Below are positions 1 through 32,000 of a DNA stretch of 32,000 bases, piece after piece; the stretch's first letter is position 1, and every line of letters begins with the position of its first letter. Source of the stretch: Opitutales bacterium (GTDB taxonomy: Bacteria > Verrucomicrobiota > Verrucomicrobiia > Opitutales > PNEW01); NCBI GenBank assembly GCA_965219535.1, contig CBDCNV010000002.1, forward strand, positions 1,500,001 to 1,532,000, read 5' to 3'. The translations under genes were made by a program, and so were the position numbers. A model generated the notes under the pieces. It saw only the letters and a program-made list of their open reading frames with translations. It ran no database searches and had not been told where the DNA came from.

Positions 1-1230
1 CTGGTAGGTTAAATCGTCACCGCTGGCAGCAACGGACAAACTCGCGGATGCACCGGATGCAATTTCCTGGCTTGCAGGTTGGGTCGTGATCGCAGGAGCA
101 GCAGCGGGTGGGGGACCCTCTGATCCGCTACCCGGGAATCCAACCGGGGTATATCCAAAATCGTCGATGCAAGTAGTACCGTCTTCATTATTAGTAGGGT
201 GATCTCTCAATACAATTCTACTTATACCATCTGGTATCCCTAAGTCACCTGCATTAATATTTACAGAACCGGGTTTAAAGAGGGGGTCAACAGAAGATTC
301 TAAATTATCAATCGTAACGACTAAGTTGTCGTTTGTATCATATACGTCGATAAATCCATCTGGTAAAATCCCTTCTTTTGGTGGTGTACCCTGAGTTGCG
401 AACACATCAATTTTATAGGCCGGTGTTTCAAAAGTGATCGTTGCTTCCACACCATTCGTTACTCCATATGCATAAGCTGCAGATCGGACATTGCACCCGA
501 AACGAGCGAATTCAGAATGAACAGCTCCTCCCTCAATAGTAGCAATATAAGGCGGCATCCCAAGGATTATCGGTTCAAACTCCCCATCACCTGCACCATA
601 TGTATCAAACTCTTCGTAAACAGTGTTGTTTGAGGGGAAGTCGGTCAGGGTGAATCCGAGGTCATCGATCACCAGTTTTCCCGTAACATTTAAAAACTTA
701 ACGTTATTTATCCCGTTATGGAAATCAAGATCGGTGTTATCAAAAAAACTGCCGCTGTCTCCGACCCAGCTATATAAAGTCGGATTGGCACCGGGGCTTA
801 TATTTGCCGGTAGTCCTGTGATAACAGCACCAGCTTCAATACCACCGAGGACGAGTTCAGTGTGCCTATCAGCGCCTCCGGAAGCACCGACATTTTTAAT
901 CCCTCTTACTTCTATTTTGCCCGCCCCTGTCGATTCACCCGCGTATAATTGAAGAAATTGTAGCCCTCTGCTGGAGATTATTTGCCCCTCCTGTCCGGGG
1001 CCCAGGGTGAGCGCCTTGGTTCCCGAATGTAATTGCGCCGGATCTTCTAAAGTTTCCACCGTGAAACCGACCAAGGTAATCACGTTTGGCTCCTCGCCGA
1101 TGAAGATCGTCCCTTCTCCACTGACATTTTCAAAATCGGTGAATATTTCCAGATCTTGAGGGAGGGCGATGAGAAGAAGAGGTGAAAAAACTGAGAAAAT
1201 AATGAGTGTTAGAGTATTTTTGAATGACAT
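1..1230 (-). CDS. secreted protein of unknown function; C-terminus runs off the window start
   Basis: The minus-strand frame is open from the ATG (1230-1228) to position 1. It is absent from the ORF track because it has no stop in the window. My translation starts MSFKNTLTLIIFSVFSPLLLIALPQDLEIF, a signal-peptide-like N-terminus. The distal part reads ITTQPASQEIASGASASLSVAASGDDLTYQ, an Ig-like repeat signature. Confidence 0.6.
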   Translation of the reverse strand, partial: MSFKNTLTLIIFSVFSPLLLIALPQDLEIFTDFENVSGEGTIFIGEEPNVITLVGFTVETLEDPAQLHSGTKALTLGPGQEGQIISSRGLQFLQLYAGESTGAGKIEVRGIKNVGASGGADRHTELVLGGIEAGAVITGLPANISPGANPTLYSWVGDSGSFFDNTDLDFHNGINNVKFLNVTGKLVIDDLGFTLTDFPSNNTVYEEFDTYGAGDGEFEPIILGMPPYIATIEGGAVHSEFARFGCNVRSAAYAYGVTNGVEATITFETPAYKIDVFATQGTPPKEGILPDGFIDVYDTNDNLVVTIDNLESSVDPLFKPGSVNINAGDLGIPDGISRIVLRDHPTNNEDGTTCIDDFGYTPVGFPGSGSEGPPPAAAPAITTQPASQEIASGASASLSVAASGDDLTYQ

Positions 1231-1302
1231 GGCGATCCCTGATAAAGCGTTAAAATATAAGTGATTGAAATTTATTAAGAGGTGTTATCCGGGTGTCAAA
1301 TT

Positions 1303-1316
1303 TTATCCGCGGATAA
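1303..1316. promoter_or_regulatory. perfect 14-bp palindrome TTATCCGCGGATAA upstream of the secreted-protein gene (candidate operator)
   Basis: Read directly from the sequence. It lies about 75 bp upstream of the ATG at 1230. Related half-sites GTGYTATCYGCG occur at 1282-1293, 1722-1733 and 1801-1812. Confidence 0.3.
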
Positions 1317-1336
1317 CGCGGATGGGAAATAGAGGA

Positions 1337-1465
1337 GTCGAAAGTCGAAGATCGATCAGGGAATAGCCACAAAAAGCACAAAAGGCACAAAACCGAAATT
1401 TGCACCGCAGAGGCGCAGAGGTGGAATTGGAGGAGTCTAAAGTCTAAGGTCGAAAGTCGAAAGTG
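1337..1465. repeat. spacer word arrays: forward GTCGAAR/GTCTAAR heptamers plus a CACAAAARG nonamer run
   Basis: GTCGAAAGTCGAAG lies at 1337-1350. A 3 x 9-nt run CACAAAAAG CACAAAAGG CACAAAACC lies at 1368-1394. GTCTAAA GTCTAAG GTCGAAA GTCGAAA lies at 1435-1462. Confidence 0.9.
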
Positions 1466-1485
1466 GGAAAAAGCAAAATGTTGTT

Positions 1486-1655
1486 CAGGTGAAACACGGT
1501 GCATGATCTCAATGTCATCCATCCCGCAGATGCGGGAGGATTGACAATGGCTATTCCTAACGCGTTTTTTAAAATCATGATTTTTAAAAACGCGTAGGAA
1601 ACAGCCGACACTCAGCTGTGCTGAGTTATTGCGATCAAGCACCGTGTTTCACCTG
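1486..1655. other. 170-bp element closed by a perfect 17-bp inverted repeat with three internal hairpins (structured RNA or MITE candidate)
   Basis: CAGGTGAAACACGGTGC (1486-1502) pairs with GCACCGTGTTTCACCTG (1639-1655). Inside are a CCCGC/GCGGG hairpin (1523-1536), a 36-bp near-perfect palindrome ACGCGTTTTTTAAAATCATGATTTTTAAAAACGCGT (1560-1595) and an ACTCAGC-TGT-GCTGAGT hairpin (1610-1626). Confidence 0.6.
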
Positions 1656-1821
1656 ATAGTTGTTCTCTGTCATACTATAAAATCCATAGTAATGTCTTTT
1701 CTCCAACTTAATTCCTAATCCGTGCTATCTGCGTCACCCGCGGTTCACTCTCCCCGATCTTCCCGGCTTTCCTGTAAAATCTTTATAATTTATTTCATCT
1801 GTGTTATCTGCGGTTCAATTT

Positions 1822-1867
1822 CTTAACCTAAAACCTAACACTTAAAACTTAACACGCGCTTTAGCGC
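1822..1867. repeat. reverse-orientation TTARGTK heptamer array followed by a GCGC hairpin
   Basis: CCTAAAA CCTAACA CTTAAAA CTTAACA lies at 1827-1854, followed by GCGCTTTAGCGC. On the minus strand this sits directly downstream of the stop of the flavoprotein gene. Confidence 0.85.
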
Positions 1868-1887
1868 TTCTCTGCGGTGAATGGGAT

Positions 1888-3531
1888 CTATCTTAAGTTC
1901 GAGAGATCATAGTCGGGGTGGTTTTCGGTGATTGCCTGGAGTTGGATCTGCGTAAAGTTGGGATCGTTGAGGGCTAGCTTGTCAAAATACACGAGCACTT
2001 GTCCCTGCTCCATCAAGGTGTTCTGTAGTTCCTGCACATCGATGTTCCGCGGTGCACACTCATTAACGACCGCCATCGAAGCGGCCTGACCGGCAGCTTG
2101 CCCGAGTGCCATCCAGACGGGCTCCATTCGAAGTGACGAAAAGGCGACGTTCGACGATGAGAGGGAAGCGGTGACAAGAAGGCCGTTAACTTTTTCCGGG
2201 AGGATTGCCCGGTAGGGGATGGTTGCCGGCCGGTTCGGTGACTTCAGTCGATTGCGGAACCAGATGGTACCTTCGAGGAGTTGAAACCCATCGCTCGTTT
2301 CGGCGATGGCGCCTTCATCTTCCCGGTTGCGGCAGGCATGACCGTCAAAGCTGTGTTCACAGATACCGATTGTGTCCTTGTGTATAGGTGGGCGGAGCCG
2401 TCTTTCCGGGGGTTTGGAATCATGTTCGGTTATTGTATACTCGCCCTGTATTCGGCGACCCTGACGCACGTAAAGTTGCCAGGGGAAATGTTCACTATCC
2501 GGGTATTCGTCAGCGGGTAAGCCGAAGCGTGAGACTTCTGTTTGCGGCACGCGGGCTACGGCCGGATCATTTTGCATAAAGTAAAGTAAACCCAGGGTAT
2601 AATCTTTGTATTGCTTGTATAATTTATCTCTGGTTTCCCAGTTCCCGTCCGGCCAGCCGCTGCAGAGTGTCGCGAGATCGATACTGGTTAATGCTTCGAT
2701 GTGTCCGTTGACGCAGTATTTCCTGTTCGCAAGTGGATTGAGCCAGAGGATCTCTGCCAGACAGCGTACCCTTCCGGTTGTGAAGTCGGTAAGTATGCTT
2801 TTGTACATAGGGTAGAAATCATCATACGCATCCGGCTTGGCAATGGGTACGCGTTTTTCCGGATCATCAGTTAGTGTAAGTCGAAAACAGAACGCCTGAA
2901 TAAGGTCACTCGGTTCACCTGTACTCAGCGGGTGTAACTCCTGGTGGTTTTGGCGCCAGTCGTGGTAAATAATGCCGGCGTATTTCTCATCATAGTCCTT
3001 ACGTCCCTCTCGTCCAGCGCGGTAGCTCACTCCCGCTGCGGCAGCGAAATCCCCTTCGTAGGTGCCGTCGATGGCGACCTTGTGCTGAATGGTAATTGTG
3101 TTGTTGTTCGCTCGGTCGAGGTAACGTGAACCGAGGACGGTATCGCCTTCCTTAATTACCTCACTCAGTTCAAGATTTTTGAAAGTCTGAAGATTAGTTT
3201 CCGCGGCAATCATCTGATCGAGAATTTTTTCAGAAACACCGGGCTCCATGAAACGCCCCCCGAGAGTCAGGCTGTACTGGTCAGAACCGGGTCCGTATTG
3301 GGTTTCATAATAGGTGCGAATGTGCGAAAGAAATTCTGTGTGGATGCCACCAAAAGCATTCTCCCGGAGGGAATCGACAAGGCCCAGTCCCGAGGCTGCC
3401 ATGCCCCCAAAATGATTGCCGCGTTCGATGAGGATAGTTTTGCGACCGCAGCGCGCCGATGCGAGGGCGGCGGTAATGCCCGCTACCGTACCCCCGTAGA
3501 CGAGGATTTCGTATGTCTTTTCTTTTTCCAT
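1888..3531 (-). CDS. FAD-dependent oxidoreductase (FAD_oxidored / PF12831-like)
   Basis: 547-aa ORF. The N-terminus has a dinucleotide-binding motif, ILVYGGTVAGITAALASARCGRKTILIERG (GxGxxG followed by an acidic residue). The size and the C-terminal MALGQAAGQAA segment fit this flavoprotein family, recalled from memory. Confidence 0.75.
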   Translation of the reverse strand: MEKEKTYEILVYGGTVAGITAALASARCGRKTILIERGNHFGGMAASGLGLVDSLRENAFGGIHTEFLSHIRTYYETQYGPGSDQYSLTLGGRFMEPGVSEKILDQMIAAETNLQTFKNLELSEVIKEGDTVLGSRYLDRANNNTITIQHKVAIDGTYEGDFAAAAGVSYRAGREGRKDYDEKYAGIIYHDWRQNHQELHPLSTGEPSDLIQAFCFRLTLTDDPEKRVPIAKPDAYDDFYPMYKSILTDFTTGRVRCLAEILWLNPLANRKYCVNGHIEALTSIDLATLCSGWPDGNWETRDKLYKQYKDYTLGLLYFMQNDPAVARVPQTEVSRFGLPADEYPDSEHFPWQLYVRQGRRIQGEYTITEHDSKPPERRLRPPIHKDTIGICEHSFDGHACRNREDEGAIAETSDGFQLLEGTIWFRNRLKSPNRPATIPYRAILPEKVNGLLVTASLSSSNVAFSSLRMEPVWMALGQAAGQAASMAVVNECAPRNIDVQELQNTLMEQGQVLVYFDKLALNDPNFTQIQLQAITENHPDYDLSNLR

Positions 3532-3545
3532 GGATTGTTATGAGA

Positions 3546-3797
3546 GTCTAAGGTCGAAGGTCGAAAGTCAAAGGGGAAGAGAGGGGAGAGAAATCAGTGA
3601 ACAGTGAACAGTGAACAGTGAAGAATAGAGTGAACAGTGATTCATATGCGGATAGACGCGGACGCGATCAGCCGACGCCCGTTGGGCTATGGCCGACAGG
3701 CACCATGCGTCCTCCATTGAATTTTGACGAAGACGATGAGGCAGACGAAGACGAAGGTGGCTTTTAGCGCCTAAAACCTAACACCTAAAACTTAACA
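3546..3797. repeat. spacer mosaic made of five module types
   Basis: Modules in order: GTCTAAG GTCGAAG GTCGAAA GTCAAAG (3546-3573); GTGAACA heptamers (3597-3640); a GCGGACGCG...GGCTATGGCCGAC...GTCCTCCATTG module (3655-3719); TTTTGAC fused to 2 x 18-mer GACGAAGACGAWGRKGSC (3722-3761); reversed heptamers CCTAAAA CCTAACA CCTAAAA CTTAACA (3770-3797). Confidence 0.9.
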
Positions 3798-3800
3798 CTT

Positions 3801-3834
3801 ATGCAATGGCTCAAGTTTCCTTGAGCCAATGCAT
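3801..3834 (-). other. hairpin spanning the stop codon of the epimerase C-terminal ORF
   Basis: ATGCAATGGCTCAAG (3801-3815) pairs with CTTGAGCCAATGCAT (3820-3834): 15-bp arms, one mismatch, 4-nt loop. The stop (3811-3813) lies in one arm. There is no U-tract. Confidence 0.5.
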
Positions 3835-4812
3835 AAAATCGCTGTCGCGCCAGGTGTATTGGGGTTGGTAGCCGAGGAGCTGTGTTGCCTTGGCGTGGGA
3901 GACGAGGGTTGCGTAACCTTCAAGCGATTCCTTGAGCGGCACTTGGGGGTAGTATTGTTCAACGAGTGTTTTTGATTCCGTAGTGCTGCAGGTGTCGTCG
4001 GCGTTGATAAGAAAGACGTCGTGTAAGATCTGTGTATTCTCAATCGCGAGACGGAAGGATTGGATGGCATCTCTTACATCGGTGACTGCCCAGAGCAAAC
4101 TGCGTGGGGAGGGTGGTCCCGGCATCTCTTACATCGGTGACTGCCCAGAGCAAACTGCGTGGGGAGGGTGGTCCCGGCCGTGGCCCCCTTCGGGGTCTTC
4201 GATGACTTTGCGATAGCGTTTCTGCCAGAACTCTTCAACCGAGAGACCTTTAGCCCAACCTGTCTGGACGGCGATACTGGCACCCTCGCGGTCAAGACAC
4301 CAATTGTGATTGATGCGCAGGCAGATAGTCTGTAACCCGTAGAGTTCGGTGTAACGCTTGCACACCTGCTCAGCGAGCAGTTTGCTCATTCCGTATTCGT
4401 CCTGTGGCGCGCAGGGGTGTTCCTCGTCGAGAGGGAGGTATTCAGGGATGATCTCGTTTGACTGAAATGAAAATCCGGTCGCCGCGCCGGATGAGGCGAA
4501 GACAAATTTTTTTATACCCGCGGAAACCGCAGCTTCGATTACGTTCACCGTTCCCATGACATTGAGATGCAGCAGCTCTTTAGTCGTTGCACGACCAGGT
4601 CCCGGCACCGCGGCGAGGTGAATGACAGCATCGTGACCCTGGCAAGCGGACTTGAGTCGATCGCGGTCATTAATGTCGCCCTCGATCCAGTCGGCATGAT
4701 CTTCAATTGGTTTGCTGCGGCTGTAGGAGGAAAGAGAGTAGCCATAGCGTTTTAATCCGCGCAGCAGATAGCTGCCAATCACGCCGCTTCCGCCTGTCAC
4801 CATGATTTGCAT
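3811..4812 (-). pseudogene. NAD-dependent epimerase/dehydratase (extended SDR), split into 227-aa and 104-aa ORFs
   Basis: The N-terminal ORF (4129-4812) has the Rossmann motif MVTGGSGVIGSYL and YGMSK (YxxxK). The C-terminal ORF (3811-4125) continues the fold (SLLWAVTDVRDAIQSFRLAIE). The break coincides with a 55-bp tandem duplication. The junction reads ATG TAA GAG ATG, with both ORFs in the same frame. Confidence 0.7.
4066..4178. repeat. perfect 55-bp tandem duplication inside the epimerase gene
   Basis: Segments 4066-4120 and 4121-4175 are identical (GGCATCTCTTACATCGGTGACTGCCCAGAGCAAACTGCGTGGGGAGGGTGGTCCC), and 3 further nt (4176-4178) continue the repeat. Confidence 0.9.
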
Positions 4813-4820
4813 GGGGAATA

Positions 4821-5119
4821 GTCAAAAAGTCATATCAATTGCCGATTTGAGGGATGTCGGGCTTCGCCCTCGGTACGGATTGTCGATTTTCGATTGAAGA
4901 TTAGATAGCCACAAGAGGCACAAAAGACACAAGAAAGAAATTTAACCACGAATGAACACGAATGATTTGAAGGAGTCGAAGGTCGAAAGTCAAAAGGGAA
5001 GAGGGGGGAAGCGCATTCGCGCGTGTTAAGTTTTAGGTGTTAGGTTTTAGTTGAAATATTTAGATGTGCGAAGATGAATAAAACCCTATGCATTCGACTT
5101 TTGACCTTTGACTTTAGAC
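4821..5119. repeat. divergent-gene spacer mosaic bounded by inverted GTC-A-run arrays
   Basis: Modules in order: GTCAAAAAGTCA (4821-4832); a 29-nt module GATGTCGGGCTTCGCCCTCGGTACGGATT (4853-4881); ATAGCCACAAGAGGCACAAAAGACACAAG (about 4904-4932); GTCGAAG GTCGAAA GTCAAAAG (4975-4996); a GCGC hairpin; TTAAGTT TTAGGTG TTAGGTT (5023-5050); reverse arm TTCGAC TTTTGAC CTTTGAC TTTAGAC (5093-5119). Confidence 0.9.
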
Positions 5120-5124
5120 ATTTG

Positions 5125-5146
5125 AAGGTTGCAGACTTGCAACCTT
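5125..5146 (+). promoter_or_regulatory. hairpin/palindrome abutting the AKR start codon
   Basis: AAGGTTGCA (5125-5133), a 4-nt loop GACT, then TGCAACCTT (5138-5146). The ATG at 5147 follows immediately. Confidence 0.45.
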
Positions 5147-6126
5147 ATGGACTATGTGAATTTTGGATCGGCGGGGTTGAAGGTGAGTCGGTTGGCTTTG
5201 GGCCTGGGTTTTCGGGGGCAGAAGAGTGAAGTAGAAGCACAGCGGGTGGTTGAACATGCGATCGAGCGGGGTATTAACCTGCTCGACTGTGCCAATGTCT
5301 ACGGTATGATGGATAATCGCGAAAACAGCGGGGGTTCCGAAATTGTCCTGGGTAAAGCGCTCAAAGGTAAACGCGACGAGGTGGTCATCACTTCAAAAGT
5401 ATGTAGTTCTATCGGACCGGGGCCTAACGATAACGGTCTGTCCCGGTATCATATCCTGCGTGAAGTAGAGCGCTCACTCAAACGACTGGAAACTGATCAT
5501 CTCGATGTCTATCTCGTTCACAGTTTCGACAATAGCAGCCCTCTCGAAGAAACGATGCGGGCCCTGGATGACCTGGTGCACAGTGGAAAAGTACGCTACA
5601 TCGGCTGTTGCAATTTTGCCGCCTGGCAGGTCTGCCGCGCGTTGTGGATTTCGGATGTAAAACATCTCACCCCTTTCATGTGTGTGCAAAACAGTTATAA
5701 CCTGCTCAATCGCAAACTTGAAACTGAGCTGTTCGGTCTGGTGCGGGAGCAGGGTTTGGGTGTAATGGTTTATTCACCGCTCGCGGTGGGGCTTCTCAGC
5801 GGGGACTATATTCCCGGCCAGCCACTGCCCGCAGGTTCACACTGGGACCGTTCCGATCGATCGCTGGATGAACTGTTTCAAGATGCCGGGGGGGAGCGGT
5901 AACCACCCTGATCGACATGGCAAAATAAATCGGAAAGACCCCCGCCCAACTGGCCCTCGCCTGGGTGCTTTCGCAACCCGAAGTAACGGTTGCTATTACC
6001 GGTGGCGACACCATCCAGCACCTCGATGACAATCTCGGTGCGCTCGATATCGAACTGGATGATGCCGTGCGAGAAAAGCTGAATACAGTGTCGGAAGTGT
6101 TTGTTAAAGATGCGTTGGATGTTTGA
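5147..6126 (+). pseudogene. aldo/keto reductase with a frameshift in a G7 tract and an in-frame TAA
   Basis: The gene starts MDYVNFGSAGLKVSRLALG, a typical AKR N-terminus; the track's TTG at 5129 lies in the repeat arm. The frame breaks at GGGGGGG (5888-5894), and adding one G restores ...DAGGGAVTTLIDMAK. The continuing frame has a TAA at 5926-5928, then IGKTPAQLALAWVLSQPEVTVAITGGDTIQHLDDNLGAL up to the stop at 6124-6126. Confidence 0.75.
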
Positions 6127-6149
6127 TGACGCATCATGCGTCGTCAAAC
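6121..6149 (+). other. 29-bp near-perfect palindrome spanning the AKR stop codon
   Basis: GTTTGATGACGCAT (6121-6134) pairs with ATGCGTCGTCAAAC (6136-6149), with one mismatch in 14. The TGA stop is at 6124-6126. Confidence 0.5.
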
Positions 6150-6525
6150 ATCGAAGGTCAAAAGGGAAGAGCGCCAAAGCGCGTGGTAAGTATCAGGTTT
6201 AAGATGAATAGGTGGAGCGGGCTGTCCCAGCGCGCTTCCGACATCTGATATTCCAGGAGGCTGTCATTATGCAACCGACATTCCCCTGGATTGCCGCGCT
6301 ACGCTCGCAATGACAAAAGGGGAAAAATATACGCGGGTGCGCGCTTTTAGTCGAAGGTCTAAGGTCTAAAGTCGAAAGGGAAGAGCGCTGGAGCGCGATT
6401 TAAGTATTAGGTTTTAGGTGAAGTACGTTAAAAGTCGAAGGTCGTAAGTTTAAAGTGGGGACAACAGCAAACCATGGACGGTGCATCTCATATTCACATT
6501 CGACTTTTGACCTTTGACTTTTGAC
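6143..6525. repeat. spacer mosaic bounded by inverted GTC-A-run arrays
   Basis: Forward units lie at 6143-6164, 6350-6377 (GTCGAAG GTCTAAG GTCTAAA GTCGAAA) and 6434-6454. Also present: GAGCGC-N4-GCGCG hairpins with TTAGG-type words (6169-6203, 6383-6423); a GGTGGAGCGGGCTGTCCCAGCGCGC module (6211-6235); a half copy of the CTCGCAATGACAA hairpin element (6262-6316). The reverse arm TTCGAC TTTTGAC CTTTGAC TTTTGAC is at 6499-6525. Confidence 0.9.
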
Positions 6526-6547
6526 TCCGATTTTAAAAAAATCGGAG
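6525..6547 (+). promoter_or_regulatory. 9-bp hairpin directly upstream of the methyltransferase start codon; includes the only SD-like GGAG
   Basis: CTCCGATTT (6525-6533) pairs with AAATCGGAG (6539-6547). The ATG is at 6550. Confidence 0.45.
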
Positions 6548-6549
6548 CC

Positions 6550-7281
6550 ATGAGCAGAGTAATTTCATTTATATACGGTGTTGTTGGGCATGTGGGGTTC
6601 TTGTTGGTGTTTTTATACCTGGTCGGATTTCTTGCTAATTTTTGTGTTCCAAAGGGTATAGATTCGGGTGAAGTGGGGCCCACTGGTATGGCGCTTTTAA
6701 TTAATATTCTTTTGCTCGCGATATTCGGGATCCAACACAGCGTCATGGCGCGACCGGGTTTCAAGAAGTGGTGGACTGGATTTGTCCCCAACCACATTGA
6801 GCGAAGCACTTATGTGCATATCAGTAATTTGCTCTTCATCCTTCTTTTCTGGTTATGGCAGCCGATGCCGGGAGTGATATGGCATGTTGAGAATGAAATA
6901 GGTTCAATCGTTTTATGGTGCCTCTTTGGGATCGGTTGGTTGATCGTCTTTCTCTCTTCATTGATGATTAATCATTTTGATCTTTTTGGCACGCGCCAGG
7001 TTTACCTGCATCTTCGAAAACAGGAATATACACAACTCGAATTTAAAACCAGGGGGTTCTATAAAATCATCCGTCATCCAATTATGCTGGGATGGATAAT
7101 AGCCTTCTGGGCGACGCCGCATATGTCAGTCGGCCATCTTGTTTATGCTATCGGTACCACGGTATACATTTTAATTGCGATTAAATTTGAGGAGAGAGAT
7201 TTAGTAAATTTCCTTGGTGAAGCCTATGAAAATTACCGCCGTGAAGTATCTATGTTGATACCGATGAAGAAGAAGCGCTAA
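6550..7281 (+). CDS. polytopic membrane methyltransferase, PEMT/ICMT superfamily (MddA-like candidate)
   Basis: The start was moved to the ATG at 6550 (MSRVISFIYG...) because the track's start lies in the repeat arm. The protein has several hydrophobic helices. Its C-terminal signature is RHPIMLGWIIAFWATPHMS...EERDLVNFLGEAYENYRREV, and the QHSVMARPGFKKWW segment resembles methanethiol S-methyltransferase-type proteins as I recall them. Confidence 0.6.
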   Translation: MSRVISFIYGVVGHVGFLLVFLYLVGFLANFCVPKGIDSGEVGPTGMALLINILLLAIFGIQHSVMARPGFKKWWTGFVPNHIERSTYVHISNLLFILLFWLWQPMPGVIWHVENEIGSIVLWCLFGIGWLIVFLSSLMINHFDLFGTRQVYLHLRKQEYTQLEFKTRGFYKIIRHPIMLGWIIAFWATPHMSVGHLVYAIGTTVYILIAIKFEERDLVNFLGEAYENYRREVSMLIPMKKKR

Positions 7282-7287
7282 AGCGCT

Positions 7288-7412
7288 GTCAAAAGTCTAA
7301 GGTCGAAAGTCGAAAGCGGGGAGAATCAGTGAACAGTGGAGTATGCTCTACATATATTCTTTTCTGCATTTGCGCAATATAGCGTTCGACTTTAGACCTT
7401 TGACATTTTGAC
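7288..7412. repeat. spacer bounded by inverted GTC-A-run arrays
   Basis: The forward arm GTCAAAA GTCTAAG GTCGAAA GTCGAAA is at 7288-7315. GTGAACAGTGG is at about 7328-7338. The reverse arm TTCGAC TTTAGAC CTTTGAC ATTTTGAC is at 7385-7412. Confidence 0.9.
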
Positions 7413-7434
7413 TCAGAAATCAGAGATTTCAGCA

Positions 7435-8355
7435 ATGCCTATCGTATTTAAAGATAAGCTATCCCCGTTTCCGGCAATGACGCCGGGGCAGCGGCTCTAC
7501 CTGGACGTCAACGGTTACGTGGTGGTTGAAAACACGTTGACACATGATGAGGTGAATCGTCTGCGTGATGCGATCTACGAATTGAGACAGAAGTTTTTTG
7601 ACGCGGAAGACCCATTGAAGCATTCTATTGGCACATGCAGAGTAAGCGCCGACAAATGCAATAAGTTTTTTGCTAGCTTTCACCGTATTTTAGAAGCGGA
7701 CGAAAGGTTCCTGGAACATTTCATCCACCCGCGGATTGTGAACCTGGCGGAGGAGGCAGTCGGTGGAAAAGTGCTCCTGGAAGAGGCTGCGGTGATCGTC
7801 AATTCCCGCGACCCGGAGGTCGATCCAGATAAACCGTATACATACGGCTTTCACCGGGGAGGGCAACCGGGCTTCGACAGCTATATCTATGACGATCTTT
7901 ATCACTGCACGTTTACCCGCACACTAACTAACCTGACTGACATTGGGCCAGACGATGGGGGCACGGCCTTGATCGCCGGCAGTCACAAGCTCAGCTGCAA
8001 TGAAAATGAAATGGTCGCCGCCGCTTATGAAAATCCCGATTTGATTCACCACGTTGAAGCGCCAGCGGGTTCCACGATGATCATGTATGAAACAACGATT
8101 CATTCCACGAGTCCCATCCGCAGCGACCGCGAGCGAGTGATGATCCTCGGTAGTTACGCGCATCCCAAGCACCAGGTGCAGGGTGGTGCGTGGTCCGACG
8201 CGGTAATTGCGAAAGCCCCAGAGGAATCGCGCGAGATACTCACCGGAAGACCCTTCTGGACATGGCCCGAGCGACATCGCAAGTTAGGCGATGCACCGAA
8301 TAAAGAGAATCAACCTTATGTGGCAAGAATGTGGTCGGTGGATCATGAAGCGTGA
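7435..8355 (+). CDS. PhyH-family Fe(II)/2OG oxygenase-fold protein with H-R-G in place of the H-x-D motif
   Basis: The start was moved to the ATG at 7435 (MPIVFKDK...). PhyH landmarks are present: DDGGTALIAGSHK and the distal TTIHSTSPIRSDRER. The proximal motif reads YGFHRGGQPG (His codon 7852-7854, Gly codon 7858-7860). Confidence 0.75.
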   Translation: MPIVFKDKLSPFPAMTPGQRLYLDVNGYVVVENTLTHDEVNRLRDAIYELRQKFFDAEDPLKHSIGTCRVSADKCNKFFASFHRILEADERFLEHFIHPRIVNLAEEAVGGKVLLEEAAVIVNSRDPEVDPDKPYTYGFHRGGQPGFDSYIYDDLYHCTFTRTLTNLTDIGPDDGGTALIAGSHKLSCNENEMVAAAYENPDLIHHVEAPAGSTMIMYETTIHSTSPIRSDRERVMILGSYAHPKHQVQGGAWSDAVIAKAPEESREILTGRPFWTWPERHRKLGDAPNKENQPYVARMWSVDHEA

Positions 8356-8380
8356 TAGCGCGTATGCGCTTTCACGCTTC
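8347..8380 (+). other. compound hairpin spanning the stop codon
   Basis: GAAGCGTGA (8347-8355, containing the TGA stop) pairs with TCACGCTTC (8372-8380). An inner AGCGC-GTAT-GCGCT stem lies at 8357-8370. The GTCAAAAA array follows directly. Confidence 0.55.
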
Positions 8381-8585
8381 GTCAAAAAGTCAAAAGGTCA
8401 AAAGGTTGGGAGGGGAGATGCGGACGCAACGGAGTGCGTCCCTCCAGAAGATATTTCACATCCACGCATTTCCGTATCATCGCATGCACGCATATGCATA
8501 TTTCCGCTTTGTCGCATCAACTCATACGCGCATTTTCGCGTTTTCGCATATTCCTTTTGACCTTTTGACTTTTTGACCTTTTGAC
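8381..8585. repeat. spacer bounded by pure inverted octamer arrays
   Basis: The forward arm GTCAAAAA GTCAAAAG GTCAAAAG is at 8381-8404. A GGAGGG...GGACGCA-ACGGAG-TGCGTCCCTCC hairpin lies at 8408-8445, and a CGCAT-rich word block at 8461-8553. The reverse arm CTTTTGAC CTTTTGAC TTTTTGAC CTTTTGAC is at 8554-8585. Confidence 0.95.
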
Positions 8586-8602
8586 TTAAACCTATCGGAG
8601 AT

Positions 8603-9448
8603 ATGTTTAATGCGGGGTTACATGCTAAGGAGATCGAGGATCAGGGATATACGCTGGTGCCGGATACGTTGAGCGCGGAACAGATTCGGGATGCGACGGA
8701 AGCGATGCTCGAGGTCTATGAGAGTGAACGCGAAGTCGCGGAAGGCTGCGAAACACAGACTGAACACGCGTATGCTGTTCATCATCTCTTCGCGAAGCAT
8801 CGTTACTTTGAGGAATTTTATCTCAATGAGAAAGTCAACGCGGTCATTCGTCTGGTGCTGGGAGAAGACATGGTTTTGACGGAGACCCATGCGCGGTCGA
8901 TTCTACCGAGCAGCGGTCGGGAGGCAAGGCACGGATTCCAGGTACACGTGGATCGCGAAGCGTTCAGTGTCCTACCTTTTGTGGGCAGCACGCACCATTA
9001 CCCGATGGCGGTCAATAATGCGTGGTTCCTCGTCGATTTTACCGAAAATAATGGCGCCACCGTTCTCTGGCCCAGCTCGCACAAGCTGAATCAGGTGCCG
9101 GACCCGGAAGGGGACTACACAGAAATGCCCCAAAAAAGAGCGCTCGGTCCCGCGGGAACCTGTGTTATCTGGGATGCCTCGGTGTGGCACGCGAGTGGGA
9201 AAAATATTAGCGATCACATCCGACATTCGGTTCTAGGGTTTTATCACCGTCGATGGATACGGGGAACGATCAATGTCGAACATGTCATACCGCCCGAGGT
9301 GCTGGCAAGGATGTCACCGGAGATGCATCGCCTGATCGGTCTCTACGACTGGGCGCCTGAATATTCCGCGGTCAAAAAAATGACCACCGAGGAGATCGCT
9401 GCTTTGACGCCGGAGCAGAGGGATGTGTTGGGGTTTATGATATACTGA
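8603..9448 (+). CDS. PhyH-family Fe(II)/2-oxoglutarate dioxygenase
   Basis: 281-aa ORF with a canonical HxD (FQVHVDRE), NNGATVLWPSSHK, and the distal VWHASGKNISDHIRHS. A GGAG lies 5-8 nt upstream of the ATG. Confidence 0.8.
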   Translation: MFNAGLHAKEIEDQGYTLVPDTLSAEQIRDATEAMLEVYESEREVAEGCETQTEHAYAVHHLFAKHRYFEEFYLNEKVNAVIRLVLGEDMVLTETHARSILPSSGREARHGFQVHVDREAFSVLPFVGSTHHYPMAVNNAWFLVDFTENNGATVLWPSSHKLNQVPDPEGDYTEMPQKRALGPAGTCVIWDASVWHASGKNISDHIRHSVLGFYHRRWIRGTINVEHVIPPEVLARMSPEMHRLIGLYDWAPEYSAVKKMTTEEIAALTPEQRDVLGFMIY

Positions 9449-9474
9449 GAAATACGCAGTAGCGAATTTCTCAG
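9445..9474 (+). other. 9-bp hairpin spanning the stop codon
   Basis: CTGAGAAAT (9445-9453, containing the TGA at 9446-9448) pairs with ATTTCTCAG (9466-9474). The loop is 12 nt. The GTCAAAA array follows after 2 nt. Confidence 0.5.
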
Positions 9475-9476
9475 TA

Positions 9477-9647
9477 GTCAAAAGTCGAAGGACGGGAGAA
9501 GCGAATATGCTTAACTACATTAGAAGCGGATTGTAGAGAGGGGGATGGATGATCGCGGACGCGACGGAGCGAGTCCCTCCATTGGGTGCTCCGCATATAC
9601 GCGTACACTCATAAACGCATTTCCCTTTTGACCTTTTGACCTTTGAC
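9477..9647. repeat. spacer bounded by inverted GTC-A-run arrays
   Basis: The forward arm GTCAAAA GTCGAAG is at 9477-9490. A GCGGACGCGACGGAGCGAGTCCCTCCATTGG module lies at about 9555-9585. The reverse arm CTTTTGAC CTTTTGAC CTTTGAC is at 9625-9647. Confidence 0.9.
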
Positions 9648-9662
9648 TATTTAACTACGGTG

Positions 9663-10379
9663 ATGCGCACCAACAACATACTCACTAAAATGCGTGCCGG
9701 TGAACTCGCTTACGGGTGCGCGCTTAAGTTTCCATCGACAACACTCGCAGAATTGGTCGGCATGGCCGGGATGGACTTCCTTTACCTTGACGGAGAGCAT
9801 GGACCGTTTACTTTAGAAACGATTGAGGACATGTGCAGAGTGGCTGAGCTCTATAATATGACCACGGTTGCCCGAATTCCCGATATCTCATCTCCCACCG
9901 TTCTCGATCACCTTGACAGAGGTATCCTGGGGCTTGAGGGGCCTCATATCACGACCGGTGATGATGCCCGTCAGTTTGTCAACGCCAGCTACTACGCACC
10001 CAAAGGAAATCGCAGCGTCAGCGCCTCTCGCGGGGTCTATTACGGTAAAGAGGGGACAGCGACCGAGTATATGGCTCAAGTCAATTCGCAGATCTACCTG
10101 TTCGGACTTCTTGAAGACATCAAGGTCCTGGACCATATCGACGACATCCTAACGGTGGAAGATATATATTCCTACCACATCGGCACGAACGACCTTGCGC
10201 AAACGATGGACTTGCCCGGTCAACCGAAACATCCGGAGGTGCTGGAAGTTGCCGAGAAGCTTACAACAAAAATTCATGCCGCTGGTCGCAAACTCACCCA
10301 TGAGGTCATGGCAGTCGCCAGGGGGGATGATATATTTTTCGAAGGAGTGAAGGCCTTCAGGGAGCAGAGAAACAGTTAA
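9663..10379 (+). CDS. HpcH/HpaI-family class II (metal-dependent) 2-keto-3-deoxy/4-hydroxy-2-oxoacid aldolase
   Basis: The start was moved to the ATG at 9663 (MRTNNILTKMRAGE...). By-eye alignment to E. coli HpaI keeps the landmarks LDGEHGP (His), TVARIPD (Arg), LLEDIK (Glu) and IGTNDLAQ (Asp). Confidence 0.75.
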   Translation: MRTNNILTKMRAGELAYGCALKFPSTTLAELVGMAGMDFLYLDGEHGPFTLETIEDMCRVAELYNMTTVARIPDISSPTVLDHLDRGILGLEGPHITTGDDARQFVNASYYAPKGNRSVSASRGVYYGKEGTATEYMAQVNSQIYLFGLLEDIKVLDHIDDILTVEDIYSYHIGTNDLAQTMDLPGQPKHPEVLEVAEKLTTKIHAAGRKLTHEVMAVARGDDIFFEGVKAFREQRNS

Positions 10380-10382
10380 CAA

Positions 10383-10455
10383 GCCAAAAAGTCAAAGGAC
10401 GGGAGAAGCGAAAATACGTATATCCGATTTCGACTTTGGACCTGCGACTTTCGAC
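10383..10455. repeat. short convergent-gene spacer that still carries both inverted arms
   Basis: The forward arm GCCAAAAA GTCAAAG is at 10383-10397. The reverse arm TTTCGAC TTTGGAC CTGCGAC TTTCGAC is at 10428-10455. Confidence 0.85.
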
Positions 10456-10461
10456 TCGGTC

Positions 10462-12621
10462 CTAATTCATCTTCCCGTCGCAGCTGATGCGGAAGCAGAT
10501 ACTGGCGGCGCGATCTCTTAACATATTGGCAAATCTAACAGGATGTCCCTCTGAATGAGAGGGCAGCCATGGGTAGATAGGATAACGCGGCATACTTTTG
10601 CGTGGCATATCCTGGTAATAACTCTCCTTTTTTGCGATGGCCGGTAAATTATCTAATGCTTTTTTTACTTCGGCCACAGCATGGTCGATGCGTTTTAATT
10701 GTCCGACATCTGCTTTACCCAACTTTGCCTGTTCTTCGAGGTTGTAACCACGAAAATATATCTCAGCGAGATATCGCTGGATAGTAACATAGTAAAGAAG
10801 CCATTCGGTTCTCTCCATTAATTCCCGGTAATGCGCAGGTCTTAAATTCGTTTTGGCTTTACCGATATGGCTTAACATCTTTCTCACCAAACTGATGGCC
10901 TCCTCCTTTTCAGCAATTATCTCTGTAATATTTTGCGGGGTGGGCGCGAACCTTTCATGACTGTCGGGATACCAGTAGTTGGACCAGTCCCACGTGGTCT
11001 CCCAGGTCCGGGCAAACGAATCCGGATAGCCGCTGTGATCGTTAAAGTTGATTCCTTTAACCGCGAGCGACTTCTCTAACACAGCCTGGGACAGCTTAAG
11101 AGCGGCAATGACAGAGGATGCCGCTTTCGCACCAAAAGTTTTTTCAGCCCATGAACGCCAGATCTCATTCACATCCATCTCAACATTCCAAGCGAGTTTG
11201 GCAAAAGCCTCATAGTTGATGCTGTTAATAATATCTTTCCAGAATATATAGAATGGATCCATCCACCCACCGATTATCGATAAGACCCCGCTCACATTGC
11301 GTTCTGCGCACACGCTCATGCGGTCTTTCAGGTATTGCACCATGGAAGCGGGCACCTTGTTAAAACCGCGGTATTCAGCCGCTAATTGAAACTGGACTAC
11401 TTGTGGATGCTTACCGGTATTTCCGATAATCGGATCGAGGGGAGCGGTGGGCAGGCAGTCGCCCCAGGTATCCATTTTTACGAGCTCTACCTCTGCCGGG
11501 GTCCAATCGATGACCTGCCGAAATACCCACTCGGGTTTATCTCCCGGCAGGTGCCAGGGCTTGCCACTGTCACTTCCCGATGATTTACCCTTTCTCGGCT
11601 TAGCTCCCGAAGTCCAAGTGTGGTAAATAAGTTTCTTTTTATTTTTTTTGATAACTTTGTAGGTCTCGAGGAGCGCTTTTCTAAGTTCAATGGGGAAGGT
11701 ATTCAGACCACTGGCTTTGCATTTCTCACACTGACAGTAAATGCCGTAGCCATTGTGCATTATATCGAGATAGATACCCGTGGCCCCGGGGTAGAGATCA
11801 AATACCTCCTGCACGATGGAGTGCCATACTTTCCAACTCGTTGGATTGGACGGGCAGATATGGGCACTCTCGTAGGAGTCCGGATGATCGACTCCCTTAA
11901 TTTCCGGGTATATTTTATATACGGCTTCGCGCAAATGGTTGGGTATTCCAAGCGCAAAATAGATATAGTAATCGATATCGAAGTTTTTGCGCATTATATC
12001 AAGATGCTGTGCTCGGCGCCGTTCCCTCTGGATGAATTTTTCAGCTCTCGCCCTGTTTTTCACAAGGCGGTAAACTTTGGGTAAACTGTTTTTTAATAGG
12101 ATCGCGTTTGTAGTATAGATCCCCATCATACATGCGTTGTAGCGATGGCGTCTTAAGAGGTCCGCATCCGTCAATTTGAAATCAGGATTCTCCATACCGT
12201 AATCTAAAAACAGACGTGTCTGAAAACTTGGCTCTTCCCGCACACACTTCTTTTGAATGCTGAACCCGGTTCTGGTTATATTAATTGAATCGAGGAAGTG
12301 ATCAGCCGCGTACAAAGTGCCCCTCGGCATTCCTCCAAGCAAAGTAATATTTTCGTCTTCAACGGACATTTCCCAGCCATCGTGTATTGGCATTTTCATC
12401 TTTCGAAGCCGGTCACAGGTTGCGGGGGTGCCGAGAACAATGAGGTTTTTTCGGTAACGCCGGGTGTCACCTTCTTTTACGAGGGGAACTTTTTTACCTG
12501 ACCGGTCTGCAAATTTCTTTTGTATCGCATCCGCGGCGGTAAGCTCCACCCCCTCCGCATTATTGCCCCGCACAATGCAAAGTTCATCAAAGCGAAAATT
12601 TATTTTGGATGATTTTTTCAT
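10462..12621 (-). CDS. glycoside-hydrolase-like protein (GH20b/GH67N-like N-domain plus barrel, DUF4838-like); function uncertain
   Basis: The start was set at the ATG 12621-12619 (MKKSSKINFRF...) because the track's 68-aa extension is translated repeat modules. The N-domain pattern AADAIQKKFADRSGKKVPLV...LIVLGT...ITLLGGMPRGTLYAADHFLD is typical of GH20/67-type accessory domains. A Cys cluster CQCEKCK is present. There is no signal peptide. Confidence 0.45.
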   Translation of the reverse strand: MKKSSKINFRFDELCIVRGNNAEGVELTAADAIQKKFADRSGKKVPLVKEGDTRRYRKNLIVLGTPATCDRLRKMKMPIHDGWEMSVEDENITLLGGMPRGTLYAADHFLDSINITRTGFSIQKKCVREEPSFQTRLFLDYGMENPDFKLTDADLLRRHRYNACMMGIYTTNAILLKNSLPKVYRLVKNRARAEKFIQRERRRAQHLDIMRKNFDIDYYIYFALGIPNHLREAVYKIYPEIKGVDHPDSYESAHICPSNPTSWKVWHSIVQEVFDLYPGATGIYLDIMHNGYGIYCQCEKCKASGLNTFPIELRKALLETYKVIKKNKKKLIYHTWTSGAKPRKGKSSGSDSGKPWHLPGDKPEWVFRQVIDWTPAEVELVKMDTWGDCLPTAPLDPIIGNTGKHPQVVQFQLAAEYRGFNKVPASMVQYLKDRMSVCAERNVSGVLSIIGGWMDPFYIFWKDIINSINYEAFAKLAWNVEMDVNEIWRSWAEKTFGAKAASSVIAALKLSQAVLEKSLAVKGINFNDHSGYPDSFARTWETTWDWSNYWYPDSHERFAPTPQNITEIIAEKEEAISLVRKMLSHIGKAKTNLRPAHYRELMERTEWLLYYVTIQRYLAEIYFRGYNLEEQAKLGKADVGQLKRIDHAVAEVKKALDNLPAIAKKESYYQDMPRKSMPRYPIYPWLPSHSEGHPVRFANMLRDRAASICFRISCDGKMN

Positions 12622-12634
12622 AATTGAATTCAGA

Positions 12635-12853
12635 GTCAAAAGGGTCAAAAAGTCAAAAAGTCTGACGATTGCAGATTGTCGATTGAAGCGGACGCGATCA
12701 GCCGACGCCCTTTGGGCTATGGCCGACCATCCTTCGCTTTCAGCTATGGACGGCAGGGAGGCGGTAGCGCGTCGAACAGAAGATGCTCTGCTTTTCCGTA
12801 TCATCGCAAACATGAAAAAACACATTTCCCTTTTGACTTTTTGACCTTTTGAC
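12635..12853. repeat. divergent-gene spacer bounded by pure inverted octamer arrays
   Basis: The forward arm GTCAAAAGG GTCAAAAA GTCAAAAA is at 12635-12659. GATTGCAGATTGTCGATTGAAG is at 12667-12688, and a GCGGACGCGATCAGCCGACGCCCTTTGGGCTATGGCCGAC module at 12688-12727. The reverse arm CTTTTGAC TTTTTGAC CTTTTGAC is at 12830-12853. Confidence 0.95.
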
Positions 12854-12868
12854 TTTTAAACTAAAGCC

Positions 12869-13726
12869 ATGCTTTCTCAATCACAGATTGAACATTTTAA
12901 CATTTTTGGGGTTCTTATTTTAAGAAATGTTCTAAATGAGGAAGATGTCCGGAAGTTAAACGCGGAGTGGGACGCTAAACTGGCGACGACCACGGATGGG
13001 GGTGCTCATGGGGAAAAAAAATATATAATGAGCTGGCCCAGTCTTGGACCAGATACTCCATTCACGGGATCGCTCTTAGAAGATCCACGGGTAAACAAAA
13101 TCGTAGAGTCGATTTACAAGGATGGGTATTACGGGATTTCCTGCAATTCGAGCAGCAAAGCGGGTGAAACTCCCTGGCATCCCGATTCCAATTTTAAAAA
13201 TCTTCACGGGATAAAGGTGGTCACCTATCTGCAGCCGCTCGATGGCGATAATGGAGCCCTGCGTGTCATTCCCGGATCGCACCGTTACCCCATACATGAC
13301 GAGATCAAGCAAATCAAAATGAGTAAGACTGAATTTGATGGCGTGAAGCGAGAGAAAAAAGTTGATGATGCCAATGCAGAGACAAACGGTGGTCTCGCTA
13401 TTGGTGAAGTCCCCGCTCTTATCTGCTCCACGAATCCGGGAGATATAATTGTTTTTGATTTCAGGGTTTGGCATGCCAGCACCGGTGGAGCCTATGACCG
13501 TCGCCTGTTATCAATGATGTTCTTGAAACAGGCGGCAACGCCGGAAGAAGAGGATGCCATCAACGAGCAAGTGCAATTATCGCAAAAAACTCGAGCAGCT
13601 CGCTCTAAGGAGAGCTTTGCCAAGCCGCAATCGGAGTATCACCCGGATTGGATAGCCAATCCCGATAATGATCCCCGCCGGCAACGCTGGATAGATTGGA
13701 TGAGACTGAAAGGATACTTTCAGTAG
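12869..13726 (+). CDS. PhyH-family Fe(II)/2OG dioxygenase, subfamily shared with 19498-20310 and 20650-21495
   Basis: 285-aa ORF with WHPDS (HxD), DNGALRVIPGSHR and FRVWHASTGGAYDRR. The C-terminal motif WIANPDNDPRRQRWIDW is shared with the two paralogues. Confidence 0.8.
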   Translation: MLSQSQIEHFNIFGVLILRNVLNEEDVRKLNAEWDAKLATTTDGGAHGEKKYIMSWPSLGPDTPFTGSLLEDPRVNKIVESIYKDGYYGISCNSSSKAGETPWHPDSNFKNLHGIKVVTYLQPLDGDNGALRVIPGSHRYPIHDEIKQIKMSKTEFDGVKREKKVDDANAETNGGLAIGEVPALICSTNPGDIIVFDFRVWHASTGGAYDRRLLSMMFLKQAATPEEEDAINEQVQLSQKTRAARSKESFAKPQSEYHPDWIANPDNDPRRQRWIDWMRLKGYFQ

Positions 13727-13914
13727 TCAAAAGGTCAAAAAGTCAAAAGGTCAAAAGGTTGGAGACGCGAACGCGTGTTACCTTATTGTCATTGCGAGGA
13801 GCAATGTGACGAAGCAATCCAGGCGGATTACTATACGCAACCGAATTTCCCTGGATTGCTTCGTTTCGCTCGCAATGACAAAAGGGTGGAACGCGCTGTC
13901 CCTAGCGCGTTAAG
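13726..13914. repeat. left part of a spacer: octamer array plus a 96-bp long hairpin element plus a GGTGGAACGCG module
   Basis: GTCAAAAG GTCAAAAA GTCAAAAG GTCAAAAG lies at 13726-13757 and starts on the last base of the TAG stop. The hairpin TTGTCATTGCGAGG...CCTGGATTGCTTCGTTTCGCTCGCAATGACAA lies at 13786-13881. GGTGGAACGCGCTGTCCCTAGCGCGTT lies at 13885-13911. Confidence 0.9.
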
Positions 13915-13932
13915 ATTTTTTATATTAATTAA

Positions 13933-14667
13933 GGGTCATGCCTAGAACAGAGGGTATCTTAAGCACATATTAAGGATGTTACGATGGAGGTTTTGATGAC
14001 GATGGTTAAAGCGATATTCAGTTTCTTTGAGGTGCAGTTGGAAGGTCCTACGAGAAAGACCTTTGAACTTAGCCAATCGAAGTTTAGCAAAAGCCCAAAA
14101 AGATTCAATCCCGTTAATGTGGGAGTGTCCCTGGGCAAACTCGTTGTCGTTGTGATTGACACGGTAATGCTTCTTATAGCCCAGATCCACGAGGCCGTTG
14201 TAAGCACGCCACCCGTCAGAATAAAGCACACTGTCAAAAGTAACTCTCCCTTGGATCACCGCATGCAGAGCGGCTCTGGAGACATTGCGTACAACCTGGG
14301 TATAGACTTTCCCATTACGCTTGAGCAACCCGAAGACGGGCACTTTCTTGAATGCACCCCGACCTCTTTGCCCTGGAATTCTTTTGCCTCCAAAGTAGGA
14401 CTCATCCATTTCCACCGACCCCCTAAAAGGCGAGGCCTGCGCACATTGCTGCAACAAACGCTCCCGCAACAAGCGCAAATAACGGTTGACCGTGTTACGA
14501 TTCAATCCTGTCAATTGGGCTATCTTCAACGCTTCCATATCCAAGCTAAAACACTTTACTAACTGCCGAAATTTGGCCTCAGAAATTTTTGAACGATGTA
14601 CATACTTATTTCTCATTTGTCTAGAATAGCTTACACATCTGATATGTGTCTATTCTAGGCATGACCC
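13933..14667 (-). mobile_element. IS1595-family (ISXO2-like) insertion sequence, 735 bp
   Basis: The terminal inverted repeats are GGGTCATGCCTAGAACAG (13933-13950) and CTATTCTAGGCATGACCC (14650-14667), matching at 17 of 18 positions. They are flanked by 8-bp TTAATTAA on both sides (13925-13932, 14668-14675), consistent with an 8-bp target duplication. The element holds a single transposase ORF. Confidence 0.8.
13942..14616 (-). CDS. ISXO2-like DDE transposase (IS1595 family)
   Basis: 224-aa ORF. The motif VEMDESYFGGKRIPGQRGRGAFKKVPVFGLLKRNGKVYT is characteristic of ISXO2-like transposases as I recall them. Confidence 0.8.
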   Translation of the reverse strand: MRNKYVHRSKISEAKFRQLVKCFSLDMEALKIAQLTGLNRNTVNRYLRLLRERLLQQCAQASPFRGSVEMDESYFGGKRIPGQRGRGAFKKVPVFGLLKRNGKVYTQVVRNVSRAALHAVIQGRVTFDSVLYSDGWRAYNGLVDLGYKKHYRVNHNDNEFAQGHSHINGIESFWAFAKLRLAKFKGLSRRTFQLHLKETEYRFNHRHQNLHRNILNMCLRYPLF

Positions 14668-14681
14668 TTAATTAATTAAGA

Positions 14682-14883
14682 AGCGTGCTAGGAAACCAGC
14701 CGACGCCAAAGCTATGGCGGTCAGGCAGCCCGCTCCACCTTTGATTAAAATTTACAGCTTTTTAATTTTTTACCTTTTGACGAAGACAAAGAGGCAGACG
14801 AAGACAAAGAGGCAGACGAAGACAAAGAGGCAGACGAAGACAAAGAGGCAGACGAAGACAAAGAGGCAGACGAAGACAAAGAG
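14682..14883. repeat. right part of a spacer: reversed GGTGGAGCGGGCTGCC...GCCATAGC module plus CTTTTGAC fused to a perfect 18-bp tandem array
   Basis: The reverse complement of 14700-14739 reads GGTGGAGCGGGCTGCCTGACCGCCATAGCTTTGGCGTCGG. CTTTTGAC is at 14774-14781. GACGAAGACAAAGAGGCA occurs 5 times plus a 15-nt partial copy (14779-14883), all perfect. Confidence 0.95.
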
Positions 14884-14895
14884 TTATTGTACTTT

Positions 14896-16269
14896 TTATA
14901 ACTTCACCTGGCTCATTCCATCATCGATGATGGCTAAGATTTCATCGATTTGTGCGTGGGAGGCGATGAGGGGAGGGCTGAGGCGGAGGTCGTCGCCGTT
15001 AACCCAGTCAGCGGATCCCTGACCTGCAGTCATGGAAAGTCCTTTTTCGAAGGCGTAGTCGGCTATTTGTTGACCGATTTTCAGTTCAGCAGGAAAGGGT
15101 TCTTTGGTTTTGCGGTCCTTCACGAGTTCGATCCCCCACAACATTCCCTTGGCGCGAATATCACCGACGAAGGAATGTTTCTTAAGTGCTTCTGCTTTTT
15201 CCAAGAAATATTTTTCCTTTTCGGCCACTTGATCGAGTATCTTTTCTTCCTCTATGATTGCCAACACTTCCAACCCGACACGCATCGCGACGGGATTGTC
15301 GACGTAGGTAAATACGTGGGCAAATATTTCGCGGGATTCGCGAAAGCTGTCGTATATTTTATCCCGCATGAGCACACCACCGAGGGGACTATAACCGCTG
15401 CTCGCACCCTTGCCAAAAACAATGATGTCGGGCACCACATCCCAATGTTCGACCGCGAAGTATTTTCCCGTCCGGCCGAAGCCGGTTATTACTTCATCGG
15501 CGATGAAGAGGACATCATACTTATCGCAGATCTCGCGTAATTCTTTTAAATAATTATCGCCGGGCACACCCGCAGCAATGCCGGCTGAATTAACCGGCTC
15601 GGCGATAAAGGCGGCGACATTTTCAGGTCCGGCTTCGATGATCGCCTGTTCCAAATCACGGGCGCAACTCAGGTTGCAATCACCTTCACACCCAGTAAAT
15701 TTGCAGCGATAGGGATAGCAGGGGGATATTTTCGGAAAATTGGGAAACCAGGGGGTAAATTGGTTTTTCAATAAGGGCATGCCAGAGGCCGCCATCGCTC
15801 CCAGTGTCGCGCCGTGGTAAGCCTTCCAACGTGAAATGATAAGTTGCTTCTGATTGTTGCCGCGCTGCAGATGATACTGGCGGCATATCTTGAAGGCACT
15901 CTCGTTTCCCTCTGATCCACCGGATACAAAGTAGACATGATTGAGATCACCGGGCGCGAGGTCGGCGATACGTGAAGAGTATTCCAGGGCGAGTCGGTTT
16001 GTAAAGTTAGTGGAAAAACAAAAGGCCATCGTCTCGGCCTGATCTCCCATCGCTTCGGCAATACGTTGCCGACCGTGACCGAGGGTGACATTACCCGCGC
16101 CCGCACAACCGTCGATGTAGCGCTTACCGTCCTCACCGAAGAGATAAATCCCTTCGCCCCGTACCATGACGGAATACTTTTTATTCAGGTCGCGGTGGAA
16201 AAGAGAGTTGGCGATTGCGAGATGTCGGGCTTCGCCCTCGGTACGGATTTCGGATTGGGTTTTAGGCAT
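14896..16269 (-). CDS. class-III (omega) pyridoxal-phosphate aminotransferase
   Basis: The start is set at the second ATG (16269; MPKTQSEIRTEG...). Fold-type-I class-III landmarks are present: VRGEGIYLFGEDGKRYIDG, FIADEVITGFGRTG and the PLP-lysine context IIVFGKGASSGYSPLGG. Confidence 0.85.
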   Translation of the reverse strand: MPKTQSEIRTEGEARHLAIANSLFHRDLNKKYSVMVRGEGIYLFGEDGKRYIDGCAGAGNVTLGHGRQRIAEAMGDQAETMAFCFSTNFTNRLALEYSSRIADLAPGDLNHVYFVSGGSEGNESAFKICRQYHLQRGNNQKQLIISRWKAYHGATLGAMAASGMPLLKNQFTPWFPNFPKISPCYPYRCKFTGCEGDCNLSCARDLEQAIIEAGPENVAAFIAEPVNSAGIAAGVPGDNYLKELREICDKYDVLFIADEVITGFGRTGKYFAVEHWDVVPDIIVFGKGASSGYSPLGGVLMRDKIYDSFRESREIFAHVFTYVDNPVAMRVGLEVLAIIEEEKILDQVAEKEKYFLEKAEALKKHSFVGDIRAKGMLWGIELVKDRKTKEPFPAELKIGQQIADYAFEKGLSMTAGQGSADWVNGDDLRLSPPLIASHAQIDEILAIIDDGMSQVKL

Positions 16270-16276
16270 GTATAAA

Positions 16277-16440
16277 GTCAAAAAGTCAAATGGTCAAAAA
16301 GTCAAAAGGTTTAAGACGCAAACGAGATTGTCATGATTTAAAGTGAAAATTTCAGGGTATATAGTAATTCCATTGATCATAGAAACTTTCATTTATAATC
16401 ACTTTTACTTTTTGACCTTTTGACGTTTTGACCTTTTGAC
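16277..16440. repeat. divergent-gene spacer bounded by pure inverted octamer arrays, AT-rich centre
   Basis: The forward arm GTCAAAAA GTCAAATG GTCAAAAA GTCAAAAG is at 16277-16308. The reverse arm CTTTTAC TTTTTGAC CTTTTGAC GTTTTGAC CTTTTGAC is at 16402-16440. A TATAAT hexamer sits at 16394-16399. Confidence 0.95.
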
Positions 16441-16449
16441 TAGTGGGCG

Positions 16450-17934
16450 ATGCCCACGATCAATCACGAATTTATTCTTACTAAAATTATCGCGACGTTG
16501 GGGCCTGCGACTTCGGGGGTCGCTGATATGGTTGAGATGATCGAAAATGGGGTTAATGTGTTCCGTGTTAATTTTTCGCATGGTGAACTGGAGTCATTTA
16601 AAATACTTTTGGATAACATTCGCGAAGCCTCGAAAAAGACGGGACATAATATCGGGGTGCTCGCGGATTTATCCGGTCCTAAATTTAGGATTGGTAAGGT
16701 TGCTGAGGGCGGTGTTGAACTGGAACCAGGGAAGGAAGTAATATTAACGTCAGAAGAAGCGGTTCAGAAAAGTGATTCAAAAACCCTGAGGGTGTCGGTT
16801 AATAACCCGGTCTTTATTCCTGAACTGAAAGTGGGACAGCATATCCTGCTCAATGATGGTGAGTTTGATTTGGAATGCAGCGGAGTACTGGATGGTGATC
16901 ACCCCCAAGCGCGGTGCAGGGTAGTTAGTGGTGGTCGGCTAACTTCAGACAAGGGAATCAATCTACCGGATACTAAACTTTCGCTCCCCTCACTGACCGA
17001 ATGGGATTTGCGCTGTATAGATTTTGCGGTGGAGCACGGATTTGATTTTCTCGCCTTGAGTTTCGTGCGCAGTGGTAAAGACGTTCAATTATTGAAAGAC
17101 CGCCTTCGTGAGTTGGGCGCGCGCCCGTCTATGCCCAAGCGCTCTACCGGCGGAAGTGGACCACGGTTCAGTTCTTACGGGGGCGGCTCAAAAAGTTTCA
17201 TTCCGGTGCTGTCTAAAATTGAAAAGCCGGAGGCGTTGGATGACCTCGAAAGTATCGTGGACGAATCGGATATTATCATGATCGCCCGCGGTGATTTGGG
17301 CGTGGAGATGGACCTGGCAAAGGTGCCCGTCATCCAGAGAAAGATTATTAAAACCTGTCACGATCACGGGAAACCGGTTGTTGTCGCGACCCAGATGCTA
17401 CAGAGCATGATTGAAGTACCGTCCCCGACACGCGCTGAAGTCAGTGATGTTGCGAATGCCATCCTGGAAGGTGCCCACGCCGTTATGCTGTCGGGGGAAT
17501 CGGCAGTCGGCAGTTACCCGGTTGAGTCCGTAAAAATGATGCGGCGCATCGCTCGCGAGACAAACATCTATCGGCGGACTGAAGCGATCGACAGCGCACC
17601 GCCAAGCAATCCGAGGGCGTCACGCTATCGCACTGCTGCGCTGGCCCACGGGGTCAGCGTTGTCGTTCGCGATCTCGACGCAAAACTGATCGTGATGTGG
17701 TCTCAACTCGGGGGTGGTGCCAGTTACGTCTCACAGATGCGATCTTCAGTGCCGGTCATCGCTCTCAGTTCTAATCCGGAGGCTTTGCGGCGGATGTCTA
17801 TTCTTTATGGATTGTTTCCTTATTTCATGGAGCAACCCGAATCGACGGCCGCTTTTATTATTCAGTTGGACAAGCTTCTAATCGATCAGAAATGGGCGGT
17901 AATAGGGGATCCCATCGGCTGTGTTAGGTGTTAG
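16450..17934 (+). CDS. pyk: pyruvate kinase; C-terminal end replaced by a repeat word (probably truncated by about 20-25 aa)
   Basis: Landmarks are TKIIATLGPAT, NFSHG and MIARGDLGVEMD. A low-complexity insert reads RPSMPKRSTGGSGPRFSSYGGGSKS. The ORF ends ...VIGDPIG-CVRC*, and the last codons TGT GTT AGG TGT TAG belong to the TTAGGTG heptamer array. Confidence 0.8.
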   Translation: MPTINHEFILTKIIATLGPATSGVADMVEMIENGVNVFRVNFSHGELESFKILLDNIREASKKTGHNIGVLADLSGPKFRIGKVAEGGVELEPGKEVILTSEEAVQKSDSKTLRVSVNNPVFIPELKVGQHILLNDGEFDLECSGVLDGDHPQARCRVVSGGRLTSDKGINLPDTKLSLPSLTEWDLRCIDFAVEHGFDFLALSFVRSGKDVQLLKDRLRELGARPSMPKRSTGGSGPRFSSYGGGSKSFIPVLSKIEKPEALDDLESIVDESDIIMIARGDLGVEMDLAKVPVIQRKIIKTCHDHGKPVVVATQMLQSMIEVPSPTRAEVSDVANAILEGAHAVMLSGESAVGSYPVESVKMMRRIARETNIYRRTEAIDSAPPSNPRASRYRTAALAHGVSVVVRDLDAKLIVMWSQLGGGASYVSQMRSSVPVIALSSNPEALRRMSILYGLFPYFMEQPESTAAFIIQLDKLLIDQKWAVIGDPIGCVRC

Positions 17935-17951
17935 GTTTTAAGTGTTAGGTT
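17921..17951. repeat. forward TTARGTK heptamer array overlapping the pyk stop
   Basis: TTAGGTG TTAGGTT TTAAGTG TTAGGTT lies at 17924-17951. Confidence 0.9.
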
Positions 17952-17960
17952 GGAGAATTC

Positions 17961-19344
17961 TGTCGGTACAACCAGGACATGGTTTACAGATTTAGATCAA
18001 GACATGGTTTACACTTTGTGAGGGATGCTGAACGGTAATCGGGTTATATAGTTAAGTTAATGTTATGCGGTTTTAGAGGTTTGGCTGGCATTGTTGGGGC
18101 CGCAAGCGGCCCCAATGAAAGCAGCCGTTGAAAGGTCAATCTGACCGATTCTGAGAGTGGCAAAGTAAACATCGAAGTGTACCGTGTCTAGTGGTTTTAG
18201 TCCAACGCTCCAACCGGCGAGGGCGGTGGAGATAGGAATCTGGAAGCCATCGAGTTTGATAGACCCGCTTTTTGAGACCCGGCGAGTCATCAAATCATAG
18301 CTGATATCGGCAGGAGTGCCACCGTAAGGATGAGAGCTGTGCTGATAGATTTCAGAGGGCGTGCTCATGGCAAGAGCCGCATGGGGGCGTTCTTCATTGA
18401 AGGTCTTGCGCCACAGATCGAAGGCCACCTGTTGGGTGCGAAGATCGTCCTGGGCATGTTTTTGCAACTCCTCTTTGATATCGCGATGGAGACGCTCATG
18501 GGCACCGTTATCCTGGGGTTTACCCGGACGTCCACGCTCGAGATTGATCCCTAAGGCCAGCCACCAGGCCGCCAGTTTGCTCAGGCCCAGGACCGCATTG
18601 GCACTGGCAAAGGGACTGCCGTTGTCGCTGCGGATGCAAGCGGGAAGTCCATAGCGTTCAAAGAGTTTTGTGAAGCATTCACGCACCGCTTCGCTACGGG
18701 CTGAACTGAGCACCCGCACCTCTAATACATAGCGGCTCCATTCATCCCGTACCGTCAAAGGTTCACAACGGTTGCCATCAACGGTGTGCCACCACCCTTT
18801 GAAGTCTACGCTCCACACTTCGTTACAGCCACTGGCCTTGACGCTGCGGTAAAGGCGTCCGCTTTTTTGAGCGCTTCTGCGCCGACGCTTTTGCACCAGT
18901 CCCGCACGTTCCAAGACCCGTTTCACGCTCGAGTCTGAGGGGGCCTTCCCGTAACGCCTCTGGTAAAGCTCGCGGATCTTGTAGGGGCCCCACGTCGGGT
19001 GATGATGCTTGAGTTTGATCAGCGTACATACTACTGATTCGGATAGTTCCTGAACACTTCCATGCGGTCGGCGTGAGCGCTCGTGCAACCCCTCCATCCC
19101 TTCGCTCAGGAAGCGCTTCTTCCATTTATACCCTGTCGGTCGGCTGATCCCGTAGTCTTCACACAGCTCGTTCATCTTTACTCCCGGTTGCATCGATTCC
19201 AGGGCGAATTGGTATCTTTGGTCCATTTTATTTGTTTCCTTCCATGACATCATACCCCTTACTTAGCATCCTTCTTTCTTTGGCAATCTGTAAAGGATGT
19301 CCTGAACCTTTTGTGTAAAGAATGTCTTGAACCTATACCTGTCA
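17961..19344 (-). mobile_element. IS481-like insertion sequence (boundaries approximate)
   Basis: The element holds a single HTH plus rve/DDE transposase ORF. The imperfect termini are TGTCGGTACAACCAGGACATGGTTTACAG (17961-) and the reverse complement of 19313-19344, TGACAGGTATAGGTTCAAGACATTCTTTACAC. Each end also carries a second subterminal copy of CARGACATNNTTTACAS. Confidence 0.55.
18063..19253 (-). CDS. IS481-family transposase (HTH plus integrase-core DDE)
   Basis: 396-aa ORF. The N-terminal HTH region reads ELCEDYGISRPTGYKWKKRF. The DDE landmarks are WSVDFKG, IRSDNGSPF and QDNGAHERLHRDIK. Confidence 0.8.
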   Translation of the reverse strand: MMSWKETNKMDQRYQFALESMQPGVKMNELCEDYGISRPTGYKWKKRFLSEGMEGLHERSRRPHGSVQELSESVVCTLIKLKHHHPTWGPYKIRELYQRRYGKAPSDSSVKRVLERAGLVQKRRRRSAQKSGRLYRSVKASGCNEVWSVDFKGWWHTVDGNRCEPLTVRDEWSRYVLEVRVLSSARSEAVRECFTKLFERYGLPACIRSDNGSPFASANAVLGLSKLAAWWLALGINLERGRPGKPQDNGAHERLHRDIKEELQKHAQDDLRTQQVAFDLWRKTFNEERPHAALAMSTPSEIYQHSSHPYGGTPADISYDLMTRRVSKSGSIKLDGFQIPISTALAGWSVGLKPLDTVHFDVYFATLRIGQIDLSTAAFIGAACGPNNASQTSKTA

Positions 19345-19487
19345 AAAGTCGAAGGTCGGAAATCTAAGGGTGGAGGGAAATTAATTATAAAACTTTCTGG
19401 GATGGAAGATGTCGCTGCGCTCGGTAGCCGGGCTCGCAATGACAATTGGAAAAATCAACCTTGGACTTTTGACTTTCGACCTTTGAC
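19341..19487. repeat. spacer remnant right of the IS, bounded by inverted GTC-A-run arrays
   Basis: The forward arm GTCAAAA GTCGAAG GTCGGAAA TCTAAGG is at 19341-19369. GCTCGCAATGACAA, a fragment of the long-hairpin element, is at about 19432-19445. The reverse arm CTTGGAC TTTTGAC TTTCGAC CTTTGAC is at 19460-19487. Confidence 0.9.
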
Positions 19488-19488
19488 T

Positions 19489-19508
19489 CACCTCATTTCA
19501 ATGAGGTG
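19489..19508 (-). other. 8-bp hairpin with the stop codon in its loop
   Basis: CACCTCAT (19489-19496) pairs with ATGAGGTG (19501-19508). The loop is TTCA, and the stop TCA (reverse complement TGA) is at 19498-19500. Confidence 0.5.
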
Positions 19509-20310
19509 CCTCTGCATCTTGAAAAATATTTATATAGTTATATTTGTGGAGCCAATCGATCCAGCGTTGGCGCACAGGGTTGTTATCGGGGTTGGCTAAC
19601 CATTCAGGGGGGTATTCCGAGGTGGGATTTTCGAAGGTGTTTTTACCCATACCGACTCGCGTCTGATTTGTGATGTCTGCTTCATTGCGCAAGGACGCTT
19701 CTTCTTCGGGGGATCTGGCATCATCGATGTAAATAAGCGAAACCATGCGACGGTCGAGGGAACCGCCCCAACTGGCGTGCCACATGTGGGTATCAAAAAG
19801 AAAGGCGTCACCGGGCTCGGTCTCACAGATATAGGTGGGGGCCCCTTTGATATCTGATCGGTCTATGTATTCTACTTCATGATGCAAGGGGGGTCTATGA
19901 GAACCAGCGATAAATCGCAGCGCGCCGTTCTCTCCATTGAGCGATTGTAAATAAATGGGGAACTTGATCATGCGGACATTAAAGTCGCGGCAGTCCGGAT
20001 GCCAATTTGTGTTATTAATATAGCTGCCGGAATTACAGGAGCGCCCAATGCAATTTTCTCCCAGTATCTGTTCGGCGATGCTCAGGAATCGCTCGTCTTC
20101 AATGAGAGATGCGAGGTGAGGGGTCTGCGATCCCAGGCTGGACCAACTGCAGTATTTTACTTCTTCCTGTGGTCCAGTGTAACGAAGTGTGGATTCCAGC
20201 TTAAGCTGTATCTCTTCGTTGAAAATTTTGATCTCGTCCTGACTGACCAAACCTCGCAGTGGAACGAAACCGAATATGTTGAAGTGAGCGAGTTGGGATG
20301 GGGTTAGCAT
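19498..20310 (-). CDS. PhyH-family Fe(II)/2OG dioxygenase (subfamily paralogue)
   Basis: 270-aa ORF with WHPDC (HxD), ENGALRFIAGSHR and THMWHASWGGSLDRR. The C-terminal motif is EWLANPDNNPVRQRWIDWL. Confidence 0.8.
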   Translation of the reverse strand: MLTPSQLAHFNIFGFVPLRGLVSQDEIKIFNEEIQLKLESTLRYTGPQEEVKYCSWSSLGSQTPHLASLIEDERFLSIAEQILGENCIGRSCNSGSYINNTNWHPDCRDFNVRMIKFPIYLQSLNGENGALRFIAGSHRPPLHHEVEYIDRSDIKGAPTYICETEPGDAFLFDTHMWHASWGGSLDRRMVSLIYIDDARSPEEEASLRNEADITNQTRVGMGKNTFENPTSEYPPEWLANPDNNPVRQRWIDWLHKYNYINIFQDAEAPH

Positions 20311-20313
20311 GGG

Positions 20314-20347
20314 TTTTCATTTTAATCGTACGCGATTAAAATGAAAA
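20314..20347 (-). promoter_or_regulatory. AT-rich 15-bp-arm palindrome between the octamer array and the start codon
   Basis: TTTTCATTTTAATCG - TACG - CGATTAAAATGAAAA. It lies 3 nt from the ATG (20310-20308). It shares ATTTTAATC...GATTAAAAT with the palindrome upstream of the paralogue at 21498-21529. Confidence 0.55.
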
Positions 20348-20638
20348 GTCAAAAGGTCAAAAAGTCAAAAGGTCAAAAAGGGAGAGTGCGGGGAATTCAG
20401 TGAACAGTAAACAGTGGGGGAGTTGTGGATGGATACTAACAGTGCCAACTTTTCTTTCCTGAACCCTGAACCCTGAACCCTGAACCCTGAACCCTGAACT
20501 CTGAATGGTGAACCTTCCATCTATAACAGCAGACTAAGACGAAGAGGCAGACGAAGACGAAGAGGCAGACCCGTCTTCGCAGTAGTCTACTCCGTGGCAA
20601 GTAAAGACGAAGATGGCTTACGCCGCTTAAAACTTAAC
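20348..20638. repeat. spacer mosaic with four word arrays
   Basis: Modules in order: GTCAAAAG GTCAAAAA GTCAAAAG GTCAAAAAG (20348-20380); GTGAACA GTAAACA (about 20399-20412); CCTGAAC 6 perfect copies plus 2 degenerate (20458-20513); 2 x 18-mer GACTAAGACGAAGAGGCA GACGAAGACGAAGAGGCA (20532-20567) with a CGAAGACG/CGTCTTCG stem (20552-20559 / 20572-20579); reversed CTTAAAA CTTAAC (20626-20638). Confidence 0.95.
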
Positions 20639-20646
20639 TCTGGATA

Positions 20647-20674
20647 TTTTCAGGATACCGGAGCGTCCTGAAAA
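20647..20674 (-). other. 8-bp hairpin spanning the stop codon
   Basis: TTTTCAGG (20647-20654, containing the stop at 20650-20652) pairs with CCTGAAAA (20667-20674). The loop is 12 nt. Confidence 0.45.
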
Positions 20675-21495
20675 CTTTCAATATAACCCCACTTGTGGAG
20701 CCAGTCGATCCAGCGTTGCCGAACGGGATCTTTATCTGGATTGGCCAACCATTCGAGGGGGTATTCGGGTTGGCGTTCGGCATAAGTGTTCTTAGCGAGA
20801 TTTTCACGCACGGCGTGAGCACCTTTTACATTTTCACGTATTGCGTCCTCTGCTTCAGGTGTCTTTGGATTCTTTATATATATGGGGGACAGCATACGGC
20901 GGTCAATTTTCCCTCCCCATGAGGCGTGCCAGATATGGGTGTCAAAAACAAGGACATCACCGACTTCCACTTTACAGGCATGCGTGGGGACATCTTTAAT
21001 CGAGGCACCTTTGCGTGTAGCATCATCATCATATCCCGGTGGATCAAATTTGGTTACGGCCTCATGGAATGGCTGCTTATGTGAACCGGGGATAAGGCGC
21101 AAGGCCCCGTTGTTTGCGTCGAGGTCTTGTAAGTAGATGGGAAACTTAATGGATTGATGATGGAAATTGCGACAATCGGGATGCCACCTGGTATCGTTGA
21201 CATAGCTGCCGGCATTACAGGATGCGAGGTTACAGTCCTCACCCAGTATCTGCTCGGCGATACTTAAGATCCTGGGATCTTGAGGGAGCTTAGATAAAAC
21301 AGGGGTCTCGGAAGTCAAGTTAGACCAACTGCAGTAATTGGCACCTTCATCCTGAGGTCCGGTGAATCGCAGCGTCGATTCTAACTTTAACTGGAATTCT
21401 TCGTTGAAGACTTTGATTTCGTCCGGACTAAAAAGCTCTCGCATCGTTACGAAACCAAAAGTTTTAAAATAGGTGAGTTGGTGTTTGGTGAGCAT
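20650..21495 (-). CDS. PhyH-family Fe(II)/2OG dioxygenase (subfamily paralogue, in tandem with 19498-20310)
   Basis: 281-aa ORF with WHPDC, NNGALRLIPGSHK and THIWHASWGGKIDRR. The C-terminal motif is EWLANPDKDPVRQRWIDWL. Confidence 0.8.
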   Translation of the reverse strand: MLTKHQLTYFKTFGFVTMRELFSPDEIKVFNEEFQLKLESTLRFTGPQDEGANYCSWSNLTSETPVLSKLPQDPRILSIAEQILGEDCNLASCNAGSYVNDTRWHPDCRNFHHQSIKFPIYLQDLDANNGALRLIPGSHKQPFHEAVTKFDPPGYDDDATRKGASIKDVPTHACKVEVGDVLVFDTHIWHASWGGKIDRRMLSPIYIKNPKTPEAEDAIRENVKGAHAVRENLAKNTYAERQPEYPLEWLANPDKDPVRQRWIDWLHKWGYIESFQDAPVS

Positions 21496-21497
21496 TG

Positions 21498-21529
21498 TTT
21501 TATTTTAATCATGCATGATTAAAATAAAA
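21498..21529 (-). promoter_or_regulatory. perfect 32-bp AT-rich palindrome between the octamer array and the start codon
   Basis: TTTTATTTTAATCATG CATGATTAAAATAAAA. It lies 2 nt from the ATG (21495-21493), and the GTCAAAA array starts at 21531. Confidence 0.55.
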
Positions 21530-21530
21530 A

Positions 21531-21650
21531 GTCAAAAGTCAAAAGTCGAAGGTCGAAAGGGGAGAGCGCTGACGCGCGTGGTAGATTTTAGGTGTTAAGT
21601 AATTCTATCTAATTCTTACCGCTTTCGACCTTTAACCTTAGACTTTCGAC
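21531..21650. repeat. spacer bounded by inverted GTC-A-run arrays
   Basis: The forward arm GTCAAAA GTCAAAA GTCGAAG GTCGAAAG is at 21531-21559. A GAGCGCTGACGCGCG hairpin with TTTTAGGTGTTAAGT lies at 21563-21600. The reverse arm CTTTCGAC CTTTAAC CTTAGAC TTTCGAC is at 21622-21650. Confidence 0.9.
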
Positions 21651-21666
21651 GAAGGTGGTTTGCCCC

Positions 21667-24600
21667 TCACCGCACTCCAGCTTCAAAACGGATGCGGGGG
21701 TCGAGCCAGAGGAGGAGGAGGTCGCTGACGAGGGTCCCGAGGACGCCGACGAGGCTTAGGACCATAAGCATGGATCCGGCGAGGTACATATCTTCCGTCA
21801 TGAGGGCTTCGAGCATCAAAGGACCGACTGTAGGGAGACTCAAGACCATGGCGACGATGGCACCGCCGGAAACGAGTTGTGGAAACAGCGTGCCGATCCC
21901 CGAGATAAAGGGATTGAGCGCGATGCGCACGGGATACTTCATAAGCAATTTTATCGGCCGAACCCCTTTAGCGAGCGCGGTTACAACATAGGGTTTTTTC
22001 AATTCATCGAGCAGGTTACCACGCATAACACGGATCATGCCGGCGGTGCCGGTGACCCCGAGGACGACGACGGGAAGCCAGATATGTTGCATGAGGTCGA
22101 CGACCTTGCTCGATGTCCATTCGGGTTGGCTCGCGTACTCGGGTGAAAACAACCCGGTCATGCTGATCCCGAAATAAATATTGCTCCAGTACATGAGTAG
22201 GAGAGCGAGAAGAAAGCTGGGGACGCACATCCCGATAAATCCGAGGAGGGAAAAAAAGTAATCACCGATCGAATACTGCCGCACGGCAGAGTAAATACCG
22301 ATGGGTAAAGCGACAGCCCAGGTAAAGAGGACAGAACCAAGCGAAATTAAAAAGGTGAGGAGGATGCGGTCGCCTACAACGTCATTGACCGGTGTTCTGC
22401 TCAGCATGGAAAAACCCAGGTGGCCCTGGAGCAGGCCCTGGTCCTTGGACTCGAAGGAGAGAAACCAGGGGAGTCCAAGCCAATGAGCGTACTGGGTGAG
22501 GACCGGTTCATCGAGGGGAAATATCTCGCGCAATTGTTCTGCTTCAATTTTTGCCTGATTATCGTTCGATAACTCAGCCTGTAAAATTTTCAAATCGATA
22601 TAATTAGAGGGAGGCAATTGAATAATAGAAAAAGAAATAATCGAAATAATAAGTAGGGTGGGTACCATGATAAGGAAACGTCTTCCCACATAAGGATGTT
22701 TTATGCCTGCGAGAATCACCCCAACCACTAAAATTCCCAGGATAAGATGACGGATGAACCGGCCGAGAGTGACTTCATCAAGGACACTGGGTAGAGGGGT
22801 GATATTCACCACTTCGCTTTTTATTTGAGCGATAGCACCCGGGGAATCATTGGGTTCTTCAAAATAATAGGATTCAAGTCCACCACTGGCAGGACTCTTA
22901 TAGGTAGATCCGTAGAGATGGTTACGCGGTACGTTTTTAAAACCATTCTTTACAATCGCTATTCTGGGAGCAGGTGAAGCAATGTTAATACTCCAGAGAT
23001 TTTCCGCCGCGATATCCTGATTTTCTCGATAAATGTCTCGCTGTTCTTCGACGGTGAGTGCGCTGTATGCGGCGTCGAGCAGTTCCATCGATCGTCGCAG
23101 GGGATGGCCAACTGGCGGTTCAATACCACCGTTTTTAATTGCTTCGGGGTTGCCGTATAGTCCCCCCTGTTGATACCATGATGAAAATCCAGAAGCGGAG
23201 ACATTACCGGGCGCATAGCGGTTAGCTGATACAAGGGGATTAAACGAACCTTCTAAACCGGAGATGAGAAAATCATTAACCCGAGCGGCGTTTTCAACGA
23301 TGTAAAGATTATAAGACCGAAATCTTTGAATCGTGTTCAGGCCGACTTTTTTCCAATCTTCAACGACAAAAGGAGAGGGACCTTCACTATAATTTGGGAT
23401 TATATCCATATACCACACCATGCGGCTACCATCTTTAAAGGTGCGAAACCCCTCGGAGTCGCGGCCAGTAAGCCCAAGCTCATCGAGCAGCTGATTAGCG
23501 CGATCGGGGTCGTGCTCGATGTAACTGTACCTGTGTTTATCATGGTAAAAAAGTGATTCTTTACCTGGTGACGCCTGTGCTGGTTCACCCACTCCATGGT
23601 AGACTGCATCGATAATATGCTGTCGATTGATGGCGAGAGAAAGCGCTTTCCGAAATCGCACATCATTAAGCAGCTCCCACTTTTTTTCAGAAGTTGGATC
23701 ATGGGGATCGATATGCTTATTTATATTTGGTAAGACGAACCATTCGGCAGTGCCGGATTCATACCAATGATATACTTCATAACCCCCGGCCTCGCGTTGT
23801 GACATAAAATAGGTATAATAGAGAAAGTAGATATTAAACGATTGCATTGTAATGGCACCATTCGCAGCAGCGATCGGTACCAACTGTGCAGTCTTTACAT
23901 CGATCATATATCGGTCGACATAGGGGAGTTGATTGCCCTCGGTATCGACGGCCCAATAATAGGGATTGCGGACAAAAGTCCGGGGCGGGTTGGGTTTATA
24001 GGTGTGATATACCCAGGGCCAGATACGGGGATGTTCCGGGTTGGTGGTGAGTATCAGGGTATTGTAAAGCGCTTTTCTCGTGGGTATTTTTTCTGCTTTC
24101 ATCCTCGCCTCGATAAGCGCATCGTTACCAATGTGGGGATGATATTTCTCCAGGTAGTGACGGGGTGAATAAAACACGAGTTCAATTGCCAGGCGTTCAA
24201 GCAATAGTCCATGAGGGTGAGGAAAAATAAGCTTCACGGTGTAAGGATCAATTTTCTGAATTTCTCCCCATTCTCCCTTCACCTTCATCGCCGTAGGGAA
24301 TTTAACTAATTTCTGTTTTATTTCATAGTTCCACCAATAGAGAATATCGTCGGCGGTAAATGGATGGCCGTCGGACCACTTCATTCCCTTGCGCAGGTAA
24401 AAAGTCCATTCTTTTTTGTCGGGGGAAGCCTCCCACCTTTTAGCGATGTGAGGGACAATGGGATTGCCCAGTGGCGACCAGCGTACGATATTCGATCCAT
24501 TCATCCAATGATCAATGTTATCAAGGGTTTGCGGACTATTCGTTACCAGGTGCCAGGTGCCGCCGTAATTACCGAGACCGTCTCTTCCTTGAATGACGAC

Positions 24601-24921
24601 CGGTTCGGGACCGACGCGCTCGGTGACGGGTGGCAGTTTGCCTTCTTCTACCAGTTCGGCGAGAATGGGCGATTCGCCTTTAGGATACCACTTTCCAGAC
24701 TCGCCCTCGCTGTAGTCGACATCGTGCTGTACTTTATATAGATCTTCTTCACTGAAACTGTTGTCTCTTAATTCTTCAGTCGCTTCGATAAGCTCCGGGC
24801 TATAGACAATAGGTTCAAGTTCCAGTTCCGGTTTCATCACTGCTCCCCAGAAATAGATGATAGCGAATAAGCAGCCGCTGGTTGATAAGAGAAGCGCGAA
24901 GTATTTATAAGCACGTTTCAC
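21667..24921 (-). CDS. fusion protein: N-terminal membrane anchor, family-5 (Dpp/Opp-type) solute-binding domain, linker TM, and DppB/OppB-type ABC permease
   Basis: 1084-aa ORF with a GTG start aligned to the paralogue's ATG. The anchor is YFALLLSTSGCLFAIIYFWGAV. SBP5 landmarks are GNYGGTWH and IAKRWEASPDKKEWTFYLRKGMKWSDGHPFTADD. The linker helix is LILGILVVGVILAGI. Permease landmarks are RRFLIMVPTLLIISIISFSIIQL, KKPYVVTALAKGVRPIKLLMKYPVRIALNP and the terminal WLDPRIR. Confidence 0.8.
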   Translation of the reverse strand: MKRAYKYFALLLSTSGCLFAIIYFWGAVMKPELELEPIVYSPELIEATEELRDNSFSEEDLYKVQHDVDYSEGESGKWYPKGESPILAELVEEGKLPPVTERVGPEPVVIQGRDGLGNYGGTWHLVTNSPQTLDNIDHWMNGSNIVRWSPLGNPIVPHIAKRWEASPDKKEWTFYLRKGMKWSDGHPFTADDILYWWNYEIKQKLVKFPTAMKVKGEWGEIQKIDPYTVKLIFPHPHGLLLERLAIELVFYSPRHYLEKYHPHIGNDALIEARMKAEKIPTRKALYNTLILTTNPEHPRIWPWVYHTYKPNPPRTFVRNPYYWAVDTEGNQLPYVDRYMIDVKTAQLVPIAAANGAITMQSFNIYFLYYTYFMSQREAGGYEVYHWYESGTAEWFVLPNINKHIDPHDPTSEKKWELLNDVRFRKALSLAINRQHIIDAVYHGVGEPAQASPGKESLFYHDKHRYSYIEHDPDRANQLLDELGLTGRDSEGFRTFKDGSRMVWYMDIIPNYSEGPSPFVVEDWKKVGLNTIQRFRSYNLYIVENAARVNDFLISGLEGSFNPLVSANRYAPGNVSASGFSSWYQQGGLYGNPEAIKNGGIEPPVGHPLRRSMELLDAAYSALTVEEQRDIYRENQDIAAENLWSINIASPAPRIAIVKNGFKNVPRNHLYGSTYKSPASGGLESYYFEEPNDSPGAIAQIKSEVVNITPLPSVLDEVTLGRFIRHLILGILVVGVILAGIKHPYVGRRFLIMVPTLLIISIISFSIIQLPPSNYIDLKILQAELSNDNQAKIEAEQLREIFPLDEPVLTQYAHWLGLPWFLSFESKDQGLLQGHLGFSMLSRTPVNDVVGDRILLTFLISLGSVLFTWAVALPIGIYSAVRQYSIGDYFFSLLGFIGMCVPSFLLALLLMYWSNIYFGISMTGLFSPEYASQPEWTSSKVVDLMQHIWLPVVVLGVTGTAGMIRVMRGNLLDELKKPYVVTALAKGVRPIKLLMKYPVRIALNPFISGIGTLFPQLVSGGAIVAMVLSLPTVGPLMLEALMTEDMYLAGSMLMVLSLVGVLGTLVSDLLLLWLDPRIRFEAGVR

Positions 24922-24928
24922 TGTGCTT
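24909..24928 (-). promoter_or_regulatory. hairpin enclosing the GTG start codon
   Basis: AAGCAC (24909-24914) pairs with GTGCTT (24923-24928). The 8-nt loop contains the start codon (24921-24919). Confidence 0.35.
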
Positions 24929-24929
24929 A

Positions 24930-25144
24930 GTCAAAAGGTCAAAAGGTCAAAAAGTCAAAAAGTCAAAAGGGGAAGAGCGCTGACGCGCATGTTAAGTGTA
25001 AGGTAGGGAGGTGGAGCGGGCTGCCTGATAGCCATAGCTTAGCATTACAAAGCGCGCTTCTCTATTTCTAACTGATACAAACGCGGTAGGGACACCGCGT
25101 TCCACCTAATATGCGTACGCGTATTTACTTTTTGACCTTTTGAC
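24930..25144. repeat. spacer bounded by pure inverted octamer arrays
   Basis: Five forward units lie at 24930-24969. Also present: a GAGCGCTGACGCGC hairpin with TTAAGTG words; GGTGGAGCGGGCTGCCTGATAGCCATAGCTT (25009-25039); a reversed GGTGGAACGCGGTGTCCCTACCGCGTT module (25080-25106). The reverse arm TTTTTGAC CTTTTGAC is at 25129-25144. Confidence 0.95.
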
Positions 25145-25161
25145 GGAGGGGAATGTTCGCT

Positions 25162-28100
25162 TTAGCGAACTCCTCCCTCCATCCTAATTCTTGGGTCGAG
25201 CCACAGAAGGAGGAGATCGCTGACGAGGGTGCCGAGGACACCGATGAGGCTCAATACCATGAGCATCGATCCGGCGAGAGATAAATCTTCGGTCATGAGG
25301 GCTTCGAGCATCATGGGGCCGACAGTGGGAAGGCTTAAGACCATGGCCACGATCGCCCCGCCGGAAACCAATTGTGGGAAGAGGGCTCCGATACCTGAGA
25401 TAAAGGGATTCAGGGCGATGCGCACGGGATATTTAAAAAGCAATTTGATCGGTCGAACCCCTTTTGCCATCGCGGTCACAACATAGGGTTTTTTTAATTC
25501 ATCGAGCAGGTTGCCGCGCATCACCCGAATCATGCCCGCGGTGCCGGTAACACCGAGAACGATGACGGGGACCCAGATGTGCTTCATGAGGTCGGCAACC
25601 TTGGCCCAGTTCCATTCCGGCTGACCGGCAAATTCGGGAGAAAATAATCCCGCTATGCTAATGCCGAAATAAATATTGCCCCAGTACATCATCAAGAGGG
25701 CGAGAAGAAAACTGGGAATGCACATTCCGATAAAACCGAGAAGGGTGAATAAGTAATCGCCGATTGAATACTGGCGCACGGCTGAGTAGATACCGATAGG
25801 CAGGGCGACGGCCCAGGTAAAGAGGACAGAACCGAGGGAAATAAAAAAGGTGAGGAGGATGCGGTCACCAACAACTTCATTTACCGATGTTCGGCTCTGC
25901 ATGGAAAATCCCAGGTGACCCTGGAGCAGGCCCTGGTCTTCGGATTTGAAAGAGAGAAACCAGGGTAGGCCAAGCCAATCTGCGTATTGGACAAGGAACG
26001 GTTCACCGAGGGGAAATATCTCGCGCAATTGTTCAGCTTCTATTTTCGCATTATTATCATCTTTCAACTCAGCCTCTAGAATCTTTAAATCAATATAATT
26101 TGAGGGCGGCAGTTGAATGATGGTAAAAGTAATGAGTGAGATGATGAGCAAGGTTGGTGCCATGATGATTAATCGCCGGCCAATATACGGATGCTTGAAT
26201 CCCATGAGAATAGCTCCCACCCCAACGATTCCCAATAAGAGATGGCGGATGATACGGGTCAGAGAATTACCTTTTCCTCCTTCATAGTTAACTGTATCGA
26301 GGGCGTTGGGCGCGGGAGTAATTTCCATTACTTCACGCTTTATTTGCGCGATTATGCCCGGAGAATCGTGAGGGTGATCATAATAAAAAGTTTCATGTCC
26401 ACAATTGGAAGGGCTCTTATAAGTAAAAGCATAAAGCGATAATCGCGGCACGTTTTTAAGATCCTTCTTAACAATGACCAACTTAGGTGGTGCAGAGGCT
26501 ATATTAATACCCCAGAGATTATCTGCTGCGATATCCTGATTTTCTCTCCAGATATCTATCTGTTCATTGAGCGTCAATGCAGCGGAGGCGGCAGCGTGTA
26601 ATTCCATCGATCGCCGCAGCGGATGATCAATCGGCGGCTCAATAGCTCCGTGTTTAAAAGCATCGGGATTTCCATATAAGCCTCCCGATTGATACCACAG
26701 AGTATATCCGGGGGCAGAACCAGTACCGGGAACATAGTTCCATGGACCCGCAAGGGGATGAAAATTCCCTCCGAGTGCACCGATGGAAAAATCATTAGTA
26801 CGAGAAGCACCCGCTACAGCGTGCACGGCGTAGGACTGCATTCTTTCGATCGTGTTAAGGCCAACTTTTTTCCAATCCTCAACGACAAAAGGCGAGGGAC
26901 CCAGGATATTCGGGATTATATCCAAATACCATACCATGCGGGTCCCGTCGTCAAAAGTGCGGAACCCTTCTGAATCACGACCAGTGAGACCCAGTTCATC
27001 GAGCAGCTCGTTGGCGCGATCGGGATCGTATTCGATGTAGCTGTTCCTTAATTTTTCATGATAAAAGGGTGATTCCTTACCCGGTGTCCCCTGTGCGGGT
27101 TCACCGATTCCACTGAATACCGCATCGATAATCTGTTGTCGATCAATGGCGAGAGAAAGTGCGATGCGGAAGCGCAGGTCATTGAGCAGTTTCCCTTTCT
27201 TTTCTGTTCTCGGATCGTCGGGATCAATGTGTTTGTTCAGATTGGGACGGATAGTCCAATCGCTGGCACCGGAATTATACCAATGATAAACTTCATAGTC
27301 CCCAGCTTCGCGTTGGGACATGAAATAGGTATAGTATTGAATATAGATATTATACGGCTGCATGGTAATGGCCCCGTTCGCGACAGCGATAGGAACCAAA
27401 TTATGAGATTTAGCTTCGACCGTATAGCGGTCGACATAGGGCAGTTGATTGCCCTCGGTATCGACGGCCCAATAATAGGGATTGCGGATATACGCCTGGG
27501 GAGGATTGGGTTTGTAGGTACGATAAATCCAGGGCCAGATACGCGGGTGGTCAGGGTTGTTAAGAATTTTCAAGGAAACATAAAGCGCTTTTCTTGTCGG
27601 TATCTTTTCTGCTCTCATTCTCGCCGCGATAAGCGCATCGTCGCCGAGCACGGGGTGATATTTTTCCAGGTAATGACGGGGCGCATACACATCGAGATCA
27701 GCGGTGAGGCGTTCGAGGAAGAGACCATGCGAGTGCGGGAATATAAATTTCACAGTGTAAGGATCAACTCTTATGATTTCACCCCGTTCTCCCTTTATCG
27801 TCATCGAGTGAGGAGCCGCCAGTAATTCCTGTTTTACCTCATACTCCCACCAGTAGAGAATATCATCGGCGGTGAAAGGATAGCCGTCGGACCACTTCAT
27901 TCCCCTGCGCAGGTAAAAGGTCCATTCTTTTTTATCGGGAGATGAATCCCAAGCTTTAGCGACATGAGGGACCATGGGATAACCCAGTGGTGACCAGCGC
28001 ACGAGAGTCGCCCCTGCCATCCAATGATGAGAAGAAGTAAATATCGCCGGACTGTTCGATACCATATTCCAGGTGCCCCCGTATTTACCCAAACCGTCTA

Positions 28101-28437
28101 CACCCTTAATGACGACCGGTTCGGGACCCACGCGATCGGCGACCGGTGGCAGTTTACCTTCCTCTACGAGTTCAGCGAGAATGGGTGACTCGCCCTTTGG
28201 ATACCAGTGGCCGGATTCGCCTTCACTGTAGTCTACATCATACTGTACTTTATAAAGGTCATCGTTGCTGAAACTGGTGTCTCTCAATTCTTCCGTCGCT
28301 TTGATAATCTCCGGACTATAAGTGAGGGGTTCACTTTCCAGTTCCGGTTTCAATACCGCACTCCAGAAATAGGAAACACCGAAGATGCAACAAGCGGTAA
28401 GGAGGAGGAGCCAGAAGTTTTTGAAAGCTAGTTTCAT
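25162..28437 (-). CDS. paralogous SBP5 plus DppB/OppB-type permease fusion protein
   Basis: 1091-aa ORF, collinear with 21667-24921 over its whole length. By eye the two are highly similar, most strongly in the permease half. The anchor, SBP, linker TM and permease layout is the same. Confidence 0.8.
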   Translation of the reverse strand: MKLAFKNFWLLLLTACCIFGVSYFWSAVLKPELESEPLTYSPEIIKATEELRDTSFSNDDLYKVQYDVDYSEGESGHWYPKGESPILAELVEEGKLPPVADRVGPEPVVIKGVDGLGKYGGTWNMVSNSPAIFTSSHHWMAGATLVRWSPLGYPMVPHVAKAWDSSPDKKEWTFYLRRGMKWSDGYPFTADDILYWWEYEVKQELLAAPHSMTIKGERGEIIRVDPYTVKFIFPHSHGLFLERLTADLDVYAPRHYLEKYHPVLGDDALIAARMRAEKIPTRKALYVSLKILNNPDHPRIWPWIYRTYKPNPPQAYIRNPYYWAVDTEGNQLPYVDRYTVEAKSHNLVPIAVANGAITMQPYNIYIQYYTYFMSQREAGDYEVYHWYNSGASDWTIRPNLNKHIDPDDPRTEKKGKLLNDLRFRIALSLAIDRQQIIDAVFSGIGEPAQGTPGKESPFYHEKLRNSYIEYDPDRANELLDELGLTGRDSEGFRTFDDGTRMVWYLDIIPNILGPSPFVVEDWKKVGLNTIERMQSYAVHAVAGASRTNDFSIGALGGNFHPLAGPWNYVPGTGSAPGYTLWYQSGGLYGNPDAFKHGAIEPPIDHPLRRSMELHAAASAALTLNEQIDIWRENQDIAADNLWGINIASAPPKLVIVKKDLKNVPRLSLYAFTYKSPSNCGHETFYYDHPHDSPGIIAQIKREVMEITPAPNALDTVNYEGGKGNSLTRIIRHLLLGIVGVGAILMGFKHPYIGRRLIIMAPTLLIISLITFTIIQLPPSNYIDLKILEAELKDDNNAKIEAEQLREIFPLGEPFLVQYADWLGLPWFLSFKSEDQGLLQGHLGFSMQSRTSVNEVVGDRILLTFFISLGSVLFTWAVALPIGIYSAVRQYSIGDYLFTLLGFIGMCIPSFLLALLMMYWGNIYFGISIAGLFSPEFAGQPEWNWAKVADLMKHIWVPVIVLGVTGTAGMIRVMRGNLLDELKKPYVVTAMAKGVRPIKLLFKYPVRIALNPFISGIGALFPQLVSGGAIVAMVLSLPTVGPMMLEALMTEDLSLAGSMLMVLSLIGVLGTLVSDLLLLWLDPRIRMEGGVR

Positions 28438-28446
28438 TGAAACTAG
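28428..28446 (-). promoter_or_regulatory. perfect 19-bp palindrome containing the ATG start codon
   Basis: CTAGTTTCA T TGAAACTAG, with the start codon at 28437-28435. The 5' leader can therefore pair with codons 1-4. Confidence 0.45.
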
Positions 28447-28511
28447 TCAAAAACAAAGACCAGTGAACAGTAAACAGTAAACAGTAAACAGTAAACAGTG
28501 AACAGTGAACA
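28446..28511. repeat. single GTCAAAAAC unit followed by a GTRAACA heptamer array (7 units)
   Basis: GTGAACA, then GTAAACA x4, then GTGAACA x2, at 28463-28511. Confidence 0.95.
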
Positions 28512-28548
28512 GTATAAGATAGTGTATCGAAGATTTACGATTTCAGAC

Positions 28549-29460
28549 TCACCACTTACGCGCTTTTCCATCGGTCAATTCATTGACAATTTTTGCGAGG
28601 TGATTGTTGAAGGTTTCAGGGTCTTCCATCATGATGAAATGGCCGACGTCATCCATGTAAACTACCTTAAACGCTGAGTTATAATGTTGCATTGTTTCAA
28701 CATTCAGGGGATGCATCGTGGAACTGATACAGAGAAGAGGAACTTGAATAACAGGCAGGGACTCGACGCATTCGGATGTGTACCATTTAAAAATTGCCTG
28801 TTGAGCACCAATACCAACTTCATGGGGCGCTGAAGATAAGTCGGCGACAATTTTATCGATTAATCGTGCATCCGAATTTGGGGTAAACATGAAGTTGCGA
28901 ACTTTATACGCGGTGGCATCAGCAAAATTATCGGGCGTAGTAGCATTGATAGCTTCGATTTGTGCGGGAGAGTAATTATGTCCTACTGAAGAAAAAGAAT
29001 CTACTCCCACCAACCCTAATATGCGTGAAGGTATGATCCGCGCGGCTTCAACGATCACGGGACCACCCATTGAATGTCCAACAAGGATAACGTCGTTGAG
29101 GTCAAGTTTTTCGACGATGGCGACAACGTCTCGACCAAACGCGGTCATTGTCCAGTTTTCGCGATCGAGCCCCGATTCTCCATGTCCGGCAAGATCGACA
29201 GTCACTACCGTGTACTGTTGAGAAAAGTGGGTTACTTGTGCATCCCAGTAAGTACGGTTGCAGCACCAGCCATGAACGAAGACAAGGACCGGATTGCCAT
29301 TACCATGAACTTGATAGGCTAGTGGCACACCGTCGAATGATGGGATCACATCCACTGTATTCTTATTTATATCAAGCGTTGAGTGGTTCTCTTCGTGTTT
29401 ATCACAAGAGCAGAACAAAAGAACAGGCATTATGACAATGGCTATACAAGGAATTCTCAT
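28549..29460 (-). CDS. alpha/beta-fold hydrolase, probably exported or lipid-anchored
   Basis: 303-aa ORF. The N-terminus MRIPCIAIVIMPVLLFCSCDK is signal- or lipobox-like. The oxyanion motif is VFVHGW, and the nucleophile elbow is GHSMGG. Confidence 0.75.
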   Translation of the reverse strand: MRIPCIAIVIMPVLLFCSCDKHEENHSTLDINKNTVDVIPSFDGVPLAYQVHGNGNPVLVFVHGWCCNRTYWDAQVTHFSQQYTVVTVDLAGHGESGLDRENWTMTAFGRDVVAIVEKLDLNDVILVGHSMGGPVIVEAARIIPSRILGLVGVDSFSSVGHNYSPAQIEAINATTPDNFADATAYKVRNFMFTPNSDARLIDKIVADLSSAPHEVGIGAQQAIFKWYTSECVESLPVIQVPLLCISSTMHPLNVETMQHYNSAFKVVYMDDVGHFIMMEDPETFNNHLAKIVNELTDGKARKW

Positions 29461-29486
29461 CCTGTTTACGGTTTAAAAGAGATAGC

Positions 29487-29630
29487 CACAAAAAGCACAT
29501 AAAGCACAAGATAGAAATAAAATGAGGTGGAGCGGGCTGTCCCTAGCACGCTTTTACTTATTGATATAATCAAACGCGCTAGGGACCAACCTTCGCCAAG
29601 GCTATGGCTGGCAGGCAGCGCGTTCCACCC
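29487..29630. repeat. spacer without GTC-A-run arms: CACAWAAAG nonamers plus a long imperfect inverted pair of GGTGGA modules
   Basis: CACAAAAAG CACATAAAG CACAAG lies at 29487-29510. GGTGGAGCGGGCTGTCCCTAGCACGC (29526-29551) faces the reversed composite module at 29574-29630 (...GCGCTAGGGAC...GGCTATGGCTGGCAGGCAGCGCGTTCCACCC). Confidence 0.85.
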
Positions 29631-29755
29631 TTTATTAAATAATAATACATTTATTTTTAATTCTGTATGAGTCCGGCTTTCCGGCTTGGAAGATGTCGTT
29701 CCGCGACTGCGGAACTCGGAACTGATTGTCTGGCTTTCTGGAGCGCATCCACGCG

Positions 29756-30583
29756 TTAGCGCGGTTCCGCTTTCAGAGTCAGTTCTTCTTTGTTATCGAG
29801 CCCTGCAACGACGACGAAAGTCTGCTCTTTTGGTCGTCCCTCTTTGGGAACGTAACGGACATTTGGAGAGAAGTAAGCATAGAGCGCAGTATTTCTTGAA
29901 TGGGGGGAAGTGTTAGGATTCGACCCGTGCATGATAAGGCTATGAAAGAATAAGATATTCCCCGCTGACAAGGGTACCTCTATTTGATCGGATAAATCTA
30001 CGCCATCGACAAGCGCTCTTACTTCCAGACCGCTGACAAGTCGCCCCCCAGCCGGGGTGCTCTCTTTCATTTTCAGCCCCCATTTATGACTTCCGGGAAC
30101 AACTTTAAAACAACTGTTAGCGGTGTTCGCGTCGTCAAGTGCGATGCTCACGGTAACCAGTCTAGGTGGCTCCATCGGCCAATAGGCAGAATCCTGGTGG
30201 AATTCGTGACCTGATCCATGAAATGCGGGTTTAAGCATCAAGGTGCTTCTAAAAAGAAGCAGATCGGGTCCGATCAAATTCTGCACGACTTCAATCAGTC
30301 GCGGGTGCTTAGAAAGTCTGTTGAAAACGGAAGAATGCACACGAGTGTTTTCAATTTTTCTCAACAAGGGCGTTCCGTCATCACGATTTATATTTTCGGC
30401 GTTCGGTTCGCGCTGAAAGTTAATCGATCTTGGATCGGCTTTCGCTTCAAATTCCGCGGCGAGGGTATGCAATCGTTGAATTTCTTCTTGGCACTCAATA
30501 ATCTCCTCCGGGCTGATCAGGTTTTCCATGATGAGATATCCCTGGTCCTCGAAAAATGAAAGCTGTTCGGCCTGATTCATCAT
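29756..30583 (-). CDS. PhyH-family Fe(II)/2OG dioxygenase (classical phytanoyl-CoA-dioxygenase-like motifs)
   Basis: 275-aa ORF with FHQDSAYW (HxD), NSCFKVVPGSHKWG and LIMHGSNPNTSPHSRN. Confidence 0.85.
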   Translation of the reverse strand: MMNQAEQLSFFEDQGYLIMENLISPEEIIECQEEIQRLHTLAAEFEAKADPRSINFQREPNAENINRDDGTPLLRKIENTRVHSSVFNRLSKHPRLIEVVQNLIGPDLLLFRSTLMLKPAFHGSGHEFHQDSAYWPMEPPRLVTVSIALDDANTANSCFKVVPGSHKWGLKMKESTPAGGRLVSGLEVRALVDGVDLSDQIEVPLSAGNILFFHSLIMHGSNPNTSPHSRNTALYAYFSPNVRYVPKEGRPKEQTFVVVAGLDNKEELTLKAEPR

Positions 30584-30595
30584 ATGATCGCATAA

Positions 30596-30728
30596 GTCAA
30601 AAGGTCAAAAGGTCAAAAAGTCAAAAAGGAAAATGCGTTTATGAGTGAAAGCGTAGATGCGGATATGCGATTAAATAAAATTACATTGATTTAAACTTTT
30701 TGACATTTTGACCTTTTGATATTTTGAC
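30596..30728. repeat. divergent-gene spacer bounded by pure inverted octamer arrays; duplicated at 31625-31741
   Basis: The forward arm GTCAAAAG GTCAAAAG GTCAAAAA GTCAAAAAG is at 30596-30628. The reverse arm CTTTTTGAC ATTTTGAC CTTTTGAT ATTTTGAC is at 30696-30728. The central 68 nt (GGAAAATGCGTTTATGAGTG...GATTTAAAC) are nearly identical to 31657-31725. Confidence 0.95.
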
Positions 30729-30752
30729 TTAAACCCGCGAAAGCTGATTTTT

Positions 30753-31673
30753 ATGCCACGGATTAATAAAAGCATCGACTTGATGGAGCGGGGGGAGACG
30801 GTCTATGTAACCTTAAAAATACCGGAGCTTAGCTATGACGCGGGCCGGGACCAGGCGCAGACCTGGGCAGATTTGATCGCAATCGATCTTGAGCACCTCG
30901 CCTACGATATCATAGGCCTGACACAATTCATGCGCGGCCTTAAAGATGGCGGGCCTACGGCGAGCGGGCACCTGACACCGACGGTGCTCGTATCTCCCCC
31001 TGCGAATTGCACGAGTATTGAGGAGGTCATTTATAACGCATGGCAAGTCAGACAGATCCTATCGACGGGTGTTCACGGTATCTACTACCCGCAAGCGCGC
31101 GATGCCGAATCAGTGAGGGCCTACGTAACGACCACCCGTTACACTTTTCAGACGATTGGACGCGACCTTGGCCTGTCCGAGGGATTACGCGGCCACGGCG
31201 GTGAGAATCAAGCGTCAGAGATCTGGGGGATCAGTCCCGCCGAGTACCTGATGAAAGCAGACCCTTGGCCTCTGAATCCCGAGGGGGAGCTTTTACTGGG
31301 GCTGAAGATCGAAGACCGGCAAGGTATAGCTAATGCCGATGCAATCGCGAGCACGCCAGGACTCGCATTTGTTGCCGTGGGCGTGGCAGATCTTTCGATG
31401 TCTCTCGGCTATCAGTCTTTTCCCGGCTGGCCGTACCCGCCTGATTTACTAAATGGGCGGTTAGCTGCAAAATCAGCCTGTGAGAAGGCAGGCATTGCCT
31501 ATTTTACGGGATGGCCTGATTCCTCATTACCCCATGACGAACAATTGAAACATCTTTTCGAGGAAGGAAGTGACAAAATGTTATTGGCGCAGAACAGGGA
31601 GTTTGCCGAAGCAGGGAGGAATTTGTCAAAAAGTCAAAAGGTCAAAAAGTCAAAAAGGAAAATGCGTTTATGA
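30753..31673 (+). CDS. divergent HpcH/HpaI-aldolase-fold protein with a repeat-encoded Lys-rich C-terminal tail
   Basis: 306-aa ORF with IDLEHLAYD (His), LKIEDRQG (Glu) and VGVADLSM (Asp). The position I align with the catalytic Arg reads TVLVSPP. The last 17 codons (LSKSQKVKKSKRKMRL) are the octamer array plus the next module. Confidence 0.65.
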   Translation: MPRINKSIDLMERGETVYVTLKIPELSYDAGRDQAQTWADLIAIDLEHLAYDIIGLTQFMRGLKDGGPTASGHLTPTVLVSPPANCTSIEEVIYNAWQVRQILSTGVHGIYYPQARDAESVRAYVTTTRYTFQTIGRDLGLSEGLRGHGGENQASEIWGISPAEYLMKADPWPLNPEGELLLGLKIEDRQGIANADAIASTPGLAFVAVGVADLSMSLGYQSFPGWPYPPDLLNGRLAAKSACEKAGIAYFTGWPDSSLPHDEQLKHLFEEGSDKMLLAQNREFAEAGRNLSKSQKVKKSKRKMRL

Positions 31674-31741
31674 GTGAAAGCGTAGATGCGGAAATGCGAT
31701 TAAATAAAATTACATTGATTTAAACATTTTGACATTTTGAC
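31625..31741. repeat. second copy of the 30596-30728 spacer; its forward arm lies inside the 3' end of the upstream CDS
   Basis: The forward arm GTCAAAAA GTCAAAAG GTCAAAAA GTCAAAAAG is at 31625-31657. The reverse arm CATTTTGAC ATTTTGAC is at 31725-31741. Confidence 0.95.
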
Positions 31742-31765
31742 TTAAATCCGCGGAAGCGGGTTTTT

Positions 31766-32000
31766 ATGCCACGGATTAATAAAAGCATTGAGTTGATGGA
31801 GCTGGGGGAGCCGGCCTATGTCACGATGGTGAGGAACGAGCTCACATATGATGCGGGCAGGGAATGGGCGAAGACATGGGCGGATATCATCTGGATAGAT
31901 TTCGAATATAATATCTATGACTTGGTCGGCCTGTCGAAATTCATGCGCGGGCTCAAAGAAGGCGGTCCCACGGCGAGCGGGCATGCCACACCGACGGTTG
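31766..32000 (+). CDS. tandem paralogue of the divergent HpcH-fold gene, 5' part only (runs off the window)
   Basis: The ATG is at 31766. My translation MPRINKSIELMELGEPAYVTMVRNELTYDAGREWAKTWADIIWIDFEYNIYDLVGLSKFMRGLKEGGPTASGHATPTV is roughly two-thirds identical to the N-terminus of 30753-31673. It is not in the ORF track because it is open-ended. Confidence 0.65.
   Translation, partial: MPRINKSIELMELGEPAYVTMVRNELTYDAGREWAKTWADIIWIDFEYNIYDLVGLSKFMRGLKEGGPTASGHATPTV

Follow-up and report, generated by a model that had tools for sequence, protein, structure and literature searches.

Inverted arms of tandem 7-8 nt units in most intergenic spacers of a narrow Opitutales clade: a candidate family of MITE/BIME/Correia-like palindromic elements

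Several described families of small intergenic repeats resemble the arrays considered here. Correia elements of Neisseria carry promoters, often lie 5′ of genes and can form RNA hairpins (PMC3184786), and BIMEs and REPINs are lineage-specific assemblies of REP clusters in alternating orientation that are mobilised by RAYT transposases (PMC3733652, PMC3184786). Likewise, the BOX elements of Streptococcus pneumoniae and the minisatellite MITE of Porphyromonas gingivalis combine variable tandem internal units with complementary ends and a stem fold (PMC3184786, PMC4596501). The TAACTGA repeats of the Beggiatoaceae are tandem 7-nt units placed mostly a few nucleotides upstream of the starts of genes without Shine-Dalgarno motifs; they are patchily distributed across phyla, and their sets are direct in 169 cases and indirect in 1 (PMC4679880).

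The arrays that concern us belong to a single narrow, uncultured clade of Opitutales (Verrucomicrobia) in which most intergenic gaps carry an element. Within the window, that is, the whole 32,000-nt stretch analysed, GTCAAAAG has 39 exact matches on both strands, compared with 1.6 ± 1.4 (maximum 5) in dinucleotide shuffles, and relaxing the unit pattern gives 128 units, 104 of them in non-coding DNA, which makes up 19.5% of the window. There are two unit families, an 8-mer (GTCAAAAR) and a 7-mer (GTCNAAR), with one family per arm. In a 187-kb sample of the clade, drawn from 16 loci, we counted 143 arrays, with two units in 53, three in 29, four in 57, five in 4 and more than five in none; arm length is defined rather than left to free slippage, with a cap at about four units or ~28-32 bp. 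When neighbouring arrays in this sample lie less than 500 bp apart, the order is forward then reverse 39 times and reverse then forward once, with 5 forward-forward and 6 reverse-reverse pairs (binomial p = 7e-11), and no window spacer has the reverse-then-forward order. The orientation bias relative to gene ends that the original prediction had proposed is evident in a metaplot of 52 ORFs, where sense units outnumber antisense units 60 to 1 at 0-40 nt past stops and antisense units number ~95 against 4 at 10-60 nt ahead of starts.

On our own gene map of the window, 14 spacers have both arms and 3-4 have a forward arm alone (1337-1463, 3546-3573, 20348-20379 and a single unit at 28446; Table 1); every arm pair of the original prediction was recovered where it had been placed. 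Arrays are absent from two spacers, 17935-18062, which adjoins an IS481 copy, and 29461-29755. The smallest spacer is indeed 82 bp long (10380-10461), and a seeming 3-bp junction at 4125/4129 is a single gene broken by a 55-bp duplication. The arms lie 0-37 nt from coding ends and directly adjoin gene-specific hairpins at start or stop codons: perfect stems of at least 6 bp occur in 36% of flanks as opposed to 5% of random windows (p = 1e-10), and no gene-end hairpins of this sort were found in the array-free relative.

Table 1. Arrays, elements and gene-end hairpins of the window (window coordinates; 7-mer and 8-mer denote the unit family)
Feature	Coordinates	Strand	Details
Two forward arrays	1337..1463		1337-1350 (2 units), 1435-1463 (4 units, 7-mer); reverse partner absent from spacer
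Lone forward arm	3546..3573		4 units, 7-mer; 14 nt from start of FAD oxidoreductase gene (1888-3531, minus strand); on opposite side one TTTTGAC only, at 3722
Full element	4965..5128		Forward arm 4975-4996, reverse arm 5092-5119, both 7-mer; bordered by 9-bp direct repeat ATTTGAAGG (4965-4973, 5120-5128) resembling a target-site duplication
Element	6350..6525		Forward arm 6350-6378, reverse arm 6498-6525, 7-mer; centre opens with module M1 (GGGAAGAGCGC..GCGCG plus GTKTTAR heptamers)
Element	7288..7412		Forward arm 7288-7316, directly adjoining the stop-codon hairpin; reverse arm 7385-7412; 7-mer; centre 73 nt
Element	8381..8585		Forward arm 8381-8404 (3 units), reverse arm 8554-8585 (4 units), 8-mer
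Element	9477..9647		Forward arm 9477-9490, reverse arm 9625-9647
Short element, 82-bp convergent spacer	10391..10455		One forward unit 10391-10397, degenerate reverse arm 10428-10455; matching gene end of L038 has CTTTTGAC-type units in their place
Element, divergent spacer	12635..12853		Forward arm 12635-12659, reverse arm 12830-12853, 8-mer
Split element	13726..14781		Forward arm 13726-13757 (4 units), whose first G also ends the TAG stop; reverse remnant 14774-14781; an IS1595-family insertion is nested between the two, along with further small palindromic repeats
Element, divergent aminotransferase/pyruvate kinase spacer	16277..16440		Forward arm 16277-16308, reverse arm 16409-16440, 4 units each, 8-mer; L117 and L119 have no forward arm here
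Element	19341..19487		Forward arm 19341-19369, reverse arm 19460-19487, 7-mer; units decay toward centre; IS481 copy (17925-19339) directly to the left
Lone forward arm	20348..20379		4 units, 8-mer; 5′ side of minus-strand PhyH gene 19498-20310; adjoined by palindrome 20314-20347
Element	21531..21650		Forward arm 21531-21559, reverse arm 21622-21650, 7-mer; centre 21560-21621
Element	24930..25144		Forward arm 24930-24969 (5 units, window maximum), reverse arm 25129-25144 (2 units), 8-mer
Element A copy 1	30596..30728		Forward arm 30596-30627, centre 30628-30696 (69 nt), reverse arm 30697-30728, 8-mer
Element A copy 2	31625..31741		Forward arm 31625-31656, centre 31657-31725, reverse arm 31726-31741; upstream ORF 30753-31673 runs through forward arm into centre
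Gene-specific hairpin (example)	8347..8380	+	GAAGCGTGATAGCGC-gtat-GCGCTTTCACGCTTC; contains TGA stop 8353-8355; adjoins forward arm
Like hairpin, coding end to arm	5125-5146		
Like hairpin, coding end to arm	7274-7287		
Like hairpin, coding end to arm	9443-9476		
Like hairpin, coding end to arm	13705-13724		
Like hairpin, coding end to arm	16443-16457		
Like hairpin, coding end to arm	19489-19508		
Like hairpin, coding end to arm	24908-24929		
Like hairpin, coding end to arm	25145-25180		

Comparing these elements with the described families reveals clear likenesses and equally clear differences. As in MITEs and Correia elements, they are small, non-coding and numerous in intergenic DNA, often just 5′ of genes; their arms are terminal inverted repeats of defined length, and similar copies stand at many unrelated sites and are present or absent between close relatives; some copies here have flanking direct repeats of 8-9 bp. 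However, Correia elements have unique 26-bp ends, a TA duplication and a conserved body of 100-157 bp, whereas here there are four-unit arms of 7-8 nt units, mosaic centres and no TA rule; ends, variable centres and the missing TA rule do not fit a Correia element as such. The elements also differ from both in filling most spacers, flush with coding ends, and in lacking target duplications at most copies. With BIMEs and REPINs they share a mosaic intergenic make-up of short inverted repeats and hairpins at gene ends and between genes, but the REP unit is an imperfect palindrome of 20-40 bp with a GTAG/CGTC head, while the present units are 7-8 nt long, not self-complementary and without such a head, and stand in tandem within arms 38-450 bp apart. 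These non-palindromic units do not fit a REP, BIME or REPIN as such; a RAYT gene (IS200/IS605-like) was not seen in ~190 kb of clade DNA. BOX and the P. gingivalis MITE are likewise modular, with a variable number of tandem units and stem-forming ends, but they have the tandem module inside the element, at 20-45 bp, rather than as a terminal arm of 7-8 nt units. The cyanobacterial STRR and the TAACTGA repeats are tandem 7-nt units in 2-6 copies, confined to intergenic DNA. Tandem units of 7-8 nt and a 5′ preference occur here as well, yet the TAACTGA sets have no inverted partner and bracket no genes, in contrast to the 39-to-1 partner rule and the 3′-end copies found here. Finally, attC sites and the Vibrio cholerae repeats are imperfect palindromes built around a variable centre; they occupy the gap between one gene and the next from the stop codon onward and would give the same picture of bracketed genes. 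The genes here, though, are ordinary chromosomal ones on both strands (pyruvate kinase, ABC transporters), and tandem units make up the arms in place of R/L core sites; housekeeping genes on both strands and loci 2 Mb apart on one chromosome do not fit an integron cassette array, and no integrase domain turned up in the window.

It is informative to ask how much of the apparent gene-end polarity is a property in its own right, as originally proposed. A layout of forward arm, centre and reverse arm is its own reverse complement, so that outward GTCAAAAG appears at both ends of any gene on either strand; where such a layout fills the spacer, every gene must read YTTTTGAC before its start and GTCAAAAG past its stop. 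The bracketed appearance of genes is geometry and holds no information on the direction of transcription. The architecture itself is real and covers tandem, convergent and divergent gene pairs, but two accompanying claims went too far: BIME/REPIN, Correia, BOX and attC sequences would give an equal mirror pattern, contrary to the view that no known family does so, and the notion of monocistronic genes without operon-type junctions does not generalise, given array-free operon-type junctions in relatives. What is unusual is that the arms are built of tandem units, that the elements come close to saturating the spacers and that they adjoin genes directly. Furthermore, the unit that co-evolves is the spacer and not the gene. 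The period class of the arms agrees in 33 of the 38 pairs that share a spacer but in only 21 of the 44 that flank a gene (Fisher p = 2e-4), the match in unit composition between the two arms of a spacer that had been noticed earlier holds up (Spearman 0.72, p = 3e-5), and the arms of the PhyH-a/PhyH-b spacer (8381..8585) are both 8-mer in the window and both 7-mer in L117.

The arrays are not an assembly artefact. Same-strain assemblies (L001, L115, L116) carry identical arrays, and Illumina as well as long-read assemblies made independently from relatives have arrays too, among them the sister species L119-L121, L125 and L138 (Illumina SPAdes, Logan assemblies, JGI contigs). Arrays are present where a relative's pyruvate kinase is 86-89% identical and absent from L118, at 76% identity. 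Array-bearing loci are scattered over a 4.5-Mb chromosome, and the elements match nothing in Rfam, whether the gathering threshold or a limit of E <= 0.1 is applied, and nothing among plasmids, phages and viral contigs. Several observations have the look of mobility: orthologous gene ends differ between relatives in the presence of arms, array-bearing spacers are places where whole genes have come or gone together with one spacer (L117 lacks HpcH and L119 lacks three genes), and target-site-like direct repeats of 8-9 bp flank 2 of 27 elements (ATTTGAAGG, TTAAATCC), the other 25 having none. A partner transposase or recombinase was not found in the ~190 kb of clade DNA examined, nor was an autonomous relative with a transposase for the same ends; nowhere do a forward and a reverse arm enclose a gene in the manner of an autonomous copy, and the IS481 and IS1595 copies of the window have ends unrelated to the arms.

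The centres, 38-450 bp long with a cluster at 64-81 bp, hold IS1595 and several other small palindromic repeat families, and modules recur in different spacers. In two orthologous spacers of sister species the centre is exactly inverted between its arms while the flanking genes are colinear: centre 21560-21621 matches L117 at 58 of 70 positions as reverse complement and at 36 of 70 directly, and the centre of element A copy 1 matches L016 at 68 of 69 as reverse complement. Element A, which lies between divergent genes, is the only element with near-identical full-length copies. The centres of copies 1 and 2 agree at 68 of 69 positions, and across four copies the 69-nt centre is kept at 67-69 of 69 while flanking genes differ by ~9%; copies that are 97-100% identical stand beside paralogous genes of only ~75% identity. 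Conservation so far above that of neighbouring genes points to a function. Taken by itself, the centre shows neither a significant fold nor a clear promoter.

Taking these observations together, the account we favour, with roughly an even chance of being right, is that the elements form a lineage-specific, non-coding, palindromic mosaic family of the MITE/BIME/Correia kind whose tandem-array arms recombine and accept nested inserts. Each consists of two inverted arms of ~28-32 bp, with up to four tandem units of one family in each, around a variable centre, and copies would have multiplied inside this narrow group of Opitutales either by transposing or through recombination that uses the shared arms as anchors. 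Recombination between arms could flip a centre and keep its arms alike, and may be what links the inversions to the concordance described above; the observed nesting of small repeats and IS elements between arms may in turn hold the arms at the outer edges. As likely side effects, each arm would supply the adjoining gene with outward-facing TTGAC boxes that resemble -35 elements and with a leader rich in U, and read-through RNA over the spacer would form a stem of ~15-30 bp.

That stem invites an alternative in which the arms serve as host processing or insulation signals, like rRNA stalks or the 3′ inverted repeats of chloroplast mRNAs: the arm-arm stem (~15-30 bp) of read-through RNA would be cut by RNase III or would block polymerase or exonucleases, and start and stop hairpins would cap and protect mRNAs. 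In keeping with the original prediction, all folded spacers form an arm-arm stem (z = -1.4 to -9; 12 of 13 below -2.8), and a duplex of ~30 bp, the length of a full arm, suffices for RNase III. Hairpins directly adjoin arms at start and stop ends alike, operon-type junctions do without arrays, arm position is kept between species while centres turn over, and in tandem spacers arm mismatches are G.U-compatible in the sense RNA by 7 to 1. We nonetheless consider this explanation unlikely. The wobble bias is not significant (p = 0.07), arms are commonest (9/10) in divergent spacers, which no single transcript should cross, the gene-end hairpins are equally stable on both strands, many spacers have a single arm, and the system is absent from a fairly close relative and so is not an old host mechanism. 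Far less credible still is the suggestion that the 5′ (YUUUUGAC)n of a monocistronic mRNA pairs with its own 3′ (GUCAAAAG)n. It draws on the fact that most genes are bracketed, with 41 reverse-to-forward array pairs more than 500 bp apart in the 187 kb; however, the two sides of a gene are alike only at chance level (21 concordant against 23 discordant pairs; Spearman 0.17, p = 0.40), an arm of 7-mers cannot stay in register with one of 8-mers, and many genes have one arm only.

Other alternatives place the function in DNA or at the 5′ end. Arms are found at 41 of 72 5′ ends (57%) and 26 of 73 3′ ends (36%; p = 0.013), and lone arms lie on the 5′ side in 15 cases and on the 3′ side in 6, as might be expected if (YTTTTGAC)n upstream of starts were a movable promoter part (a phased TTGAC -35) or a U-rich, S1-recruiting leader for genes without Shine-Dalgarno motifs, its 3′ copies being by-products of the palindromic layout. 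The 5′ flanks are A+T-rich (70%, against 53% in 3′ flanks) with T first in 76%, Shine-Dalgarno motifs are rare in flanks, and a consensus scan gives 34 promoter-like sites against 18.9 +/- 4.6 in shuffles, several of them taking the last array unit as -35 box; parallels exist in Correia elements (PMC3184786) and in the TAACTGA repeats, for which a similar upstream role in genes without Shine-Dalgarno motifs has been proposed (PMC4679880). Yet the 5′ bias is absent from array-rich metagenome loci (21 vs 20), the gap between arm and start codon varies (7-39 nt) with no fixed -10-like motif, arms stand in the same outward orientation at one third of 3′ ends, and the promoter-like excess follows trivially from the repetition of TTGAC, which leaves this explanation rather improbable. 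The two inverted centres raise the further idea that the arrays are sites of a site-specific invertase and that the centres carry promoters or other oriented signals, which would be turned on and off or redirected from one neighbouring gene to the other. Invertible promoters (invertons) of this type were reportedly described in Bacteroides and other gut bacteria by Jiang et al. in 2019, and here too inverted repeats flank a short intergenic segment that occurs in both orientations; element A lies between divergent genes, and its near-invariant inverted centre is what a functional invertible segment would lead one to expect. In contrast to invertons, inversion is seen between species only: consensus assemblies of the same strain from different samples agree in orientation, no invertase or nearby recombinase gene was found, the centre of element A is without significant fold or clear promoter, and ~2 inversions among few alignable orthologous centres at 10-20% divergence fit rare spontaneous recombination. 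We regard programmed inversion as very improbable.

The mobile-element account has its own difficulties. Target-site-like duplications at only two elements and the missing partner enzyme count against it, and random insertion fails to explain arms flush with coding ends or the gene-specific hairpins. Because the arms lie between any upstream promoter and the start codon at 57% of gene 5′ ends, selection against a purely parasitic element would be expected; the conserved centre of element A and the G.U bias in sense RNA, for what its p value allows, sit no more easily with it. A bolder and quite doubtful reading treats the arms as universal handles within a system that the host has adopted, in which a lineage-specific recombinase or domesticated transposase, or RNA-processing machinery, would read four-unit arrays at nearly every transcription-unit boundary, so that intergenic control cassettes could be inverted, exchanged between spacers and insulated from their neighbours. 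If this were true, the handles, along with the hairpins centred on start and stop codons, would give a bacterium a means of punctuating its regulatory DNA and shuffling it as cassettes throughout the genome.

Beyond the two unit families treated here, the window holds further heptamer arrays, built of CAGTGAA, CCTGAAC and GTGTTAG.

The arm pairs of the original prediction, tandem GTCAAAAG-type units running forward at the left edge of an intergenic spacer and as YTTTTGAC at its right edge, are all present in the window, a piece of bacterial chromosome (G+C 44-55%) in which GTCAAAAG occurs 39 times where 1.6 occurrences are expected. A looser unit pattern places 104 of 128 units in non-coding DNA, which makes up 19.5% of the window. 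Across 16 loci of the clade (187 kb) there are 143 arrays of at least two units, and where two neighbours are separated by less than 500 bp, their order is forward-to-reverse 39 times and reverse-to-forward once (p = 7e-11). This excess and the enrichment of the unit rule out a chance origin. An assembly artefact is likewise ruled out, because the same arrays appear in independent assemblies of the strain and recur in sister-species short-read assemblies, with long-read, Illumina, Logan and JGI data all represented. No tRNA gene adjoins an array in any locus. The observation is confirmed, and it is striking for its density and regularity.

The window holds ordinary metabolic genes, with seven PhyH-family dioxygenases, three HpcH/HpaI aldolases (the third truncated at the window end), a class-III aminotransferase, a pyruvate kinase and two solute-binding protein/permease fusions, as well as one IS481-family and one IS1595-family insertion sequence. 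Contigs of the ENA metagenome assemblies ERZ25067264 and ERZ25072670 are 99.8-100% identical to it, and parts of the 4.49-Mb chromosome OY829953.1 (“MAG: Opitutales bacterium”) are 90-93% identical, gene by gene. Further sister species were retrieved through pyruvate kinase orthologues, namely L117 (86% amino-acid identity; a 3.1-Mb contig of ERZ25072076), L119-L121 (89%; Illumina and Logan assemblies) and L118 (76%; a contig of ERZ28669063), and two additional relatives, L125 and L138, came from a metagenome scan. A genome-wide 16-mer scan, mostly chance among the matches listed, was of use only in finding Opitutales relatives. In L118 the arrays are absent and the spacers compact.

In a plot of units against the ends of 52 ORFs, some in the window and the others in its relatives, sense units lie 0-40 nt past stops and antisense units 10-60 nt ahead of starts, with almost no exceptions. 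The predicted layout is real, but its tie to gene ends follows from mirror symmetry: the succession of forward arm, centre and reverse arm is its own reverse complement, and outward reading from any coding end (5′ or 3′, on either strand) gives GTCAAAAG. Since the layout is self-reverse-complementary, the rule must hold for tandem, convergent and divergent gene pairs, and the bracketing pattern is uninformative on the direction of transcription. The informative contrast is between the two arms within one spacer and the two arms around one gene. In unit family (8-mer GTCAAAAR or 7-mer GTCNAAR), same-spacer arms are concordant in 33 cases and discordant in 5, whereas gene-flanking arms are concordant in 21 and discordant in 23 (Fisher p = 2e-4 between the two); an earlier, smaller test of arm likeness gave Spearman coefficients of 0.72 for spacers and 0.17 for genes. 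The orthologous spacer between PhyH-a and PhyH-b has two 8-mer arms in the window and two 7-mer arms in L117. The evolving unit is the spacer element. These counts disfavour the proposal that each mRNA pairs its own 5′ and 3′ ends, and circularisation of this kind is rejected on arm concordance. The companion proposal, that spacers fold with an arm-arm stem, holds for all of them (z = -1.4 to -9, 12 of 13 below -2.8), as is bound to happen with inverted repeats.

The number of units per array is 2 (53 arrays), 3 (29), 4 (57) or 5 (4) and never higher, and a full arm is a defined segment of 28-32 bp. Free microsatellite slippage is rejected because copy number halts at 4-5, and a microsatellite grown by slippage would lack so sharp a stop; the same unit in unrelated organisms reaches 20-28 copies. 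Centres measure 38-450 bp, with 15 of 39 falling within 64-81 bp, and are mosaics of other repeats: a module of GGGAAGAGCGC-N4-GCGCG followed by GTKTTAR heptamers, a CGCAT-rich module, arrays of the CAGTGAA and CCTGAAC heptamers, an 18-nt repeat, several small palindromic elements and, at one spacer, an IS1595 insertion that has ends of its own and a duplication of 8 bp. These modules are joined to the arm in fixed, mirrored orientation. The palindrome was not seen to extend into the flanks, with left flank complementary to right. One ORF of the window runs through a forward arm into the centre of element A, an element with a 69-nt centre, before its stop; 8-mer arrays in forward orientation are open in all frames, and in reverse orientation they contain TGA in every one.

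The arms recombine with each other, giving centre inversions: two centres are exactly inverted between their arms in orthologous spacers whose flanking genes are colinear. Orthologous gene ends vary in the copy number and unit type of their arms, and even in whether an arm is there. Four copies of the element A centre, one pair in the window and another in the sister-species locus L016, are 67-69/69 identical; the adjoining genes differ by ~9% between species and ~25% between paralogues. Sister species differ in gene content at array-bearing spacers, some having and others lacking whole genes together with one spacer, a pattern that duplication and loss through inter-array recombination could produce. 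Direct repeats of 8-9 bp, very unlikely to arise by chance, flank 2 of 27 elements and none of the other 25.

The best explanation, in which our confidence is roughly even, is a family of palindromic repeats that recombines. Arms sharing a spacer remain concordant, and other repeats are nested between them. The family would consist of lineage-specific, non-autonomous, palindromic mosaic elements in the same category as Correia and other MITEs, BIME/REPIN clusters and BOX (PMC3184786, PMC3733652, PMC4596501). They may have spread by transposition or by recombination anchored in their common arms, and recombination between arms would be the cause of arm concordance. Like MITEs, they have defined inverted ends, multiplicity and presence/absence variation, although target duplications occur in part only (2 of 27 elements) and no partner transposase is known for them. 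They lack the defining features of REP/BIME, Correia, attC and CRISPR. Rfam gave no match at any threshold, nor did plasmid, phage and viral (contig) collections, and in the searchable literature the array sequence occurs only in an unrelated reporter construct.

Some real features are not accounted for by an element family: the flush position of the arms, the hairpins at start and stop codons, the conserved invertible centre and the 5′ bias. Arms lie 0-37 nt from coding ends and are not scattered in the spacers, and what fills the short stretch between them is usually a gene-specific hairpin, immediately next to the arm, which often takes in the stop or start codon, in loop or stem. Perfect stems of at least 6 bp are found in 36% of gene-proximal flanks; random windows have them at 5% and centre-side flanks at 8% (p = 1e-10). 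Some stems are 18-23 bp long, and some co-vary between orthologues, as do the hairpins 3′ of pyruvate kinase in L117 and L119. Gene-end hairpins as an ancestral feature are rejected, being absent from the array-free L118; within the clade their association with arrays is weak (p = 0.06). Flush placement, hairpins, 5′ bias and a G·U bias keep three functional readings alive. That the arms are RNA-processing or insulation stems is unlikely. Arm mismatches in tandem spacers are G·U-compatible in sense RNA 7 times versus 1 (p = 0.07). RNA-specific selection on the gene-end hairpins is rejected, their stability being equal on both strands. It is decidedly unlikely that the 5′ arms are movable -35 boxes or U-rich leaders, for which the TAACTGA repeats of Beggiatoaceae (PMC4679880) and Correia promoters (PMC3184786) are precedents. 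Arms occupy 41 of 72 5′ ends and 26 of 73 3′ ends (p = 0.013), solitary arms stand on the 5′ side in 15 cases and on the 3′ side in 6, and 5′ flanks are A+T-rich with T first; the 5′ bias was not reproduced in metagenome loci, and no fixed -10 motif was found past the arms. Programmed inversion at the arms, which the two inverted centres bring to mind, we consider very improbable.

Palindromes between arm and start codon of two PhyH paralogues, kept in sister species, resemble operators, overlapping a -10-like hexamer, at which a common regulator would bind. Directly before the ATG of HpcH paralogues, a small hairpin with a T5 run shows a compensatory change between the window and L016, and may serve as an attenuator or in translation.

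Such a recombining family would be an unusual addition to the intergenic repeat families of bacteria, with ends made of four tandem 7-8 nt units, occupying most transcription-unit boundaries of a genome and flipping the DNA between its arms. Because more than half of the genes have an element between promoter and start codon, the elements must be compatible with expression or contribute to it, and the lineage is therefore a natural test case for mobile repeats becoming promoters, leaders and RNA-processing sites. Common arms offer a simple homologous-recombination route to gene loss, duplication and the shuffling of regulatory segments, a possible reason for the wealth of paralogues and the rearrangements in this neighbourhood. 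Knowledge of the elements aids gene-start calling in the annotation of Verrucomicrobia MAGs and accounts for contig breaks in their assembly.

Coordinates of features in the window and in comparison loci
Feature	Window	Other loci	Detail
Element A	30596-30728; 31625-31741		copies 1 and 2
Centre inverted against L016	30628-30696		68/69 as reverse complement, 41/69 direct
Centre inverted against L117	21560-21621		58/70 as reverse complement, 36/70 direct
9-bp flanking repeat	4965-4973 + 5120-5128		ATTTGAAGG
8-bp flanking repeat		L074	TTAAATCC
ORF entering element A	30753-31673		forward arm 31625-31656
PhyH palindromes, 30-34 bp	20314-20347; 21498-21529	L117 13070-13112, 14712-14743; L119 12575-12609	TTTTAATC-N4-6-GATTAAAA
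HpcH hairpin	31742-31764	L016 5650-5676	CCGC-GGAA-GCGG (window); CCTGC-GGAA-GCAGG (L016)
Larger inverted-repeat elements		L084 1119-1472; L105 1542-1755; L112 1564-1972	ends begin (GTCAAAAG)2-3; centres share AATGTACGCGCGT
Opposite-order arrays		L013 3889-3968; L044 552-631; seven similar loci	(YTTTTGAC)3-4, 25 nt, (GTCAAAG)3
Paralogue-rich stretches	7435-13726; 19498-21495; 29756-32000		seven PhyH, three HpcH, two binding-protein/permease fusions
Split epimerase gene	3811-4125 + 4129-4812		duplication 4066-4178
IS481-family copy	17925-19339		
IS481-family copy, another sample	3764/3765 (unoccupied)	L116 8391-9766	99% identical
IS1595-family element	about 13925-14690		inverted ends GGGTCATGCCTAGAA; flanking duplication TTAATTAA; between arms 13726-13757 and 14774-14781
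18-nt tandem repeat	14779-14883		GACGAAGACAAAGAGGCA; 5.8 copies, 100% matches
Shorter 18-nt repeats	3722-3756; 20529-20570		GACGAAGACAAAGAGGCA
Intergenic heptamer arrays	3595-3640; 28461-28514; 20458-20505; 5023-5050; 17921-17950; 1825-1855; 3770-3801		CAGTGAA, CCTGAAC, GTGTTAG/GTTTTAG
Small palindromic families in centres	6252-6321; 13775-13886; 8420-8446; 9560-9585; 12680-12727; 25010-25110; 29523-29640		TGTCATTGCGAG...CTCGCAATGACA; GCGGACGCGACGGAGCGCGTCC; GGTGGAGCGGGCTGTCCC...GGGACA..CGCGTTCCACC
MITE-like element	1480-1655	L038	CAGGTGAAACACGGTGC...GCACCGTGTTTCACCTG

Outside the clade, forward-centre-reverse pairs of the GTCAAAAG unit occur sporadically in Planctomycetales, Prevotella, Oribacterium, Bacteroidaceae and Chromatiales MAGs, and the metagenome scan met three-unit arrays sporadically in many unrelated organisms. 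The larger inverted-repeat elements on Prevotella and Oribacterium contigs may be a related mobile element spread across phyla. The opposite order of arrays, found at a conserved locus in Acutalibacteraceae and Clostridia MAGs, lies upstream of a gene, and its units overlap a textbook promoter (TTGACC, 17 nt, TATAAT); the locus is likely to be a regulated promoter whose binding sites are repeated, and to have no relation to the Opitutales elements.

The longest 18-nt repeat begins from a TTTTGAC unit and differs in length in another assembly of the strain (L001). An NAD-dependent epimerase gene is split into two ORFs by a perfect 55-bp tandem duplication (2.1 copies); on the same-strain contig L115 the extra copy is absent and the epimerase is a single intact gene of 316 aa. 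The IS481-family copy removes the last 26 codons of pyruvate kinase, leaving 494 aa where relatives have 520 aa. The GTKTTAR arrays are oriented outward from genes, as are the GTCAAAAG arrays, in 9 of 9 cases in the window, and both IS481-family insertions fall within such arrays.

Follow-up and report, generated by a model that had tools for sequence, protein, structure and literature searches.

Repeat-built intergenic spacers bracketed by inverted tandem-word arms in a marine Opitutales genome and its relatives

Known intergenic repeats and the place of the Opitutales spacers

Intergenic arrays of heptamers and octamers have been known for decades. Cyanobacteria reportedly carry such heptamer arrays as STRR (short tandemly repeated repetitive) sequences. 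In heterocystous cyanobacteria, the STRR1-3 words are CCCCAGT, TTGGTCA and CAACAGT. We analyzed a 32-kb window (the whole stretch of DNA considered here) of a marine Opitutales (Verrucomicrobiota) genome whose spacers resemble STRRs: both consist of tandem 7-8-nt words at many intergenic sites, with several families per genome that often adjoin, and slippage is the presumed generator. The arrays likewise have the head-to-tail units of 5-11 nt, high copy number and mostly intergenic location that define STRRs and long simple-sequence repeats. They differ in that the host belongs to the Verrucomicrobiota, and in that matched inverted arms bracket the spacers, abut start and stop codons and combine with REP-like hairpins. 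A limited literature search found no description of a strict left/right arm polarity for STRRs, and nothing specific on the word GTCAAAAG or on repeats of Opitutales or Verrucomicrobia. A previous sequence-only reading of this DNA held that its words differ from STRRs. That is correct with respect to STRR1-3, none of which was matched in this Opitutales host (CAGTGAA, found here, is one base off the CAACAGT register, a resemblance only), but GTCAAAAG/GACTTTT arrays also occur in cyanobacteria, as the GACTTTT/CCTTTTGA arrays of contigs L085 and L087.

Two further systems invite comparison. The small dispersed repeats (SDR) of Nostoc are said to be very small and mobile-looking (21-27 nt), and to nest in other repeats or hairpins, as does a ~31-nt mini-hairpin found here; sequence and phylum differ, and mobility of the mini-hairpin is judged only from filled versus unfilled hairpin loops. 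The dRS3/RS intergenic mosaics and Correia elements of Neisseria are the second. Our spacers share with them the construction of intergenic mosaics from few repeat families, and the placement beside genes of small elements that are bounded by inverted repeats and form DNA or RNA hairpins. As in BIMEs and Neisseria-type mosaics, palindromic units are joined to other motifs in limited arrangements; it is the organization that is alike, without sequence homology. Neisseria units are fixed repeats of 20-150 bp rather than tandem 7-8-mers; in Correia elements the interior is conserved, and a TA duplication is known.

REP elements carry a conserved unpaired GTAG or CGTC tag, and REPs of the GTAG type are on record for Opitutus terrae (PMC3733652, which also mentions the Neisseria mosaic regions). 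Two hairpin families of the window, families 7 and 8, are imperfect 20-40-nt palindromes of high copy number and extragenic location, as REPs are, and two inverted REPs together, the arrangement of a REPIN, are likewise found. The likeness to the REPs, REPINs and BIMEs of Proteobacteria extends to GC-rich hairpins, inverted heterodimers (units A and B of family 7), mosaics and REPs inserted within other palindromes. In contrast to those systems, the GTAG/CGTC tag is absent, the heads reading GGTGGA (family 7) and GCGGAC (family 8), no RAYT was found in a weak search, and tandem word arrays are the main component. Long simple-sequence repeats of 5-11 nt were described by Mrazek et al. 2007, as summarized in PMC4679880. 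Direct repeats of the intergenic heptamer TAACTGA, for which a translational role was proposed, occur in marine Beggiatoaceae, Cyanobacteria and Bacteroidetes (MacGregor 2015, PMC4679880). Both those repeats and ours are heptamers in tandem that lie a few nucleotides ahead of start codons, and Shine-Dalgarno (SD) sites are rare in the genomes concerned; both also have a patchy cross-phylum distribution. Thus the two are the same kind of element, although the word is not of the same family; moreover, arrays here are equally common after stop codons and form inverted pairs, whereas TAACTGA repeats almost all have one orientation, with a single indirect repeat (PMC4679880). We conclude that the system is related to intergenic repeats already described in bacteria (STRR, REP/BIME) and is not of a new kind. 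The case is unusually regular: nearly all gene boundaries of this clade have arms that match in inverted pairs, at a near-fixed distance from start and stop codons.

Architecture of the spacers

The spacers of the window are chiefly built of repeats: nearly every intergenic gap consists of recurring tandem words and nested hairpins. The sequence-only reading had described the spacers as mosaics of such modules. Spacer DNA totals 5,319 bp, of which ~66% consists of repeats also found in other spacers or in related genomes, and 39% matches other spacers within the window. The eight module families that had been described were all located at, or a few bases off, the positions given for them (Table 1). 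Chance expectation was taken from 100 dinucleotide-preserving shuffles of the window, and each family far exceeded it (3-36 observed, ≤0.4 expected). At an expectation of 0.00 we counted GTRAACA x2 (9), CCTGAAC x2 (5), GTKTTAR x2 (12), ATAGCCACAARAR (3), the 18-mer (6) and GGTGGARCGSGCTG (6), while GAGCGC-N4-GCGCG was seen 3 times (0.01 expected), GCGGACGCG 3 times (0.27 expected) and GTC word pairs 32 and 36 times (0.02 and 0.39 expected). The sole module match overlapping coding sequence was a GTKTTAR array that runs into the pyruvate kinase gene at its 3' end. Tandem Repeats Finder returned 66 rows, nearly all in spacers and with periods of mostly 7, 8, 9, 14, 16 or 18. The dominant family comprises GTC(N)AAA(G) 7/8-mer arrays, which had been touched on only in passing, and a period-8 ATGCG/CGCAT word family had not been listed at all. 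The word set of the window includes GTCAAAAG, GTCGAAG, CAGTGAA, CCTGAAC, GTKTTAR and CACAAAAAG. No Rfam RNA family or tRNA was found in the window. CRISPR arrays were rejected, as the units are 7-18 nt long and contiguous, with no spacers between them and no Rfam match. Integron cassettes were likewise rejected: there is no integrase domain except the rve domain of an IS481 element, genes lie on both strands, and the arms are tandem words rather than attC sites.

Table 1. Positions of repeat features in the 32-kb window
Feature	Position	Strand	Particulars
F array, 7-mers GTCTAAG/GTCGAAG/GTCGAAA/GTCAAAG	3546..3574	+	starts 14 nt from start codon of minus-strand FAD oxidoreductase gene (1888-3531)
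Purine linker GGGGAAGAGAGGGGAGAG	3572..3591	+	
(CAGTGAA)n heptamer array	3595..3640	+	6.9 copies; family also at 7326-7340, 20398-20412 and 28461-28514, G-rich strand every time
Family 8 hairpin, long form, GGACGCG...CGCGTCC(C)TCCA	3655..3719	+	loop holds ~31-nt GCCATAGC-type mini-hairpin; short forms 8420-8446, 9555-9581; further-expanded form ~12688-12780
Two degenerate 18-mer GACGAAGACRAAGAGGCA units fused to TTTTGAC	3726..3761	+	
GTKTTAR (TTAGGTG) 7/14-mer array, reversed	3770..3798	-	right spacer edge, beside gene 3811-4125 (its 3' end); at left edges in forward orientation: 5023-5050, 6407-6420, 17921-17951; second reverse copy 1825-1855
ATAGCC + (CACAAAARG)n	1363..1394	+	further copies 4905-4932, 29482-29510; all G-rich strand
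~80-bp composite: F array, GGGAAGAG, GCGC-N4-GCGC mini-hairpin, GTTAAGTTTTAGGT	4968..5058	+	by alignment; further copies 6140-6212, 6343-6432, 21524-21606, 24938-25012
18-mer GACGAAGACAAAGAGGCA array	14779..14883	+	x5.8, units 100% identical
(CCTGAAC)n	20458..20513	+	at least 6.9 copies
(CAGTAAA/CAGTGAA)n	28461..28514	+	x7.7
REPIN-like heterodimer: unit A GGTGGAGCGGGCTGTCCCTAGCACGC; inverted unit B GGTGGAACGCGCTG...CCCTAGCGCG	29526..29629		B carries mini-hairpin insert; other copies 6211-6235 and 13885-13911 + 14700-14739 (dimer split by IS1595)
F7/R7 spacer	4975..5119		F7 arm 4975-4996, R7 arm 5093-5119
F7/R7 spacer	6349..6526		F7 arm 6349-6382, R7 arm 6493-6526
F7/R7 spacer	7288..7412		F7 arm 7288-7316, R7 arm 7385-7412
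Model F...R spacer	8381..8587		F arm 8381-8405, R arm 8553-8587; 25-nt stretch 100% complementary
Divergent spacer	12635..12857		F arm 12635-12662, R arm 12829-12857; 95% complementary
Spacer between divergent aminotransferase and pyruvate kinase genes	16274..16441		F arm 16274-16313, R arm 16396-16441; arms stop 7 and 9 nt from start codons
F7/R7 spacer	19341..19487		F7 arm 19341-19362, R7 arm 19459-19487
F7/R7 spacer	21527..21650		F7 arm 21527-21562, R7 arm 21619-21650
F8/R8 spacer	24930..25144		F8 arm 24930-24970, R8 arm 25124-25144; interior with REPIN-like dimer (25010-25106)
Divergent spacer	30593..30731		F arm 30593-30628, R arm 30696-30731; 36 nt, 92% complementary; 67-bp interior 30629-30695
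F8/R8 spacer	31625..31743		F8 arm 31625-31657, R8 arm 31719-31743; interior is a copy of the 30629-30695 element

The vocabulary of short modules in part fragments larger units. By alignment, families 6 and 3, the GTC array and the GGGAAGAG linker form a single ~80-bp composite, and a GGGRAGRG linker comes after F arrays in most spacers. Family 7 (unit GGTGGA-CGCGCT-GTCCCT-AGCGCG) consists of two REP-like units joined as an inverted dimer. Family 8 is a 27-nt hairpin, GGACGCG-ACGGAG-CGCGTCC, in whose stem 94% of pairing is kept; a single compensatory pair was seen, in 4 out of 10 variants. The long forms of both families are their short forms with the same ~31-nt mini-hairpin in the loop, and deeper nestings were found. 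Mobile elements proper are represented by IS1595 and IS481, the latter with an rve domain; IS1595 lies inside a REPIN loop, with an 8-bp target-site duplication as read from the sequence. GTRAACA and ATAGCC modules track the sign of GC skew (10/10 and 13/13, respectively), a strand bias that fits a replication-linked, single-strand process.

The main organizing rule, not described for this DNA before, is a mirror arrangement in which (GTCAAAAG)n stands at the left of a spacer (F) and (CTTTTGAC)n at its right (R). Neighbouring arrays had the order FR in 16 instances and RF in 1 (11 and 0 in an earlier count). Arms are 20-40 nt long, 75-100% complementary and separated by 56-190 nt, so that each spacer is a long quasi-palindrome whose ends touch the adjacent stop or start codons. 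In the model spacer 8381..8587, for example, the interior comprises a family 8 hairpin and CGCAT 8-mer words, and the whole folds as a single long stem (z = -6.3; a second whole-spacer fold gave z = -6.7). The combinatorial grammar that had been proposed therefore holds as regards recurring modules, but their combination is not free, being subject to strict mirror polarity, fixed composites and loop nesting.

Several results indicate that the spacer is the unit, and that the constraint acts at the DNA level. F and R arms of the same spacer were more alike than arms of different spacers (permutation p = 0.005), and the 7-mer or 8-mer period agreed in 14/16 FR pairs; by reading of the window, it agreed in 11/11 spacers compared to about half of gene-flanking pairs. 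Pairing between the 5' and 3' UTRs of one gene was rejected as an explanation because arm type agrees within spacers and not across genes. Selection for RNA hairpins was rejected on two grounds: G:U-compatible types made up 18/56 arm mismatches, which is no enrichment, and arm quality was equal in divergent spacers, where no one transcript covers both arms.

Arrays hold a close relationship to gene ends. By reading, 17 of ~19 non-IS gene 5' ends in the window bear a GTC-type array. The gap between array and ATG was 7-9 nt in 25/57 cases (the mode), with a sharp lower bound of 6-7 nt, while arrays beside 3' ends mostly start within ~10 nt of the stop codon and some overlap it. The outer boundary TA-GTC...GAC-TA is conserved, TA preceding the first GTC in 50/128 arrays (39%; position -2 is T in 51%, position -1 is A in 71%). 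SD-like motifs upstream of start codons were barely enriched (16% versus 11% in the control). Arrays were considered and rejected as sigma-70 promoters: TTGAC is a -35 core, but -10 boxes are missing at the right spacing. Promoter-like sites numbered 31, compared to 21.5 +/- 4.8 in shuffles, a marginal excess.

Distribution and turnover among related genomes

The sequence-only reading took the system to be genome-specific, and in this it was wrong. The same vocabulary is found in a sister species, represented by the Opitutales MAG OY829953.1 (90-93% identity to the window in genes), in a second Opitutales MAG of greater distance, and in no fewer than 60 contigs from marine metagenomes (41-51% G+C). 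Nor are the modules confined to the window, as they occur genome-wide in the sister genome: a 24-mer array pattern was present in at least 29 separate 8-kb blocks of OY829953.1 between 1.86 and 4.45 Mb (at least 2.6 Mb), although array densities in these blocks are biased because the blocks were picked for containing an array. The REP-like unit had matches in 71 metagenome stretches, most of them also with GTC, GTKTTAR, ATAGCC and GTRAACA modules. Family 7 gave 120 matches in 576 kb of metagenome loci, REP-like plus/minus pairs lay ~50 nt apart at many loci, and A/B heterodimers were present in the window, OY829953.1 and metagenomes. These metagenome loci are only paralogue-level relatives of the window (70-77%), and a conserved gene-start 23-mer used to seek orthologous spacers had 0 matches in metagenomes. 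Related marine contigs with the same hairpin vocabulary had ~ten-fold fewer arrays (0.47 versus 5.9 per 10 kb). Arrays of the GTCAAAAG type are sporadic in other phyla, cyanobacteria included; the single match in Poribacteria (contig L010) is an isolated array. An origin of the window in Poribacteria, to which its many PhyH genes had pointed, was rejected in view of the 90-93% identity to the Opitutales MAG. A link to phage was dropped, the array pattern having only 6 matches in IMG/VR. Taken together, these findings establish that the repeat set is clade-wide and not confined to one genome.

The sister genomes have diverged to a degree that opens turnover, inversion and nesting to direct observation, and the repeat content of their spacers is fast-evolving. 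Between the window and OY829953.1, orthologous spacers with flanking genes ~91% identical differ in content, which does not fit vertical remnants of one duplicated segment. The ortholog of spacer 12635..12857 is ~690 bp long with other contents, and that of the spacer with 28461..28514 instead has a GTCAAAAR array, a family 8 hairpin and CGCAT words. Arrays stay at orthologous gene boundaries while interiors are replaced; word type (7- or 8-mer) and copy number vary at these boundaries, and certain genes have an array in one species and none in the other (two spacers).

Of the three processes previously put forward, slippage is supported by the 18-mer array 14779..14883, which is four units shorter in contig L001 of an assembly 99.9% identical, a difference that involves a 5x long-read contig. 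Module transposition accords with the presence of the same mini-hairpin in the loops of two hairpin families, and with module copies 94-96% identical at non-orthologous sites. Gene conversion or recombination is backed by one clean inversion, that of interior 30629-30695, which in OY829953.1 is 66/67 identical as the reverse complement compared to 34/71 in the forward direction. This interior is more conserved between species (98.5%) than are the flanking genes (91%), suggesting selection or recent conversion. All four copies of it present the same end toward the 5' end of a PhyH gene (established partly by reading), and the orientation of the copy in spacer 31625..31743 is equal in both species. 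Contig pairs 98-100% identical were collinear. Neither the window and L001 over 8 spacers nor 27 such metagenome contig pairs showed orientation differences or inversion polymorphism, comparisons in which consensus assemblies would hide minority orientations.

Candidate explanations for how the spacers arose

We consider it probable that DNA-level slippage, arm-to-arm recombination and loop-targeted insertion build the spacers. The intergenic DNA is mostly a clade-shared "ecosystem" of small non-coding repeats, made up of STRR-like 7-8-nt arrays, REP/REPIN-like GC-rich hairpins, very small hairpins that insert into loops, and some MITE-like elements. Words would be gained and lost by slipped-strand events, while recombination or templated copying between the arms of a spacer would keep them matched and sometimes flip the interior. 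Hairpin modules may copy and paste themselves with a preference for hairpin loops or the palindrome centre, so that the oldest arms would stay outermost. Since the clade hardly uses SD sites, arrays would be able to fill a spacer up to ~7 nt from the ATG. Possible functions are to punctuate transcripts or DNA structurally, in the manner of REP/BIME elements, or to provide a U-rich leader from which initiation proceeds without SD sites.

Several observations count against construction by slippage, recombination and insertion. The first is that weak tests found no mobilizing transposase, RAYT or recombinase: there was none able to move modules in the window beyond IS1595 and IS481, no RAYT beside the REPIN cluster of contig L062, and no tblastn match in ~1.7 Mb (roughly half from the clade) to an approximate IS200 TnpA query. 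Between the paired REPINs of contigs L129 and L142 lies an ORF of 579 aa that, by its appearance, is ordinary and has no transposase features. The second is that, in divergent spacers too, the arms reach to a few bases from the start codons. This leaves only the space between the arms for all promoter information, a situation that would not obviously follow from a purely selfish or neutral origin. The third is that the tight 7-9-nt mode, together with the TA that follows the last GAC (39%), could point to a function or a target site and not to neutral filling. The high conservation of interior 30629-30695 relative to its flanking genes is a further point against.

The GTC arrays might instead be functional cis-elements, an explanation we regard as possible but rather unlikely. 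Read in the direction of the gene, (CUUUUGAC)n immediately before a start codon would be a U-rich leader or standby site that works independently of SD, or an array to which ribosomal protein S1, a Csp-like protein or another factor binds, and (GUCAAAAG)n after a stop codon would mark the 3' end. The spacing from the ATG, the arrays at most gene 5' ends, the near absence of SD motifs in the clade and the persistence of arrays despite interior replacement all favour such a role, as does the precedent of the TAACTGA proposal in Beggiatoaceae (PMC4679880). Start adjacency is also clade-specific, only 1/74 arrays in other phyla lying ≤12 nt from a start codon. However, arrays in the sister genomes are equally frequent at 3' and 5' ends (33 vs 32; 12 vs 14), and neither the differences in word type and copy number at orthologous boundaries, nor the genes with an array in one species only, nor the sparse arrays of related contigs with the same hairpins would be expected of it. 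Independent 5' and 3' signals, furthermore, do not account for F-R matching within spacers.

Less probable again is a clade-specific functional gene-boundary code in place of passive repeats, under which every gene would have (CTTTTGAC)n ... (GTCAAAAG)n as its bounds, at a fixed distance from its start and stop codons. The matched arms would be recombination or inversion sites flipping promoter-bearing interiors or whole gene cassettes, thereby rewiring how expanded paralogue families, PhyH and ABC-transporter fusions among them, are expressed, and the U-rich arm would double as an SD-independent translation leader. Were it true, simple-sequence repeats would form a system for punctuating and shuffling DNA across the whole genome.

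A narrower proposal treats the arms as inverton repeats, with a recombinase or RecA flipping a directional promoter in the interior between the flanking genes and giving phase-variable expression of, for example, PhyH paralogues. The geometry of 20-40-bp inverted arms around 56-190-bp interiors is suitable, the single inverted interior is better conserved than its flanking genes and presents the same end to PhyH genes in all four copies, and CGCAT/ATGCG blocks lie beside either arm in different spacers. We nevertheless think it improbable: the window has no recombinase gene besides the IS transposases, arms also surround spacers that face only 3' ends, such as the convergent spacer 10380-10461, and the interior has no convincing sigma-70 promoter. 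The lack of orientation differences among near-identical contigs also speaks against it, weakly, given that consensus assemblies hide minority forms.

Still further down in probability is the idea that the arms are the terminal inverted repeats of a MITE, each F...R spacer being one non-autonomous transposon, possibly with a TA target duplication and later nested insertions. The conserved outer TA-GTC...GAC-TA boundary, the mutual match of arms within a spacer and the nested insertion documented for other modules are in keeping with it, but TA flanks are found in only 39% of arrays, and the arms, being tandem arrays whose number of words varies, are unlike a fixed terminal repeat. Interiors are unshared beyond other, independent modules, hence there is no family-wide internal sequence (spacer 16282-16449, for instance, matches elsewhere only in its arms). 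No IS was found to have such termini, the ends of IS1595 and IS481 being unrelated, and an insertion that made up the entire spacer would deprive divergent genes of their promoters. Chance, low complexity or assembly artefact can be dismissed even though short tandem repeats are error-prone in assemblies and the 18-mer difference involves the 5x contig, for every family is far above shuffles, location is strictly intergenic, and assemblies made independently of one another have the same architecture (long-read contigs from ENA, two MAGs that are complete or nearly so, and short-read contigs from JGI).

Slippage with arm templating, loop-targeted insertion, invertible spacers and U-rich leaders are all hypotheses testable from existing long-read and metatranscriptome data. 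In MAGs of marine Verrucomicrobiota, spacers of this kind are especially prone to assembly error, to rearrangement and to the mis-calling of genes, whose ORFs continue through the arrays. As a minor observation, the window is rich in PhyH genes, and its genes lie on both strands.

Recurrence of the modules within and beyond the window

Every one of the eight module families described in the sequence-only reading was found across the window where that reading had placed it, with 3-36 copies observed per family compared to ≤0.4 expected from 100 dinucleotide-preserving shuffles. The modules lay outside coding sequence, save for one array overlapping the last codons of a gene, and Tandem Repeats Finder likewise returned 66 rows for the window, nearly all intergenic. 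Within the 5.3 kb of spacer DNA in the window, ~66% matched repeats elsewhere and 39% matched other window spacers, while tRNA and Rfam family searches of the window found none. The observation of recurring modules is confirmed, and artefact is refuted as its explanation. The target spacer (3532-3810) is flanked by a minus-strand FAD oxidoreductase gene and a minus-strand, split NAD-epimerase gene, and its modules are listed in the table. Also encoded in the 32-kb window are eight paralogues of PhyH (phytanoyl-CoA dioxygenase) and two of an SBP5-permease fusion, the latter ~1,090 aa long.

The same reading had regarded the system as genome-specific; instead, the modules recurred in OY829953.1, a sister Opitutales MAG, and in marine metagenome contigs. 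GTCAAAAR x3, sought across GTDB species genomes, matched more than 100 stretches, including at least 29 separate 8-kb blocks on the OY829953.1 chromosome (spanning 1.86 to 4.45 Mb) and at least 5 blocks in a second Opitutales MAG. Since genes of the window and OY829953.1 share 90-93% nucleotide identity, the window genome represents a sister species; an origin in Poribacteria, which the abundance of PhyH genes had initially brought to mind, is rejected. The OY829953.1 blocks, which were selected for containing an array, held most module families too, and a 25-mer from the REP-like unit matched 71 metagenome stretches, most of them in marine contigs (41-51% G+C) where GTC, GTKTTAR, ATAGCC and GTRAACA modules were present as well. 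The vocabulary is therefore clade-wide. An ENA metagenome contig encoding the window's pyruvate kinase was 99.8-99.96% identical to window 6384-19914. Array density per 10 kb was 5.9 in the window, 2.8 in the sister-genome blocks and 0.47 in related marine contigs; for this genome the analysis covered 32 kb, and genes outside the window were crude ORF calls.

Among Bacteroidota, Phycisphaerae, Acidobacteriota, Nitrospirota, cyanobacteria and others, the octamer array was mostly single, isolated and STRR-like in each block, and IMG/VR gave only 6 matches to the array pattern. A few loci in other phyla bore similar word cascades, in which period-7/8 arrays morph from word to word (GGACAAAAG to GTCAAAAG to GTGAAAAG; GCCGAAAC to GTCAAAAA). 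Those of Prevotella and Acidobacteriota included mirrored complementary arrays.

Coordinates of modules, mobile elements, PhyH genes and word cascades (window positions unless a comparison block is named)
Feature	Position	Remarks
7-mer GTC-word array	3546-3574	First module of target spacer; purine linker next
(CAGTGAA)n	3595-3640	Target spacer, after purine linker
65-nt hairpin	3655-3719	Target spacer; long form of family 8
Two 18-mer-like units	3726-3761	Target spacer
Reversed GTKTTAR array	3770-3798	Last module of target spacer
MITE-like element, ~172 bp	1485-1656	29-nt terminal inverted repeats (TCAGGTGAAACACGGTGC...); central palindrome 1549-1606
IS1595-family element	13912-14668 (approx.)	Transposase 13942-14616; ends GGGTCATGCCTAGAA
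PhyH genes	7408-8355, 8603-9448, 12869-13726, 19498-20310, 20650-21495, 29756-30583, 30753-31673, 31765-32000	
Word cascade	L043 1050-1550	Prevotella
Word cascade	L095 2590-2760	Acidobacteriota
Word cascade	L065 1280-1480	Phycisphaerae
Word cascade	L008 1165-1290	Bacteroidales

Mirror polarity and matched arms

A rule missing from the sequence-only reading is mirror polarity. On the plus strand, a spacer opens with a GTC-word array, F = (GTCAAAAG / GTCGAAG / GTCTAAG)n, and closes with its reverse complement, R = (CTTTTGAC ...)n. Neighbouring arrays followed the order FR in 16 cases and RF in 1 (11 and 0 in an earlier count), and GTKTTAR arrays had the same polarity. In at least 11 window spacers these arms were 20-40 nt long, 75-100% complementary and 56-190 nt apart, and whole spacers folded into a single long stem (z = -6.3, -6.7). 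The target spacer is without a GTC R arm, and its fold gave z = -2.2.

Complementarity between F and R of the same spacer exceeded that of arms paired across spacers (permutation p = 0.005, n = 17). Likewise, the 7- or 8-nt period agreed in 14 of 16 FR pairs, compared to only about half of cases for arrays on either side of one gene (window, by reading). Arms were equally good at the divergent spacers 4813-5128, 12624-12868, 16282-16449 and 30584-30752, where no single transcript holds both, and G:U-compatible types made up 18 of 56 arm mismatches, which is no excess. Pairing between 5' and 3' UTRs is thus disfavoured by the within-spacer matching and the poor agreement across genes, and selection on a single-transcript RNA hairpin by the divergent-spacer arms and the mismatch types. 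Taken together, the matching within spacers, the divergent spacers and the absence of a G:U excess argue for a DNA-level cause.

We lean, with some confidence, towards a clade-wide repeat ecosystem of STRR-like arrays, REP/REPIN-like hairpins and loop-inserting mini-hairpins that is remodelled at the DNA level. Its architecture, distribution, nesting and turnover were observed; its enzymology, and any function it may have, we infer. Slippage would alter the word arrays; the two arms of one spacer would recombine or serve as templates for each other, giving rise to matched arms and an occasional inversion; and hairpins would be copied and pasted into loops or the palindrome centre, such that the arms remain outermost.

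Arrays at gene boundaries

Of 57 cases drawn from the clade, 25 had the last GAC of the upstream array 7-9 nt before the start codon; the lower bound of this gap was 6-7 nt, and the two bases following the GAC were usually TA. Only 1 of 74 arrays from other phyla lay ≤12 nt from a start codon, and tight start-codon adjacency is specific to the clade. At 3' ends, arrays mostly started ≤~10 nt from the stop codon, some overlapping it; 3' and 5' ends accounted for 32 vs 33 arrays in the sister genomes and 5 vs 13 in the window. SD-like motifs upstream of starts were barely enriched (16% vs 11% in the control); on the reading we favour, arrays can fill a spacer to ~7 nt from the ATG because SD sites are unused.

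The 7-9-nt mode before the start codon and the persistence of arrays at gene boundaries would also fit primary cis-elements, for instance an array bound by protein or a U-rich leader that works independently of SD sites, a comparable role having been proposed for TAACTGA repeats (PMC4679880). We regard this as unlikely, albeit the best of the alternatives, given that arrays are equally frequent at 3' ends, that word type varies, that relatives have a ten-fold lower array density, and that F and R match.

The ORF at 30753-31673 reads through its downstream F array before a stop because, on that strand, GTCAAAAG words are free of stop codons; predicted C-termini can thus be lengthened by arrays. 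On the opposite strand, three words of CTTTTGAC are enough to place a TGA in each of the three frames. Two 26-nt perfect palindromes (20318-20343 and 21502-21527; CATTTTAATCG-TACG-CGATTAAAATG and TATTTTAATCATGCATGATTAAAATA) each stand between an array and the start codon of one of two PhyH paralogues and may be operators or 5'-UTR hairpins. A small GC hairpin plus TTTTT directly precedes the ATG of other PhyH paralogues (30734-30752 and 31744-31764; 5650-5674 in OY829953.1 block L011). It reads CCGCGGAAGCGGG in the window and CCTGCGGAAGCAGG in OY829953.1, with compensatory changes between the species, and looks like a terminator or translational element.

Nesting, turnover and related systems

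Five copies of a ~80-bp composite unit were present in the window, consisting of an F array, GGGAAGAG, a GCGC-N4-GCGC mini-hairpin and GTTAAGTTTTAGGT. Family 7 is a REPIN-like heterodimer of two inverted ~27-nt units (GGTGGA-CGCGCT-GTCCCT-AGCGCG) around an AT-rich loop, and plus/minus pairs ~50 nt apart were common at metagenome loci. Family 8 is a 27-nt hairpin (GGACGCG-ACGGAG-CGCGTCC-CTCCA) with 94% stem pairing and a compensatory G-C to A-T pair in 4 of 10 variants. In families 7 and 8 alike, the loop of the long form holds the same ~31-nt mini-hairpin (CCTGACCGCCATAGCCTTGGCGTCGGCTGG), as at 3655-3719, and deeper nestings were seen. An ATGCG/CGCAT word family of period 8 adjoins either arm. 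A REPIN-like dimer hosts the IS1595-family element in its AT-rich loop, with an 8-bp target duplication (TTAATTAA) read from sequence.

We compared five orthologous spacers between the window and OY829953.1, whose flanking genes were ~91% identical. Contents differed between the two genomes. Spacer 28438-28548 holds (CAGTRAA)n in the window and a GTCAAAAR array, a family-8 hairpin and CGCAT words in OY829953.1; spacer 29461-29755 kept its left ATAGCC-CACAAAAAG block alone; spacer 12624-12868 measures 245 bp vs ~690 bp; and the array adjoining 10462 is built of 7-mers vs 8-mers. In spacer 30584-30752, a 67-bp interior was inverted (reverse complement 66/67 identical, forward 34/71). This interior (30629-30695; L011 5550-5616) was 98.5% identical between the species, against ~91% for the flanking genes, which points to recent conversion or strong constraint. 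At closer range, the 18-mer array 14779-14883 has four units fewer in the near-identical contig L001, the remaining differences being homopolymer errors.

That inversion, the inverted repeats and the directional, highly conserved interior raise the prospect that F...R spacers are invertons. We consider this improbable: no recombinase gene apart from IS transposases was found in the window, arms also occur at spacers facing 3' ends only, and no orientation polymorphism was seen among consensus contigs, all 27 metagenome contig pairs of 98-100% identity being collinear and free of inversions. A MITE family with TA duplication is more doubtful still: 39% of arrays are flanked by TA, but the interior is not shared between spacers and no parent IS was found.

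In the window and OY829953.1 blocks, the strand bearing asymmetric modules was the G-rich one, with positive GC skew (10/10 for (CAGTRAA)n/GTRAACA; 13/13 arrays for ATAGCC-(CACAAAAAG)n). Their orientation may follow replication direction, and the strand bias hints at a replication-linked, single-strand process.

Among known systems, the nearest are the STRR and long SSRs of cyanobacteria, REP/REPIN/BIME elements, the heptamer TAACTGA repeats close to start codons, the mosaic intergenic regions of Neisseria and the small dispersed repeats of Nostoc. The system resembles these by their organisational definitions, having tandem heptamers, palindromes outside genes, inverted dimers and a mosaic make-up, but not by sequence-specific ones: STRR1-3 words and the GTAG/CGTC tags of REP/REPIN are absent. 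A weak transposase search found no RAYT associated with the repeats. GTAG REPs are reported for Opitutus terrae in PMC3733652, which also describes the insertion of REPs into palindromes. Within the incomplete coverage of our literature search, we found no account of matched inverted word arrays bracketing Verrucomicrobiota spacers.

Further copies of the MITE-like element number at least 8 in OY829953.1 (blocks L073, L074 and L020; 74-90% identical), a marine contig (L136) holds another, and there are two co-varying TIR subfamilies (GAAACACGG / GACTCGCGG). Elsewhere, a perfect 55-bp tandem duplication (4066-4175) lies within the minus-strand NAD-epimerase gene, which is split into ORFs 4129-4812 and 3811-4125; deleting one copy failed to restore a single ORF, so either the gene is a pseudogene or the assembly is at fault here. 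The aldo/keto reductase gene at 5129-6137 has a frameshift and an internal stop and is likely a pseudogene. Together with two IS elements, the broken reductase and split epimerase suggest relaxed selection in the region.

Follow-up and report, generated by a model that had tools for sequence, protein, structure and literature searches.

In the present study, we analyzed a window of 32,000 nucleotides from an Opitutales bacterium (contig CBDCNV010000002.1, positions 1,500,001 to 1,532,000), in which genes are arranged in the order of an FAD oxidoreductase, an epimerase, an aldo-keto reductase, MddA, the target gene at 7435-8355, a PhyH paralogue, an HpcH aldolase, a DUF4838/GH-like protein, a PhyH protein, and an IS1595 element. 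These are followed by a class-III aminotransferase, pyruvate kinase, an IS481 element, two PhyH proteins, two fused SBP5-permease proteins, an α/β-hydrolase, a PhyH protein, and an HpcH-like protein. The region is interrupted by transposase genes of the IS1595 family (13942-14616, minus strand) and IS481 family (18063-19253, minus strand). The tandem ORFs at 21667-24921 and 25162-28437 (both minus strand; approximately 1085 aa), in which SBP_bac_5 and BPD_transp_1 domains are fused, represent an uncommon architecture and are located between PhyH paralogues.

Regarding the target gene, the ORF at 7435-8355 on the plus strand matched PF05721 (PhyH) with 61.9 bits at a cut-off of 22, and residues 24-235 were aligned to positions 2-212 of the 213 positions in the profile. 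This HMM alignment, which had been suggested in an earlier note made from the sequence alone, places the protein in the PhyH family, to which five other named ORFs in the window also belong according to Pfam. The metal-binding motifs previously read from these five paralogues were correct, namely, HVD in 8603-9448, HPD in 12869-13726, 19498-20310, and 20650-21495, and HQD in 29756-30583. A search of NCBIfam returned no family match for the product of 7435-8355, and a scan for promoters and terminators gave matches at the chance level only. An alternative TTG start at 7408 would add nine residues; however, relatives begin at the ATG, including the closest one (P0001), which is 98% identical and also 306 aa in length. 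In a comparison with the Opitutales MAG orthologue (L001, OY829953.1), 30 codons differed synonymously and 7 non-synonymously (dN/dS 0.058). A ratio of approximately 0.06 shows that the gene is functional and under purifying selection.

Among the relatives that were gathered (328 at E<1e-5), the best 120 showed 45-98% identity, and an alignment, designated A2, comprises the window protein and 117 of these relatives (118 sequences) with an identity of approximately 43-98%. The gene and the residues discussed below are as follows.

7435..8355, plus strand: complete gene for a 306-aa PhyH-fold protein, predicted to be of the HygX-like "HxG…Ex3H" type (ORF, PF05721, AF2 model, hhalign to HygX, and dN/dS).
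7852..7860, plus strand: H140-R141-G142, the predicted proximal His ligand and a Gly replacing the canonical Asp/Glu ligand (profile alignments to PHYH, TlxI, and HygX; conservation).
7903..7905, plus strand: H157 (LYHC), invariant in the 118 close relatives.
7918..7920, plus strand: R162, the putative counterpart of HygX Lys137 (hhalign of CTFTR/CtFVK with HygX CPYVK137).
7984..7986, plus strand: H184 of GSHK, conserved without exception in the six aligned paralogues and in A2.
8047-8049, plus strand: H205, invariant in the 118 close relatives and behaving like H157.
8089..8091, plus strand: E219, the putative relocated carboxylate ligand of E-x3-H (invariance, alignment to HygX E202, and a strand break in the AF2 model).
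8101..8103, plus strand: H223, the predicted distal His ligand (invariant; aligned to PHYH H264 in lliHgsGq, HygX H206, and the distal His of TlxI).
8134..8136, plus strand: R234 (H223+11), the putative binder of the 2-oxoglutarate C5 carboxylate (aligned to HygX R217, which is H206+11, and to the Arg of GQNKTQGFR in PHYH).

The codons that the earlier note had given for H140 (CAC, 7852-7854), G142 (GGA, 7858-7860), and H223 (CAT, 8101-8103) were exact, and H140 is indeed located 44 residues ahead of H184 in GSHK. The note had also proposed, from an alignment by eye, that H-R-G is present in this protein in place of the H-x-D motif of PhyH hydroxylases. A single-sequence search of the PDB lacked the sensitivity to align the motif, and the family profile was used. 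When the A2 profile was compared with all PDB sequences, F-H-x-G was placed on L-H175-Q-D177 of human PHYH (2A1X) and on F-H-S-D of TlxI (7VBQ_B), and, thus, G142 falls at the position of the canonical carboxylate ligand. The assignment of His140 as the proximal ligand was also maintained because this residue was aligned to PHYH H175 and HygX H102. H140 and G142 are invariant in A2 (118/118), and none of the relatives in this alignment carries H-x-D at this site. The profile alignments and conservation, which go well beyond chance, confirm at the sequence level that G142 occupies the canonical carboxylate position and that this Gly characterizes the family as a whole and did not arise through the degeneration of a single copy.

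A MAFFT alignment of the six paralogues was ambiguous near the motif and put H140 on the His of FHGSG in the 29756 paralogue, not on that of its HQD. The possibility that the Asp of GFDSY (D148) serves as the ligand had been raised in the earlier note. This residue is Gly in 89 of the 118 sequences, and this substitution, together with the profile alignments to PHYH, TlxI, and HygX, rules out GFD as the true motif with its His lost.

A feature overlooked by the earlier note is the glutamate located four residues before the distal His, in MYE219TTIH223S. E219 is invariant in A2, as are H223, R234, H184, H157, and H205 (118/118 in each case). An acidic residue at the His-4 position accompanies the Gly: the corresponding residues in the five HxD paralogues are A, F, T, T, and S, while that in PHYH is P and that in TlxI is G. 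Position 162 is occupied by Lys in 111 of the 118 sequences and by Arg in the window copy and five others, such that a basic K or R residue is present in 117. As judged from the alignments, H184 of GSHK is a PhyH-family signature that also occurs in the HxD paralogues and does not distinguish the variant, whereas H157 and H205 are specific to the present family and are probably involved in substrate binding or the second sphere. The binding of 2-oxoglutarate by the Arg corresponding to R234 is established knowledge on the PhyH family.

The best match of the A2 profile among PDB sequences was HygX, with an E-value of 1.5e-13 (4XCB, 4XC9, 4XCA, and 4ZPI), followed by PHYH and TlxI. The sequence of HygX was recovered from the PDB search by the X-padding of an unaligned stretch, and the residues H102-G-G104, C133-P-Y-V-K137, E202-A-L-M-H206, and R217 agree with the motif and Lys137 numbering in a 2026 review on orthoester biosynthesis (PMC13374393). 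According to this review, the facial triad of HygX is H-X-G … E-X3-H, in which the acidic residue has been relocated, and the resulting gap near the iron is filled by Lys137; the enzyme converts hygromycin C to hygromycin B, with orthoester formation occurring in vitro (PMC13374393). An hhalign comparison of A2 with HygX gave a probability of 98.6% (E 5e-16, 23% identity over 210 columns), and paired H140 with H102, G142 with G104, C158 with C133, R/K162 with K137, E219 of E219-TTI-H223 with E202 of E202-ALM-H206, H223 with H206, and R234 with R217.

The window protein and HygX share the PhyH-type double-stranded beta-helix, an N-terminal PALT..Q....D..G[FY].V segment, H-x-G, a Cys-x3-Lys/Arg element on the strand after H-x-G (C133…K137 in HygX and C158…R162 in the window protein), GSHK, E-x3-H, and an Arg at His+11. 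On the other hand, their identity is only approximately 15-23% (15-17% by Foldseek), the loop of HygX between HxG and the Lys strand is 13 residues longer, HygX lacks the H157 and H205 residues of the family, with Y or a gap at the former position and S at the latter, and the gap-filling position is occupied by Arg in the window protein and by Lys in HygX. HygX is the hygromycin B orthoester synthase of Streptomyces hygroscopicus, whereas the window protein belongs to an Opitutales-like host and a catabolic or transport context; neither the window nor the 80 related loci revealed an orthosomycin or hygromycin (aminoglycoside) cluster. Since identity is low and such a cluster was not detected at these loci, the window protein is regarded, from the alignments, as sharing the site type of HygX without being its orthologue. 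Considering the differences in the host and context, its substrate and probably its reaction outcome are expected to differ from those of HygX. Canonical PhyH hydroxylases, such as PHYH (2A1X), EctD, TlxI, and the five paralogues, share the Pfam family, fold, distal His, and GSHK or G[ST]H with the window protein, and most also have the 2OG Arg; however, they carry H-x-D without an acidic residue at His-4 instead of H-x-G with E-x3-H. Among the four orthosomycin oxygenases, HygX alone matched the HxG profile in the PDB searches, while AviO1, EvdO1, and EvdO2 matched the HQD paralogue at 29756-30583; therefore, these searches place HygX in a PhyH lineage separate from that of AviO1, EvdO1, and EvdO2, which are its functional analogues.

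The AF2 model obtained from the A2 alignment had a pLDDT of 92.8 and a pTM of 0.90. In the DSSP assignment of this model, residues 219-222 break the beta-strand that bears H223, as would be expected with E219 and H223 both within reach of the metal. A Foldseek search of the PDB identified the double-stranded beta-helix fold, with E-values of approximately 1e-13 to HygX, AsqJ, EctD, PHYH, and SnoK/N. HygX chains were among the best matches and had the highest target-normalized TM-score (0.69-0.73) and lowest rmsd (3.5-3.7 Å); other good matches were proline hydroxylase, AsqJ, TlxIJ, EctD, SnoK/N, and PHYH.

The association between the Gly and the relocated Glu extends beyond close relatives. 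An HMMER search with the A2 profile against 1.84 billion cluster representatives (50% identity) yielded 1271 clusters at E≤1e-3, 99 of which reached E≤1e-30, and a remoter sample was formed from 64 of the best 150 cluster representatives, in which both His residues were alignable. In this sample, Gly142 and Glu219 occurred together in 49 of the 64 representatives, Glu219 was present in 59 and replaced by Asp in one, and Lys or Arg was found at position 162 in 59. A carboxylate was absent at both sites in only 3 of the 64, and one remote HxD member had Arg at position 219. Positions 157 (Y/R/Q/N) and 205 (R/Y/K/A/D/T) varied. Two sequences, P0185 (ISGSVIHSAS) and P0151 (FCQTLLHATG), have HxG and no acidic residue at His-4; unless sequencing errors explain this, they would be stronger candidates for a halogenase-like site than the window protein. 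Three remote relatives, P0163, P0197, and P0262, possess both H-R-D and E-x3-H and may represent transitional forms in the evolution from one triad, canonical or relocated, to the other.

A genome scan of GTDB species representatives detected 311 relatives. Latescibacterota, Caldilineaceae and other Chloroflexota, Gemmatimonadota, Dehalococcoidia, and Opitutales account for most of the best 80 of these 311. Phycisphaerae, Kiritimatiellia, and Zixibacteria contribute one genome each, and several of the 80 are marine or sponge-associated MAGs.

Taken together, these results suggest that the product of 7435-8355 is an active PhyH-fold Fe(II)/2OG oxygenase, the 2-His-1-carboxylate site of which is intact but rearranged in a HygX-like manner; we assign a probability of roughly 0.8 to this reading. 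Glu219 very probably takes over the iron-binding role of the missing Asp/Glu, and, among the fallback explanations in the earlier note, the use of an alternative ligand is favored by the alignment of the invariant E219-x3-H223 to E202-x3-H206 of HygX. We infer the coordination of iron by Glu219 and the role of Arg/Lys162 from homology to HygX and from the structural description in one review. In the proposed mechanism, iron would be held by His140 as the proximal ligand, His223 as the distal ligand, and Glu219, four residues before the distal His, with Gly142 in place of the usual Asp/Glu. The space freed beside the metal would be filled by the side chain of Arg162, which is Lys in most relatives, and Arg234 would bind the C5 carboxylate of 2-oxoglutarate. 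The activation of O2 would then lead to Fe(IV)=O and to the abstraction of hydrogen from a small polar substrate, which is probably a sugar-, aminosugar-, or amino-acid-derived metabolite imported by ABC transporters. The outcome may be hydroxylation, or oxidative cyclization or dehydrogenation as in HygX.

Fe(II)/2OG halogenases carry a small non-coordinating residue at the carboxylate position, Ala in the HxA motif of SyrB2 and Gly in the HxG motifs of WelO5 and BesD, and their iron has no protein carboxylate. The earlier note had accordingly described the motif of the window protein as a halogenase-like signature. The part of this description that concerns the Gly holds, and a free-standing halogenase, in which chloride or bromide enters a coordination site opened by Gly142 and becomes the target of substrate-radical rebound, would be in line with the invariance of G142, the occurrence of several relatives in marine and sponge-associated MAGs, and the description of the HygX site as "reminiscent of halogenases" (PMC13374393). 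The open halide site, however, was not supported. Since the invariant Glu219 is aligned to the relocated acid of HygX, a carboxylate ligand is very probably present, which argues against the defining feature of halogenases, and HygX itself is an oxidative cyclase (PMC13374393). Moreover, no halogenase was found at E<1 in the search of PDB sequences with the A2 profile, and none (SyrB2, CytC3, CurA-Hal, WelO5, or BesD) was among the top 50 Foldseek matches in the PDB. The window protein did not match TIGR01762 ("chlorinating enzyme"), whereas the HQD paralogue at 29756-30583 matched it weakly. In agreement with the earlier note, the window contained neither a carrier protein nor an NRPS, and the 80 related loci also lacked them. 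We consequently consider a halogenase to be highly improbable, and an oxygenase of ordinary chemistry to be most likely.

A site in which the carboxylate is replaced by H157 or H205 (three His, or two His and water), with Glu219 restricted to the second sphere, is similarly improbable. The invariance of H157 and H205 in the 118 close relatives is consistent with such a site; however, both positions vary in remoter members that retain HxG and Ex3H, neither is His in HygX, and E219 is far better conserved (59/64). The other fallback of the earlier note, a non-catalytic paralogue, considered here as a degenerate copy no longer able to bind metal, may appear attractive because the canonical Asp/Glu has gone and because the protein matches no NCBIfam family. 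Nevertheless, dN/dS was 0.058 against the orthologue, both His residues, Glu219, and Arg234 are invariant across phyla, the family is large and occurs widely, with 311 matches in the genome scan and 99 clusters (50% identity) at E≤1e-30, and the model is confident and well folded. This fallback was, thus, not upheld, and we regard it as extremely unlikely. Beyond the rearranged but ordinary oxygenase site favored here, a more speculative and rather unlikely proposal is that in this large environmental family, the position opened by G142 and the side chain of Lys/Arg162 bind an anion (halide) or a substrate oxygen directly at the iron, such that imported metabolites, glycoside-like or derived from amino acids, undergo a reaction other than hydroxylation, such as oxidative cyclization, dehydrogenation, or, if Glu219 is hemilabile, halogenation. 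If this proposal is true, HygX-type chemistry would represent a widespread catabolic reaction beyond antibiotic biosynthesis.

HxG or HxA in place of HxD often serves as a flag in the mining of Fe/2OG halogenases. The present family, with its 99 clusters (50% identity, E≤1e-30) and 311 genome matches, would constitute a large class of false positives in which the carboxylate has moved to E-x3-H, and these may be removed by an inspection of the His-4 position. The relocated-carboxylate site of the HygX type was already known, and what the present analysis adds is a large family that, from its sequences, appears to share this site. The unusual iron site of HygX would, therefore, not be limited to one antibiotic pathway, and may be common in uncultured Latescibacterota, Caldilineaceae, Gemmatimonadota, Dehalococcoidia, and Opitutales; biochemistry on one member would annotate a sizeable uncharacterized family.

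In terms of gene neighborhoods, contexts were phylum-specific, and no universal partner gene was found across the 80 related loci. In loci of Latescibacterota and Gemmatimonadota (L014-L036 and others), the family gene precedes a string of genes for DUF1611, an MR/MLE epimerase, Peptidase_C39_2, a PfkB kinase, Amidohydro_2, and UxuA. DUF1611 is presumed here to resemble DgcN of the D-glutamate catabolic pair, and the string from DUF1611 to UxuA hints at the catabolism of a compound containing a D-amino acid or sugar acid. In Caldilineaceae, a sugar-type ABC transporter lies before the family gene, and genes for a nitroreductase and a DegT aminotransferase come after it. These contexts point to the uptake and catabolism of polar small molecules, without a firm substrate.

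The closest genome, the Opitutales MAG OY829953.1, which has 85-95% nucleotide identity, showed rearranged synteny, and the HpcH aldolase and DUF4838 genes are missing between its two PhyH genes. In the window, two ORFs upstream of the target look C-terminally truncated, the NAD-epimerase ORF at 4129-4812 (minus strand; 227 aa, covering positions 1-171 of 240 in the Pfam profile) and the aldo-keto reductase ORF at 5129-5902 (plus strand; 257 aa, positions 5-208 of 291), and each may have been frameshifted or become a pseudogene. The target is directly preceded by a gene at 6514-7281 on the plus strand that was labeled NnrU-like by Pfam alone; however, it matched the NF045656 equivalog for MddA, methanethiol S-methyltransferase, with 343.9 bits at a cut-off of 270, which implies, as far as this profile match indicates, the formation of dimethylsulfide from methanethiol in an Opitutales-like bacterium.
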